Shown here piece by piece: positions 1 to 64,000 of a stretch of DNA of 64,000 nucleotides; positions within the stretch are counted from its first letter, which is position 1, and each line of letters opens with the position of its first letter. The position numbers were made by a program, and so were the translations under genes. The stretch is from Nannocystis bainbridge (GTDB taxonomy: Bacteria; Myxococcota_A; Polyangia; Nannocystales; Nannocystaceae): contig NZ_JAQNDL010000001.1 in the NCBI RefSeq assembly GCF_028368995.1, positions 2,048,001-2,112,000 on the forward strand. The letters run 5' to 3'. The notes under the pieces are model-generated. The model had not been told where the DNA came from. It made no database searches and worked only from the letters and a program-made list of their open reading frames with translations.

Positions 1-1293
1 GTACAGCAAATAATAGTAGTCGTCGCGCCGCACGATCCACTGCGCCTCGACGACCCCGCCCTCCCACGAATTGGGGTCGTTCGTCAGGATCTGCACCGGC
101 TCGTCGGCGAAATCCAGGCCATCGGGGGTGAGCTGGCGGATGAAGATCGGCGTCGGCTGGCCCTGCGAGTTGCCGTCGATCTTGTAGGTGAGATAGGGGA
201 CGCCGGCATCCTCGTAGAAGCTGGCGTCGATGACCCCGAGCGGATGCTCGACCAGCGGACCGGGGCGCTCGGTGTAGGGCCCGAGCGGGTCGTCGGCGTA
301 GGCGGCACCGATGCTGAGCACGTTGCCGCCGTTGACCGTGGTGAAGTACGCCATGTACTTGCCGCCGACGCGGTGCAGCTCGGGTGCCCAGTTGCGATTG
401 CCGTTGGCGGCCCACGCCGGCTTGCCGTTCGGCAGCACCGCGGCGCCGGTGTCGTTCCACAGCACGAGGTCGCGCGAGTGGCGGATCGGGAACGAGCCGC
501 CGGTGCACACCATGTAAAAATGCGGGCCGTCGGGCTGTTCGACGCCGAGCACGCCGGGGTCGGGGCAATCGAACGGGATCACGGGGTTGCCGTACGGGGG
601 CTTGGGCGGGCGCAGCTCGGCGGGCGGCTCGGCGGCGAGCAGGTTGTCGAGCGGGATGACCTGCTCGGCGATGGCGTCGCTCGACCACAACAGGCGGGCC
701 GACGCCTCGATGTCGATCTCGAAGTAATCGACGCGGATCGCCGCCGGCACCCCGGCCGTCAGCTCGACCGACGCCTCGTTGCGAGTGACGAAGTGGGGGA
801 TCCAGTCATCGATCACCAGGGCGTCGTCGACCCACACGCGCACGCCGTCGTCGGTCTCGGTGATGATGGTATAGGTGCCGGTCGCGGGCGCGAGCAAAGA
901 GCCGGTCCAGCGGATCGAGTGACGATCGACCGGGAGCGACGGATCGGGCGCGTCGAGGCCCCACACGAAATCGAGGCCAGGGTCGATGCGCGTCATCACC
1001 GGATCGATGTAGGTGGCGAAGTATTCGGCCCGCAGGCCGTTCACCGGCGGCGGCGGTTCGCTGGTCGAGCTGTCGCTGGTCTCGCTGGTCTCGCTGGTCT
1101 CGCTGGTGCTGGCCTCGGTCGGGCGCCCGGTGGTGGTGGTGGGCTCGGTCTCCGCGGTGCCGGTCTGCGCGTCGGTGGCAGCACCCGTCGAGGTCGTGGT
1201 GTCGGCCGTCGCCGCGGACGTGGATGAGCCGGCGTCGCTGCAGGCGAGCACGGTGAAGACAGGGGCGAGCGCCGCGAAGCTGCGTGGGTGCAT
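1..1293 (-). CDS. Lipoprotein with Thr/Ser-rich stalk, PA14 domain and GH43 glycoside hydrolase domain (3' end runs off the window)
   Basis: Not in the ORF track because it is open at the edge. Translated by hand from ATG at 1293: MHPRSFAALAPVFTVLAC (lipobox), TSETSETSE stalk, PA14 motifs GLRAEYF/WTGSL/TDDGVRVWVD, GH43 motifs CPDPGV, WAPEL, IDAS, VEAQW. Confidence 0.85.
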   Translation of the reverse strand, partial: MHPRSFAALAPVFTVLACSDAGSSTSAATADTTTSTGAATDAQTGTAETEPTTTTGRPTEASTSETSETSETSDSSTSEPPPPVNGLRAEYFATYIDPVMTRIDPGLDFVWGLDAPDPSLPVDRHSIRWTGSLLAPATGTYTIITETDDGVRVWVDDALVIDDWIPHFVTRNEASVELTAGVPAAIRVDYFEIDIEASARLLWSSDAIAEQVIPLDNLLAAEPPAELRPPKPPYGNPVIPFDCPDPGVLGVEQPDGPHFYMVCTGGSFPIRHSRDLVLWNDTGAAVLPNGKPAWAANGNRNWAPELHRVGGKYMAYFTTVNGGNVLSIGAAYADDPLGPYTERPGPLVEHPLGVIDASFYEDAGVPYLTYKIDGNSQGQPTPIFIRQLTPDGLDFADEPVQILTNDPNSWEGGVVEAQWIVRRDDYYYLLY

Positions 1294-1512
1294 CGCCGCG
1301 GATGCTACTCAAGGCAGGGTCGAGATTCGGGCGTCTGCTGATGCAGCCCGTGCAGACCCGATCACCCCATCAGCCAGTCATGGGGGGCGATGCCAGGGCA
1401 CTCGTCCCGTCATTCGACCCGATGTTTCCTGCCCACACCCTGGTGCTGCGAAAGCGACAGGCCCGCTTCGCGTGGGTCCCGTTCGTGAATCTCAGCAGCG
1501 TATGGGCATACG

Positions 1513-2307
1513 CTAGCGCACCACTTCGAACATCCCGTCGATACGGCTGATGAACACCGGCAGCGACCACGCGTTGCCATCGGCCGCCTGGCCACGGAGC
1601 ACGGGTTGGTCGTCGCGCGTGCGCGGCTCGACCACCCGACCGTCGCAGCACAGGTGCAGCACGATGTCGTCCGGGCGCAGCGGCTCGACCGTCCACGCGT
1701 TGTCCTTCGCCAGCTCCGTGAACTGCTCCTGCAGCCCTGCGCGGGCCGCCGCGGGCGTCATCCCGTAGAGCGGCGCCAGCTCGGCGAACTTGATGCGCAG
1801 GCGCGACAGCAGCCCCGGGATGTCGCCCAGCGACAGATCGGCGTGCAGCGCGTCGAGGAACATCAGCAGCTCCGCGGTGGTCGCCGCGTCCAGCTTCATC
1901 GGCGTCGCCGTCTGCCAGGCCCACGTCGGTCCCCGCGGCAGGCGAAACTCGTACGCGATCCGCAGCGGCAGCGTCGGCGGCGGGTCGTCGGGCAGCGGCG
2001 CCCACGTCAGCCCGTCGATCGGCACGTCCTCCCCGGCCGGCACGATCTCCCCGAGCGGACCGACGCAGCGCTGCACGATCAACCGGCGCGGCGACAGCGG
2101 ATCGACGATCGCGCCCGGCGGCGCGATCGCGTCGACGCGGACCGCGATCTCGTTGTCGCCGCTGACGAGCCACTCGCTGACCGAGGGGATCGCGGTGTAC
2201 GGCGCGTCGACCGGGGTGCGCAGGATCGGCGCGCGGTTGACGAACACCTCGCAGGCGTAGCCGTGGATCGAGACGTTGAGATAATCGACGGTGGACACGA
2301 TCGTCAC
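1513..2307 (-). CDS. Hypothetical protein, last gene of a 3-gene coupled operon (candidate immunity protein)
   Basis: Protein-like ORF (EVFVNRAPI...WLVSGDNEIAV). A GTG at 2307 overlaps the upstream TGA (GTGA). Confidence 0.7.
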   Translation of the reverse strand: MTIVSTVDYLNVSIHGYACEVFVNRAPILRTPVDAPYTAIPSVSEWLVSGDNEIAVRVDAIAPPGAIVDPLSPRRLIVQRCVGPLGEIVPAGEDVPIDGLTWAPLPDDPPPTLPLRIAYEFRLPRGPTWAWQTATPMKLDAATTAELLMFLDALHADLSLGDIPGLLSRLRIKFAELAPLYGMTPAAARAGLQEQFTELAKDNAWTVEPLRPDDIVLHLCCDGRVVEPRTRDDQPVLRGQAADGNAWSLPVFISRIDGMFEVVR

Positions 2308-3929
2308 AGGATGGTTCGGGACCAGATCGGCCGCTTTTCCCACAGCGTGGCCGACTTCGTCACGCTGAAGAACAGCTTGCTCTTGGCGGTGAAGGTGCCC
2401 TTGCCGGCGGAAAGGTCGAGGTTGGCCTTGAGGGCGAACGGGGCCAGCTCCATCACCGCGGCGCCCTCGAAGCCGGCGTTGATCTTGCCGACCACCTCGA
2501 CCCAGTCGCCGAGCGCCCCGCGGACCCCGATCTCGCCGCCGACCGCCGGCGGCACCGTGACCGTCGCCGCCGGCCCGGTGCGGTCGGGGTTGGCCTCGCG
2601 CGTGAACGTCAGCTTGAGCTCACCGGTCACCGCCCCGTACACCTGGGCCTTGGCGCTCAGCAGCTCGAGGCCGAACGCGATCTCGGCCTTGGCCGACACC
2701 AGCGTCAGCGCCACCTCGACCTTGTAATAGCGGTAGACGGTGTGATTCTTCGGCCACTCTTTATAGCCCCACTCGTACTCGAGGCTGCCGGCGAACACCT
2801 CGACCTCGACCGAGAAGGTCCAGCCGATCTTCGGCATGCGGTTGGCGATCGCCTTGAAGAACTCGATGAGCCCGAGGATCTGCTTGCGCAGGGTCAGCAG
2901 GAACTCGATGAACTCGGCGGCCTTGAACGACTGGGTCCAGTCGGCGCCGTTGCGCGTGAACGTGAAGCTCTTGGCGGTCGACAGCGCGCGGCCGTCGGGC
3001 GCGTCGCTGCCCTCGTACTTGTCGGACGAGTAGTCGCGGCCGCGGATCGTGCCGAGCTGCTGGGTCTGCGTCACCGTGCCGTGGCGGTTGCCGACCGACT
3101 CGGTGCGGCGATACAGCTCGGTGTTGCCGGTCGTCCGCATCTCCTCCTTGGTCGACTGCGACGTGCGCGCGAGCCCGCGGGTGTCGCTGCTCGAGCTCGA
3201 GCTGCCCTGGACCTTGCCCTCGCTGTAGCGCGAGTCGGCGCGCTCGCGCTTGCGCACCGACGGGATCTGCAGCCCGATCTTGAAGATGTCGGGCGGGTAG
3301 ACCGCGACCTTGTGCTTCCAGCTGTAGAACGCCTTCGGCTGCGGCGCCGGGCGGGCCCCGCAGGCCGCCATCGTGAACACCCACATCGCCGGCGGCGGGA
3401 AGAAGAACTGGCGCAGGCCGGCGAAGAAGCCGATGCGCGTGATGTTGGCGAGGCGGTTCTTGAACCAGTTGGGCTCGTACGAGACCGCGACCGCGTGCGT
3501 CGGTCCGCGCAGCACCTTGACCTCGCCGCGGCCCGCCGGCGGCTGGACCGTCAGCGCCGGGTGGCCGGGCGAGTAGCCGGGGCCGCCCGAGGCCTTGACG
3601 GTGATGGTGTCGGGCTCGATGACCTCGAACCTGTCGGTGACCGCCGGGTTGCGCTTGTTCGGCGAGTGCACCTGGTTGGTCATGATCTTGCCGCGACCCA
3701 TGTCGAGCCAGAACGCGACGCTCTTGATCTCCCGCTTGTCGGCGACGCCGCAGTGCTTGCAGCTGAACTCGAGCTTGTCGAAGTCGCACGGCGGGACCTT
3801 GCGCGGCTGCTGCTTCTGGCAGGTCGCGCACGGCTTGTTGGCCGGCTGACCGGCCTTGCTCTTCAGCGCCGGCGGCGGCGTCTTGCGCGGCGAGGGCCGG
3901 GCGGGTCTTTGGGCTGGTCTTTGGGTCAT
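2304..3929 (-). CDS. Hypothetical ~540-aa protein with N-terminal CxxC motifs and beta-rich C-terminus (candidate secreted effector)
   Basis: ATG at 3929 overlaps the upstream stop (ATGA). Sequence PCATCQ...SCKHCG; Lys-rich and protein-like, unlike the overlapping shadow ORFs. Confidence 0.75.
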   Translation of the reverse strand: MTQRPAQRPARPSPRKTPPPALKSKAGQPANKPCATCQKQQPRKVPPCDFDKLEFSCKHCGVADKREIKSVAFWLDMGRGKIMTNQVHSPNKRNPAVTDRFEVIEPDTITVKASGGPGYSPGHPALTVQPPAGRGEVKVLRGPTHAVAVSYEPNWFKNRLANITRIGFFAGLRQFFFPPPAMWVFTMAACGARPAPQPKAFYSWKHKVAVYPPDIFKIGLQIPSVRKRERADSRYSEGKVQGSSSSSSDTRGLARTSQSTKEEMRTTGNTELYRRTESVGNRHGTVTQTQQLGTIRGRDYSSDKYEGSDAPDGRALSTAKSFTFTRNGADWTQSFKAAEFIEFLLTLRKQILGLIEFFKAIANRMPKIGWTFSVEVEVFAGSLEYEWGYKEWPKNHTVYRYYKVEVALTLVSAKAEIAFGLELLSAKAQVYGAVTGELKLTFTREANPDRTGPAATVTVPPAVGGEIGVRGALGDWVEVVGKINAGFEGAAVMELAPFALKANLDLSAGKGTFTAKSKLFFSVTKSATLWEKRPIWSRTIL

Positions 3930-4276
3930 GTCTCCGCCGGGCTCTGGTAAAGGCTGCCGAGCAGCTCCATCGGCTCGGGCCACGATTGCAGCTCGTCGAG
4001 GTTGTGAAGCACGCCGATCGCGTCGTCGGAGTCGGCGAACCGCTCGTCGAAGCGCGACGCGACCTCGAGGTGGCGCAGCAGCGAGACCTCCTCGACCAGC
4101 CCGAGGGCGAGCCCGCGGTCCAGCCGGCGCTCGACCCACGCCGCCGCGACCTCGTCGCTGGCCTCGTCCCACCGCTCGGGGTGCGCGTCGCGGAGGTGAG
4201 CGACCGCCCCGACGACGAACCGCCGCCGCGACAGGGCCGTGAGGGCATCGATCTGCGGGCGACGGATCTTGAGCAT
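3926..4276 (-). CDS. Small hypothetical protein (MLKIRRPQIDAL...), resembling small T6SS-associated accessory proteins
   Basis: C-terminal 116 aa of ORF 3926..4840, ATG at 4276. Family assignment is from memory of ML.IR..Q-start proteins found near vgrG/DUF4123 genes. Confidence 0.65.
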   Translation of the reverse strand: MLKIRRPQIDALTALSRRRFVVGAVAHLRDAHPERWDEASDEVAAAWVERRLDRGLALGLVEEVSLLRHLEVASRFDERFADSDDAIGVLHNLDELQSWPEPMELLGSLYQSPAET

Positions 4277-4495
4277 GCGCAGCAGCCAGGCGGCGGGCCT
4301 CGACCATAGCGAACGGCTCCGCGTCCGCCTACAGCGTTCTGAGGGGTGCAGGGCGCGATACCGCGACGCGCTGGCCACGCTGCGCGCGTCGCATCGCGCC
4401 GGCACGACGACGCCGCGCTCGCGCCAGCGCTCCGCCGCGCCGCAGCGACCCGCCTCGCGCGGCGACGAGCGACCCGGTGTTACGATCGCACGGTC

Positions 4496-4963
4496 ATGCG
4501 TCCGCAGATCGTCCTCATCGCGTCGCTCCTGGCCCTGCCCGCCGCCGGCTGCGAGTCGCAAGCTTGCACCCTGATCGGCTGCGTCGGCACGTTCGCCGTC
4601 TTCCTCGAGCGCGCGGCCTGGACCGCCGGCGAGTACACGGTCACGGTCGTCGCCGACGACGAGACGATCGCATGCACGGCCACGCTGCCGCTGCAGTGCG
4701 ACGCGCCGCCCGCCTGTCCCGAGGCGTCGCAGCTGACCCTCGGCGTCGAAGGCTGCAAACTCCCGCCGGCCCAGCACAAGCTCGGCAACCTCGAGTTTCG
4801 CCAGGGCAAGGCGCCCAAGTCGGTGTCGGTGCAGGTCCACCAGGACGACGTGCTGCTCGGCGAGGGCACCTACACACCGGACTACAGCGAGTCACAGCCC
4901 AACGGCCCCGACTGCGGGCCGATCTGCGTCGGCGCCGAGGGGGTCACGCTCACGCTCAAGTGA
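4496..4963 (+). CDS. Cys-containing lipoprotein
   Basis: MRPQIVLIASLLALPAAGC lipobox; ACTLIGC and PNGPDCGPIC motifs. Confidence 0.8.
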   Translation: MRPQIVLIASLLALPAAGCESQACTLIGCVGTFAVFLERAAWTAGEYTVTVVADDETIACTATLPLQCDAPPACPEASQLTLGVEGCKLPPAQHKLGNLEFRQGKAPKSVSVQVHQDDVLLGEGTYTPDYSESQPNGPDCGPICVGAEGVTLTLK

Positions 4964-4967
4964 TGCC

Positions 4968-5105
4968 GTCTTCTTTTGGCATGTCTTTTCGAACATTCTT
5001 TAAAGAACATGTCCATCACGACATGTCCATCACGACATGTCTATTACGACATATTGCTACGAGATATCCATGGCGCAGGTTCCATTCGCCATGTCCCTTT
5101 CGCCC
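4968..5105. repeat. Tandem array of ~10 degenerate 14-bp palindromic units (TGTC-N6-GACA)
   Basis: Consecutive units from 4982: tgtcttttcgaaca, ttctttaaagaaca, tgtccatcacgaca, tgtccatcacgaca, tgtctattacgaca, then decayed copies to ~5105. AT-rich relative to the flanks. Confidence 0.9.
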
Positions 5106-5207
5106 GGGGCGGACCCGCGGCGCGCGGTCCCGCGGACGCTCGCGCCCCGTGACGGCGATCGCCTCCCCGCTGCGTGAGCGCGCCGCGCCGGCGAGACGCT
5201 CCCATGT

Positions 5208-6257
5208 TTGGCGGAGCCCGTGCTCTCGCTCGACCCACTCGGCCCCGACGACCTCGACGAATCGCGCGAGCGGGCGCGCCTGGCCGCGCACGGCGGCGGC
5301 GGCGTGCTCTCGCCGTACGGCCCCGTCCGTCCGACCCTGCGGCCGCTGGTGCTCGTCCACGGCATCCACGGCCACCCGGGCGAGCTCGCGCCGGTGGCAG
5401 AGCACGTAAGGGCGACCGGCAGCGCCCAGCCGTATTTCTTCACCTACGACGATCTCGGGCGCTACCTCGATCGCAGCGGCGACGAGCTCGCGCGCGCCCT
5501 GGCGCAGCTCGCCTGTCACGCCCCGCGACCCGCGGTCGTGATCGTGGCCCACTCGATGGGCGGCATCGTCGCTCGCTGCGCGCTCAACTCGCTCGTCGAC
5601 CCGCGGTGGTTCCCGCTGTTCAGCCATCGCCGGCTGCGCCGCGGCAAGGTCCGCGTCCGCGGCAGCGCCGAGGCCGTGCGCGCGGGCGTGCGCCTCGAAG
5701 CCGCCTGCGCCGCCGACTTCGCCGCCGTCGACCTCCTCACCGTCGACACCCCGTGGTCCGGCTTCGCCGCGCCGCGCCTCGACCTGCGCAACTTGTGGCG
5801 GCGTCAGCGAAGCTGGGTCGACATGGTCTCCAACAGCACCGTGCTGACGCGCCTGCACGACGTCGCCTTGCCGTCGCATCTCCGGATCCACCATATCGAG
5901 GCCGATCAACCCGGCGCAGGCCTCGATCACGACAAGATTCGCACGCTCGGTGACCTCGACGACCGCGACCTCCTCCGCTTCCAGCGCGCGATCCTCGGCG
6001 AACGTGGCGCGCTCGGCCGCGACCCACGCCTGCGCAACATGTTCGCCGCCCTCGCTGGCGAACGCAGCTTCCCCATGCTCGCCGAGGGCCTGCGCGCGAC
6101 CGGCATCGTCGACGCCCCGGCGTTCCGCGCCGAGCTGCGGCGGGCCGTCCCGCGGCTCGCCGGCAGTCACACCTCCGTGCTGCAGAACACCGCCCTGTTC
6201 GCCCTGCTCGACGCATGGCTCGCCCGCGGCGCCATTGAAGTGCAGCGCCAAGCCTGA
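5208..6257 (+). CDS. Alpha/beta hydrolase (lipase/esterase-like)
   Basis: LVLVHGI oxyanion motif, AHSMGG nucleophile elbow, TVDTPWSG, C-terminal SH. TTG start. Confidence 0.8.
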   Translation: MAEPVLSLDPLGPDDLDESRERARLAAHGGGGVLSPYGPVRPTLRPLVLVHGIHGHPGELAPVAEHVRATGSAQPYFFTYDDLGRYLDRSGDELARALAQLACHAPRPAVVIVAHSMGGIVARCALNSLVDPRWFPLFSHRRLRRGKVRVRGSAEAVRAGVRLEAACAADFAAVDLLTVDTPWSGFAAPRLDLRNLWRRQRSWVDMVSNSTVLTRLHDVALPSHLRIHHIEADQPGAGLDHDKIRTLGDLDDRDLLRFQRAILGERGALGRDPRLRNMFAALAGERSFPMLAEGLRATGIVDAPAFRAELRRAVPRLAGSHTSVLQNTALFALLDAWLARGAIEVQRQA

Positions 6258-6321
6258 CCCGCGGCCGTGAATTGACCGAGCTCTTACAATCGCCGCGCAG
6301 CCTGCCGACTACGGTGAGGGC

Positions 6322-7074
6322 ATGCCCCGCAGGACGCTCCTCCTCCTCCTCGCGCTCGCCGGCTGCCAGGCCTCGCCCTGCCCGCGTGAGGCCCCCACCG
6401 TCATCGCCTGGACCCCCGGCGAGCAGTCCGGCGTCGCCGTGCCAGGGCGCACCATCACCGTCGCCGGGGCGGCCGAGGTCCTCACGGCGCCCGACACCTT
6501 CGAGCTGACGATCGGCTTCGACCTCCAGGCCCCCGACCTCGCGCGCGCCCGCGACGACAGCCGCCTGCGCGCCCGCGCCCTGCTCGACGTCATCGCCAAG
6601 AGAGCGATCCCCGAGACCGACGTCCAGACCCAGGAGCTGTCGCTGCAGCCGCGCTACGAGAGCTACGAGCACCGCAAGATCGTCGGCTATCAGGCCACGC
6701 GGCTCATGGTCGTCACCTTGCACGACCTCGACGACGTCGAAGCTGTCCTTTACGACATGCTCGCCGCCGGGGCCAACCGCGTCGACCGGGTCCAGTTCTC
6801 GAGCAGCGCCACCGGCGAGAAACGGGCCGAGGCGCGCGTGCTCGCCGTCCAGGCCGCGCGCGACAAGGCCCAGGCCATGGCCGGCGCGCTCGGCCAGCTG
6901 CTCGGCGAGCCGCTGCGCGTCGAGGAGGTCACCCTCGATCCGTGGCGCCCGCCGACGATGAACAACATGGCCCTCAACAACGACTCGGTCGCGCAGATCG
7001 GCGAAACCGTGGCGAGCGGCCGCGTCCGCGTGCAGGCCAACGTGTCCGTCACCTTCGCGCTCGCGCACCAGTGA
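6322..7074 (+). CDS. SIMPL (DUF541) domain lipoprotein
   Basis: Lipobox LAGC; ITVAGAAEV..APD, IVGYQA, GANRV, A..AARDKAQAMA, VQANVSVTF. Confidence 0.9.
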   Translation: MPRRTLLLLLALAGCQASPCPREAPTVIAWTPGEQSGVAVPGRTITVAGAAEVLTAPDTFELTIGFDLQAPDLARARDDSRLRARALLDVIAKRAIPETDVQTQELSLQPRYESYEHRKIVGYQATRLMVVTLHDLDDVEAVLYDMLAAGANRVDRVQFSSSATGEKRAEARVLAVQAARDKAQAMAGALGQLLGEPLRVEEVTLDPWRPPTMNNMALNNDSVAQIGETVASGRVRVQANVSVTFALAHQ

Positions 7075-7217
7075 CCTGTCCTCGCGGACACATTGCGGTG
7101 AGCGTCGGCGTCTCCGCCCAAGCCCACAAACGACGGCGGCGCCGGTCCTGCCCACGACGGGCGGACCGGCAGCCCCTTTCTCCGGGCCCGTTCAACGTGC
7201 AGTGAAGGGCCGGTCCG

Positions 7218-7871
7218 CTAGCAGGACGTGATGTTGCATGCGCACTGCCAGTCGAGCACGGCCGCCACGCATTCCGCGCCCCCAAGCGCGCAGCCCACGC
7301 CGAACGTGGTGAGGCACGTCGCCGCAGCCGCGCCGCAGACGAGCCCGAGTTGCAGCGTCGCCGCGGCACAATCCAACCACCGGCGCTGAACCTCCGCGCC
7401 TCCTTCGACCGCCTGGATGTCGGCGACCAGGGCCGCGAACAGCCGCCCCTGCGCGCCGCCGAGCGTGCTCTCGCGGAGCTGACCGCTCGCGTCGAACGTG
7501 AGGGTGCCGCTGTCCGGCGCGTTCATCTGCACGGCGACGCCGAGCAGCGCGCCGCTGTCGTCGTGGTCGACCTGGATCTGCAGCTCGACGATCACGCGAT
7601 CGTCGGCGTCCACGCCGGCGATCCGCACGTTCTCCTCGTCGTAGACGCTCCAGGACACCACGCCGTCCGTCAGCGCGAGCGTCTCCGGGGACGCGGGAAT
7701 CACCGCGTCCGGCTCCACACGCTGTTCGGCCGCTTCGATCTGCGTGGTCAGCAATTCGGCGGAGTTGCCCTGAATCGACGGACCCGGACTGTCGCAACCT
7801 CCGAGGATGGCGACGAACGCGAGCCCGATGGACGTGAAGCTGATTGAACGATGGATGGTATGGATTCCCAT
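7218..7871 (-). CDS. Lipoprotein with C-terminal 8-Cys hydrophobic peptide (halocin C8-like precursor architecture)
   Basis: ATG at 7871, lipobox ILGGC, acidic middle domain, then VQRR followed by WLDCAAA...WQCACNITSC. Confidence 0.7.
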   Translation of the reverse strand: MGIHTIHRSISFTSIGLAFVAILGGCDSPGPSIQGNSAELLTTQIEAAEQRVEPDAVIPASPETLALTDGVVSWSVYDEENVRIAGVDADDRVIVELQIQVDHDDSGALLGVAVQMNAPDSGTLTFDASGQLRESTLGGAQGRLFAALVADIQAVEGGAEVQRRWLDCAAATLQLGLVCGAAAATCLTTFGVGCALGGAECVAAVLDWQCACNITSC

Positions 7872-7990
7872 GACTGCTTTTCCTCCCGCTCGCGGAGTGG
7901 GGCGGAGAGCAGAAATCGTTCGTGGGAGACCAGACTTTGCACGATAAGTATCGTGCAAGGAGCCTCGCGCGCCGGCTCCTGCGGCGATGT

Positions 7991-9814
7991 TCACTCGCTA
8001 TCGGCGGCGACCTGCGGGGCCACGATCGTCGACTGCAGGACCTCCGTCGACTCGCACTTGCCGGGGATCAGCGCGTAGCAGGCGACGAGCGCCAGGAGCA
8101 CCATCGCGGGAGCCGCCTTGATCTGACGGCTCCGCAGCTCCCTCGCGTACGAGCGCGCCGCGAACACCTCGGCGATCAACTCCTGCTGGATGAGCTTCAG
8201 CTCGGCGAGGAACATGCGCGCCGGCCCTGCCCCGCGCTCGGTGCGGTCGATGACGAAGCTGCCCGGGAGCCCCCGGACCATGGCGCGTAGGATCACGAGC
8301 ATCATCTCGTCGCGGAAGAACGGCTCGCGGATGCTGTTGCGCCGGTTCGCGTAGTTGTCGCGCCTGCAGACGGCGCGGATCTCGAGTCCGCACGGCTGAT
8401 CCTGGATCGCGCCGGCGAAGTTGCCGAGCGCCTCGACCTGGTCGTGCCGCCCTGTCAGGATGTAATGGAAGGTCGCGCCGAGGGCGTACACGTCGTGCGC
8501 TTCGCCCAGCGGGCGGACGATCTCGAGGTGCCGCGGCAGATGCTTCGGCGCGTTGCCCTCGAAGTAGGCATGGCCATCCTCGATCCTGGCGATCGTGAGG
8601 TCGTGCGCGTGCACCCGATCGTGCTTGTCGGCGATGATGTCACCGACGCGGATCGACGCCGGCGACTGCGCCAGGCCGGCCGGGATCCGGAACCGGCGCT
8701 GTGCGTGATCGAACTCCAGGCCGGTGCCGATCGACTGTCGACGGTAGCGCGCCTCCGGTGACAGGTACGGCAGTTTGGTCGCTGCGATGTTGGTGTCGGC
8801 GTCCTCGTACCACGACCGGGTCAGCTTCTCCTTGTCCGCGAGCCCGAAGTCGATCACGCGGATCTCGGTCGACTGGTTGGCGGCGTGGTCCAGCAGGGCG
8901 GCCACGTCGTCGACGCCGGAGACATCGTCGGCGAGCGTGCCGGCCGGCCGCTGATGCACCATGATGTTGTCGGGCGCCAGGTCCTTGTGGACCACCTGCA
9001 TCCGTTCGTGTAACCACGCGACGGTCTCCCCGATCTGGACCATCAGGTTGACCTTGGCGAGCAGGCTGACCCTCTGCGCGAGCGCCCGCTGCCGCTTGCG
9101 CGGGTGAAGCAGACCGAGGAGCTCGAGCCCCGGATCCAGCCATGCGGCCGGGAGCGCGCCCCGTTCGCCGTAATCGATGCACGCCGCATACTCGGCGAGG
9201 TTGCTCTCGAGCACCTCCATGATCATCACTTCGCGCAGCGCGAAGTTGATCACGGAGCCCGTGTTGGCGTATGGGTCCATCTCCCGCGAGCAGCACGGCT
9301 TGGTCCGCCTGCCGGTCAGCTCGCCGCCGCGCTCGGGCACGAACTCGGCGCTGAGCTCGTAGTCGCAGGCGTTGCAGCGCAGCACGGGATAGAGGCGACC
9401 CTTGAGGTCGATGCGCTCGACCGGGACCCCGCAGCCGTTCGGGCAGGTCGGGTGGTAGAGCGTCCCGCAGCCGCACAGCACCAGCGGGCCGAGCAGCAGC
9501 ACGTCGAGCAGCGGGGTGATGCCTGGGGCGCGGTTACCGGTGAATTCGCGGTTGAGCGTGACCTCCTGGCTGAACAGCCGCTCGTCCTGGTACCCGGCGT
9601 TGTCGTGGAGCACCTTGAACGCGACCCTCCGCGACGGCTGCCCGGCGATCAACTGATGAGCCGCAAAGACCTTGGCGAAGCGCCCCGCGCCCAGCAGGCG
9701 CGGCCGAGCCATGCCCTCCTCGACGACCTGCTCGAGATCGTACTGCACCTGCGACGACAGGACGATCCGACTGCGCTGAAACGTGATGTCCGAGTTGAGC
9801 TGTGGGTTCTCCAT
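7991..9814 (-). CDS. Atypical Ser/Thr protein kinase with Cys-rich insertion and C-terminal TM helix
   Basis: GAGRFAKV, VAFKVL, HKDLAPDN, DFG, YLSPE, DVYALG. Confidence 0.85.
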   Translation of the reverse strand: MENPQLNSDITFQRSRIVLSSQVQYDLEQVVEEGMARPRLLGAGRFAKVFAAHQLIAGQPSRRVAFKVLHDNAGYQDERLFSQEVTLNREFTGNRAPGITPLLDVLLLGPLVLCGCGTLYHPTCPNGCGVPVERIDLKGRLYPVLRCNACDYELSAEFVPERGGELTGRRTKPCCSREMDPYANTGSVINFALREVMIMEVLESNLAEYAACIDYGERGALPAAWLDPGLELLGLLHPRKRQRALAQRVSLLAKVNLMVQIGETVAWLHERMQVVHKDLAPDNIMVHQRPAGTLADDVSGVDDVAALLDHAANQSTEIRVIDFGLADKEKLTRSWYEDADTNIAATKLPYLSPEARYRRQSIGTGLEFDHAQRRFRIPAGLAQSPASIRVGDIIADKHDRVHAHDLTIARIEDGHAYFEGNAPKHLPRHLEIVRPLGEAHDVYALGATFHYILTGRHDQVEALGNFAGAIQDQPCGLEIRAVCRRDNYANRRNSIREPFFRDEMMLVILRAMVRGLPGSFVIDRTERGAGPARMFLAELKLIQQELIAEVFAARSYARELRSRQIKAAPAMVLLALVACYALIPGKCESTEVLQSTIVAPQVAADSE

Positions 9815-9856
9815 GCCATCTCCCCCGGCGGAGCCGACATGCCATTCCTGCTGCCG

Positions 9857-24194: not shown

Positions 24195-25286
24195 ATGACG
24201 ACGACGAAGCGAAGCGCCGCGACCCTGTGCACCGTCCTGGCGCTGGCCTGCAACTCACCCGAGGGGCGCGACGTCTCGGCCACCGCCGTCACCACCGGCG
24301 ACCCTTCGACCGGCACGAGCACCACCGACCCCGTCACGCCCACGAGCACCGGCATCACGGGCATCACCGCCCCGCAGCCCACCACCGACGACAGCACCAC
24401 GAGCACCTCCGGCACCACCACCAGCGGCGGCCCGATCTTCGACCTCGGCAGCCTGCCTGACATGCCCCCGCCGCGCCCGCTCCCGCATCCGCAGCTGTGG
24501 TACAGCGTCGAAGATCTGCTGGTCTACATCGAGCTCGACAAGGCTGACGGCAGCGTCGCCCAGCTCGTCACCAGCAACCTCCTCGCCGATCCCACCATCG
24601 CCGGCGTGGTCAACTCGTGCAGCCTCACCATGCTCGACGACGGCTCGCTGCTCGGCGGTCGCGGCGTCGACGGTCAGACCCGCCTGTTCCACATCCCCGC
24701 CCCGCCGACCGACGGCAGCGACGTCGAGGTCGTCATGCTCGGTGACCTGCCCGGGGGCATCTACATCGAAGCGCTCTACACCGACTGCGACGGCCGCGTC
24801 TATCTCATGGACACCGGCCTCGACAGCGTCAGCAACACCGGCAATCGCCTGCTGCGGTTCACCGGCGACTACCTCGCCGGCGACCTCGCCTACGAAGTCA
24901 TCACCGACCTCATGGTCGCCGTCTCGGCCGACATCGACGACATGGGCCCCGGCATCGACGCCCGCGGCGCCGTCATCGACAACCCCGGCTTCGGCATCGA
25001 CTCCGGCGCCATCTACAACCTCGACTACACCACCGGCACCGGCACCATGCTCGGCATGGGCGGCACCTACGGCATCCACTCGCTCGGCGGCCCCCTGTTC
25101 GACGACGGCATCTCGCGCCTCTACGTGCTCAGCGTCGACGCCGAGGTGTTCTCCGCCGACCCCGTCACCCTCGCCCTCTCCCCCGTGCTCGCCACCGGCC
25201 CCACCCTCGCCAGCGGCAACCCGCCCGGCGACACCGGCTTCGCCGGCCCGCTGACCGAGTGCAACACCGGCTTCCCGCAGGGGTAG
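24195..25286 (+). CDS. Lipoprotein with Thr-rich stalk and probable beta-propeller domain
   Basis: ATG at 24195, VLALAC lipobox, TTG/TST stalk, GPIFDLG motif. Confidence 0.8.
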   Translation: MTTTKRSAATLCTVLALACNSPEGRDVSATAVTTGDPSTGTSTTDPVTPTSTGITGITAPQPTTDDSTTSTSGTTTSGGPIFDLGSLPDMPPPRPLPHPQLWYSVEDLLVYIELDKADGSVAQLVTSNLLADPTIAGVVNSCSLTMLDDGSLLGGRGVDGQTRLFHIPAPPTDGSDVEVVMLGDLPGGIYIEALYTDCDGRVYLMDTGLDSVSNTGNRLLRFTGDYLAGDLAYEVITDLMVAVSADIDDMGPGIDARGAVIDNPGFGIDSGAIYNLDYTTGTGTMLGMGGTYGIHSLGGPLFDDGISRLYVLSVDAEVFSADPVTLALSPVLATGPTLASGNPPGDTGFAGPLTECNTGFPQG

Positions 25287-25542
25287 CAAGCACGCAAAGC
25301 GGGCCAACCTTCCCGGTCACGCAAAACACAGCTCGCCCGTTTACCAAAACCAGATACCCCCTGCATCACGCGCCTGGGCCACCAAAGCGCTGCGGCTGGG
25401 GGAAGTCGGCCCATCACCCACGCAAAGCCCCCTGCATCAGGGCCCGTCGCCACTCGCCACGGCGCGGCAGCCGGCCGAGGCCGGCTCATCCCTGCACAAG
25501 CCATTCATCGACCGCCCGACCCCACGCCGCGCGACCTACCGT

Positions 25543-27084
25543 TCACGGGCACGGCAACACGCGCAAGATATCGATCTCGCTGCCCCCGCTGCCTCGCGCC
25601 GCGTACGCCACGCTGCCGTCGGGGAACGCGCGCAACGACTGATAACGATTGCCCCGCACCGGCACCTCGACCGGGCTGCCCTCGGCCGCGCCGGTCGCCG
25701 CGTCGAGCGCTTGCACGTACAGCTTGCGGCCGTCGTCGTTCGGCGCCAGGTCGCCCGCGGCCGGCGACGTCTCCCACGCCGCGATCATGTGATTCGCCCC
25801 GTACGCGGCCAGGTGCGGCGCCCGGGCGTTGAGGCCCGCCTCGCTCGCCAGCACCAGGTCCTGATCGGCCTCTCCGCTCGAGACGTGCAGCAGGTGCACG
25901 TCCGCCAGCCCTGCCGCGTTGGCAGGCTCGCCCGGGCGAATGTCGCTCGTCGTCAGCCAGTACCCCCCGTCCGGCGCCGGCACCACGTCGCCGAGGTTGG
26001 AGTACGCCAGATCGACGGGATAGATCGTCTCGATCGCCGGCGCGAACGCGATGCGGTTGTTGTTGTCCGTCTTGCACACCGCCACCAACTTCTCGGCGGC
26101 CGGGTCCCAGAGCACGCGCTCGTATCCGCTGTGGCTGCACCCCCAATCGAAGCCGCCGCTCGCGAGCGCCCCGTCCGCACCCACCAATTGCATCCGGTCG
26201 CCCTGGTGGATGTTGATGCAGCCGCCCTGCGACACGCTGATCGCCGCCCCGAAGTACCCCGCATAGCGCTCCCCGTCGAACGCGATCCGCCCGTGGTGCG
26301 CGTACCACCAGATCATGAACACCTCGGGCCCCTCCGGCCCCGTCGAATACGGCGGCAGCGCCTCGCTCGAGCTCGTCAGCTTCGTCGCCCACGTCTCCTG
26401 GGCGCCGTCGAAGCGCACCATGTACATATCGAAGCACGGCACCGGCGGATTCGGCGGCATACCGCAGAGATTCGTCGGAGCGCCGCAGTTCAGCGTCCCG
26501 CCGCCCTCCGCCTCGCGCGTCAGCAGCAGCGCCCCGCCCCCGTCGTCCGCGTGCAGATCGGCGAAGTCATGCGCCGGCACGCTCACCTCCGCCCCCGTGA
26601 GGTTGTCGCTCGCATCGAGCTCGGCCACGTGCACCTGCCCGTCGTCGCCCATCCACGCCACGCGCGACCCTCCGGACGGCATGGGCGACACCACCAACGG
26701 CTTCAGCGCGACCTCGTCCTCGTTGCTCTGAACCGGCTTGCCCACGTTGATCGTGGTCACGCGAATACGCGCAGGCGTGATCGCGCAAGACGCCTCCCCG
26801 TCCCCCGTATCCGTGGTGACGACCCCGCCGCTCGTGGGCTCGTCGCTCGTGCCGGTGGAGCCCCCTGCGCTCGTGCTCGCGCTCCCCGTCTCGGTCGGCG
26901 AGCCTCCCGGCCCTCCGCTCCCCGGCCCGGTCGTGGCCTCCCCCGAGCTGCCTGCGCTCACGCCAGAGCTCGTGCCCTGCGAACCGTCGGACGAACCGCC
27001 TCCGCCCCCGCCACACCCCGGCGCGACCACGAATGCCAGCAGTACGCCCTTCCACCCGAGACGCCCGAACCCAAGCTCGTTCAT
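25543..27084 (-). CDS. Lipoprotein with Ser/Gly/Thr stalk and conserved-looking extracellular domain
   Basis: ATG at 27084 preceded by AAGGGGAG; VVAPGC lipobox; WWYAHHGRI, NIHQGD, WGCSHSG. Confidence 0.8.
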   Translation of the reverse strand: MNELGFGRLGWKGVLLAFVVAPGCGGGGGGSSDGSQGTSSGVSAGSSGEATTGPGSGGPGGSPTETGSASTSAGGSTGTSDEPTSGGVVTTDTGDGEASCAITPARIRVTTINVGKPVQSNEDEVALKPLVVSPMPSGGSRVAWMGDDGQVHVAELDASDNLTGAEVSVPAHDFADLHADDGGGALLLTREAEGGGTLNCGAPTNLCGMPPNPPVPCFDMYMVRFDGAQETWATKLTSSSEALPPYSTGPEGPEVFMIWWYAHHGRIAFDGERYAGYFGAAISVSQGGCINIHQGDRMQLVGADGALASGGFDWGCSHSGYERVLWDPAAEKLVAVCKTDNNNRIAFAPAIETIYPVDLAYSNLGDVVPAPDGGYWLTTSDIRPGEPANAAGLADVHLLHVSSGEADQDLVLASEAGLNARAPHLAAYGANHMIAAWETSPAAGDLAPNDDGRKLYVQALDAATGAAEGSPVEVPVRGNRYQSLRAFPDGSVAYAARGSGGSEIDILRVLPCP

Positions 27085-27779
27085 TTCGTTCTCCCCTTTT
27101 AGCCGCGCAGGATTTACCCGCCGGGACCACGAAAGTGTACAGACCGTGGACACGTGGTGTCCATCACCAGGGCAAGCGAGGGCTGCAGCTCCATGCGATG
27201 CCCGACGTTCACGGAACCCACGTCGGAGGCTTCGAGGACCCAGCCTTCTCGCGGCACCACCATCACGTCCTCGCCCTCACGCTCTCGCCCACGCCCGACC
27301 CCTGGCGCTCCCCACTCCCGCGAATTCGACTCGGTCTCCCGATGAGCGCCGCGAGGCCCCGACAGCGCGAAGCCACCTCTCGACATTCGTGGCAGCGGCC
27401 AAATCATCATGGCAGCAGACTCGCGGGTCGTCGCCGACATCGGCGGGCCGACCGGACGGCACCCCGGCACGCGGGACATCCGCGCGGCGTCGGGCGGCTA
27501 CGCGAGTGACTTCCGCCGGGCCGCACGACTATGTACAGTGCGTCGCGTTCGAATCAACAGAGCTCCCCGCGAACTCGACCGTGTACCCCCGGCCGAGGCG
27601 CCCGCCCGCCGGAGCGCGACGCGGGCACATCGTCGAAGGCCCGACCGCCGCTGCGCCTCCGCAGGGCTCGGCCCCGGCGAGGCGCGACCCACTCGTGCCC
27701 GGAGGACTCGGTACAGCGCCCGGCGAGGGCGTGAGATTGCGCTTTGGCCGACGCGGCGCGGTTGAGTAAACTGCCCGCC

Positions 27780-29054
27780 ATGAACTTTGCCTCGAATTGG
27801 AAGCGTACGGGTGTTTACAGCGCGTGGATCGTCGGCGCGCTCGCGGGTTGCGGCCCCAAGACGCCGGGCGGCGGGGATACGACGGGCGGCGAGGAGACCG
27901 GCGTCGGCAGCGAATCGGCGAGCACCAGCAGCAGTGAGACGACGCCGACCGAGGGCCCGACCGGGCCGGGTCAGACCGGCTCCACGAGCCTCGGCGGGGA
28001 CAGCTCGGCCGAATCGGCCACGAATGATGGGACCGGCTCCGAGACCACGGGAGGGCAGATTCCGACCGACCCGGGGCCCTACCTGCCGGGCATCGACGGC
28101 GTCCTGGTCGTCGAGGAGTCGCACAGCTTCGCCGGTGGCACGCTGATCTACGGGGGCGCGTTCGCCTGGGCCCAGTTCTTCAATGCTCCGGGAGCGCAGG
28201 GCTTCATGACCGGAGACGTGCTGGACCCGTTCGAAGGCGTCGAGGACTGCGGCGTGAACGTCTTCGACGTCGACGGCGTGGGGGGTAGCGACGACGTCAT
28301 GTTCCTCGGCGCCGACGAGGTCCGCGTCGAGGTCGCCGGCGCCATGCGCACGCTGGAGCACGGCGCCGATCCGTTCTATCACTGGTTCTCGATCGACCCG
28401 CAGGACGACCCCGCGCCCGGGACGCGCCTGGCGTTCGAGGTGCGCGGCGGCCTGGTCGGCGACGCCGACCTCCCGGGCCCGGTGGTGCCGCCGGCGCTGA
28501 GCTTCAGCGCCCCGGACTTCGACGCGCCGATCGGCCGCGACGACCTCAGCTTGCAATGGACCGGAACCGCCGACGCTCCGCTCGATCTCAAGCTCGTCAT
28601 CAGCGAAATCCCCGTCGGGGCGCGACAATGGACCGAGATCCACTGCCGCATGACCGACGACGGGGCGTTCACGATCCCGGCGGCGGTGCTGGCCGCGGTC
28701 CCCGTCGACGGGTTCGCCTGGATCTACGTCCAGCGCCATCTCGACGAGGAGCAGAGCGACAACGACAGGACGTACCTGGCCCGCGGCACCTCGGCGGTGG
28801 AGATTCGCGCGGGCTTCGGCGAGGCGTGCGACAGCCCGCCCGACAACATGGCGGCCTGCACCGCCGCGGCCGCGCAGATCAACACGGTGCTCGAAGCCTG
28901 CGGGCTCCAGCCCGACCCGATCGCGGCGCAATGTCCGGCCTTCCTCGCCGAGCTCTGTGTCGACTGCACCGGCTATTACGCCTGCGTCGCCGCCGGCTGG
29001 TCGTGCCAACCGGACGGGCTGCACACCGGCGACAACACGTGCGAATGTGAGTAG
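27780..29054 (+). CDS. Lipoprotein with stalk and Cys-rich C-terminus
   Basis: ALAGC lipobox; C...DDGAFTIPAAVL motif; Cys-rich tail. Confidence 0.8.
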   Translation: MNFASNWKRTGVYSAWIVGALAGCGPKTPGGGDTTGGEETGVGSESASTSSSETTPTEGPTGPGQTGSTSLGGDSSAESATNDGTGSETTGGQIPTDPGPYLPGIDGVLVVEESHSFAGGTLIYGGAFAWAQFFNAPGAQGFMTGDVLDPFEGVEDCGVNVFDVDGVGGSDDVMFLGADEVRVEVAGAMRTLEHGADPFYHWFSIDPQDDPAPGTRLAFEVRGGLVGDADLPGPVVPPALSFSAPDFDAPIGRDDLSLQWTGTADAPLDLKLVISEIPVGARQWTEIHCRMTDDGAFTIPAAVLAAVPVDGFAWIYVQRHLDEEQSDNDRTYLARGTSAVEIRAGFGEACDSPPDNMAACTAAAAQINTVLEACGLQPDPIAAQCPAFLAELCVDCTGYYACVAAGWSCQPDGLHTGDNTCECE

Positions 29055-29114
29055 CCGAGCGGCGCCGGTGTGCAGCCCACCGGCGCCGTGAATCATGCGA
29101 GAGCCGGCGTCCTG

Positions 29115-29603
29115 CTACTCGATCACGCGGATCGACGCGATCGAGCGCACGTACGGGTTGATCATGGTCGCCTCGGCCTGACCATCCGGTCCGATGGACA
29201 CCGGCGTCCGCTTCTCGAGGATCCCGACCACCTCGACCCGCTTGCCGTCGTACTGCTGGCGCTCCTCGATCGAGCGGACCCCATCGGCCCCGTGATAGAC
29301 GCCGAGGATCACGCGCTGGCCGCTCTCGCTCAGGATACCAGCCGCCCCCGCTTGCGACAGGTCGGGCTTCGCGTCGCTGCGCTGCGCGATGACCATCGCC
29401 TGATAGACCCCGACCAGTCGGACGCTCGTGCCCGCCAGTCGATCGATCTCCTCGGGGCTCGCACAGCACGCCGGCACGGTCTCGGCTGTCGAGGCCGCAA
29501 GCCCCTGCGCGGGCGCCTCGGGCTCCCGGGGCGGCGGCGCCTCGCGACACGCCATCATCAGGATCGCCAGACCGCACCAGACTCTCCGGACCCCTCGAGG
29601 CAT
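29115..29603 (-). CDS. Small lipoprotein (OB-fold-like)
   Basis: MPRGVRRVWCGLAILMMAC; GTSVRLVGVY...DGKRVEVVG. Confidence 0.65.
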   Translation of the reverse strand: MPRGVRRVWCGLAILMMACREAPPPREPEAPAQGLAASTAETVPACCASPEEIDRLAGTSVRLVGVYQAMVIAQRSDAKPDLSQAGAAGILSESGQRVILGVYHGADGVRSIEERQQYDGKRVEVVGILEKRTPVSIGPDGQAEATMINPYVRSIASIRVIE

Positions 29604-29929
29604 CGGCCGCCATCCTACGCGACTCTCGGTTCGCGGGCCAACGCCGTCGCCAGCAGCGTCGCGGCCGCAGCCGCATGGTGAAGCTGCCCCGATTGATGGG
29701 CACCCTCTTCGAGTCGGGAGTCGAGAGGGTCCAAGGGCATGAGCACGAAGGAGCAAAGAGCGTCCACGCCGGAGCAGAAATCCGGGCCACCTGCACGCTC
29801 GAATCTGAGCGCCTCGCCACGCCCGGTGTCTCCAAGAACGCTTGGCTTTCGGCTCCGAGGAGGCTTCTTATCGAGCAAGTCACGGCCGCCGCTGCGTGCG
29901 CCGTGAAGTTGCTCTACTCTCGGCGCTGC

Positions 29930-30523
29930 ATGTTCGACGAGGAGGCCGAAGTCCGACTCAGCCCTGGAGGGCGGACGGTTCGCATCGTGCGGTCGAGCTG
30001 CGTTTGGCGCCCCACCGACGCGGCGCGAGGCCTGGTGGAGGTCCGCTTCGAGGGGAAAGTGTCCAGGGTGCCCGCGCACGACGTCCACCGGCTCTCGCCC
30101 CGCGACGCCCAGCTCGTCGCGGAGCGGCTTCTTTCCCACTCTGCCGCCACCTTCGGATTTCACGCGCTTAGCCAGGCTCAGCGGAGCGCGGATGCCCTCG
30201 CGGATCTGTTGGAGCGGGACTTCGTCGCCGTCGAAGTCGACGAACACCGCTACACATGGAGCGGCCCGCCCGTGCCCCCGCGGCCGACGCCGCCGCCGCT
30301 CGAGCCGACGACGCTGCCGGCGCTGACCTGGATCGGCGTCAGCGTCGTCGACGCCGACGAACCGGCGCGAACCTTCGCGGGCGCGCAGTTTCGGCTCCGC
30401 CTCCCGGATGGCGCCACGCGATCCGGCGCGCTGGACGGGACCGCCAGCGTGCGGGTCGACGACATCGAAGCGGGCAAAGGCTGGTTCGAGCTCGTCGACA
30501 TCCCCCGCGATCCCTCGCCCTGA
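29930..30523 (+). CDS. Hypothetical protein with C-terminal transthyretin-like (T6SS spike-associated) domain
   Basis: TWIGVSVVD...FRLRLPDG..RSGALD...VRVDDIEAG resembles the C-terminal extension of VgrG/PAAR proteins (recognised from memory). Start uncertain. Confidence 0.65.
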   Translation: MFDEEAEVRLSPGGRTVRIVRSSCVWRPTDAARGLVEVRFEGKVSRVPAHDVHRLSPRDAQLVAERLLSHSAATFGFHALSQAQRSADALADLLERDFVAVEVDEHRYTWSGPPVPPRPTPPPLEPTTLPALTWIGVSVVDADEPARTFAGAQFRLRLPDGATRSGALDGTASVRVDDIEAGKGWFELVDIPRDPSP

Positions 30524-30549
30524 CGCTTGCCACGTCCATCGCGCAGCCC

Positions 30550-33081
30550 ATGCCCACCGACACCGAGCTCCTCGTCACCTGCACCCACGCCGACTGCCCG
30601 CTCAAGCTGCGCTCGCCGCTGCTCGATCTGACCTCGGTGATCTTGCTGTACCCGGAGGACCAGATCCCCGGCTACGAGGCGGCGCAGGCGAACAAGAGCG
30701 CAGTGCCGTGCCCGGCGTGCAAGCGGGCCGGACGCGAGGGGCTCCTGGTGTACCTCGACGACCACTTGCGCAAGGCGCCGCCCGACATGACGACCAGGGC
30801 GCCGGTCGTGTTCGACGCGATGGTGTCGGTGTGGAAGCGGGCGTTCGAGCTGCTGACGGTCACCGGGCAGACGGCGGATTATCAACCCGCGAAGGCCGGC
30901 CCGGCGACCGCGCACCGCCTGAACGTGCGCCCCTACGACGGCCACGTGCTGCGGTTCGGCAACAGCGATGTCACGCGGCAATACGGCGACTCCGAGCCGG
31001 GCGTGGCCACCAAGTCGATGCACGTCCGCCAGCTCAAGCGCGACCTGCTGTACCTCGCGTACTACGGCAACCGCGAGCGCAACGTGGCCAGGCTGTACGG
31101 CGGGGCGCACGTGTTCGAGGCGACGCTGGTCGGCGCGATCCTGGCGTTCAAGTTCGACATCTCGTTCTTCTATGGCGTGCCGACGACGACCGATCCGAGC
31201 CAGTCGACGGTCAGCGACGCCGAGCTGCGCCAGACCACGCTCGAGGGCTTCTCCAAGCCGATCTATTTCGATCCGAAGCTGCCCGACAACCCGATCAAGC
31301 CGATCGCTACCACCCTGATCTATCCGCTGGCCGACCGCCTGTCGGCGCTCGCTCCGGCGCACGCTTCGTACGACAGCGGCATCGCGCTGTTCAAGCAATC
31401 GAAGGCGGCCGAGCTGCCGGTCAAGAAGGCGGCCGCGCTGCGAGCCAAGGCCCTGAAGGCGCTCCGGAAGGGCATGGGGCTGCTGCCGGAGGAGGCGCCC
31501 GCGCTCGACCTCGCTTCGATCAAGGCATCGAAGGCCGAGCGCAAGGTCCGAAGCCTCGCGGAGGTGCTGGCGCACCCGCAGTTCGCACAGATCCCGCGCG
31601 CCGAGCCCAAGCTCGACCCATGGGTCGACTTCGGCCAGGACCTCGCCCTCGTTTTGGCGTGCGACCCTGCCCCGGAGGCGATACGGGTGGCCGAGCTCGA
31701 TCAGATCCTCGTCGACGTCGCCGGCGACGACAAGCTGAAGAAGCAGTTCGAGGCCCCCATCGCTCGCTACAAGCGATACGCCGATGCGATCGCGGCGGCG
31801 ACCCCGGAGCAGCTCGAGGATCTGCGGAAGATCGTCGGAGGCTTGCCCGAGACCTTCACGCCCTATCGCGAGGCGCTGCATCGCTACGCGGTCATCGATC
31901 ACGCGACGGCGTTCTACATCCTGGCGATGTTGTCGGAGGTGCCGATCGGCTCGGGCAGCGGCAAGCTCACCAGGCAGCCGGGGCGCAAGCTCGTCTATCA
32001 TTTCCCCCCGACCATCGAGAACGAGCCCGAGGACCTCGACGCCTACGCCGATCTGGTGATCGAGGCGTGCAAGGACAAGGGCACGTTCGTGATGCCGCCG
32101 TTCATGATGCTCGAGCGGCAGAAGAATGAATCGGGCTATAGGGCGACCGAGGCGGTCGGCGATCTGGCGACCAGCCCGGACGAGAAGGCGCGGCGGGTGC
32201 CGATCAACGGCATCGATTGGAGCAACTGGGGCCGCCACGGCGGCTCGGTGACCAAGTACGCCTATTCAGAGCTGTTCACCAACAGCGTCGGTCGGGTCCA
32301 GGCCCAGCATCCCGGCTACTTCGGTCCGATCGTGCATTCTCGCGGGGTCGGCGGCGGCCAGGTGACGCTCGCCACGGTGATGAAGGGCGTGACCCCGACA
32401 GGCCGGGCGAACGAGGTCGACGGGTACGAGTGGGTGGCCGGCATCCCGGTGCCCCAGGGCGGGAAGATGCCGACGCCCGGGAACTGGACGGGCGCCACGA
32501 ACTCGTGCAAGCGGGCGGCCAAGCTGTTCGACTCGAAGTTCAAACCCGACCAGCCGGGAGGTGCATCTTGCCGGCATTGCACGTACGACAAGGTGCCGGG
32601 CGGCACGCGTTACGAGTGCGCCAAGTGCCTGGATCGCCTCCAGCTCGGGCCGGACCAGAAGCCGCTGCTGGCCGCGAACCAGGGCGACAACTCCTATCAT
32701 TGCACCGCGGATGCCTCGCGCTGGCCGGAGCTGTTCGGCGAGCCGCTGGCGGATGACTCGGAGACCGGCCGGACGGAGTACCCGTGCTCGTGGCTGCGCG
32801 CGGTGATGCGCTACGCGGGCGAGGGCGAGCGAGCCGATTCGCGTATGTTCAAGACGGCGCGGGAGATCGTGGCCGTGGGCAGGGCCGCGTCCGGCAAGAA
32901 GACCGCGGGCGACGAGGACGAGACGGGCGACGACGAGACTGCCCAGGAGGAGCAACCCGCGCCGGACGAGGGGACGAAGAGCAAGGGCAAGACGGGCAAA
33001 AAGCCCAAGAAGCCCAAGAAGAAATCACCGGTGAAGCTCGCCATGGAGGACGCGTTCGTACGGGTCCGCAAGCAGTTGTGA
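30550..33081 (+). CDS. Large putative cell-wall-targeting effector (degenerate PG-binding + lysozyme/SLT-like motifs)
   Basis: HVRQLKRDLLYLAYY...FEATLVGAILAFK (PG-binding-like); QKNESG, SRGVGGGQVT, WLRAVMRYAG (ES/GLMQ/AYN-like order). Confidence 0.65.
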   Translation: MPTDTELLVTCTHADCPLKLRSPLLDLTSVILLYPEDQIPGYEAAQANKSAVPCPACKRAGREGLLVYLDDHLRKAPPDMTTRAPVVFDAMVSVWKRAFELLTVTGQTADYQPAKAGPATAHRLNVRPYDGHVLRFGNSDVTRQYGDSEPGVATKSMHVRQLKRDLLYLAYYGNRERNVARLYGGAHVFEATLVGAILAFKFDISFFYGVPTTTDPSQSTVSDAELRQTTLEGFSKPIYFDPKLPDNPIKPIATTLIYPLADRLSALAPAHASYDSGIALFKQSKAAELPVKKAAALRAKALKALRKGMGLLPEEAPALDLASIKASKAERKVRSLAEVLAHPQFAQIPRAEPKLDPWVDFGQDLALVLACDPAPEAIRVAELDQILVDVAGDDKLKKQFEAPIARYKRYADAIAAATPEQLEDLRKIVGGLPETFTPYREALHRYAVIDHATAFYILAMLSEVPIGSGSGKLTRQPGRKLVYHFPPTIENEPEDLDAYADLVIEACKDKGTFVMPPFMMLERQKNESGYRATEAVGDLATSPDEKARRVPINGIDWSNWGRHGGSVTKYAYSELFTNSVGRVQAQHPGYFGPIVHSRGVGGGQVTLATVMKGVTPTGRANEVDGYEWVAGIPVPQGGKMPTPGNWTGATNSCKRAAKLFDSKFKPDQPGGASCRHCTYDKVPGGTRYECAKCLDRLQLGPDQKPLLAANQGDNSYHCTADASRWPELFGEPLADDSETGRTEYPCSWLRAVMRYAGEGERADSRMFKTAREIVAVGRAASGKKTAGDEDETGDDETAQEEQPAPDEGTKSKGKTGKKPKKPKKKSPVKLAMEDAFVRVRKQL

Positions 33082-33092
33082 GGCCCGCGGCC

Positions 33093-33900
33093 TCACCGAC
33101 CGGGAGCGGGGTCCGGGGTGTCGACCCCCTCGACGCGAATGTTCCCCTTGAACTCATCCCATCGGTCGACTCGCGCGGTGGGAAGGAACCACCCGTCGCG
33201 GAACTCGAGGTCGACGTCGTGGCGGAGCTCGCCGTCGAGCGTGAGTCGCATGGCGAGCGTCCTGCAATATTCGCCGTCGGACAGGCAATAATGCACGTCG
33301 TGCCGGTGCCCGGAGCGGCACTCGAACAGCAGATCGGGGCGCCCGTCGAGGTTGAGATCGGGGAGCTTCACGCCGACGAGGCCGAGGCCCTCGGGCAGCG
33401 GATCGGGTCCTCGCAGGCCGCACGCATCGTGCGGTCGCGTGACCTCGTCGCCCCCGGGGAGCATCTCGGCGTCCACCAGCGTGATCCAGCCCTTGTCCGT
33501 CCGCTGCAGGACGTTCCAGCCATAACTACGCTCGGATGATTTGATCGGCTTCAACTGCCGCAGCAGCATGTACTGCTCCATCGGCCGCGTCGCATCGCAG
33601 GTGCAGGCCGGGTCCTTGCACAGCTTCTTGCAGGCGCCGTCGATCGCCGCCTGCTCCTCCTTGCCGAGGGCGAGGTTCGGAGCGCGATCGCCCGGGACCG
33701 TGAGCTTGTTGAAGACGGGCCCGCCGGCAGCGGGGCTGCTGGGCGGCGGGGCGGTCGTCGCGGGGGCGCCCACGTCCGGCTTCGCAGCGGCCGCGACTTC
33801 GACGGCGGCCGGGGCGGGCTCGGCTTTGGGGGCCGCGACCGGGGCCGTCGCAGCGCCGCAGGCCGCGAGGATCAGGACGATGAACGCGCTAGCCCGCAGG
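33093..33900 (-). CDS. Lipoprotein with Pro/Ala linker and Cys-containing domain; start codon unclear
   Basis: FIVLILAAC lipobox just after the upstream stop (33889); DLNLDGRPD motif. No canonical start seen near 33900. Confidence 0.6.
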
Positions 33901-35100
33901 GACCTGTTCGTCGGCGAGGGCGTCCCAGACCTCGTCGTCCTCTTCGAGCTCGTCGAGCTCGTCGGTGTCTCCGTCGTCGTCGTCGTCGTCGTCATCGCGC
34001 GCATGGTACTCGGCCTCGAAGTCGTGGATGCCATCGTCGCCCGCCGAGAGCGGGAAGACCCGGCGCGGTTGATAGAGGTCGTGGAACAGCACCGGTGCGC
34101 CGTCGGCGAGGCGGAGGGTGACGTCGCCGGGCGGCATGAAGGGCTCGGCGAGCAGGCCGTGCTCGTCGGTCTCGCCGAAGCGGGTCTCGTGCGCGACGGT
34201 CAGCTCGTATGCGAGGTGCGGCAGCGGCTCGCCCCACTCGTCGACCACGCGGATCTCGAGCACGTGATGCGTCGGCCCCCGCGCCTCCGCGACCGGCAGC
34301 GGCAGCAGGCGCGCGATCGGGTAGAGACCGGCGCCCACGGGCTCGCGCAGGAGGTCGTAGCGGTCGCTCGCGGGGATCGCCAGCAGCTGCGTCCAGCGGC
34401 GCCCGTCGAAGGCCGGGTCGACGGCCAGGACGCCGTCTGCCTCATGGAACCGCATGGCGTCGAGGCTGGTGTCGTTGAGCTCGAGCCAGTGCACGAGCTC
34501 GGCCTTGGCGACCTCGAACAACGCGCCGAGCGTCTGCTCGCCGATGACGCCGTCCTCGAAGATGTCGGCGCGGAAGGCCCGGTTGTAGGTGCGCTGAAAC
34601 GCCTCGACGGCGCGCGCGGTGGCAGCGTCGGCGACGTCGGAGATCGCCGGTACGGCGGTGTTCCAGCCGCACACGCGCTGCAGATAGTCGAGGTACACCT
34701 GGGTGTCCTGGACGCGCCCGTGCTTGCTGGCGAGCGCGACCCACGCCGACTGCTCGTCGCGCAGGAAGTGCAGCAGCGCGCGCGCGCGCACCTCGGCGAA
34801 CTCCTCGGGTTCGCCGGCCTCGCGGTGACCGACGACGAGCCCACCGTGGTCGAGGTGCTGCTGCAGATGGCGCAGCCAGGCGACCACCGGCGCCCACGGG
34901 TGGCGCGGCCCGACCCGCGGCAGCAAGAGGACGCTGCGCGGCAGGTAGTCGGTCCACGGCGCCTCCGAGGTGTGCACCTTCGGGCGATGCACCGCGAGGA
35001 TCGTGTGCTGACCGCTCGGGACGTCGTAACGGGCGATGGTGCCATCGGCTCGCAGCTCGACGTGCACGATCGAACGCTCGGCGGGCATGGTGGGGATCAT
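33889..35100 (-). CDS. Peptidoglycan-binding protein with C-terminal transthyretin-like domain and acidic tail
   Basis: ATARAVEAFQRTYN...DGVIGEQTLGAL; LEIRVVDEWGEPL...YEL...GETDEHG; poly-Asp tail. Confidence 0.75.
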   Translation of the reverse strand: MIPTMPAERSIVHVELRADGTIARYDVPSGQHTILAVHRPKVHTSEAPWTDYLPRSVLLLPRVGPRHPWAPVVAWLRHLQQHLDHGGLVVGHREAGEPEEFAEVRARALLHFLRDEQSAWVALASKHGRVQDTQVYLDYLQRVCGWNTAVPAISDVADAATARAVEAFQRTYNRAFRADIFEDGVIGEQTLGALFEVAKAELVHWLELNDTSLDAMRFHEADGVLAVDPAFDGRRWTQLLAIPASDRYDLLREPVGAGLYPIARLLPLPVAEARGPTHHVLEIRVVDEWGEPLPHLAYELTVAHETRFGETDEHGLLAEPFMPPGDVTLRLADGAPVLFHDLYQPRRVFPLSAGDDGIHDFEAEYHARDDDDDDDDGDTDELDELEEDDEVWDALADEQVPAG

Positions 35101-35325
35101 GAGAAGCAGACCACTCCCCTGTCAAGCACCGAAACTCGCGGCTCCGCGCACGAGCCCAACAGCTCCGCCAACCTCGCGCGGACGCACGTCGTCCGCTCGC
35201 ATGAGCCTCGCACGGGCCCGACCCGGCTCCGCCGGCGCTGCGAGCCGGGGCCGCCGCGCGCGTGCCGGCTCCTCACGACCTTTCACGCCGTGTTCGGCCC
35301 GCGGCCTGCTACCTTCGACGCTCGC

Positions 35326-36057
35326 ATGCCCGCACGCATAACGAGACAGATACGCACATTCACGCTGACGCTGCTGCTCGGCGCGAGCTCGGGATGCCCC
35401 GCCGAGAGCGACGGAGACAGCGCCAGCGAGACGAGCAGCGAGTCGACGCCGACCGGCGATTCGACGACGACCGCGAATTCGAGCAGCGAGCCGCAGCCCA
35501 CGACGACGACCGAGAGCTCGAGCGGCGAGCCGCAACCGACCACGGCCGGCGAGGAGGGTGCGTGCGCGTGCATCCCCGAGGACGACTTCACCGGCCCGAA
35601 TGCCGGCGATCCGGATTGCGACGGCGGCCCGTGCCCGTTGCCGCCGACCTGCGGCGAGGAGCTGTGCCCGATCGTCGAGGTCGACCCTGCGGGCATGAAC
35701 TGCTTCGTCGCCAATGGCGAGCTCCTCGTGGACCCTGCCGCGGTCGAGTGTGCATTGACGGCGCTCCGCGATCGCACGCCCGGGTTTATCCGCTGGATCT
35801 GTCACCCGGCGGGCGACGGGCAGTTCACGCGTGACGGCTTCATCCTGATCGTCGACGACGAGACCGCGGTCCGGCGCGAGTGGGGCCACTTGAACGGCCT
35901 CTTCCAAGCCGGGCCGGCCTTGCTCGGCGACCTGCCTGCCCCCGACGTGTTCACGACGTGCCTGGGCCTGGGGACCGCCTCGGACCGCTACAATTGCCTG
36001 ACCGGCACCAACCTCACCACGACCAGCGAGATGTGCGTCGAGAGCTGGGGCTCGTGA
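35326..36057 (+). CDS. Cys-rich lipoprotein with Ser/Thr stalk
   Basis: LLLGASSGC; duplicated SSxEPQPTT; CALTALRDRTPG. Confidence 0.8.
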   Translation: MPARITRQIRTFTLTLLLGASSGCPAESDGDSASETSSESTPTGDSTTTANSSSEPQPTTTTESSSGEPQPTTAGEEGACACIPEDDFTGPNAGDPDCDGGPCPLPPTCGEELCPIVEVDPAGMNCFVANGELLVDPAAVECALTALRDRTPGFIRWICHPAGDGQFTRDGFILIVDDETAVRREWGHLNGLFQAGPALLGDLPAPDVFTTCLGLGTASDRYNCLTGTNLTTTSEMCVESWGS

Positions 36058-36209
36058 GGCCATCCCCCGCTGATACGCCGCTCGCGACGACCGCTCGCGC
36101 CGCCGTTCGTCGTCAACCCGCGGCGTCCGGCGGGGAGGCGAACCACTTGCAGCTCGGTTGGCACCCCGACGCGGTCGCCACGATCGCCGGATGGCTGTTC
36201 GCGCCGTGA

Positions 36210-36865
36210 CTACGGGTCGATATACTGCAGTTGGAGCACGGTCGAGTTGTTGCGCTCGTGCGGCCCGAACGTGCAGCCAGGGCTGGTCCAGCCGCAGGCG
36301 CCGCCGCCGGTGATGTCGGCGACCTGGTCGTCCTGGCTGAGCACCGCCCCGCCCGCCCCCTGGGCGCCGAGCGTGCAAAGTTGTCGAGCATGCGGAACGG
36401 GGTGCCCGTCAGGTCGATGTTTGCGAGGCCGTCGGCGACGTAGTTCCACTCGCATCCCGAAGCGACGCCGTAGGGCATCACGGTGACGGGCTCTTGGTTG
36501 CCATGGAGGAGCAGGCCGGTCGAGCTCGAGAAGGTCACATCGTCGAACTCGACCGCGAACGTGCCGGGGTCGATGCGCACGCGCGTGAACACGGTCCGCA
36601 CGTTCGTGCCGGTCGCATACTTCCCCGCGGTGTACTGCGAGAAATTGCGGCCCGCGCCGAGGGCGACCAGCCCGCGGGTCGTTGCGAACTCGTCGAGCAC
36701 CTCGAAGAACTCGTCGCGGGTCATACCCGCTCGCAGCAGGGCGCGCATCTCGGCGAGGCCCGGCGCCTGCGCCCGCGCTCGTGCGTCGCCGGGCTCCGGC
36801 GAAGCGACCGGCGGCGGTCGTGAAGGGCGTCCCAAGGCGCCGCGGATGCGGTCCCACAGGCTCAT
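36210..36865 (-). pseudogene. Frameshifted GON-domain-like gene
   Basis: MSLWDRIRG...NFSQYTAG...RVRIDP..FSSSTG..MPYGVASGC..ANIDLTGTPF continues in another frame near 36378 as CTLGAQG...QVADITGGGACGWTSP. Confidence 0.6.
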
Positions 36866-37086
36866 CGTCTGCTCCTCGCGGGCAGTGTACGGGACCCCGC
36901 CCGCCGTGACGCGCTGCCACGAGCTCGACGAGCACGACGCCGATCGACGCGGCGCCCGTGTGCATGCGGGGCGCGACCCTGATGGACGACCCCGACGCGT
37001 GCGCTCGACGTGCCGCTGAGGCGAGATCGACCTGCGCCGCGATGGAGCGCGCTCCATCGCGGCGGCGGGCCTCGCCGGCGGCGGGC

Positions 37087-37833
37087 TCACTCGACGTCGA
37101 TGTCGGTGAGGAAGCCCGGCAGCGGGCCCGAGGGCTGCGCGGCGCGGGGCTTCATGAAGTTCGCCTGCGAGGGCTCGCGCATGAAGGCCGGCGGCGGGAC
37201 GTCGCGGCTGTTCATGGAGTCGCCGAGGCCGGGCTCCTGCTGGGCGAAGAACGCGAGGATCGGCTTGACGCCGGCGATCTGCTCCTCGGTGGCGGCGTCG
37301 CGGATCGCCTGGTCGGCCAGCGCGGCGGCCATCGACTCGCGGATCTCGGCGATCTCCGCGTCGAGCTCGGCGATGCGTGCGGTGCCCTCGTCGATCACCT
37401 TCTGGGCCCGCGCGCCGCCCTCGCGGATGAACGCCTGCAGCGCCTCCACCTCGGCGCTCGCGGCCTGGATGATCTTCTGCGTCGGGACATCGAAGGCGGT
37501 GAACGCCGCCTCGACGATCTGCCGCTTCAGCGCGGCCGGCGAGTTCTCCGGCAGGCTCCGCAGCAGGTCCTGAGCCTTGGTCACGCGCTGCTGCTGCTCG
37601 ACCTCGACGCCAGCCCGGCGGAGCACCGCCGGGAAGTCGATCTCGGTCGGGTAGCGCTCGGTGAGGCGAAATTGGGGCGGGGGCGGGGGAGCGGGTGGCT
37701 GGATCGGCATGGGTGCGGGTGCGGGTGCGGGTGTGAAGGCGGGGACGGGTGCGGGGGGGAGCGCGGGCATGTCGTCATCGACATCGATCGGGCGGCTCCC
37801 GAACAGGCCCTTCAGGAAACTCATCAAGCCCAT
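37087..37833 (-). CDS. Hypothetical coiled-coil protein with Pro-rich N-terminal linker
   Basis: MGLMSFLKGLFG amphipathic start, PAPAPAP linker, helical core; AGAGAGGG RBS. Confidence 0.8.
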   Translation of the reverse strand: MGLMSFLKGLFGSRPIDVDDDMPALPPAPVPAFTPAPAPAPMPIQPPAPPPPPQFRLTERYPTEIDFPAVLRRAGVEVEQQQRVTKAQDLLRSLPENSPAALKRQIVEAAFTAFDVPTQKIIQAASAEVEALQAFIREGGARAQKVIDEGTARIAELDAEIAEIRESMAAALADQAIRDAATEEQIAGVKPILAFFAQQEPGLGDSMNSRDVPPPAFMREPSQANFMKPRAAQPSGPLPGFLTDIDVE

Positions 37834-37884
37834 GGTCTGGCCCTCTCTGGCATGGGACCGACTTTACTCCATTTTTTGAAGGGG

Positions 37885-38107
37885 CGCGCTTAAGCGGTTC
37901 GAAGGGGGAATTTCGTCGAAGTGTCGAGTGCGAACGCTTGGAGGTCCACGGAGCAGGGTCAGTTCGTGAACCATGATGCTCGACCTCGAACAGCTCTACA
38001 GAGCTCTCGGTCGGCAGGTATCGTGAACCTGGGCCCGGCGGGCACGCCGAGACGGACTCCTCGTCGGGCAAACGACAAGGGAGGCCGAGCGCGGCGCTGG
38101 AGGCCGG
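37885..38107 (-). mobile_element. Copy 1 of IS91-like downstream (ori-side) end, repeat A
   Basis: Near-identical to 42358..42540: cgcgcttaagcggttcgaag.gggaatttcgt...ctcggtcggcaggtatcgt...ctcctcgtcgggcaaacgacaagggagg. Confidence 0.75.
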
Positions 38108-38180
38108 TGCGGTCAACCGGTGAACAGCAGGAGCGGCGCTGGAGGTCACGACAAGGAGGCCGAGCGCGGCACTGCGTCCG

Positions 38181-38736
38181 CTCGACGTCGCCACCGCCGG
38201 GACCGCCGCGCGCTTCCTCGCCGCCTTGCTGGCCGCCTCCCCGGTCGCCTGCCTCGTCGACGGCAGCGCCCGCATGCGCGAGCGGCCCATGGAGGGCCTC
38301 CTGCAGGCCCAGGGCGCCGACATCGCCTGCCGCGGCGCCGACGACACGTTGCCGTGCGAGATCAGGGGCGCCCGCCTGCGCGGCGGCGAGATCCGCCTGG
38401 CCCGTCCGCCGAGCTCCCAGTTCATCTCCGCCCTCCTGCTGGCCGCCGCGCTCGCCGCCGCCCCGCTGCGCATCGTCCTCGAGCCGGGCACCCCGGCGCG
38501 GCCCTGGGTCGAGCCCGACGCCTCGGCCGCGACCTACTTGTGGTCGCTGGCGGCGATCTACGGCGGCGAGGTCACGGTGCCCGGGCTCGGCCGCGCCAGC
38601 CAGCAAGGCGACGCTCGCTTCGGCGAGGTGCTCGCGCGCATGGGCGCCGCGGTCGAGCATGGCGAGCACGGCCATCTGGTCCGAGGGACAGGTTCTCTGC
38701 GCGGCGTCGACCTCGACCTGGCCGACATGCCCGACG
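38181..38736 (+). pseudogene. aroA: Internal fragment of EPSP synthase with an internal deletion
   Basis: AGTAARFL, DGSARMRERPM, SSQFISALL, VEPDASAATY, SQQGDARF, LRGVDLDLADMPD. Both termini are missing, as is the segment normally between RPWV and EPDAS. Confidence 0.85.
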
Positions 38737-38844
38737 CAACCCGTGGCAAGTCTCCCTCCCCGCCAAAGCCCCTCCGGGTGGAGCTCCGCGGCGTTTGGCA
38801 GCGGAGGGGCTTCTGGCGAGGATGGGTCAGAACTTGTTCCACAG
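38736..38844 (-). repeat. Copy 1 of repeat B (last 18 bp of glnA plus downstream hairpin)
   Basis: Matches 43670..43779, including tcagaacttgttccacag (LWNKF-stop on minus) and the stem cgccaaagcccctccg/cggaggggcttctggcg. Confidence 0.9.
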
Positions 38845-38942
38845 GTCGCAGTTTGGCCGACGTCGCTGACGTGGCGTGTTCTTGGCCACTTGGGGCTCTT
38901 TGAGGCAAGTTTGGCACGGGATTGCCCCACATCGCGGCCGCT

Positions 38943-39330
38943 TCAAGGGCCGCCTGCTCCTTGGCCAGGTGGATGTACTTCTACATGGTCGACAATCGCG
39001 CCCAACGTGAAGCCGGTCGTCCGCATCCGCAAGGCATACGCGCCCCCACCGGGCGCCGGGCTGTCGGATGCGGTGTAGTAGCGGAAGACGTTGCTGGCGG
39101 AGGACCAGGGTCCTGATGCGCAATTGTGCCAGATCAGCCAGCCGGAAAGGTCTCCCGAGCCCTCGAAACTATTCGTATACACGGTCACCGGCGGCTCGGG
39201 CCTCCACGCGGAGACCGTGGGCATGCTGCTCTCGAGCCACGACTCCATGTCCCGCTGCCCATGGATACCGAGCGGGACTCCCAGGTACTGCGCCCATAAC
39301 TTGGCATGTCGTTCGCCGTCGGATCCTCTC
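38943..39330 (-). pseudogene. Probable fragment of a secreted protein gene
   Basis: Protein-like stretch VYTNSFEGSGDLSGWLIWHNC...GGGAYALRM without a convincing start. Confidence 0.35.
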
Positions 39331-39560
39331 GCGGCCGAGGCCGACGTGCGCGCATATGTTGCCGACACCTCCCCGCGAAATGGGCGAGGTCGACCGGCGA
39401 GCATGCGGGCGTCGTCGTATCACCACCGGGCGCTTGACCGCGATGGATATCGATAGTCTCGTACGCGCCGTGGCGAGCGATCTCGGAGTCAGCCTGACAC
39501 GACTTCTGGACACGCCCCCCGCATTCGCCAAGCGAATAGCCGCACCGCGGCGCGTCGCGA

Positions 39561-39959
39561 TCAGCGGGGGAGGCAGTAACCGGTGATGTACTCCTGCGCG
39601 ATGCAGACGCCCGAGCAGTTCGTCTTGCAGATGGCGGACGTGGAATACCACGAGCCGTTCGAGGTGCACTGGTACTTGATCGGGCACGGGGGCAGGGCCT
39701 GGACCGAGCCCTCGCCCTCGGCGAGGATCAGCTCGGGCGCCTCGTCGAGCACGGATGAGCCCGGTTCATCCGTGGTGTTCTCGACCGGCTCATTGGTGTT
39801 CGACGACCCACCCTCGGTGTTCGTCGATGCGCCGGTCTCGCTCGAGTCTCCGGGCAGGTCGCCGCCCTGGTCCCCGAGATCGCAGGCCGACAGCGTCAGC
39901 GCGAGCGGGAGCACGAAAAAGAAGCGGGAGAAGAAGTGGATGCATTTGGAAGCGTTCAT
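39561..39959 (-). CDS. Small lipoprotein with acidic linker and C-terminal 6-Cys mini-domain
   Basis: LTLSAC lipobox; tail CPIKYQC...AICKTNCSGVC...YCLPR. Confidence 0.75.
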   Translation of the reverse strand: MNASKCIHFFSRFFFVLPLALTLSACDLGDQGGDLPGDSSETGASTNTEGGSSNTNEPVENTTDEPGSSVLDEAPELILAEGEGSVQALPPCPIKYQCTSNGSWYSTSAICKTNCSGVCIAQEYITGYCLPR

Positions 39960-40209
39960 CTTAAGTCTTCATCGGCCAGTTCGGCCCCCAGTCCAAGGGC
40001 CGACCCGGACAAACGCCGGACATTCCAGGCCACCCGCTCCCACCGTCATCGCCTCCTGTTGTTGTGACGGCCGCTGGGCGATGGGCGCGACGCCGCAAGA
40101 GCAGGTGCGATCACCGCGCCGCTGCCCGCTCGCAGTGTCCCGTCGCGCCCGCCTTCTGTCCGACACGGCCCTTCGCGGCGGCCCCGACCCGCGCCATCGT
40201 CCGGCACCC

Positions 40210-41127
40210 ATGCGTGCGCTCTGCTTCATTCTCCTCCTCGCCGCGTGCGCCCCGACCGTGCGGGCCCCGACCGTCCCGGTGGCGGTCGCCGGCGTGGAGC
40301 ACCGCGAGACCCACCTGCGCGGCCGGGACGGCGTCGAGCTGTATGCCCAGTCGTGGCGCCCCGCCACTCCCGTGAAGGGGGCAGTCATCGTGATCCACGG
40401 ATTGAAAGATCATGGCACTCGATATGCTGCGCTCGCGGAGCATTTGACCGGGCAGGGTCTCGCCGTGCACGCCCTCGACTTACGCGGTCACGGGCGATCC
40501 GCCGGCGAGCGCGCGTACGTCGCGGATCTCGGCGAGTATATCGCCGACCTCGAGCTCTTCGTCGCCGCGGTCCGTGCGGCCGATCCCGGGGTCCCGCTGT
40601 TCATGATGGGTCACAGCATGGGCGGAGCGCTCGCCACCACCTACGCGCTCGCGCACCCGGGCGACCTCAAGGGCCTCGTACTCAGCGCCCCGGCGCTCCG
40701 TCTCGGCCCCGAGGTGAGCCCCGGGCTGGTGAAGATCACCAGGAAGCTCGGACGCAAGCACCCGCACTGGCGGATCCTGAAGCTCAGGCCGCGCTGGTTC
40801 GCCCGCGATCCCGAGGTCGTCCGCGATGTGGACGGGGCCGATCCATGGGTCGATCGCCGCAAGATCCCGGCGAGCACCGCCGCCGCGCTGATCGCCGGCA
40901 TCGAGCATATCCAGGGCAACATGGAGAAGCTCTCCGTCCCTGTGCTGATCATTCATGGCGACGCGGACCGCATCACGCCGCCCGAGGGCAGCCGCGACCT
41001 GCTGCGCCGCGCCGGCGTCGCGGACAAGCATCTGGAGCTCTATCCCGGCTATTATCACGATCTCCTCCACGAGCCCGAGCACGCCGAGGTCATCGAGGAT
41101 ATCGCGTCCTGGCTCGGCCGACATTGA
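40210..41127 (+). CDS. Lysophospholipase/monoacylglycerol lipase-family hydrolase (lipoprotein)
   Basis: LLAAC lipobox; HGLKDH, DLRGHGRS, GHSMGG, HGDAD, YHDL. Confidence 0.92.
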   Translation: MRALCFILLLAACAPTVRAPTVPVAVAGVEHRETHLRGRDGVELYAQSWRPATPVKGAVIVIHGLKDHGTRYAALAEHLTGQGLAVHALDLRGHGRSAGERAYVADLGEYIADLELFVAAVRAADPGVPLFMMGHSMGGALATTYALAHPGDLKGLVLSAPALRLGPEVSPGLVKITRKLGRKHPHWRILKLRPRWFARDPEVVRDVDGADPWVDRRKIPASTAAALIAGIEHIQGNMEKLSVPVLIIHGDADRITPPEGSRDLLRRAGVADKHLELYPGYYHDLLHEPEHAEVIEDIASWLGRH

Positions 41128-41194
41128 CATACGAGGTCGATCCACTCGCCCCCTCGACAGCCCGCTCGCCGCGCACGCGGAGCAGCGGTCGTGA

Positions 41195-42232
41195 TCACCG
41201 CGGCTCGCTGCGCGCACTCGCCGTGCGATGCCCGCGGCGGTACGCGAGCGGGCTCCGGCCGAAGTGAGCGATGAACGCCCTGCGAAAGGCCCGCTCGTCC
41301 TCGTAGCCGACCGCATGGCCGACCTCGGCGACCGCCAGAGCGCTCGTGGAGAGCATCCGCGCCGCCGTCTCGAGCCGCAGCTGGCGCACGAATCGCGCGG
41401 GTGCGAGCCCGGTCGCGGCCACGAAGTGCCTCGTCAGGGTCCGCTCGTTGCAACCGAGCGCGCTCGCCACGTCGCCGAGCTTGAGCGGCGCATCCAGGTG
41501 GGCGCTCATCCATCGCTCGGCGCGCGCGACCAGCTCGTCGTGGCGTGACAGGTGCTCCATCACCAGAAACGGGGCCTGGGAGGTCCGCGCCTCGTCGATG
41601 ACGAGGTAGCGCGCGCACGCGTGCGCCACTTCATGACCGATGAGGCGGCGCACGAGCGCGAGGGTCAGATCGAGCTGAGCCATGGCGGCCGCCGCGGTCA
41701 CGACTGTGCCCGATGTGCACACGATCCGGTCGGCCCGCAGGTCGACGGAGCGATAGCGGCTGCGAAACAGCGGCGCGAGCCACCACGAGGTCGTGGCCTC
41801 GCGGCCATCGAGCAGGCCCGCCTCCGCGAGCAGGAAGGTCGACGAGCAGCTCGCAGCGATGAGGGCCTGGCGCTGGTGGACCGAGCGCAGCGCCGCCACG
41901 AGCGCGACCGCGTCCGGCCTGACGATGCCCGCGAGCACACGCCCGACATCGGCCATGCCGGGGCCGAAGGCGAGCACGATATCGCCTACTGCCGGGTCGA
42001 CGGCGCCATCGGGCCGGATCTCGACGCCGCCGCTCGAACGCACGGGGCCGCCGTCGATGGTCCGAACCGACCAGCGAAACTCCGGGAGCTTTCCGGGAGC
42101 GAACGACCCGCCGACGATGTTGCTCGTCGCCATCACGTCCGTCGTCACCGCGAGCCCCGACGCGAAGAAGCCGTCGAGCACCGCGAGCTGGACGTCGATC
42201 CGTGCCGTCTGCCGATCCGCCCCGGGTGCCAT
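41195..42232 (-). CDS. GlxA-family transcriptional regulator (DJ-1 domain + AraC HTH)
   Basis: ASCSSTFLLAEAGLLDGREATTSW; ERTLTRHF; VGYEDERAFRRAF. Confidence 0.92.
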   Translation of the reverse strand: MAPGADRQTARIDVQLAVLDGFFASGLAVTTDVMATSNIVGGSFAPGKLPEFRWSVRTIDGGPVRSSGGVEIRPDGAVDPAVGDIVLAFGPGMADVGRVLAGIVRPDAVALVAALRSVHQRQALIAASCSSTFLLAEAGLLDGREATTSWWLAPLFRSRYRSVDLRADRIVCTSGTVVTAAAAMAQLDLTLALVRRLIGHEVAHACARYLVIDEARTSQAPFLVMEHLSRHDELVARAERWMSAHLDAPLKLGDVASALGCNERTLTRHFVAATGLAPARFVRQLRLETAARMLSTSALAVAEVGHAVGYEDERAFRRAFIAHFGRSPLAYRRGHRTASARSEPR

Positions 42233-42357
42233 GGCGCGGCCAGGATAGGCCCCCACCGACGCACGCGCCACCCTTCGTGAGCGACAGACGTCGCCGGGCC
42301 CGCAGGCAGCCAGGAGGGCCTCTGCGGGTGCCCGGGGTTCAAAGAAAAACGATGCGT

Positions 42358-42540
42358 CGCGCTTAAGCGGTTCGAAGAGGGAATTTCGTGAAGGTGTCGA
42401 GTACGAGAACGCCCCAAGGTCCCATGAAGAGGGTCAGCTCGGTCGGCAGGTATCGTCGACCTGGGCACGACGGGCACGCCGAGACGAACTCCTCGTCGGG
42501 CAAACGACAAGGGAGGCGCGAGCGCGGCACTGGAGGCCGG
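42358..42540 (-). mobile_element. Copy 2 of IS91-like downstream (ori-side) end, repeat A
   Basis: Directly downstream of the truncated transposase. Minus strand ends ...cacGAAATTCCctcttcGAAC. Confidence 0.75.
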
Positions 42541-43418
42541 CGCGGACGACAAAGTTGCTTGCGGTCGCGACCGTCGACGGTCGTTGCGGCGTGCAGGTGC
42601 ATGCCGTACGCCGTCACCGTCAGCTGCGGTCGGGCCACGGGCTCGCACGGCGGAGCCAGATGCGGACCCTGTAGTCCGAGCTGTACGCAGGCGGCCAGCG
42701 CCGGGTCCACGTCGCGGTCGTCGTCCTCGGCGACAGCGGCGACGACCTTGTGGACTTGCGCGAGCACGGCCGTCAGCCGCTCTGGCGTCGGCGTCGCAAT
42801 GGGCAAGAAGCGCACGTCGGCGCCGAGCTCCTCGAAGGCGCCGTCGGTGACGAGGCAATGCAAATGCACGTAGAGGCCGAGGTCGCTGCGGAATCGCTGG
42901 ACCACCGTGAACACCCCGGCGGAAAGCGGTGCTACCGAGCACAGGCCGTGGCTCTCCTTGACGGACCACCGCATGTCGTGCATCACCGCTCGCGCGAGAC
43001 CCTCGGCGACTTTCGCCAGGAGCGCCTGGTCATAGCCCAGACGCACTGCCAGCGGTCCCTCGAAGGAGAGGACCCATTGCCCGTAGCCGACCGCTGGCAG
43101 CACGTGGTCGACCAACATCGCTGCTCCTTCCGCCATCCGCCGACCCATGCACGACGGGCAGAATCCCCCGCCCTTACACGAAAACGGTACGAGCAGCTCG
43201 TCGCCACACTGGCGGCACGCCGTCCGCACGAAGCCCTTCTCGAAGTCGCCGCACCCCGCGAACGCTTCGAGCTCCGCCCTGACGAACTCCGGTAGCGCGT
43301 GCCCGCCCTCCTCGAGGCGCGCGAGGAAGCCCGGCAGGTGGTGTCGGACGAGCACGGCGGCATCGCAGTCGTGGGTCTGCCGCGGGACGTAAATGCCCGG
43401 CCTCGCGCAGGCGGGCAT
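42363..43418 (-). mobile_element. IS91-family rolling-circle transposase, C-terminally truncated
   Basis: Zn-binding GCGDFEKGF..C..C...FSCK...CPSC, QWVLS, QRF..DL..YVHLHCLVTDG (HUH). Homology stops at DGRDRKQL (~42552), before the catalytic Tyr region. Confidence 0.88.
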
Positions 43419-43669
43419 AACGCCCGCCCCTGCACCCGCACTGCCACGCGCGACCCGCTCACCAAGCGGGCGAGCTCCCTACCGAACCCGCACGCCTCGT
43501 CGTAACGTCCTGGCCCGCGGACCGGTTGGGTGGCCCGCCTGCTGGACGGGCGCCACGAACTGCCACCCCACCGCCCAAGAGCGACGACAGCAGGGATCGC
43601 CGGCCGAGACGATTACCCGAGATCGTCCGGGTTTTGGGGCAGATTTGTGGCAGCCAGAGGCACGCAGAG

Positions 43670-43779
43670 GCAACCCGTGGCAAGTCGCCCTCCCCGCCAA
43701 AGCCCCTCCGTGTGGAGATCCGCGGCATTTTGGCAGCGGAGAAGCTTTCGGCGCGAGTGGGTCAGAACTTGTTCCACAG
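43670..43779 (-). repeat. Copy 2 of repeat B (glnA 3' end and downstream hairpin)
   Basis: Matches 38736..38844. Confidence 0.9.
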
Positions 43780-45216
43780 ATACTGATTCGTCACCTCATG
43801 ATGGAACTGCACCTCGGCCGTCTTGATGAGCGACCCGAGCGCGCGCGGGCAGCGTTCGGCCGACGCCTGCTTGACCTCGGCGAAGCGGGTCTGGACCTGC
43901 TCGCCGAGCAGGTCGGCGACGAACTTCGACGACTTGAACAGGCGGATCGCGTCATTCACGTTGTCGGGCAGGAACCGCGTGCGGGCGCGCTTGTTGGCGA
44001 TCTCGGCCGGGTCGGGCAGCGGGCCTTCGAGGCCGGTGCGCAGCAATGTGTAGACCGTCATGTACGGATTCGCGTCGGGGGCCACCGAGCGGACCTCGAT
44101 GCGGGCCGAGCGTTCGTTGCCGAGCGGGATCCGGACCATGCTGCCGCGATCGGTCGCCGACGCCTTGATCTGGTTGGGGGCCTCGAAGTGGGGGTCGAGG
44201 CGGCGGTAGGCGTTGACGCTGGCGTTGAGGATCAGGCAGATGTCGGACGCGCTGTTGAGGATCCGCTCGGTGAAGCTCCAGCCCGAGGCGGACAGGCCGC
44301 TCTCGCCGTTCTTGTCGTGGAACAGGTTGGTGCCCTTGCGCGCGAGCGAGATGTTGGTGTGCATCCCGTTGCCGTTGATGCCGGTGACCGGCTTGGGCAG
44401 GAAGCACGCGGTCATGTCGTAGTTCTGCGCGACCTGGCGGCACAGCAGCTTGTAGAGCTGGACCTGGTCGGCGGCCACCAGCGCCTCGGTGTGCATGAAG
44501 TTCATCTCGAACTGCGACGGCGCGACCTCGGGGTGGTCCTTCTCGTTGCCGAAGCCCATCGCCCGCTGCACCTCGGCCGCCGAGTCGATGAATCGCCGCA
44601 GCGCGTCGCCGGGCAGCGAATGATAGTACCCGCCGGTGGAGATGAAATCGAACGCGCCGCTCTCGGGGTAGTTGCGCTCGGCGTCGCGGCCGCGGAACAG
44701 GAAGCCCTCGATCTCGTGGGCGAACTGGGCGACCAGGCCCTCCTTCTCGTACATCGCGGCGGCGTAGTCCTTGAGCCGCGCGCGCATGTCGGCCACGTAC
44801 GGCAGGCCGTCCTGGCCGCGGACCTCGGCGAATACCAACACCTTGCCCGGCCCGAACACGTCGGACGGCAGCCAGTAGAACGCCGACCAATCGATGCTGA
44901 GGCGCAGGTCCGACTCGTGCTGCTGCGAGAAGCCGCGCACCGAGCTGCCGTCGAAGGTCAGGTTGTCGGCCGAGCGCAGCAAAAACTTCTTGTCGTAGTC
45001 GAGCATGTGCAGCCGACCCTCGAGGTCGGTGAAGCACACCGTCACGGCCTTGATCCGCTTCTCGTCGGTCAGGTACTTGACCCGCTGCTCCCGCACCTTG
45101 TCCTGCGGCTGGCGAGCCAGGCGCGCGTTCTTGACCTCGAGATTCAGCTCCTCGAGCTTGTCGTAGGGGATCTCCAGGAAGTCGCGGAGGGCAGAGGGGG
45201 CTTCAGAGCGGGACAT
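43762..45216 (-). CDS. glnA: Glutamine synthetase, type I family
   Basis: FDGSSV.GF...ESD, HPEVAPSQFE, FLPKP..GINGNGMH, NAYRRL.P.FEAP, RIEVRS..PDANPY. Confidence 0.93.
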   Translation of the reverse strand: MSRSEAPSALRDFLEIPYDKLEELNLEVKNARLARQPQDKVREQRVKYLTDEKRIKAVTVCFTDLEGRLHMLDYDKKFLLRSADNLTFDGSSVRGFSQQHESDLRLSIDWSAFYWLPSDVFGPGKVLVFAEVRGQDGLPYVADMRARLKDYAAAMYEKEGLVAQFAHEIEGFLFRGRDAERNYPESGAFDFISTGGYYHSLPGDALRRFIDSAAEVQRAMGFGNEKDHPEVAPSQFEMNFMHTEALVAADQVQLYKLLCRQVAQNYDMTACFLPKPVTGINGNGMHTNISLARKGTNLFHDKNGESGLSASGWSFTERILNSASDICLILNASVNAYRRLDPHFEAPNQIKASATDRGSMVRIPLGNERSARIEVRSVAPDANPYMTVYTLLRTGLEGPLPDPAEIANKRARTRFLPDNVNDAIRLFKSSKFVADLLGEQVQTRFAEVKQASAERCPRALGSLIKTAEVQFHHEVTNQYLWNKF

Positions 45217-45420
45217 GGAGGCTAAATAGACCTCCGACTAAGCTAATTTCAAGCATCGTTAGTCTAAATTGATGAGCCGATGCGTGCGCCAAGTCGCAGT
45301 TTAGCGCGCCTGCCGCGCGGCCGGGCGCGGAAACACGCCATGCCGGAAGACCCTGCGGCGCTCCGCTGGCGAGGATCCCTGCGGCACGAACCCGGCGGCG
45401 CCAGCCACTCCGACCCTGGC

Positions 45421-45741
45421 GCGTCAGGCCGGCCGCCGTGCACATCGCCGCGGCGAGGATCTCGAGTTGCGAACCGTGCGGCTCGAGCAACTCCGACCCG
45501 GCACGCGAGGCCGGCGGCCGTGCAGTTCGTCGCGGCGAGCAGCTCGAGTTGCGAAGCGTGTGGCGAGGGCGGCACGGCCCTCGCCGCGGATCGTCCATGG
45601 CCTCAGGGACCGCGCGTACATCGGCGCAGCAGGCCGCCCGCGAAGATCTCGCAGCGAGTCGAGCTGCGAACCGTGCAGCTCGACCCGGCTCGCCCGTCAG
45701 GCCAGGAGGCCGTGCAGCTCTTCGCCGGCGAGGATCTCGAG
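45421..45741. repeat. Degenerate tandem copies of the 3' end of the TerB-like gene, each with an added ctcgagttgcgaaccgtg motif
   Basis: 45421 gcgtcaggccggccgccgtgcacatcgccgcggcgaggatctcgag and 45510 ggccggcggccgtgcagttcgtcgcggcgagcagctcgag resemble the gene end at 45694 ccgtcaggccaggaggccgtgcagctcttcgccggcgaggatctcgag. Confidence 0.65.
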
Positions 45742-46098
45742 CGTGAGGTCGGAGTATTTCTCCTCGTCGAGGCCGAGCGCCGCGGCCAGCGTGCGCAGAT
45801 AGATGTCCTCGGCGAGGTCGAGCTCCTCGTCGGCATCGTTGACGCTGGCGACCAGCTCGAGCAGCTTGCGCTTGTCCTCGGTGCTCAGGTCGTCGAGCGC
45901 GGAGGCGACCTGCTGCACATTGAAGGCCGCGGGGCTGAACGTGTTGATCATGCGGAGCAGCTCCTCGGGCACCTCGGCCCCGCCGAGCAACGTCGAGAGG
46001 AGCGAGCGGATCCGCGTGATCTCGGCGCCCGCGAGGCGCTTGTCGGCATACGCGGCGCCGAGCAGGAGCTGGGTGATCTTTTCGATGTGCTGCTTCAT
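45697..46098 (-). CDS. TerB-family protein
   Basis: AAYADKRL...EI..I; V..ADEELDLAE..YLR.LAAALGL. Confidence 0.85.
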   Translation of the reverse strand: MKQHIEKITQLLLGAAYADKRLAGAEITRIRSLLSTLLGGAEVPEELLRMINTFSPAAFNVQQVASALDDLSTEDKRKLLELVASVNDADEELDLAEDIYLRTLAAALGLDEEKYSDLTLEILAGEELHGLLA

Positions 46099-46281
46099 CG
46101 CGTCCTCTGCGCCCGGGCGAGCGCCCGCGGCCGGCCGAGGGTAACGCAAAGGGGTTGCGGCCGCACGAGCCGCCGGCGCCCGCGCGTGGGTTCGCTGAAC
46201 CTCGGCCGATGGGGCGTCCCTGCGTCCCTCGGCCGAGCTCGCTGCTTCCGCGGGGGTCGTCGCGCTCGCAGCCGCGCGAGC

Positions 46282-48339
46282 TCATGCGATCGTGCGGCTC
46301 GTGATTCGCCCCGTGACGTCGACGACCTCGAGCCACAGCGGGCGCCCCTCGGGGAACTCCGGCGACAGCGAAGTCATCGTCCCGTCGCGCTCGCGCTGCG
46401 TCGACCAGCGCGGCGCGAACACCTCCCCTTCGCATGCGTCGTCGATCGCCCACTCGACGAGCGCATCGAGCCCCGTCGGCGTCGCTCCGCCCGCATCGTC
46501 GGCGGCGGCGTAGTCGACGAGCCGGACCGCCCGCCCCGTCGTGGTCGTTTCGATCGCCAGCACCAGCCGGGCCGCTCGCACCGGCGCGACCGCCTCGCCA
46601 TCGGCGAAGGGCCGCGGGATCTCCCACAGCGACACCGCCTCTCCGGCGAGCTCGTGCGCCGGCGCATCGAAGTCCCACGCGATCAACTCGAGCGCGCTCG
46701 CCCCCGCGGCCCGGGCCGCTGCCAGCCAGGCCTCGATGTCGAACGCGGTCGGCCGCTGCTCGCCGACCGCGACCACCACGGCCGCCCCACCGCGACGGCC
46801 GTGGAGCGGTGCTGCGGCAGCTTCGCGCTCCGATACATGTCCATCGGGACATGTCCCGGTGAGACATCCGCCCGCGCGGGCGGCCTGTCTCTCGGGACAT
46901 CTGTCCTCCTCCATCTTTATCTCGCTGCAGATCGTACCGCGCGGTCCGGATGGCGCCTGTCCTTCGGGACATATCACCGGTCCATCTCTCTCTGCGGCCG
47001 GCGCCTCGGATCGGCTGACTCCGCTCCGCCCCGGGAGATGGCCTGCGGGACGCGCCTCCGCGCCTGCCTCCGGCGCCCCGGCCGCCCCGTCCATGACCTG
47101 TCCCTCGGGCCATGTCTTCGCCCCGTGCAGCGCCAGCAATCGCCCGCGCAGCTCCGCCTCGCCGACGCGTTCGATCAGCGCGCGCCGGGCGGCCGGCAGC
47201 GCGTCGTGCACCGCGAACGGCCCCGCTTCGCCGCGCCGACACTGCGCGCGCAGGCGCCGGCGGATCACCGCGAACGCCGGCTGCGAGCGGTCGATCACGA
47301 TCCACCGGCGGCCGTGGCGGGCTGCCACGGCTGCCGTCGTGCCCGAGCCGGCGAACGCGTCGAGGATCAGGTCGCCCGGGCGCGAGCACATCTGCACGAT
47401 CCGCTCGAGCAGCGCCTCTGGCTTCTGCGTGTCGTAGCCGACCCGCTCCGTGTGCGTGCCCTGCAGCGCGCGGATGTCCGTCCACACGTCTTGCAGCGGC
47501 ACCCCCTCTTGCTCGTCGAGGTACTGCTTCTGCCGCGGCACCGCGCCCGGGCGGCTCTGGTACACGCGGCCGCTGCGGTGCAGCGTCTCCATCGTCGCCT
47601 GGCCGTAGCGCCAGAACCGGCGCACCCCGAGGAACTCGTAGCTCGGGTTGCCCTTGGCCGCGCCGCCCGGGGCCGTGAGCGGGCTCGACATGAACCTTCG
47701 GCCGGTACCCGGCTCGACGTGCCGGTACCACTTGGCCACATAGTCCTTGTCGTACGGCGCGCGCTGGGTCGTCCACGTCCGCTCCGGACCCATCCCGTAC
47801 AGCAGCAGCACGTCGTGCACCCCACCCAGCCGGCGCGCCCCCTGGCCGGCGTCGTTGTGGGCCGAATAGCGCTTCCACGCGATCTGGTTGACGAAGTTGT
47901 CGGCCCCGAAAACCTCGTCCATCGCCACGCGCACGTGGTGGCACACCTGGATCCCGACGTGCACCACGATCGTCGCCGTCGGCTTCATCAGCGCCCGCAG
48001 CAGCGACAGCCGCGGGTACAGCATCGACAGATAGCCGGGGCCGCCCCACGAATCGCGGTAGGCCAGGACTTCGACCTCGCCCTTCCTTAAGTAGTGCGAC
48101 GCGCCGACGTCGAACGGCGGATCGATGTAGACCAGGTCGACCGCGGCGCCGAGCTCCTCGTGCAGCGCCGCCAGGGCCGGCGAGTTGTCGCCCCAGATCA
48201 GTCGATCGCACCAGCCGCTCGCCTCGCCGTCGCGCTCGCGCAGCGTCAGCGGCCCGGCCGCGACCGTCGCGGGGAGCTCGGCCTTGCCCGGCCAGGTCAG
48301 CTCCACTCGCCCTCCGGTCGGGCTGGTCCGCCTGGGCAT
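46282..48339 (-). CDS. Solo site-specific DNA methyltransferase (N4C/N6A, beta class, Mod-like) with a repeat-rich insertion
   Basis: LIWGDN, YIDPPF (motif IV) before LDAFAGSGTT (motif I), DVWTDI, YDTQKPEALLERI. No restriction gene adjacent. Confidence 0.9.
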   Translation of the reverse strand: MPRRTSPTGGRVELTWPGKAELPATVAAGPLTLRERDGEASGWCDRLIWGDNSPALAALHEELGAAVDLVYIDPPFDVGASHYLRKGEVEVLAYRDSWGGPGYLSMLYPRLSLLRALMKPTATIVVHVGIQVCHHVRVAMDEVFGADNFVNQIAWKRYSAHNDAGQGARRLGGVHDVLLLYGMGPERTWTTQRAPYDKDYVAKWYRHVEPGTGRRFMSSPLTAPGGAAKGNPSYEFLGVRRFWRYGQATMETLHRSGRVYQSRPGAVPRQKQYLDEQEGVPLQDVWTDIRALQGTHTERVGYDTQKPEALLERIVQMCSRPGDLILDAFAGSGTTAAVAARHGRRWIVIDRSQPAFAVIRRRLRAQCRRGEAGPFAVHDALPAARRALIERVGEAELRGRLLALHGAKTWPEGQVMDGAAGAPEAGAEARPAGHLPGRSGVSRSEAPAAERDGPVICPEGQAPSGPRGTICSEIKMEEDRCPERQAARAGGCLTGTCPDGHVSEREAAAAPLHGRRGGAAVVVAVGEQRPTAFDIEAWLAAARAAGASALELIAWDFDAPAHELAGEAVSLWEIPRPFADGEAVAPVRAARLVLAIETTTTGRAVRLVDYAAADDAGGATPTGLDALVEWAIDDACEGEVFAPRWSTQRERDGTMTSLSPEFPEGRPLWLEVVDVTGRITSRTIA
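46836..47116. repeat. Cluster of five or more 14-bp palindromic units in frame inside the methyltransferase
   Basis: 46838 tgtccatcgggaca, 46852 tgtcccggtgagaca, 46886 tgtctctcgggaca, 46958 tgtccttcgggaca, 47099 tgtccctcgggcca; read as TCPDGHV/RCPERQ/ICPEGQ/TWPEGQV. Confidence 0.9.
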
Positions 48340-48466
48340 CGCAGTGCATCGTACTCGACCTCAACCGGGCCCGGACGCCATACAGGCGGCCGATTCGGAC
48401 ACCTGGGGCGAAATCGCGCCACCTCTTGGCGGTCCTGGCGGGATCGCGCACACTGGCGATCGGGCC

Positions 48467-49042
48467 ATGTCGACCGCCGCTGCGCCTCGTTACTTCTGCG
48501 ACGCCGCCGAGCACTTCATCGGCACCGACGCGAGCGAGGCCGATCCTGTCTACGCCGGCTCGCGCGGGGCGCCCGGGCGCGTCGACGGCCCGCGGCGCAA
48601 GGCCCGGTTTCACGGCCCGCGGGCGCTGGCTGCCGGCGGCGCCTCGTTGCTGTTCGTCGCCGACACTGGCAACGGCGCGGTGCGCAGCGTCGACACCCGC
48701 GCCGGCGTGGTCAACACCGCGATCACGCTCGCCGACATCTGCGCGCTCGTCCATGTCCAGGAGTTCACGCCGAGCGGGCTCGCGTGCGACGGCGAGTGGC
48801 TCGTCATCGCCGACACCCGCAACCACGTGGTGTGGCGCTACGACCTGCGCAGCCATCGACTCGCGCTGCTCGCCGGCTGTCCCGGGGCGCAGGGCGACTG
48901 CGACGGTGTCGGCCAGCACGCTCGCTTCTGGTTGCCGATCGCCGTCGCGCTGGCGGACGACGGCCGCGGCTTCGTCGTCAGCGAGGCTCGCGGGCGGCGG
49001 CACGTCAGTCGCAGCGGCGACGTGCGAACTCTCGGTCGCTGA
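48467..49042 (+). CDS. NHL-repeat protein (short, possibly truncated)
   Basis: GRVDG...ARFHGPRAL, LFVADTGNGAVR, LVIADTRNHVV, GDCDG...ARF..P. Confidence 0.75.
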   Translation: MSTAAAPRYFCDAAEHFIGTDASEADPVYAGSRGAPGRVDGPRRKARFHGPRALAAGGASLLFVADTGNGAVRSVDTRAGVVNTAITLADICALVHVQEFTPSGLACDGEWLVIADTRNHVVWRYDLRSHRLALLAGCPGAQGDCDGVGQHARFWLPIAVALADDGRGFVVSEARGRRHVSRSGDVRTLGR

Positions 49043-49132
49043 GGCGCGCGCTTCGACGCCCCGGCGCGCGCGGGCCTGCGCACCCGCAGCCGCGGGTTTG
49101 ACACCTGCCGGCGCGGCGTGGAACACGGGGTC

Positions 49133-49948
49133 ATGCACGTGCATCGCTTCGGCCTCCTCCTCGCTGTCCTCACCGCCTGCGGCCCGGGGGGTCGCGCCGA
49201 CGCCACTGACACTGCTTCGACCACGCAGCCTGGCACCACCGCGCCGACCTCGAGCTCGAGCAGCAGCGGCGACGTCGCGCCGACCACCACCGGCGACCCG
49301 GGCACCACCGGCACGACCACCACCGGCACCAGCGACGAGCCCGTCACCATCACTGCCGTCACCGACACCACCGCCGTCGACACCTCGACCACCGGGCCGA
49401 TCGATCCGTCGACCACCACGCTCGCGCCCAAGCTCGACCTGCCGCCGGAGATGCCGATCCCGGCGAAGGACATCCCCGGCCTCAAGTCGATCACCTTCTA
49501 CGAATCGACCAGCGGCGTCATGGAGTTCACCTTCCTCGTCGACGGGCCCGAGCTGAGCACCCTGCTGCCCGACCCGCTCAGCAACGCCAACCGCGACATC
49601 GAGGGCACCAGCGTCGAGTTTTACGACGTCTATTACTCCGACGTGGACGGCGTGTTCGATCCGCTCGGCAGCTACCTGACGATCGCCGGCTCGTTCGGGG
49701 CCAAGCTGCCCGCGGGCGGCGGGTTGAACCTGGCCGAGATCTCGCTCAACTTCGAGAACAACGAGTCCGAGTTCGGCAGCTTCCTGGCCAGCTTCGTCGG
49801 GCTCGGCGACAACTACGTCGCGGGCTCCGAGGTCAACGCGATCGACAACGACCTCGCCACCCACACGACCATGGGCAACACCGTCGACACGCCGGGCCAG
49901 CGGCTGCGCGTCACGCTCGGCTTCAAGTCGTCGCTGATGCCGGGCTGA
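49133..49948 (+). CDS. Lipoprotein with Thr-rich stalk
   Basis: LAVLTAC lipobox; TTG/TST stalk; PKLDLP. Confidence 0.8.
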   Translation: MHVHRFGLLLAVLTACGPGGRADATDTASTTQPGTTAPTSSSSSSGDVAPTTTGDPGTTGTTTTGTSDEPVTITAVTDTTAVDTSTTGPIDPSTTTLAPKLDLPPEMPIPAKDIPGLKSITFYESTSGVMEFTFLVDGPELSTLLPDPLSNANRDIEGTSVEFYDVYYSDVDGVFDPLGSYLTIAGSFGAKLPAGGGLNLAEISLNFENNESEFGSFLASFVGLGDNYVAGSEVNAIDNDLATHTTMGNTVDTPGQRLRVTLGFKSSLMPG

Positions 49949-50126
49949 CGCCTGCCCGATCGGGCATGTCCCCATCGCCAGGTCCCGTGAGCTCCCTCGC
50001 GGCTCGCGGCGGGCGTCCGACACCTGACCGATCGAGCATGTCCCGATCGCCAGGTTCCGTGAGCTGCCTCGCAGGATCTGGGCATCGGCCGACACCTGAC
50101 CGATCGGGCATGTCCCGATCGCCATG
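49948..50126. repeat. 2.5 copies of a 72-bp unit built on paired 14-bp palindromes
   Basis: acctgaccgatcg(g/a)gcatgtccc(g/c)atcgcca(g/t)gt recurs at ~49950, ~50022 and ~50094 with variable linkers. Confidence 0.9.
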
Positions 50127-50142
50127 TGCCGGGTGCGCGGCT

Positions 50143-51411
50143 TCAGGTCGCCATGTCGGTGGTGTCGGCGGCGAAGTCGGTCAGCTCGACACCGGTGAGC
50201 CGCAGCGAGGTGCTGAGCACCGAGTAGATGAGGAAGGCCGCCAGGGTCGCGCGGCTCTTGACCCACGCCGGCTCGAAGCGCGGCGGAGCCAGCGCGCCGG
50301 AGCGGAAGAACGGGTCGAGCTCGATCGCGTCGCCGAGCGCCATGCGGCCCGAGAACAGGTGGTGCAGCAGCTCGGGCCGGCCGCTCTGGATCGCCTTGAG
50401 GAAGAACGTGTGCACGCCGAGCAGGCCGCGCAGGTAGACGATGTCCTTCGTGAACGCGACCTTGCCGGCGACGTCGCCGCCGCGGAACACCCGCGCCGCC
50501 GAGTGGTAGCTCTCGCCCGGGTCCTGGCCGGCCTCGTGGAAGAAGCGGAACAGGTCGATGAAGTCGCCGCCGGACAGCGCGAGGTCGACGGCCTTGACGC
50601 GCAGGGCCAGGCGGCGCAGGCGGGCCAGGTCGATCGCGTTGGTGATCATCTCGGCGAAGGTCGCCAGGCCCTCCTGCGTCGCGGTGGTCCGCGGCGCCCC
50701 GAGCCCCAGCGAGCGCACGTGCGGCTGTTCGCGGCCGTTGAGGGCCGTCAGCGAGTGGACGAACACCTCGTGCTCGACCAACTGGCTCACGTCGTAGGGG
50801 CTGAAGCAGGTCGCGCCGCGCAGGCGCACGCGGGTCGGGCCGGCCGCCGCCTTGGCGGCCATGTCGGGGTCGACGACGACCGCGATCGGCAGGTCGCCGA
50901 ACACCGGCGTGATGCGCTCGCGCAGCGCGTCGGCCGCCTGCTCGGGCGTGACGAAGAAGTCCTGTTCGGGGATGTAGCCCTCGCCGCGGAAGTCGTCGGT
51001 GAGCGCCAGGAACTGTTCGGCGGCCGACAGGTTGCTGACCTGCCCCGGGCCGACGGGGTCGCGCGGACCGCCGTACAGCTCGATCGAGCGGGCCGTGAAC
51101 TCCGGCGTGCCGGCCTGCTCGATCATCGCCGCCGCCAGCTTGTAGCTGCGCGCGGTGCGGTAGAGATAGCGGCCGACCGGGTGGTCTCGGTCGGCCTCGC
51201 CCATGATCGACGCCAGCGCGCGGATGTTGGAGTCGAAGCGCACGCGCGGCGCCTCGACCACGGGCAGCCGTGGGTCGCCGGCGTGCCAGCGCGCCAGGAA
51301 CTCGGCGCCGACCTGCGGCGGCCAGGCCAGCTGACTGAGCACCTTGATGTCCTTGGCGGCGTCGACCAGGCGGCCGTCGAGGTCTGCGAATTGTTCGAGC
51401 GCGGTATCCAC
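50143..51411 (-). CDS. QEGLA-motif protein (DUF1704, flavohemoglobin expression-modulating / carboxypeptidase-like)
   Basis: HEVFVH metal motif, TQEGLATFAE, RVFRGG, FTKDIVYLRG. Confidence 0.9.
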   Translation of the reverse strand: MDTALEQFADLDGRLVDAAKDIKVLSQLAWPPQVGAEFLARWHAGDPRLPVVEAPRVRFDSNIRALASIMGEADRDHPVGRYLYRTARSYKLAAAMIEQAGTPEFTARSIELYGGPRDPVGPGQVSNLSAAEQFLALTDDFRGEGYIPEQDFFVTPEQAADALRERITPVFGDLPIAVVVDPDMAAKAAAGPTRVRLRGATCFSPYDVSQLVEHEVFVHSLTALNGREQPHVRSLGLGAPRTTATQEGLATFAEMITNAIDLARLRRLALRVKAVDLALSGGDFIDLFRFFHEAGQDPGESYHSAARVFRGGDVAGKVAFTKDIVYLRGLLGVHTFFLKAIQSGRPELLHHLFSGRMALGDAIELDPFFRSGALAPPRFEPAWVKSRATLAAFLIYSVLSTSLRLTGVELTDFAADTTDMAT

Positions 51412-51646
51412 GGCCGTCCTCCGCGCTCGAGGGTCGCACGCGAGGGCCCGCTTCCCAAGCCCGCGGCTCGCGCCGATACCGCACCGGGGCCACGTCGAGC
51501 GCGGCGGACACGAGCGGCGCCGACCGTGCCTCGCGGAGCGGGCGCCACCCAGATGCGGACACGTGTCCTCGCCGAGCGCCCCTCAGCTCACGCCAGGCCC
51601 GTGGCCGTCGGCGCGGGCCTGCATTACTCTGCTGCTCGATCAATCC

Positions 51647-52165
51647 ATGGTTTTCAAAGTCGGCGGAGATATCGACGCTTATTGCACCAAGTGCCGCCTC
51701 GACACGATTCACGTGGTCGTCGCGCTCAAGGCGGACAACGCGGGACCGAAGCGGGTCGAGTGCAAGAGCTGCGGCGGGCAGCACATGTACCACGCGCCCA
51801 AGCTGCCCTCCCGGAGCGAAGCGCCGAGCCAGCCGGCGGTGGTGAACCGCAGCGCCGCTGCTCGTAATCCCGCGCCGCCCAAGCCGCCCAAGGCGCCCAA
51901 GGCCGCCAAGGCCGCGGCCAAGGCCGCGGCGCTCAGCCCCCCCGCCGGCGCCAGCACGCGCGACTGGCTGCGGCGCATGGAGGACCTCGCCCTCCAGGGC
52001 GGCACGCCGATCAAGGCCTACTCGATGCGCGAGACCTTCGCCGCCGGCGATCCGGTGTCGCACCCGAAGTTCGGCAAGGGCGTGGTGCTCGAGGTGCTCG
52101 AGGCCAAGAAGTGCGCCATCCTGTTCGAGGAGGGCCGCAAGGTCCTCGCCATGGGCAACGTCTGA
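51647..52165 (+). CDS. Conserved hypothetical protein (Zn ribbon + C-terminal HPKFG.G domain)
   Basis: DAYCTKC...VECKSC; Y..RETF..GD.VSHPKFGKGVV. Confidence 0.85.
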   Translation: MVFKVGGDIDAYCTKCRLDTIHVVVALKADNAGPKRVECKSCGGQHMYHAPKLPSRSEAPSQPAVVNRSAAARNPAPPKPPKAPKAAKAAAKAAALSPPAGASTRDWLRRMEDLALQGGTPIKAYSMRETFAAGDPVSHPKFGKGVVLEVLEAKKCAILFEEGRKVLAMGNV

Positions 52166-52178
52166 GCTCCGCGTGAGC

Positions 52179-52234
52179 TGCTCTTTCGGCCATGTCGTGA
52201 TCGACATGGCCGAAAGCACATGTCCCACAGGACA
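52179..52234. repeat. Four tandem 14-bp palindromic units between convergent genes
   Basis: tgctctttcggcca|tgtcgtgatcgaca|tggccgaaagcaca|tgtcccacaggaca. Confidence 0.9.
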
Positions 52235-52236
52235 GC

Positions 52237-53784
52237 TCATCCGACCTCCGGCAGCGCGCGCAGGTGCAGCGCCTGGGCCACGTCGATCTCGGTCGCGGGC
52301 GCGCGCGGGCAGCGGTCGTCGTCGGCCAGATCGGCGATCGTGCGGGCGACCCGGCGCAGGCGATGCTGCGCGCGCGGGCTCCAGCCGCGGTGCTCGGCGG
52401 TCGCCGCCAGCAGGCGCTCGCCCGCCGGCGTCAGCGCGCACAGCCGCTCCATCGACCCGGCCGCCGCCGGCACCTCGGCGTTGGTGCGCCACGGCGTGCC
52501 GCGCAGGCGCGCGAGCTGGCGGGCGCGGGCCGTCGTCACCCGCCGCCGCACCGCCGCGCTCGACTCGGGTGGGTCGGCCGAGCGCAGCTCCTCCGGCCGG
52601 GCCGGCAGCACCGCCACCGCGACGTCGATGCGGTCGAGCAGCGGCCCCGACACGCGGTGTTGGTAGCGCAGCACCGCCGCCGGATTGTCGACGCACGTGC
52701 GATCGGGGTGGCCCAGGAACCCGCACGGGCACGGGTTCATCGCCGCCAGCAGCTGGAACCGGGCCGGGAAGCCCACGCTCCCGCGCGCGCGCACGATCCG
52801 GACCACGCCCTCCTCGAGCGGCTCGCGCAGCGCCTCGAGGCAGCCGCGCGAGAACTCGGGCAGCTCGTCCAGGAACAGCACCCCGCGGTGGGCCAGGCTG
52901 ACCTCGCCGGGGCGGAGGAACGGCCCGCCGCCGAGCAGGCCCGCGACGCTGACCGTGTGATGCGGGGCTCGCAGCGGCACCTCGCGGACCAGCCCGTCGA
53001 GCGCGCGCAGGCCCGCGACCCCCTGGATCTTCGTCACCTCGAGCGCGGCCTCGTCGTCGAGCGGCGGATAGAGGCCGATGGCCCGCCGCGCCAGCATCGT
53101 CTTGCCGACGCCGGGCGGCCCGTGCAGCAGCACGTTGTGACCGCCGGCCGCCATCACCTCGATCGCGCGGCGGGCCAGCACCAGGCCGCGCACGTCGTCG
53201 AGGTCGTGGAGCTCGCGTCCCGCTCGCGGCGGCGGATCGTTGGCCGCGTGGGCGCCGATCTCTCGATCGCCGCGCAGGTGAGCGACGAGCTGCGGCAGGT
53301 CGCGGACCGGCAGCACCGCCAGCCCGCCGAGCACCGCCGCCTCGTCGGCGCTGGCCTCGGGCACAGCCAGCGCGGTGAACCCCATGCGCCGGGCGCAGTC
53401 GGCGATCACCAGCGTGCCGGCGGCCGGGCGCAGCGAGCCGTCGAGCGACAGCTCGCCCCACAGCATCAGCCCCTGCAGGCGCTCGGCCGGCACGACCTCG
53501 TGGCTCGCCAGCAGCGCGCACGCCACCGCGAGGTCGATGCCCGGGCTGTCCTTTCGTTCATCCGCGGGCGCCAGGTTGACGACCTGCTTGCGGGGGTGGA
53601 GCTTGTGCCCGCAATGACCGAGCGCGCTGCGGACCCGCTCGCGCGCCTCCATCAGCGCCCCGGTGGCGCGGCCGACCAGCGTCAGGCCCGGGAGGCCGAG
53701 GCCGACGTCGGCCTCGACGGTGACGACGAAGCCTTCGACGCCGAGGACGCTGGCAGAGTAGGAGCGGGTCAGCACAGGACACAC
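52237..53784 (-). CDS. comM: YifB/ComM-family Mg-chelatase-like AAA+ ATPase
   Basis: EARERVRSAL, VNLAPAD..K, GPPGVGKT, PGEVSLAHRGVLFLDELPEF, MNPCPCG, RVSGPLLDRID. Confidence 0.93.
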   Translation of the reverse strand: MCPVLTRSYSASVLGVEGFVVTVEADVGLGLPGLTLVGRATGALMEARERVRSALGHCGHKLHPRKQVVNLAPADERKDSPGIDLAVACALLASHEVVPAERLQGLMLWGELSLDGSLRPAAGTLVIADCARRMGFTALAVPEASADEAAVLGGLAVLPVRDLPQLVAHLRGDREIGAHAANDPPPRAGRELHDLDDVRGLVLARRAIEVMAAGGHNVLLHGPPGVGKTMLARRAIGLYPPLDDEAALEVTKIQGVAGLRALDGLVREVPLRAPHHTVSVAGLLGGGPFLRPGEVSLAHRGVLFLDELPEFSRGCLEALREPLEEGVVRIVRARGSVGFPARFQLLAAMNPCPCGFLGHPDRTCVDNPAAVLRYQHRVSGPLLDRIDVAVAVLPARPEELRSADPPESSAAVRRRVTTARARQLARLRGTPWRTNAEVPAAAGSMERLCALTPAGERLLAATAEHRGWSPRAQHRLRRVARTIADLADDDRCPRAPATEIDVAQALHLRALPEVG

Positions 53785-54146
53785 TCCTTACAATCGCCGT
53801 GCTCCGCCCCGCTCGAAGCAAATCAAGCACTTGGCGGCTCTTGACGCATCACCGCTGTCCCGCCCGCTGGCCGGCGTCCCGCCGGCCGGACATGTCCCAC
53901 CCCGGAGGGCCACCTGCGTCGACGCTCACCATGCGCGACCTGGGCCGCCAATGGCCGCAGAGACAGCGAACAACCTTCGTATGATGTTTGCCACCACCCA
54001 TTCAATGTTCCGTCGGCTCTCACGGCAGCATGAACGGCCCTTCGACAATCATTCGATACACCGTGCAGCGGCCCCGCAATAGTTGCTCTTGCCGGTCGAC
54101 GAGATGTTTGCCAAGATGCCCCCGCGTCGCAGCGGAAGGTTTGTTT

Positions 54147-54512
54147 ATGGGGAATACCGGCAACCAGATCAAAAAAGCGATGGAGATCGACGGCGCGATC
54201 GCGGCCGCGATTGTCGACAGCGAGAGCGGCATGACCCTCGCCAGCGCCGGCGGCGGCGCGGCCTTCGATATCGAGGTCGCCGCCGCGGCCAACACCAACG
54301 TCGTCCAGGCCAAACTCAAGGCCATGAGCTCGCTCCGGCTCGCCGACGAGCTGGAGGACATTCTCATCACCCTGGGCAAACAATACCACATCATCCGACC
54401 GCTACGCCGCACCCCAGCCGTCTTCTATTACCTCGCCTGCGAGCGCACCAAGACGAACCTGGCGATGGCCCGACGGTCGCTGGCGGAGATCGAGCAAGCG
54501 ACGGCGCTGTAG
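54147..54512 (+). CDS. Roadblock/LC7-like small protein
   Basis: IDGAIAAAIVD..SGMTL, AAANT.VV.AK, EDILITLGKQYHIIRP, NLAMAR. Confidence 0.85.
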   Translation: MGNTGNQIKKAMEIDGAIAAAIVDSESGMTLASAGGGAAFDIEVAAAANTNVVQAKLKAMSSLRLADELEDILITLGKQYHIIRPLRRTPAVFYYLACERTKTNLAMARRSLAEIEQATAL

Positions 54513-54596
54513 CGCCGCTCACCCGCGGACAACCATTGAACCGAGGCGTCGGCGCACGAATGTCGTGCGCCTTCGCTCTGGTACAGGAGGACTATC

Positions 54597-55787
54597 TTGA
54601 CTTCGCTGTTGATCGTCGAGGACGACACGCATTTCCGCGGCGAGCTCGCGCGCGAGCTCGAAGGTCACGGGTTTCAGGTCGATTCGGCGCCGTCGGTGCA
54701 TTCCGCACTGTCGGCGCTGGCCCGGCGCCCGGCCGACGTGGTGTTGACCGACCTGCGGCTGGGCGGGCCCGACGGGCTCGACCTGCTCAAGCTGCTGCCG
54801 AGCGTGTCACGCAAGACCCGCCCGATTCTCATGAGCGCGCACGCCTCCGCGCGCGAGCACCAGGTCGCGACCGAGCTGGGCGCGGTCGATTTCCTCCTCA
54901 AACCCTTCACCCCGACCGAGCTGCTGCGCTCGATCCACAAGGCCATCGACTGCGAGACCGGCTTCGTCGGCAGCGTGCACGGCCTGTCGCTGATCGACGT
55001 GGCGCAGATGTTCCACATGTCGCAGCGCTCGGTCACGATCCTCGTCGGCGCCGCCGGGCGGCCGGCCAGCAAGATTCACTTTCGTCGCGGCGAGATCGTC
55101 GGCGCCTCGTACGGCGACCAGGTCGGCTGCCCCGCGCTGCGGGCGATCCTGGCCGCCTCCACCGGGGCGCTCCACACCACCGGGCTCGAGGAGGGCGTGG
55201 TGCAGACGATCGACGCCCCGTTCGACCACCTCCTGCTGGCCTGCCTGAGCCGGCTCGACGAGGAGCTGCACGACCGCCGGGGCCCGCAGGAGACCCCGGC
55301 GGTGTTCGAGCTGGGCGATTTCGGCGAGAGCGACGAGCTCGCCGCCACGGCCGACGAGGTCACCGACGACTCGTTCCTCGCTGCGCCCACCCTCGTGACC
55401 TCGCCGGCGCAGCTGGCCGCCCGCGCCGCGCTGGACGACGTCTGTCGCCGGCTGACCGGGGTGATCGACGGCGCGCTCGCCTGCGCCGTCGCGGTGGTCG
55501 ACAGCGGCGTGCTGCTCGGTCATCACCGGCGCGGCGCCGCGGCGCCGACCTCGGAGACGGCGATGACCGCGGTCGCGCGCGAGCTGTTCGGCGGCGGCGT
55601 CGGCCGGCTCGCGGGCGGCCTCCTTCACGAGATCCAGCTGACCGCCACCGATCATCACATCTTCGGCAAGCTGCTCGCCGATCGCCGGCGCGCGCTCGTC
55701 CTCGTCACCGATCGCTCGGTCAGCATCGGCATGGGCTGGGCCCAGCTGCGGGCCAACATCGGCGCGTTCGAGCGCGTGACCGGGTGA
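54597..55787 (+). CDS. Response regulator: REC + DUF4388/PATAN + C-terminal roadblock-like domain
   Basis: LLIVEDD, VLTD, DG, FLLKPF; GFVGSVHGLSLIDVAQM...IHFRRGEIV; IDGALACAVAVVDSGVLL...EIQLTAT.H. Confidence 0.85.
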   Translation: MTSLLIVEDDTHFRGELARELEGHGFQVDSAPSVHSALSALARRPADVVLTDLRLGGPDGLDLLKLLPSVSRKTRPILMSAHASAREHQVATELGAVDFLLKPFTPTELLRSIHKAIDCETGFVGSVHGLSLIDVAQMFHMSQRSVTILVGAAGRPASKIHFRRGEIVGASYGDQVGCPALRAILAASTGALHTTGLEEGVVQTIDAPFDHLLLACLSRLDEELHDRRGPQETPAVFELGDFGESDELAATADEVTDDSFLAAPTLVTSPAQLAARAALDDVCRRLTGVIDGALACAVAVVDSGVLLGHHRRGAAAPTSETAMTAVARELFGGGVGRLAGGLLHEIQLTATDHHIFGKLLADRRRALVLVTDRSVSIGMGWAQLRANIGAFERVTG

Positions 55788-55805
55788 CCGAGGAGGGACC
55801 GGGTC

Positions 55806-56399
55806 ATGGCTGTCTACGAACCAGACCGCGGGCGCATCGTCCTGCGCGTCGTCTACGACGGGCCGGGGCGCGCGGGCAAGACCACCAACGTCGAGCAGCT
55901 CGCGGGCATCTTCGGCGACAGGCCCGGCAACGAGCTGCTGGTCCACCCGGCGGCCACCGGGCGCACGATCTTCTTCGACTGGTTCAGCTTCGACGGCGGC
56001 ATGATCGACGGCCACCCGCTGCAGGTGCAGGTCGTCACCGTGCCCGGCCACAAGAGCCTCGAGCCGCGTCGGGCTCACATCCTTCACACCGCCGAGCGGC
56101 TCACCGGGCAATTCGGCCTGAACGCGATCACGGGGCGGGCGGGCAGCGCCCAGGAGCTGCGAGCGTCCCTCGAGCGCATCGAGACGAGTCGCGTCGGCCG
56201 CTGCGCCCCCGAGCGCCGCAAGGACGACGAGGTCCGCGCGGAGGTCCAGGCCGGCCTCGCCGACGCGGGCCGGGTCGTCTACATCGGCTCGCACGAGCTC
56301 ACCCACCAGCGGGTCGCGGGCGATCGCGCCGAGCCCGGGACGCGCGGGCGGACGGCGCTGCAGCAGAGCTTTTCGGACATGTCCGAAAAAGACACCTGA
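55806..56399 (+). pseudogene. MglA-like small GTPase, N-terminal half only
   Basis: VVYDGPGRAGKTTN, GRTIFFD, VTVPG...RR.IL..A; then diverges, with no G4 NKxD. Ends in a repeat-encoded tail. Confidence 0.75.
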
Positions 56400-56498
56400 C
56401 GAGCGCCCGCGTCGCTCGCCCGTGCCGGTGTCGGCCATGTTCCGACCCAAGCACCATGTCTCGAAGGGCATGCTCTCGAGAGCATGTCCTTCAAGGCA
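56366..56498. repeat. Cluster of 14-bp palindromic units between the GTPase fragment and the next ORF
   Basis: 20-bp perfect palindrome ttttcggacatgtccgaaaa (56370-56389); tgtctcgaagggca|tgctctcgagagca|tgtccttcaaggca (56457-56498). Confidence 0.9.
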
Positions 56499-57119
56499 GG
56501 GGGCCATCGCCTGCATACCCGCGGCGAGTGGCGGTTCGGCGCGCGCGAGCGCGGCCGCGAGGCGCTCATCGCCCACGTGCGGCGGACCGCCCGGCTCGGC
56601 CCCTTGCTCCCGGCCGGGAGCGCCGTCGCGCTGGCGACCACCGAAGCCGAAGCCGACGAGGTCGTCCTGTGGCACATCGTGCCTGACCTGCCCTCGCTGG
56701 GCGCCGCCCTGACCGCCGCGACCGAGGCCGAGCGCCCGCGGCAGCTGGCCCGGCTCGCGGCCGCCTACGCCGCCGCGCTGCGGCTGGTGGCGCGCGAGGG
56801 CATCGTCCTCACCCTCGACCCGCACGCCTTCGCCGAGCAGGACGGGCGATCGGTCTACCTCGGCGATCGCCTGGGCGAGCCCGAACGGTCGCCCGACCTC
56901 GTGGGCGCGCTGCTGGCCCCGTGCGCCGGCCTGAGCGAGGCCTCGCGCGCCGCCTGGCAGACCGCGCTCGAGCAGGCCGTGCCGGCCACCTTGACGCGCG
57001 AGGACGTCGCCGCTCTCGGCCTCGAGCGCGCGCTGACGGCCTCGGCGACGGTCCCCGCGCGCGCGGCCGAGGCCCGCGCGCGCGACCGGCTGCGGATGAC
57101 GCTCGGGCTCTGCACCTGA
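56484..57119 (+). CDS. Hypothetical protein, possibly the detached C-terminal domain of the GTPase gene
   Basis: Protein-like ORF whose ATG lies at a repeat junction (gcATGt). Confidence 0.55.
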   Translation: MSFKAGGHRLHTRGEWRFGARERGREALIAHVRRTARLGPLLPAGSAVALATTEAEADEVVLWHIVPDLPSLGAALTAATEAERPRQLARLAAAYAAALRLVAREGIVLTLDPHAFAEQDGRSVYLGDRLGEPERSPDLVGALLAPCAGLSEASRAAWQTALEQAVPATLTREDVAALGLERALTASATVPARAAEARARDRLRMTLGLCT

Positions 57120-57134
57120 GCGCGGCTGCGGGCG

Positions 57135-57443
57135 CTAGTTGAACAGCTTGCCGAGGCGCATGGCCACGCCCATGTCGCCTTCGATCTTGATCTTGCCGGT
57201 CATGAACGCGGTGGTCGGGTCGAGCTTCTTCGCCGCCATCTTGGCGAAGTCCTCGAGCGAGACCTTGACCGTGCACTTGGCCGGGCGGTCGTCGTTGTCG
57301 ACCGTGTTGGGCGTGCTCTCGCCGTCGATGTAGAGCACCTGCGCGTCGGAGAACACGAACTTGATCGTCGCCTTGAGGCCCGAGTCGTCGCCGACCTTCG
57401 CGCGGATCTCTTCGGTGAACTTTTCCAGGCTGATGTCGCTCAT
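57135..57443 (-). CDS. SCP2 sterol/lipid-binding domain protein
   Basis: LDPTTAFMTGKIKIEGDMGVAMRL. Confidence 0.93.
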   Translation of the reverse strand: MSDISLEKFTEEIRAKVGDDSGLKATIKFVFSDAQVLYIDGESTPNTVDNDDRPAKCTVKVSLEDFAKMAAKKLDPTTAFMTGKIKIEGDMGVAMRLGKLFN

Positions 57444-57630
57444 GAAGCCTGCCTACCACAATCCTCCGGCGCCTTCGACGCCCGCGGCGTCCGGACCTGC
57501 GCCGCGAAAATCTACTCGCCGACGCCGGTCCGTTCCGCCTGCCCCCCACGTCAGCGCATACGCCGTCCTCGGCCCGGCCCGCGGCGATTTCCGCTTCCCC
57601 TGGTCCCGCGGCTGTGTACGATGCGGCGCC

Positions 57631-58497
57631 ATGAGCGGGTACCGTTCCGTCTTTCGTCCGGGCCTGTTCGCCGGGCAAACGATCGTGGTCACCGGCGGCG
57701 GCAGCGGGATCGGTCGCTGCACCGCGCACGAGCTGGCCGCGCTCGGTGCTCACCCGGTGCTGGTCGGCCGCAAGCTGGCCAAGCTCGAGGCCACCGCCGC
57801 CGAGATCGTCGCCGACGGCGGCGCCTGTTCGCTGCACGCCTGCGACATCCGCGAGGAGGCCCAGGTCAAGGCGACGGTGGCCGCGATCGTGGCCGCGCGC
57901 GGGCGCATCGACGGGCTCGTCAACAACGCCGGCGGGCAGTTCCCGGCCCCGCTGTCCGCGATCTCGCAGAAGGGCTTCGAGACCGTCGTGCGCACCAACC
58001 TCGTCGGCGGGTTTCTGTTCGCCCGCGAGGTCTACACGCAGTCGATGGCCGAGCGCGGCGGCTCGATCGTCAACATCGTCGCCGACATGTGGCGCAGCAT
58101 GCCGGGCATGGGCCACTCCGGGGCCGCGCGCGCCGGCATGGTCAACTTCACGCAGACCGCCGCGGTCGAGTGGGCGCCCTCGGGCGTGCGCGTCAACGCC
58201 GTCGCGCCGGGCTGGATCGCCTCGTCGGGCATGGACAACTACGACCCCGACATGCTCAAGGGCCTGCTGCCGCGGCTCAAGGCCGCCGTGCCGCTGCACC
58301 GCCTCGGCACCGAGGCCGAGGTCAGCGCCGCGATCGTCTTCCTGCTCAGCGAGGCCGCCGGGTTCATCAGCGGCTCGACGCTGCGGGTCGACGGCGCCGC
58401 CCCCAACTCCAGCGCCGTGTGGCCCGCGAGCGAGCACGACCGCTCGAAGCCGTACGAGGGCTTCCACCGCGCCGAGCTCCCCGACAACCTGCGCTAA
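57631..58497 (+). CDS. atuB: SDR oxidoreductase, AtuB-like (citronellol/citronellal dehydrogenase)
   Basis: YRSVFRPGLFAGQ..VTGGGSGIGRC.AHEL, NNAGGQF, MPGMGHSGAARAGM; first gene of the operon. Confidence 0.8.
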   Translation: MSGYRSVFRPGLFAGQTIVVTGGGSGIGRCTAHELAALGAHPVLVGRKLAKLEATAAEIVADGGACSLHACDIREEAQVKATVAAIVAARGRIDGLVNNAGGQFPAPLSAISQKGFETVVRTNLVGGFLFAREVYTQSMAERGGSIVNIVADMWRSMPGMGHSGAARAGMVNFTQTAAVEWAPSGVRVNAVAPGWIASSGMDNYDPDMLKGLLPRLKAAVPLHRLGTEAEVSAAIVFLLSEAAGFISGSTLRVDGAAPNSSAVWPASEHDRSKPYEGFHRAELPDNLR

Positions 58498-58510
58498 AGG
58501 CCAGCCAGTC

Positions 58511-60139
58511 ATGCCCGTGCTCACGTCCCGCATCGACCTCCAGGGCGACCTGTTCCAGGCGAACCGCGCCGCCCAGCTGAAGCTCATCGACGACTTCCGC
58601 GCCGCCGAGAAGCGCGTGCGCGACAACTCGGGCAAGCAGGCCGAGAAGTTCGCCAAGCGCGGGCAGCTGCTCCCGCGCGACCGGGTCGCGCGGCTGCTCG
58701 ATCGCGGCGCGCCGTTCCTCGAGCTGTCGACCCTGGCCGGCTACAAGATGCACGACGACGACGGCAAGAGCGACGCCAGCGGCGGCGGCTGCATCGTCGG
58801 CATCGGCGTGGTCTCGGGCGTGCGGTGCATCGTCAGCGCCAGCGACAGCGCGATCAAGGGCGGGGCGATCTCGCCCATGGGCCTGCGCAAGAGCCTGCGG
58901 GCCCAGGAGATCGCGCTCGAGCACAAGCTGCCGATCATCTCTTGCGTCGAGAGCGCGGGCGCCAACCTCCTCTATCAGGCCGAGATCTTCGTCGACGGCG
59001 GGCGCGTGTTCGCCAACATGGCGCGGCTGTCGGCCGCCGGCGTCCCGCAGATCACGATCGTGCACGGCAGCAGCACCGCCGGCGGCGCCTACTTACCGGG
59101 CCTCTCGGACTACGTGATCGCGGTGCGCGGCCAGGCCAAGGTGTTCCTGGCCGGCCCGCCGCTGGTGGAGGCCGCGCTCGGCGAGGTCGCCACCGACGAG
59201 GAGCTCGGCGGCGCCGAGCTGCACGCCACGGTCACCGGCACCGCCGAGTACGTGGCCGAGAACGACGCCCACGCGATCCACCTCGCGCGCGAGCTGCTGG
59301 CCAACCTCCAGCGCGCGCCGCTGGGCCGGTTCGCACATGACCTCTCGACCAGGCCGCACCGCCCGCCGCGCTTCGACGTCGAGGACCTGCTCGGCATCGT
59401 CCCGGTCGACTTCAAGAAGCCCTACGACGTCCGCGAAGTGATCGCTCGCCTGGTCGACGACAGCGATTTCTTCGAGTTCAAGGCGCTTTACGGTTCGGCG
59501 ACGGTGTGCGGCCACGCCCTCATCGAGGGCCACGCCGTCGGCATCCTCGGCAACAACGGCCCGATCAACCCCGACGGCGCCTGCAAGGCCGGGCAGTTCA
59601 TCCAGCTGTGCTGCCAGAGCGGCACCCCGCTGCTGTTCCTGCAGAACACCACCGGCTACATGGTCGGCACCGCGGCCGAGCGGGCCGGCATGGTCAAGCA
59701 CGGCTCGAAGATGATCCAGGCGGTCGCCAACGCCGACGTCCCGAAGCTCACCGTCATCATGGGCGGCAGCTTCGGCGCCGGCAACTACGGCATGTGCGGC
59801 CGCTCCTACGACCCGCGGTTCGTGTTCGCCTGGCCCGGCAGCCGGATCGCCGTGATGGGCGGCGAGCAGGCCGCCAAGGTCATGGAGATCATCACCACCG
59901 CCAAGTTCGCCCGCATGGGCATGAAGGCCGACCCCGACGCGATGGCCCAGATGGGCAAGTCGATCAAGGACCGCCTCGACGCCGAGTCGACCGCGCTCTA
60001 CGCCACCGCGAGGCTGTGGGACGACGGCCTCATCGACCCCCGCGACACCCGCCGCGTGCTCGCCCTGGCGCTCGCCGTCTGCCGCGAGGGCGAGGCCCGC
60101 CGCGTCCGCCCCACCAGCTTCGGCGTCGCCCGCCTGTGA
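58511..60139 (+). CDS. atuC: Geranyl-CoA carboxylase carboxyltransferase subunit (AtuC-like)
   Basis: RGQLLPRDRV..LLD, GSSTAGGAYLPG, FLQNTTGYMVG, GSFGAGNYGMCGR. Confidence 0.85.
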   Translation: MPVLTSRIDLQGDLFQANRAAQLKLIDDFRAAEKRVRDNSGKQAEKFAKRGQLLPRDRVARLLDRGAPFLELSTLAGYKMHDDDGKSDASGGGCIVGIGVVSGVRCIVSASDSAIKGGAISPMGLRKSLRAQEIALEHKLPIISCVESAGANLLYQAEIFVDGGRVFANMARLSAAGVPQITIVHGSSTAGGAYLPGLSDYVIAVRGQAKVFLAGPPLVEAALGEVATDEELGGAELHATVTGTAEYVAENDAHAIHLARELLANLQRAPLGRFAHDLSTRPHRPPRFDVEDLLGIVPVDFKKPYDVREVIARLVDDSDFFEFKALYGSATVCGHALIEGHAVGILGNNGPINPDGACKAGQFIQLCCQSGTPLLFLQNTTGYMVGTAAERAGMVKHGSKMIQAVANADVPKLTVIMGGSFGAGNYGMCGRSYDPRFVFAWPGSRIAVMGGEQAAKVMEIITTAKFARMGMKADPDAMAQMGKSIKDRLDAESTALYATARLWDDGLIDPRDTRRVLALALAVCREGEARRVRPTSFGVARL

Positions 60140-60199
60140 CCTCCACGACTTCGCGTCACCTGTCCCTTCGAACATCCTGACCCGAGAGCCAGCCCCGCC

Positions 60200-61357
60200 A
60201 TGCCGCTGTTCACCGACGAGCACGACCTCCTGCGCGACAGCCTGCGCAAGTTCATCGCCCGGGAGATCAACCCCTACTGCGACGAATGGGAGGAGGCGCG
60301 GATCTTCCCGGCCCACGAGCTGTTCAAGAAGCTCGGCAACGAGGGCTTCCTCGGCCTGACCAAGCCGACCGAGTACGGCGGCGCCGCCCTCGACTACTCG
60401 TACGCGCTGGTGATGGCCGAGGAGCTCGGGCGCGTCGACGCCGGCGGCGTGTCGCTGGCGATCGGCGTGCAGACCGACATGTGCACGCCGGCGCTGGCGA
60501 AGTTCGGCTCGGACGAGCTCAAGAAAGAGTGGCTCGCGCCCTCGATCGCCGGCGACCTGGTCGGCTGCATCGGCGTGTCGGAGGTCGGCGCCGGCTCCGA
60601 CGTCGCCAGCCTCAAGACCTACGCCCGCAAGGACGGCGACGACTACGTCATCACCGGCGGCAAGATGTGGATCACCAACGGCGTCCAGGCCGACTGGATG
60701 TGCTGCCTCGCCAACACCAGCGACGACAAGCCGCACAAGAACAAGACCCTCATCATCGTCCCGCTCGACTCGAAGGGCGTCGAGCGGGCCCGCAAGCTGC
60801 ACAAGCTCGGCATGTGGTCGTCGGACACCGCGCAGATCTTCTTCGACGAGGTCCGCGTGCCGCAGCGCTACGCGATCGGCCCCGAGGGCGCCGGCTTCAT
60901 GCTGCAGATGCTGCAGTTCCAGGAGGAGCGGCTGTGGGGCGCCGCCAACTCGCTGACGGCGATGGACACCGCGATCGCCGAGACGATCAAGTACACCCGC
61001 GAGCGCCAGGCCTTCGGCAAGTCGATCCTCGACAACCAGGTGGTCCACTTCCGCATCGCCGAGCTGCTGACCGAGGTCGAGTCGCTGCGGGCGCTGATCT
61101 ACCGCGCCGCCGAGCTGTTCATCTCCGGCAAGGACGTGACCCGCCTGGCCTCGATGGCCAAGCTCAAGTCGGGCCGCCTCGGCCGCGAGGTCGCCGACAG
61201 CTGCCTGCAATACTGGGGCGGCATGGGCTACATGTGGGAATCGAAGATCTCGCGCCTGTTCCGCGACTCGCGCCTGATCTCGGTCGGCGGCGGCGCCGAC
61301 GAGGTCATGCTCGGCATCATCGCCAAGCTCGACGGCATCCTGCCCGGGAGAGGCTGA
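60200..61357 (+). CDS. atuD: Acyl-CoA dehydrogenase, citronellyl-CoA dehydrogenase-like
   Basis: IGVQTDMCTPAL, GVSEVGAGSDV, GGKMWITNG, QFQEERL, GGGADEVM. Confidence 0.85.
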   Translation: MPLFTDEHDLLRDSLRKFIAREINPYCDEWEEARIFPAHELFKKLGNEGFLGLTKPTEYGGAALDYSYALVMAEELGRVDAGGVSLAIGVQTDMCTPALAKFGSDELKKEWLAPSIAGDLVGCIGVSEVGAGSDVASLKTYARKDGDDYVITGGKMWITNGVQADWMCCLANTSDDKPHKNKTLIIVPLDSKGVERARKLHKLGMWSSDTAQIFFDEVRVPQRYAIGPEGAGFMLQMLQFQEERLWGAANSLTAMDTAIAETIKYTRERQAFGKSILDNQVVHFRIAELLTEVESLRALIYRAAELFISGKDVTRLASMAKLKSGRLGREVADSCLQYWGGMGYMWESKISRLFRDSRLISVGGGADEVMLGIIAKLDGILPGRG

Positions 61358-61363
61358 AAGGAC

Positions 61364-62194
61364 ATGTCCCAAACGACATTGCCCGAGTGCCAGACGCTGC
61401 TGCTGCGCCGCGACGGCTGGCGCCTGCACGTCACGCTGAACCGGCCCGAGGCGCGCAACGCGATGTCGTTCGCCATGGTCCACGAGCTGCAGGCGGTGTT
61501 CGCCGCGATCGCGGGCGACCGCGAGGTGCGGGCGGTGCTCCTGCGCGGCGCCGGGGGCAACTTCTGCGCCGGCGGTGACATCAAGGACATGGCCGGCGCC
61601 CGCGGGGCCGAGCCGGGCCCCGACGGCAAGGATCCGCTGGCGACGACCAACCGGATCTTCGGCGCGATGCTGCAGCAGATCGAGGACGCCCCGCAGGCGG
61701 TCGTCGCGGTGCTCGAGGGCGCGGTCATGGGCGGCGGCTTCGGCCTGTGCTGCGTCAGCGACGTCGCCGTCGCCGTCGACGATTCCAAGCTGCGCCTGCC
61801 CGAGACCGGCCTCGGCGTGCCGCCGGCCCAGATCGCCCCGTTCATCGTCCGCCGCGTCGGCTACAGCGCAGCGCGCCGGCTCGCGGTCACCGGCGGGGCG
61901 CTCGGCCCCGACGAGGGGCTGCGCCTCGGGCTGGTCCACCACGTGACCGATCGGGCAGGTCTCGAGGGACAGGTGGCGAAGGTCCTGGCCGACATCGGCC
62001 GCTGCGCCCCCGAGGCGGTCGCCACCACCAAGCGGCTGGTCCTGGCCGCCAGCGGGGCGCCGCACGGCGACGCCCTGTCCGCCCTGCTCGACGTCGCCGC
62101 CGACGAATTCGCCCGCGCCGCCCGCGGCTCCGAGGGCGTCGAGGGCATGCTCGCATTCATTCAGAAGCGCAACGCCGCCTGGAACGACCAATGA
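61364..62194 (+). CDS. atuE: Enoyl-CoA hydratase, isohexenylglutaconyl-CoA hydratase-like
   Basis: LNRPEARNAM, FCAGGDI, GGGFGL, LPETGLGV.PAQIAPF. Confidence 0.82.
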   Translation: MSQTTLPECQTLLLRRDGWRLHVTLNRPEARNAMSFAMVHELQAVFAAIAGDREVRAVLLRGAGGNFCAGGDIKDMAGARGAEPGPDGKDPLATTNRIFGAMLQQIEDAPQAVVAVLEGAVMGGGFGLCCVSDVAVAVDDSKLRLPETGLGVPPAQIAPFIVRRVGYSAARRLAVTGGALGPDEGLRLGLVHHVTDRAGLEGQVAKVLADIGRCAPEAVATTKRLVLAASGAPHGDALSALLDVAADEFARAARGSEGVEGMLAFIQKRNAAWNDQ

Positions 62195-64000
62195 CCTTCT
62201 CCACGATCCTGATCGCCAACCGCGGCGAGATCGCCTGCCGGATCATCCGCACCGCCCACGCCCTCGGCTACCGCACCGTCGCCGTCTACAGCGACGCCGA
62301 CGCCGGCGCCCCGCACGTCGGCCTGGCCGATCGCGCGGTCCGGATCGGTCCGCCGCCGGTGCGCGAGTCGTACCTGAACGTCGCGGCGCTGCTCGCCGCG
62401 GCCAGGCAGGCCGGCGCCGACGCGGTCCACCCGGGCTACGGCTTCCTGTCGGAGAACGACGGCTTCGCCCAGGCGGTGCTCGACGCAGGCCTCGTGTTCA
62501 TCGGCCCGTCGCCGGCGGCGATCCGGGCGATGGGCAACAAGGCCGCGGCCAAGCGGGCGATGATCGCCGCCGGGGTCCCGTGCATTCCTGGCTTTCAGGA
62601 CAGCAGCGACGACGGCCAGTCCGCCGCGCGCCTGACCGCCGAGGCCGAGCGCATCGGCCTGCCGCTGCTGATCAAGGCGGCGGCCGGCGGCGGCGGCCGC
62701 GGCATGCGGATGGTCCGCGACTGGGACGGGCTACCGGCGGCGCTGGCGTCGGCGCGCAGCGAGGCCGAGAGCGCGTTCGGCAGCAGCGAGCTGATCCTCG
62801 AGCGCGCGCTCACCAGCGGCCGCCACGTCGAGATCCAGGTGTTCGGCGACAGCCACGGCCATGCGATTCACCTCGGCGAGCGCGACTGCTCGGTCCAGCG
62901 TCGCCACCAGAAGGTCGTCGAGGAGTCGCCGTCGCCGGCCGTGACGCCGGCCCTGCGCGCCGAGATGGGCGCCGCCGCGGTGCTCGCCGCGCGCTCGATC
63001 GACTACGTCGGCGCCGGCACCGTCGAGTTCATGCTCGACGCCGACGGCAAGTTCTACTTCCTCGAGATGAACACGCGCCTGCAGGTCGAGCACCCGGTCA
63101 CCGAGCTGGTCACCGGCCTCGACCTGGTGGCCTGGCAGCTGCGGGTGGCCGCGGGCGAGCCGCTGCCGCTGGCGCAGGAGCAGATCGAGCTGCGCGGCCA
63201 CGCGATCGAGGTCCGCCTCTACGCCGAAGATCCGTACGCCGGCTACCTGCCCCAGGCCGGCGAGGTCGTCGCCTGGCAGCCCGCCAGCGGCGACGGCGTG
63301 CGCGTCGACCACGGCCTCCACCGCCAGCAGACGGTGTCGCCGTTCTACGACCCGATGATCGCCAAGGTCATCAGCCACGGCCGCACCCGCGACGAGGCTC
63401 GCCGCCGCCTGGTGAGCGCGCTCGGCCGCAGCGTCCTGCTCGGCCTGGCCAACAACAAGCGCTTCCTCGCCGATATCCTCGAGCACCCGGTGTTCGCCGC
63501 CGGCGGCGCGACCACCCGCTTCCTCGACGAGCACCTGCCCGCGCCCGCGCGGCCCGAGCCCGACGCGCGCGCGTGGGCGATCGCCGCCGCGATCTGGACT
63601 TTGGGACATGTCCGCGGGGACTACAGCCCGTGGCGCAGCGCCGGCCGGGCCGCGTTCCCCCTGACCCTTCGGACAGGTGAACGCGAGCGCGAGCTGGCCG
63701 TCGACCTCGACCCCGGCGGCATCACCACCGTCACCGTCGACGGCGTCGCCCTGCCGGTGCGCCTGCTCGGGCGCGACGGCGTGGTCTTCCGCGTGCTGGT
63801 CGGCGAGGTGCAAGAGACCGTGCACGCCGCGGTGGTCGGCGAGCGCCTGTTCCTCGACGCGCGCGGCGTGCAGGCCGAGTTCACCGAGCCGCCGCCGAAG
63901 GGCGCCGCGCCCGAGGCCGAGGTCGGCGGCGACGGCAACCTGCTCGCGCCCACCAGCGGCCGCGTGGTCGCGGTGCACGTACAGGTCGGCGACCGCGTCC
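62191..64000 (+). CDS. atuF: Geranyl-CoA carboxylase biotin carboxylase subunit (runs off the window)
   Basis: ATG at 62191 overlaps the atuE stop; ILIANRGEIA, HPGYGFLSEN, GGGGRGM, ERDCSVQRRHQK, EMNTRLQVEHPVTE, YDPMIAK. Confidence 0.85.
   Translation, partial: MTFSTILIANRGEIACRIIRTAHALGYRTVAVYSDADAGAPHVGLADRAVRIGPPPVRESYLNVAALLAAARQAGADAVHPGYGFLSENDGFAQAVLDAGLVFIGPSPAAIRAMGNKAAAKRAMIAAGVPCIPGFQDSSDDGQSAARLTAEAERIGLPLLIKAAAGGGGRGMRMVRDWDGLPAALASARSEAESAFGSSELILERALTSGRHVEIQVFGDSHGHAIHLGERDCSVQRRHQKVVEESPSPAVTPALRAEMGAAAVLAARSIDYVGAGTVEFMLDADGKFYFLEMNTRLQVEHPVTELVTGLDLVAWQLRVAAGEPLPLAQEQIELRGHAIEVRLYAEDPYAGYLPQAGEVVAWQPASGDGVRVDHGLHRQQTVSPFYDPMIAKVISHGRTRDEARRRLVSALGRSVLLGLANNKRFLADILEHPVFAAGGATTRFLDEHLPAPARPEPDARAWAIAAAIWTLGHVRGDYSPWRSAGRAAFPLTLRTGERERELAVDLDPGGITTVTVDGVALPVRLLGRDGVVFRVLVGEVQETVHAAVVGERLFLDARGVQAEFTEPPPKGAAPEAEVGGDGNLLAPTSGRVVAVHVQVGDRV

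Follow-up and report, generated by a model that had tools for sequence, protein, structure and literature searches.

The word TGTCC-N4-GGACA is a hyper-abundant, genus-specific gapped palindrome of the soil myxobacterial genus Nannocystis, and its signal in the genome is far stronger than is visible in the window, the 64-kb stretch of DNA that was analysed. Thousands of copies lie mostly just behind genes and have arms that were kept by evolution, and the agent that reads them is not described in the literature. With a probability of about one half, this is a double-stranded DNA word for a putative dimeric, sequence-specific protein whose dimers can form rows along phased arrays and which probably acts at the ends of transcription units.

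Abundance, spacing and distribution

The window holds six perfect copies against 0.04 expected, a number reached by none of 100 dinucleotide-preserving shuffles, as well as 16 copies with at most one mismatch (1.70 expected) and 13 copies of the junction word GGACATGTCC with at most one mismatch (1.87 expected). The first-pass annotation had judged the perfect copies to be far above chance and had asked for a test of N4 specificity. The excess holds, and the specificity is extreme: the 11.05-Mb genome contains 1987 perfect N4 copies, whereas the other 15 spacers of the N0-N15 series yield 0-19 apiece. One-mismatch copies number 4258 (~4000 above background), giving 6245 copies with at most one mismatch, or ~1 per 1.8 kb, and the word ranks top among the 5-Nk-5 palindromes of the genome. 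On one strand the half-sites TGTCC and GGACA occur 23,769 times against ~20,500 estimated from base composition; the half-site alone is not enriched, and enrichment is limited to the dyad at exactly N4.

The 11 Nannocystis genomes contain 114-2090 copies each and two sister genera contain 87 and 161, with background levels in other genomes, in keeping with the lineage-specific word first proposed. No description of the word was found in the literature, as had also been suspected, and an Rfam search matched rRNAs only and nothing for the word.

Genome-wide, GGACATGTCC-N4 units form a lattice with a 14-bp period, in which units abut at GGACA/TGTCC junctions containing CATG. Distances of 14, 28 and 42 bp occur 3736, 2073 and 1586 times between CATG motifs (~60-480 at other distances) and 485, 274 and 165 times between adjacent copies. 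There are also local minisatellites of 36-48-bp units with one copy of the word per unit, and the unit number of arrays varies among congeners.

Variation of arms, spacer and flanks

Among the 4258 one-mismatch copies, G2 is altered in 29 and C13 in 21, whereas T3 and A12, in the middle of their arms, are altered in 946 and 943, to all three other bases, a pattern that fits base contacts and not pairing. The C13-to-T change, whose G-U pair would be tolerated, accounts for 13 copies. Double variants at mirror positions occur at about the product of the single-variant rates, and for the T3/A12 pair arithmetic on the variant counts places compensatory G-C at 0.4 times and A-T at 0.7 times expectation; the two half-sites vary independently. 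At the loop-closing pair there are 151 wobble and 156 mismatch variants, and at the two inner stem positions, with copies oriented by transcription, wobble-compatible variants are in mild excess (165 versus 112).

The palindrome does not extend beyond the arms: complementarity of the first flank pair is 0.54 versus 0.45, and that of pairs 2-24 deviates from expectation by no more than 0.05. Relative to transcription the word is symmetric, the upstream flank having almost the composition of the mirrored downstream one, and a T tract is absent. Copies have only the 10 arm bases in common, and neither spacer nor flanks, although the spacer has a mild preference for a central YCGR. Predicted folding energies are -6 kcal/mol for the core hairpin and -10.7 kcal/mol for an 8-bp form.

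Copies in the window

All six perfect copies reported in the first-pass annotation (7077, 13743, 21261, 46838, 46958 and 52221) were recovered, as were its near-perfect copies and arrays with a 14-bp period, from 4982-5051 through 63662. Its contexts were likewise correct, both outside genes (7077 just past a stop codon, 52221 between convergent genes) and within them (6744, 13743, 46838-47112 and 63595-63675; Table 1). As it had also noted, the rRNA genes are free of the word: the operon at 14846-19912 has no copies among sites with at most one mismatch or among two-mismatch sites with a CA or TG flank.

Table 1. Copies and arrays of TGTCC-N4-GGACA in the window
Feature	Position	Context
Five-unit 14-bp array (starts 4982, 4996, 5010, 5024, 5038; one mismatch each at 5010 and 5024, two each at 4982 and 5038)	4982..5051	Intergenic, after gene ending at 4963
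One-mismatch copy	6744..6757	Within SIMPL (PF04402) gene, 6322-7074
Perfect copy	7077..7090	Starts 2 nt past SIMPL stop codon; between convergent genes
One-mismatch copy	13426..13439	Within ada-alkA
Perfect copy	13743..13756	Within ada-alkA (13186-14637, minus), AlkA_N domain; encodes P-V-L-R-D-S
Three degenerate phased units, two mismatches each	20480..20521	Upstream of 16S rRNA gene
Perfect copy	21261..21274	30 nt past stop of glutathione S-transferase gene
Two-mismatch copy	38677	
Four copies: 46838 (perfect), 46886, 46958 (perfect), 47099	46838..47112	N6/N4 DNA methyltransferase ORF, 46282-48306, minus
Degenerate phased units	49953..50124	Inside ~60-70 bp tandem repeat, between convergent genes
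Three phased units: 52193 and 52207 (two mismatches each), 52221 (perfect)	52193..52234	Between convergent genes 51713-52165 (plus) and comM/yifB-like 52237-53775 (minus)
Junction word GGACATGTCC	53888..53897	Upstream of comM/yifB-like gene
GGACATGTCC at 56375; degenerate phased units at 56457 and 56485	56375..56498	Unit at 56485 overlaps predicted ATG at 56484
One-mismatch copy	60161..60174	Between carboxyltransferase and acyl-CoA dehydrogenase genes
GGACATGTCC and one-mismatch copy	61360..61378	Fill gap from acyl-CoA dehydrogenase stop (61357) to enoyl-CoA hydratase start
Near-perfect copy	61958	
Three copies: 63595 (two mismatches), 63609 and 63662 (one each)	63595..63675	Inside biotin-carboxylase subunit gene

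The copies in the methyltransferase gene lie in a low-GC3, in-frame linker, where the word is read as C/W-P/S-E-G-Q repeats, and from anchor to anchor this stretch is 408-663 nt long in the five genomes, of six, from which it was recovered. The tandem repeat at 49953..50124 has three copies here and two in both alignable congeners, and the array at 52193..52234 has kept its arms in two congeners while its spacers differ.

Position relative to genes

The density of copies per kb is 4.76 in convergent, 1.78 in tandem and 0.61 in divergent intergenic DNA and 0.27 within genes, so that convergent regions are 18 times denser than genes and differ 8-fold from divergent ones. A copy is present in 57% of 1307 convergent regions versus 16% of 1453 divergent regions, and 48% of the 2614 genes with a convergent neighbour have one between -14 and +100 nt relative to the stop codon. 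Offsets from the stop peak at -3, +2, +11, +16, +25 and +39; the +2 offset of the copy at 7077 is one of these peaks. Genes nevertheless contain 37% of the perfect copies and ~2450 copies with at most one mismatch. Sites of the parS and matS types are confined to the ori or ter domain, and no such confinement was found here, which upholds the earlier view that the word is of neither type. That annotation had not remarked on how strongly the word is tied to the 3′-ends of genes or on its stop-codon phasing.

Conservation and origin

Conservation was assessed for G000 versus G005 alone, in alignable DNA only, with genes called by a home-made gene caller and with an expectation aware of codon position. 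Arm identity is 0.964 for perfect in-gene copies (0.861 expected, z 6.4), 0.954 for one-mismatch in-gene copies (0.864 expected, z 9.9) and 0.930 for perfect intergenic copies (0.835 expected, z 4.9). The outer T and A of in-gene copies are 0.944-0.974 identical (0.70-0.72 expected), whereas A/T bases at third codon positions elsewhere are only 0.419 identical. Spacers of perfect intergenic copies fall below expectation (0.655 versus 0.838, z -6.0). In these alignments the arms are thus held above their surroundings at the DNA level, while the spacer evolves faster, a feature that had previously been overlooked.

In-gene copies arose by substitution and not by insertion: of four that were compared with distant orthologues, three had no indel. 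The copy at 13743 is perfect in three of the compared congeners (G003, G005 and G007), has one mismatch in two (G001 and G010), and is missing without an indel from four more distant homologues. In a congener of ~89% identity, 11 of 16 aligned copies have perfect arms. Gaps lie within 30 nt of 28 of the 34 perfect intergenic copies aligned to G005, which points to fast turnover of intergenic arrays.

Interpretation

A dimeric reader, with one 5-bp half-site per subunit, a rigid spacing and an unread spacer, could have its neighbouring dimers side by side on arrays because the units abut every 14 bp. The first-pass annotation had proposed such a dimeric, possibly oligomerising protein, with a putative nucleoid, segregation or recombination function, and the internal statistics fit the dimer, with two independent 5-bp half-sites, a fixed spacing and 14-bp phased arrays. 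Selection, or drive via the same protein, would hold the arms against the strong AT-to-GC pressure of the genome, and new copies come from point substitution and local tandem duplication, not from transposition. Because copies are concentrated directly downstream of stop codons and in convergent intergenic regions, the word would most likely act where transcription units end, serving there as an insulator or roadblock or helping to handle supercoils or nucleoid structure. Both the dimeric nature of the reader and what it does are what we infer, and several observations pull the other way: the 3′-end bias and stop-codon phasing would also be expected of an RNA element, the mild wobble-compatible excess at inner stem positions counts against a dimer, drive through biased uptake or repair could mimic selection on the arms, and a function as a roadblock alone would not readily explain the in-gene copies.

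It is unlikely, if still worth weighing, that the word is an uptake or recombination signal under molecular drive, like DUS/USS and, as recently proposed, HIP1. Word-bearing DNA would then be preferred by a recombination protein or DNA receptor, so that copies build up by point mutation wherever they are tolerated. Specificity at the level of the genus, the graded counts of the sister genera, the presence of copies both in and between genes, their origin by substitution and their density all agree with such drive, and the window has a comM/yifB-like gene, albeit of a common family. Uptake words so far known, however, are contiguous and non-palindromic, whereas here a lone half-site is not enriched, and permissiveness alone predicts neither the 8-fold convergent/divergent difference nor the stop-codon phasing. 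In favour of such a signal, DUS are reported to be mostly intergenic and often to form inverted pairs at terminators (PMC2397512), and an uptake role has been proposed for HIP1 (PMC13756078). More doubtful is an RNA hairpin element at gene 3′-ends, of the same kind as the mycobacterial TRIT motif and REP elements. Density does track how many gene 3′-ends a region has (~2:1:0), near-stop copies are frequent at convergent genes, phasing to the stop codon is reported for TRIT (PMC3152330), and a palindrome gives the same hairpin in either direction; the array at 52176-52222 has a predicted fold of -28.4 kcal/mol, and its outer spacers change compensatorily in two congeners. Yet variation in the arms peaks at mid-stem, where every substitution would disrupt the hairpin, the tolerable C13 to T change is almost absent, compensatory doubles are not consistent, wobble equals mismatch at the loop-closing pair, and the T tract and an Rfam match other than rRNA are lacking, while more than a third of perfect copies sit, conserved, in genes.

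A selfish or mutational by-product without a function of its own, either a REP/MITE-like mobile element or the outcome of slippage and template switching at quasi-palindromes, is improbable. It would suit the fast turnover of intergenic arrays, the minisatellites with their differing unit numbers, and an 80-bp block centred on the word that is identical on two contigs of another genus. Against it, a search of the genome found no Y1/RAYT transposase while 6 of 14 control genomes gave matches, so the earlier view that this is no REP element holds for the RAYT type; copies are alike only in the 10 arm bases, unlike copy-and-paste products; in-gene copies lack indels and have arms conserved above their surroundings; and most aligned copies are common to the ~89%-identity congener. 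Slightly less probable still is maintenance by an orphan methyltransferase, or by repair linked to such an enzyme, that recognises the word or the CATG junction. HIP1 is recognised by two methylases according to published accounts (PMC4390886, PMC13756078), the junction of abutting units contains CATG, and copies are present in the linker of the window's N6/N4 methyltransferase gene itself, but CATG is missing on both sides of 888 of the 1987 perfect copies, and that methyltransferase is not distributed with the word, with close orthologues (87-91% identity) in only 5 of 10 other motif-rich genomes of the genus and homologues of 37-44% identity in genomes both with and without it. The first-pass reading is supported in part, for a lineage- and N4-specific, non-RAYT, dimer-compatible word, and its methylation link stays conjectural.

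Comparison with known repeated words

Two comparators are close in behaviour: mycobacterial TRIT, which was missing from the first-pass annotation, and cyanobacterial HIP1, which it named but not as now understood. HIP1 (GCGATCGC) is likewise a lineage-limited, hyper-abundant short palindrome. It is reported in and between ORFs and conserved beyond background between genomes, which argues for selection, although its function is described as unsettled (PMC5861425); the conservation test used here follows the same logic. HIP1 is, however, a contiguous 8-mer with known cognate methylases, whereas the Nannocystis word, a 5-4-5 dyad, is gapped, leaves its spacer free and has 14-bp phased arrays, an 18-fold convergent-end concentration and another phylum as its home. 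TRIT ('tuberculosis Rho-independent terminator', Mycobacterium) is described as genus-restricted, conserved in sequence and structure, palindromic and narrowly placed relative to stop codons, and its authors suspected an additional sequence-reading factor (PMC3152330). Both elements are palindromic and therefore bidirectional, but 147 copies are reported for TRIT against ~6000 here (at most one mismatch), and the Nannocystis word tolerates mid-stem change, shows no pairing constraint and is genic in more than one third of its perfect copies.

The DUS/USS of Neisseriaceae and Pasteurellaceae are also family- or genus-specific words at ~1 per kb, DUS being reported as genic but more often intergenic, with inverted pairs behind genes and a place in permissive regions (PMC2397512). 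Uptake words differ in being contiguous, asymmetric and sufficient as a single copy, whereas the Nannocystis word is enriched only as an N4 dyad. REP/BIME elements are short palindromic repeats, associated with RAYT transposases, that cluster behind genes and between convergent genes and are sometimes arrayed, as here; the Nannocystis word differs in that its genome has no Y1/RAYT gene, its copies have nothing but the 10 arm bases in common and its in-gene copies arise by substitution. Operators of dimeric helix-turn-helix proteins, such as the FNR-type TTGAT-N4-ATCAA and the LacI/CcpA-type TG...CG...CA, offer a lead through their 14-bp dyad, independent 5-bp half-sites and few near-invariant bases (G2 and C13 here). 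The sites of an operator regulon, however, number in the tens to hundreds and lie mainly at promoters, whereas there are thousands of sites for the Nannocystis word, with a depletion in divergent (promoter) regions and with arrays of abutting units.

Abundance and spacing of TGTCC-N4-GGACA

The gapped palindrome TGTCC-N4-GGACA consists of two 5-bp arms and a 4-base spacer. The six perfect copies that the first-pass annotation had located in the window are present, and dinucleotide-preserving shuffles contain a mean of 0.04 copies, with none of 100 shuffles reaching six. The window also holds 16 copies with one mismatch (1.70 expected) and 13 occurrences, at up to one mismatch, of the CATG-containing junction word GGACATGTCC formed where units abut (1.87 expected). 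The arrays with a 14-bp period were read directly from the sequence and tabulated with their gene context, and the same tabulation bears out the reported absence of the word from the rRNA genes. Gene names in the annotation are the same as, or close equivalents of, those assigned by Pfam, which supports SIMPL, an ada-alkA fusion, an N6/N4 DNA methyltransferase, and an atu/liu-like cluster of carboxyltransferase, acyl-CoA dehydrogenase, enoyl-CoA hydratase, and biotin-carboxylase genes.

The over-representation extends across the assembly of this genome (G000; 11,048,555 bases in 5 contigs, 71-72% G+C, 90.5% complete) and is specific to one spacer length. A scan of spacers N0-N15 found 1987 perfect copies at N4 and 0-19 at each other spacer (median 5.5), with 3 for the reversed control, an excess of ~270-660-fold at exactly one spacing, depending on the choice of control. 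Among all 5-Nk-5 palindromes of the genome (k 0-12), TGTCC-N4-GGACA is the strongest outlier; the next are register-shifted readings of the same word (ACATG-N10-CATGT, for instance, has 1472 copies), and the rest are codon-periodicity effects. Copies with one mismatch number 4258 at N4 vs 98-322 at other spacers tested, and those with two mismatches 7530 vs 2058-5923; the family therefore has ~6000 clear members and probably several thousand more.

Sites of the parS, matS, and SBS type number in the tens and are confined to one chromosomal domain. In contrast, the word is spread over all five contigs, with 6245 copies at up to one mismatch and 10-108 per 100 kb. A few 100-kb blocks are poor in copies (Table), and giant gene clusters or DNA of foreign origin may explain them; the stretch at C1 1.1-1.3 Mb also has a GC skew close to zero.

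Arms, spacer, and arrays

The logo around perfect copies reads R-C-A/C TGTCC Y-Y-R-R GGACA T/G-G-Y, and the spacer is free, its most frequent form (CCGA) accounting for only 107 of 1987 copies. Variation in the arms (positions 1-5 and 10-14) is very uneven. Among the 4258 one-mismatch copies, G2 is changed 29 times and its mirror C13 21 times; the mid-stem bases T3 and A12 are changed 946 and 943 times, with each of the three alternative bases represented. Change of C13 to T is nearly absent, though a G-U pair would be kept. Mirror positions vary almost independently, as judged from background-subtracted counts of double variants against the product of single rates: for T3/A12, the compensatory G-C, A-T, and C-G doubles occur at 0.4x, 0.7x, and 2.3x, and non-pairing doubles at 0.8-1.0x.

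Complementarity of the flanks of perfect copies, followed to 24 nt, is not above expectation past the first pair, and an extended hairpin was rejected, with one palindrome in the window as the exception (Table). Spacers oriented by transcription are almost symmetric (chi-square p 0.03, from CCGA 70 vs TCGG 30) and have no UUCG or GNRA bias of the kind that a tetraloop preference would leave.

The junction word occurs 956 times in G000; at 760 of these, one or both sides have a partner half-site (up to one mismatch) at the N4 spacing. Conversely, 888 of the 1987 perfect dyads are flanked by no CATG at all. It follows that the family is built from the N4 dyad, with the junction word as a secondary feature. 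CATG words are 14, 28, and 42 apart in 3736, 2073, and 1586 cases, vs ~60-480 at other distances, and adjacent copies are separated by 14, 28, 42, and 56 in 485, 274, 165, and 58 cases. Many arrays are local minisatellites with 36-48-bp units carrying one copy each.

Position relative to genes

Genes were called in G000 with our own codon-likelihood caller, whose stop codons are exact and start codons uncertain; it returned 7962 genes covering 80-84% of each contig, probably somewhat low. The perfect copies divide into 1235 intergenic, 734 within genes, and 18 across a gene end, vs shares of 17%, 81%, and 2% for random positions. Those within genes are spread evenly along hosts of ordinary coding score and occupy all three frames (62, 266, and 406 copies).

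With up to one mismatch allowed, genes contain 0.27 copies per kb, and divergent, tandem, and convergent intergenic regions 0.61, 1.78, and 4.76 per kb. The share of regions with one copy or more is 57% among 1307 convergent ones (67% for the 613 of 100-300 bp), 27% among 3678 tandem, and 16% among 1453 divergent. Where a gene has a convergent neighbour, a copy falls at -14 to +100 nt of its stop in 48% of cases. In tandem regions, 466 copies are closer to the upstream stop vs 189 closer to the downstream start, and the median distance to the stop is 78 nt. Peaks in the stop-codon offset lie at -3, +2, +11, +16, +25, and +39 and form two 14-nt series (-17, -3, +11, +25, +39 and +2, +16, +30). 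At offset -3 (66 copies in G000) the first three bases of the left arm are the stop codon, with a TGA stop giving the variant TGACC. Further copies follow these in 14-nt steps, as if the ORFs stop at the first unit of an array. Predicted ATG starts fall within the CATG junction in 71 genes, with start calls too unreliable to lean on. A density that follows the number of gene 3′ ends per region, the depletion at promoters, and the phasing to stop codons suggest, from position, that the word has a function, or at least some effect, where transcription units end.

Conservation and origin of copies

With 1.2 Mb of a congener, G005, aligned to G000, the best hits of at least 80% identity total ~767 kb, a comparison that covers the alignable DNA of one congener. 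Baseline identity is 0.94/0.90 at codon position 1 and 0.94/0.96 at position 2; at position 3 it is 0.875 for G/C but only 0.419 for A/T, and alignable non-coding DNA stands at 0.86/0.80. With codon position accounted for, the arms are conserved beyond expectation in three of four classes of copy (z 4.9-9.9): in-gene perfect copies (n=36; 0.964 vs 0.861, z 6.4), in-gene one-mismatch copies (n=114; 0.954 vs 0.864, z 9.9), and intergenic perfect copies (n=37; 0.930 vs 0.835, z 4.9), with intergenic one-mismatch copies at z 1.2. The outer T and A of the arms are kept at 0.94-0.97 vs 0.70-0.72 expected. The spacer is under-conserved, both in genes (0.785 vs 0.869, z -3.4) and between them (0.655 vs 0.838, z -6.0; A/T 0.59, G/C 0.63), and among classes of useful size only A/T third codon positions are lower than the intergenic spacer. 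We do not claim hypermutation of the spacer because the alignable non-coding baseline is itself biased to conserved DNA. In the first 188 kb aligned, 11 of 16 perfect copies have perfect arms in G005. Gaps lie within 30 nt of 28 of the 34 aligned perfect intergenic copies, and turnover of intergenic arrays proceeds by indels.

Four in-gene copies in conserved proteins were aligned with more distant orthologues, where the annotation had raised the question of whether such copies would be absent. For three of them (in ada-alkA and in two proteins named on sequence and not through a family search, an ABC-F ATPase and a deoxyhypusine-synthase-like protein) the alignment confirms the location in a gene and is gap-free at the copy, and the codons of distant homologues are unrelated, so the word arose by substitution, with no indel. 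The FeoB copy lies in a variable linker and is ambiguous in origin. For two of the three genes, a perfect copy at the same place is found in G013, which belongs to another genus, and is absent in the congener G009, a pattern suggestive of recurrent gain at predisposed peptides (x-V-L-K-D-x) or of loss. Repeats in the linker of the window methyltransferase represent a second route to in-gene copies; the linker joins the catalytic domain to a C-terminal domain without a known family, and the stretch between anchors measures 408, 408, 504, 631, and 663 nt in the five Nannocystis genomes recovered.

Distribution among genomes

The first-pass view of a lineage-specific word holds among the genomes compared, which include kin and are not independent samples. 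The 14-mer occurs 1987, 2090, 1550, 1793, 1900, and 1599 times in the six large Nannocystis genomes and 114-959 times in five smaller or fragmented ones. Two further genera of the family have 161 (G013) and 87 copies, and the other 18 genomes have 0-7 (reversed control, 0-10). Among 185,579 species' genomes, 78 stretches carry the 24-base double unit: 64 from Nannocystis, 9 from a MAG of Nannocystaceae, 2 from one of Myxococcales, and 3 single matches elsewhere, each with one copy per locus. A phage-borne word was rejected, a 20-mer occurring in 8 viral-contig stretches (2.9 million contigs), once each and without clustering. Four soil-metagenome contig sets placed on window positions 44001-64000 gave only short mixed pieces, uninformative about the word.

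No other dominant gapped palindrome was found in 200 kb of G011, a sister genus of 61% G+C, or in 41 kb of G013. In G011 (L168-L177, the same 200 kb) GAATC-N7-GATTC occurs 11 times vs a median of 0 at other spacers and may be a different iterated palindrome of that genome. An 80-bp block shared by two contigs of G013 (Table) may be a small dispersed repeat.

Comparison with known repeated words

REP/RAYT elements have a cognate Y1 (IS200/IS605-like) transposase and extragenic copies, related by descent, of an imperfect palindrome of ~20-40 nt. The word was set apart from this family in the annotation, and rightly: a search for PF01797 that matched 6 of 14 control genomes found 0 matches in G000, and 734 of the 1987 perfect copies are in called genes. 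Unlike REP, the word has a free spacer, flanks without complementarity past the first pair, and no shared loop or flanks.

In behaviour the word is closest to HIP1, which is described (PMC5861425, PMC13756078) as hyper-abundant in and between genes, conserved, and of open function. Both are short, palindromic, many-fold over-represented within and between ORFs, and conserved beyond background; HIP1 is contiguous and has cognate methyltransferases; the Nannocystis word is gapped, and the one methyltransferase compared, that of the window, does not track it. In placement the nearest analogue is TRIT, which is genus-restricted, palindromic, and bidirectional, with narrow placement at stop codons and a suspected sequence-reading factor (PMC3152330). 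The word shares with TRIT and terminators a narrow position relative to stop codons and an association with 3′ ends, but its stem pairing is not conserved and the U tract of the canonical type does not follow the hairpin; no T enrichment was seen downstream of transcription-oriented copies, and a canonical terminator was rejected on this ground and on the symmetry of copies with respect to transcription. Intergenic bias and terminator pairs, ascribed to DUS in PMC2397512, are shared by the word. The enriched unit of DUS/USS is a single asymmetric word, whereas here half-site totals are near the composition expectation and only the N4 dyad is enriched. The word lacks defining features of REP, DUS/USS, and pairing-constrained terminators.

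A structured RNA family was likewise rejected, Rfam 15 at gathering score matching only 5S, 16S, and 23S rRNA in the window. A literature search, with paper supplements outside its range, found nothing on the word, its junction, or palindromic, repetitive, or intergenic elements of the genus; among the matches listed for GGACATGTCC, all are papers on eukaryotes, the majority concerning p53 sites.

To our knowledge, only a small number of hyper-abundant words are specific to a lineage (HIP1, DUS/USS, REP, TRIT), and in most cases the reader and function were found after decades or are still open. The Nannocystis word adds a hyper-abundant gapped palindrome for which we found no published description, and a clean case, with a single spacing and a large excess, in large-genome myxobacteria of natural-product interest. 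Half-site independence, the free spacer, abutting arrays, and stop phasing point to a protein that could be pulled down, and the graded series (~2000 copies in large Nannocystis genomes, 87-161 in two sister genera, none elsewhere) is usable for phylogenetic profiling. For practical use, the word is a marker of native Nannocystis DNA and an indicator of 3′ gene ends in annotation. In these hard-to-engineer bacteria it may also be relevant to the design of genetic tools for transformation, termination, or insulation.

A candidate reader and its rivals

Fixed spacing, independent half-sites, near-invariant bases, an unread spacer, dyad symmetry with respect to transcription, and abutting arrays argue for a word read as double-stranded DNA by a dimeric protein, with a probability that we put at about 0.5. 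Each subunit would contact one half-site, leaving the spacer unread, and the abutting 14-bp arrays would let dimers bind side by side. It is conceivable, if doubtful as a complete scheme, that in Nannocystis such a protein polymerises on phased arrays behind stop codons and marks transcription-unit ends, the arrays serving as sequence-specific, bidirectional roadblocks or insulators that replace intrinsic terminators, with the in-gene word tolerated or used for nucleoid organisation; the presence of a site in more than half of convergent gene pairs belongs to this scheme.

A drive through DNA uptake or recombination would also need a protein reading double-stranded DNA, but the enrichment of a dyad where uptake would favour a single asymmetric word makes it rather unlikely. 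An RNA hairpin of the TRIT or REP kind could account for the slight surplus of wobble-compatible variants at the two inner positions of the stem (165 vs 112, summed), a surplus that could equally reflect a transcription-linked mutation bias; such a hairpin is distinctly unlikely given equal wobble and mismatch variants at the loop-closing pair (151 vs 156), a mid-stem that is the most variable part of the arm, and the lack of consistent compensatory doubles. Hairpin constraint was also rejected on the core fold of only -6 kcal/mol and the near prohibition of C13 to T. That the word is a mobile or mutational by-product is improbable, and a methylation-linked process more improbable still; the window methyltransferase was rejected as a partner since it is not co-distributed with the word.

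Other features of the window

The window methyltransferase scores far below the CcrM cut-off of NCBIfam, and no NCBIfam family was matched among its neighbours.

Table. Locations of individual features (window positions count from C1:2048001-2112000 of G000)
Feature	Location	Strand	Observation
ada-alkA protein	13186-14637	minus	483 residues; Ada zinc-binding, AraC-type HTH, AlkA_N, HhH-GPD glycosylase domains; gene apparently split into two frames in the congener G007
rRNA operon	14846-19912		no copy of the word tabulated
Repeat protein	21407-24043	plus	878 residues; WD40 repeats at ~residues 90-310; pentapeptide repeats near C-terminus
N6/N4 DNA methyltransferase	46282-48306	minus	PF01555 at residues 56-343
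Methyltransferase linker	46776-47046		in frame; low GC3; word-derived C/W-P/S-E-G-Q repeats
Tandem repeat	49949-50142		between convergent genes; ~60-70 bp, degenerate phased copies per unit; three repeats vs two in both alignable congeners
PF08014 protein	50143-51411	minus	full-length match, E 1.2e-104
Long palindrome	52176-52222		15-bp stem across two units; -28.4 kcal/mol, z -6.9; outer spacers change compensatorily in two congeners; exception to genome-wide lack of extended pairing
Copy-poor 100-kb blocks	C1 ~1.1-1.3 Mb; C1 0.5-0.6 Mb; C5 0.4-0.5 Mb		10-17 copies vs mean 56
80-bp block of G013	L202:1444-1523; L206	L206 reverse	identical, centred on word; no similarity outside block

The family PF08014 is now named after the eukaryotic microtubule-associated tyrosine carboxypeptidase MATCAP, and is here encoded by a myxobacterium.
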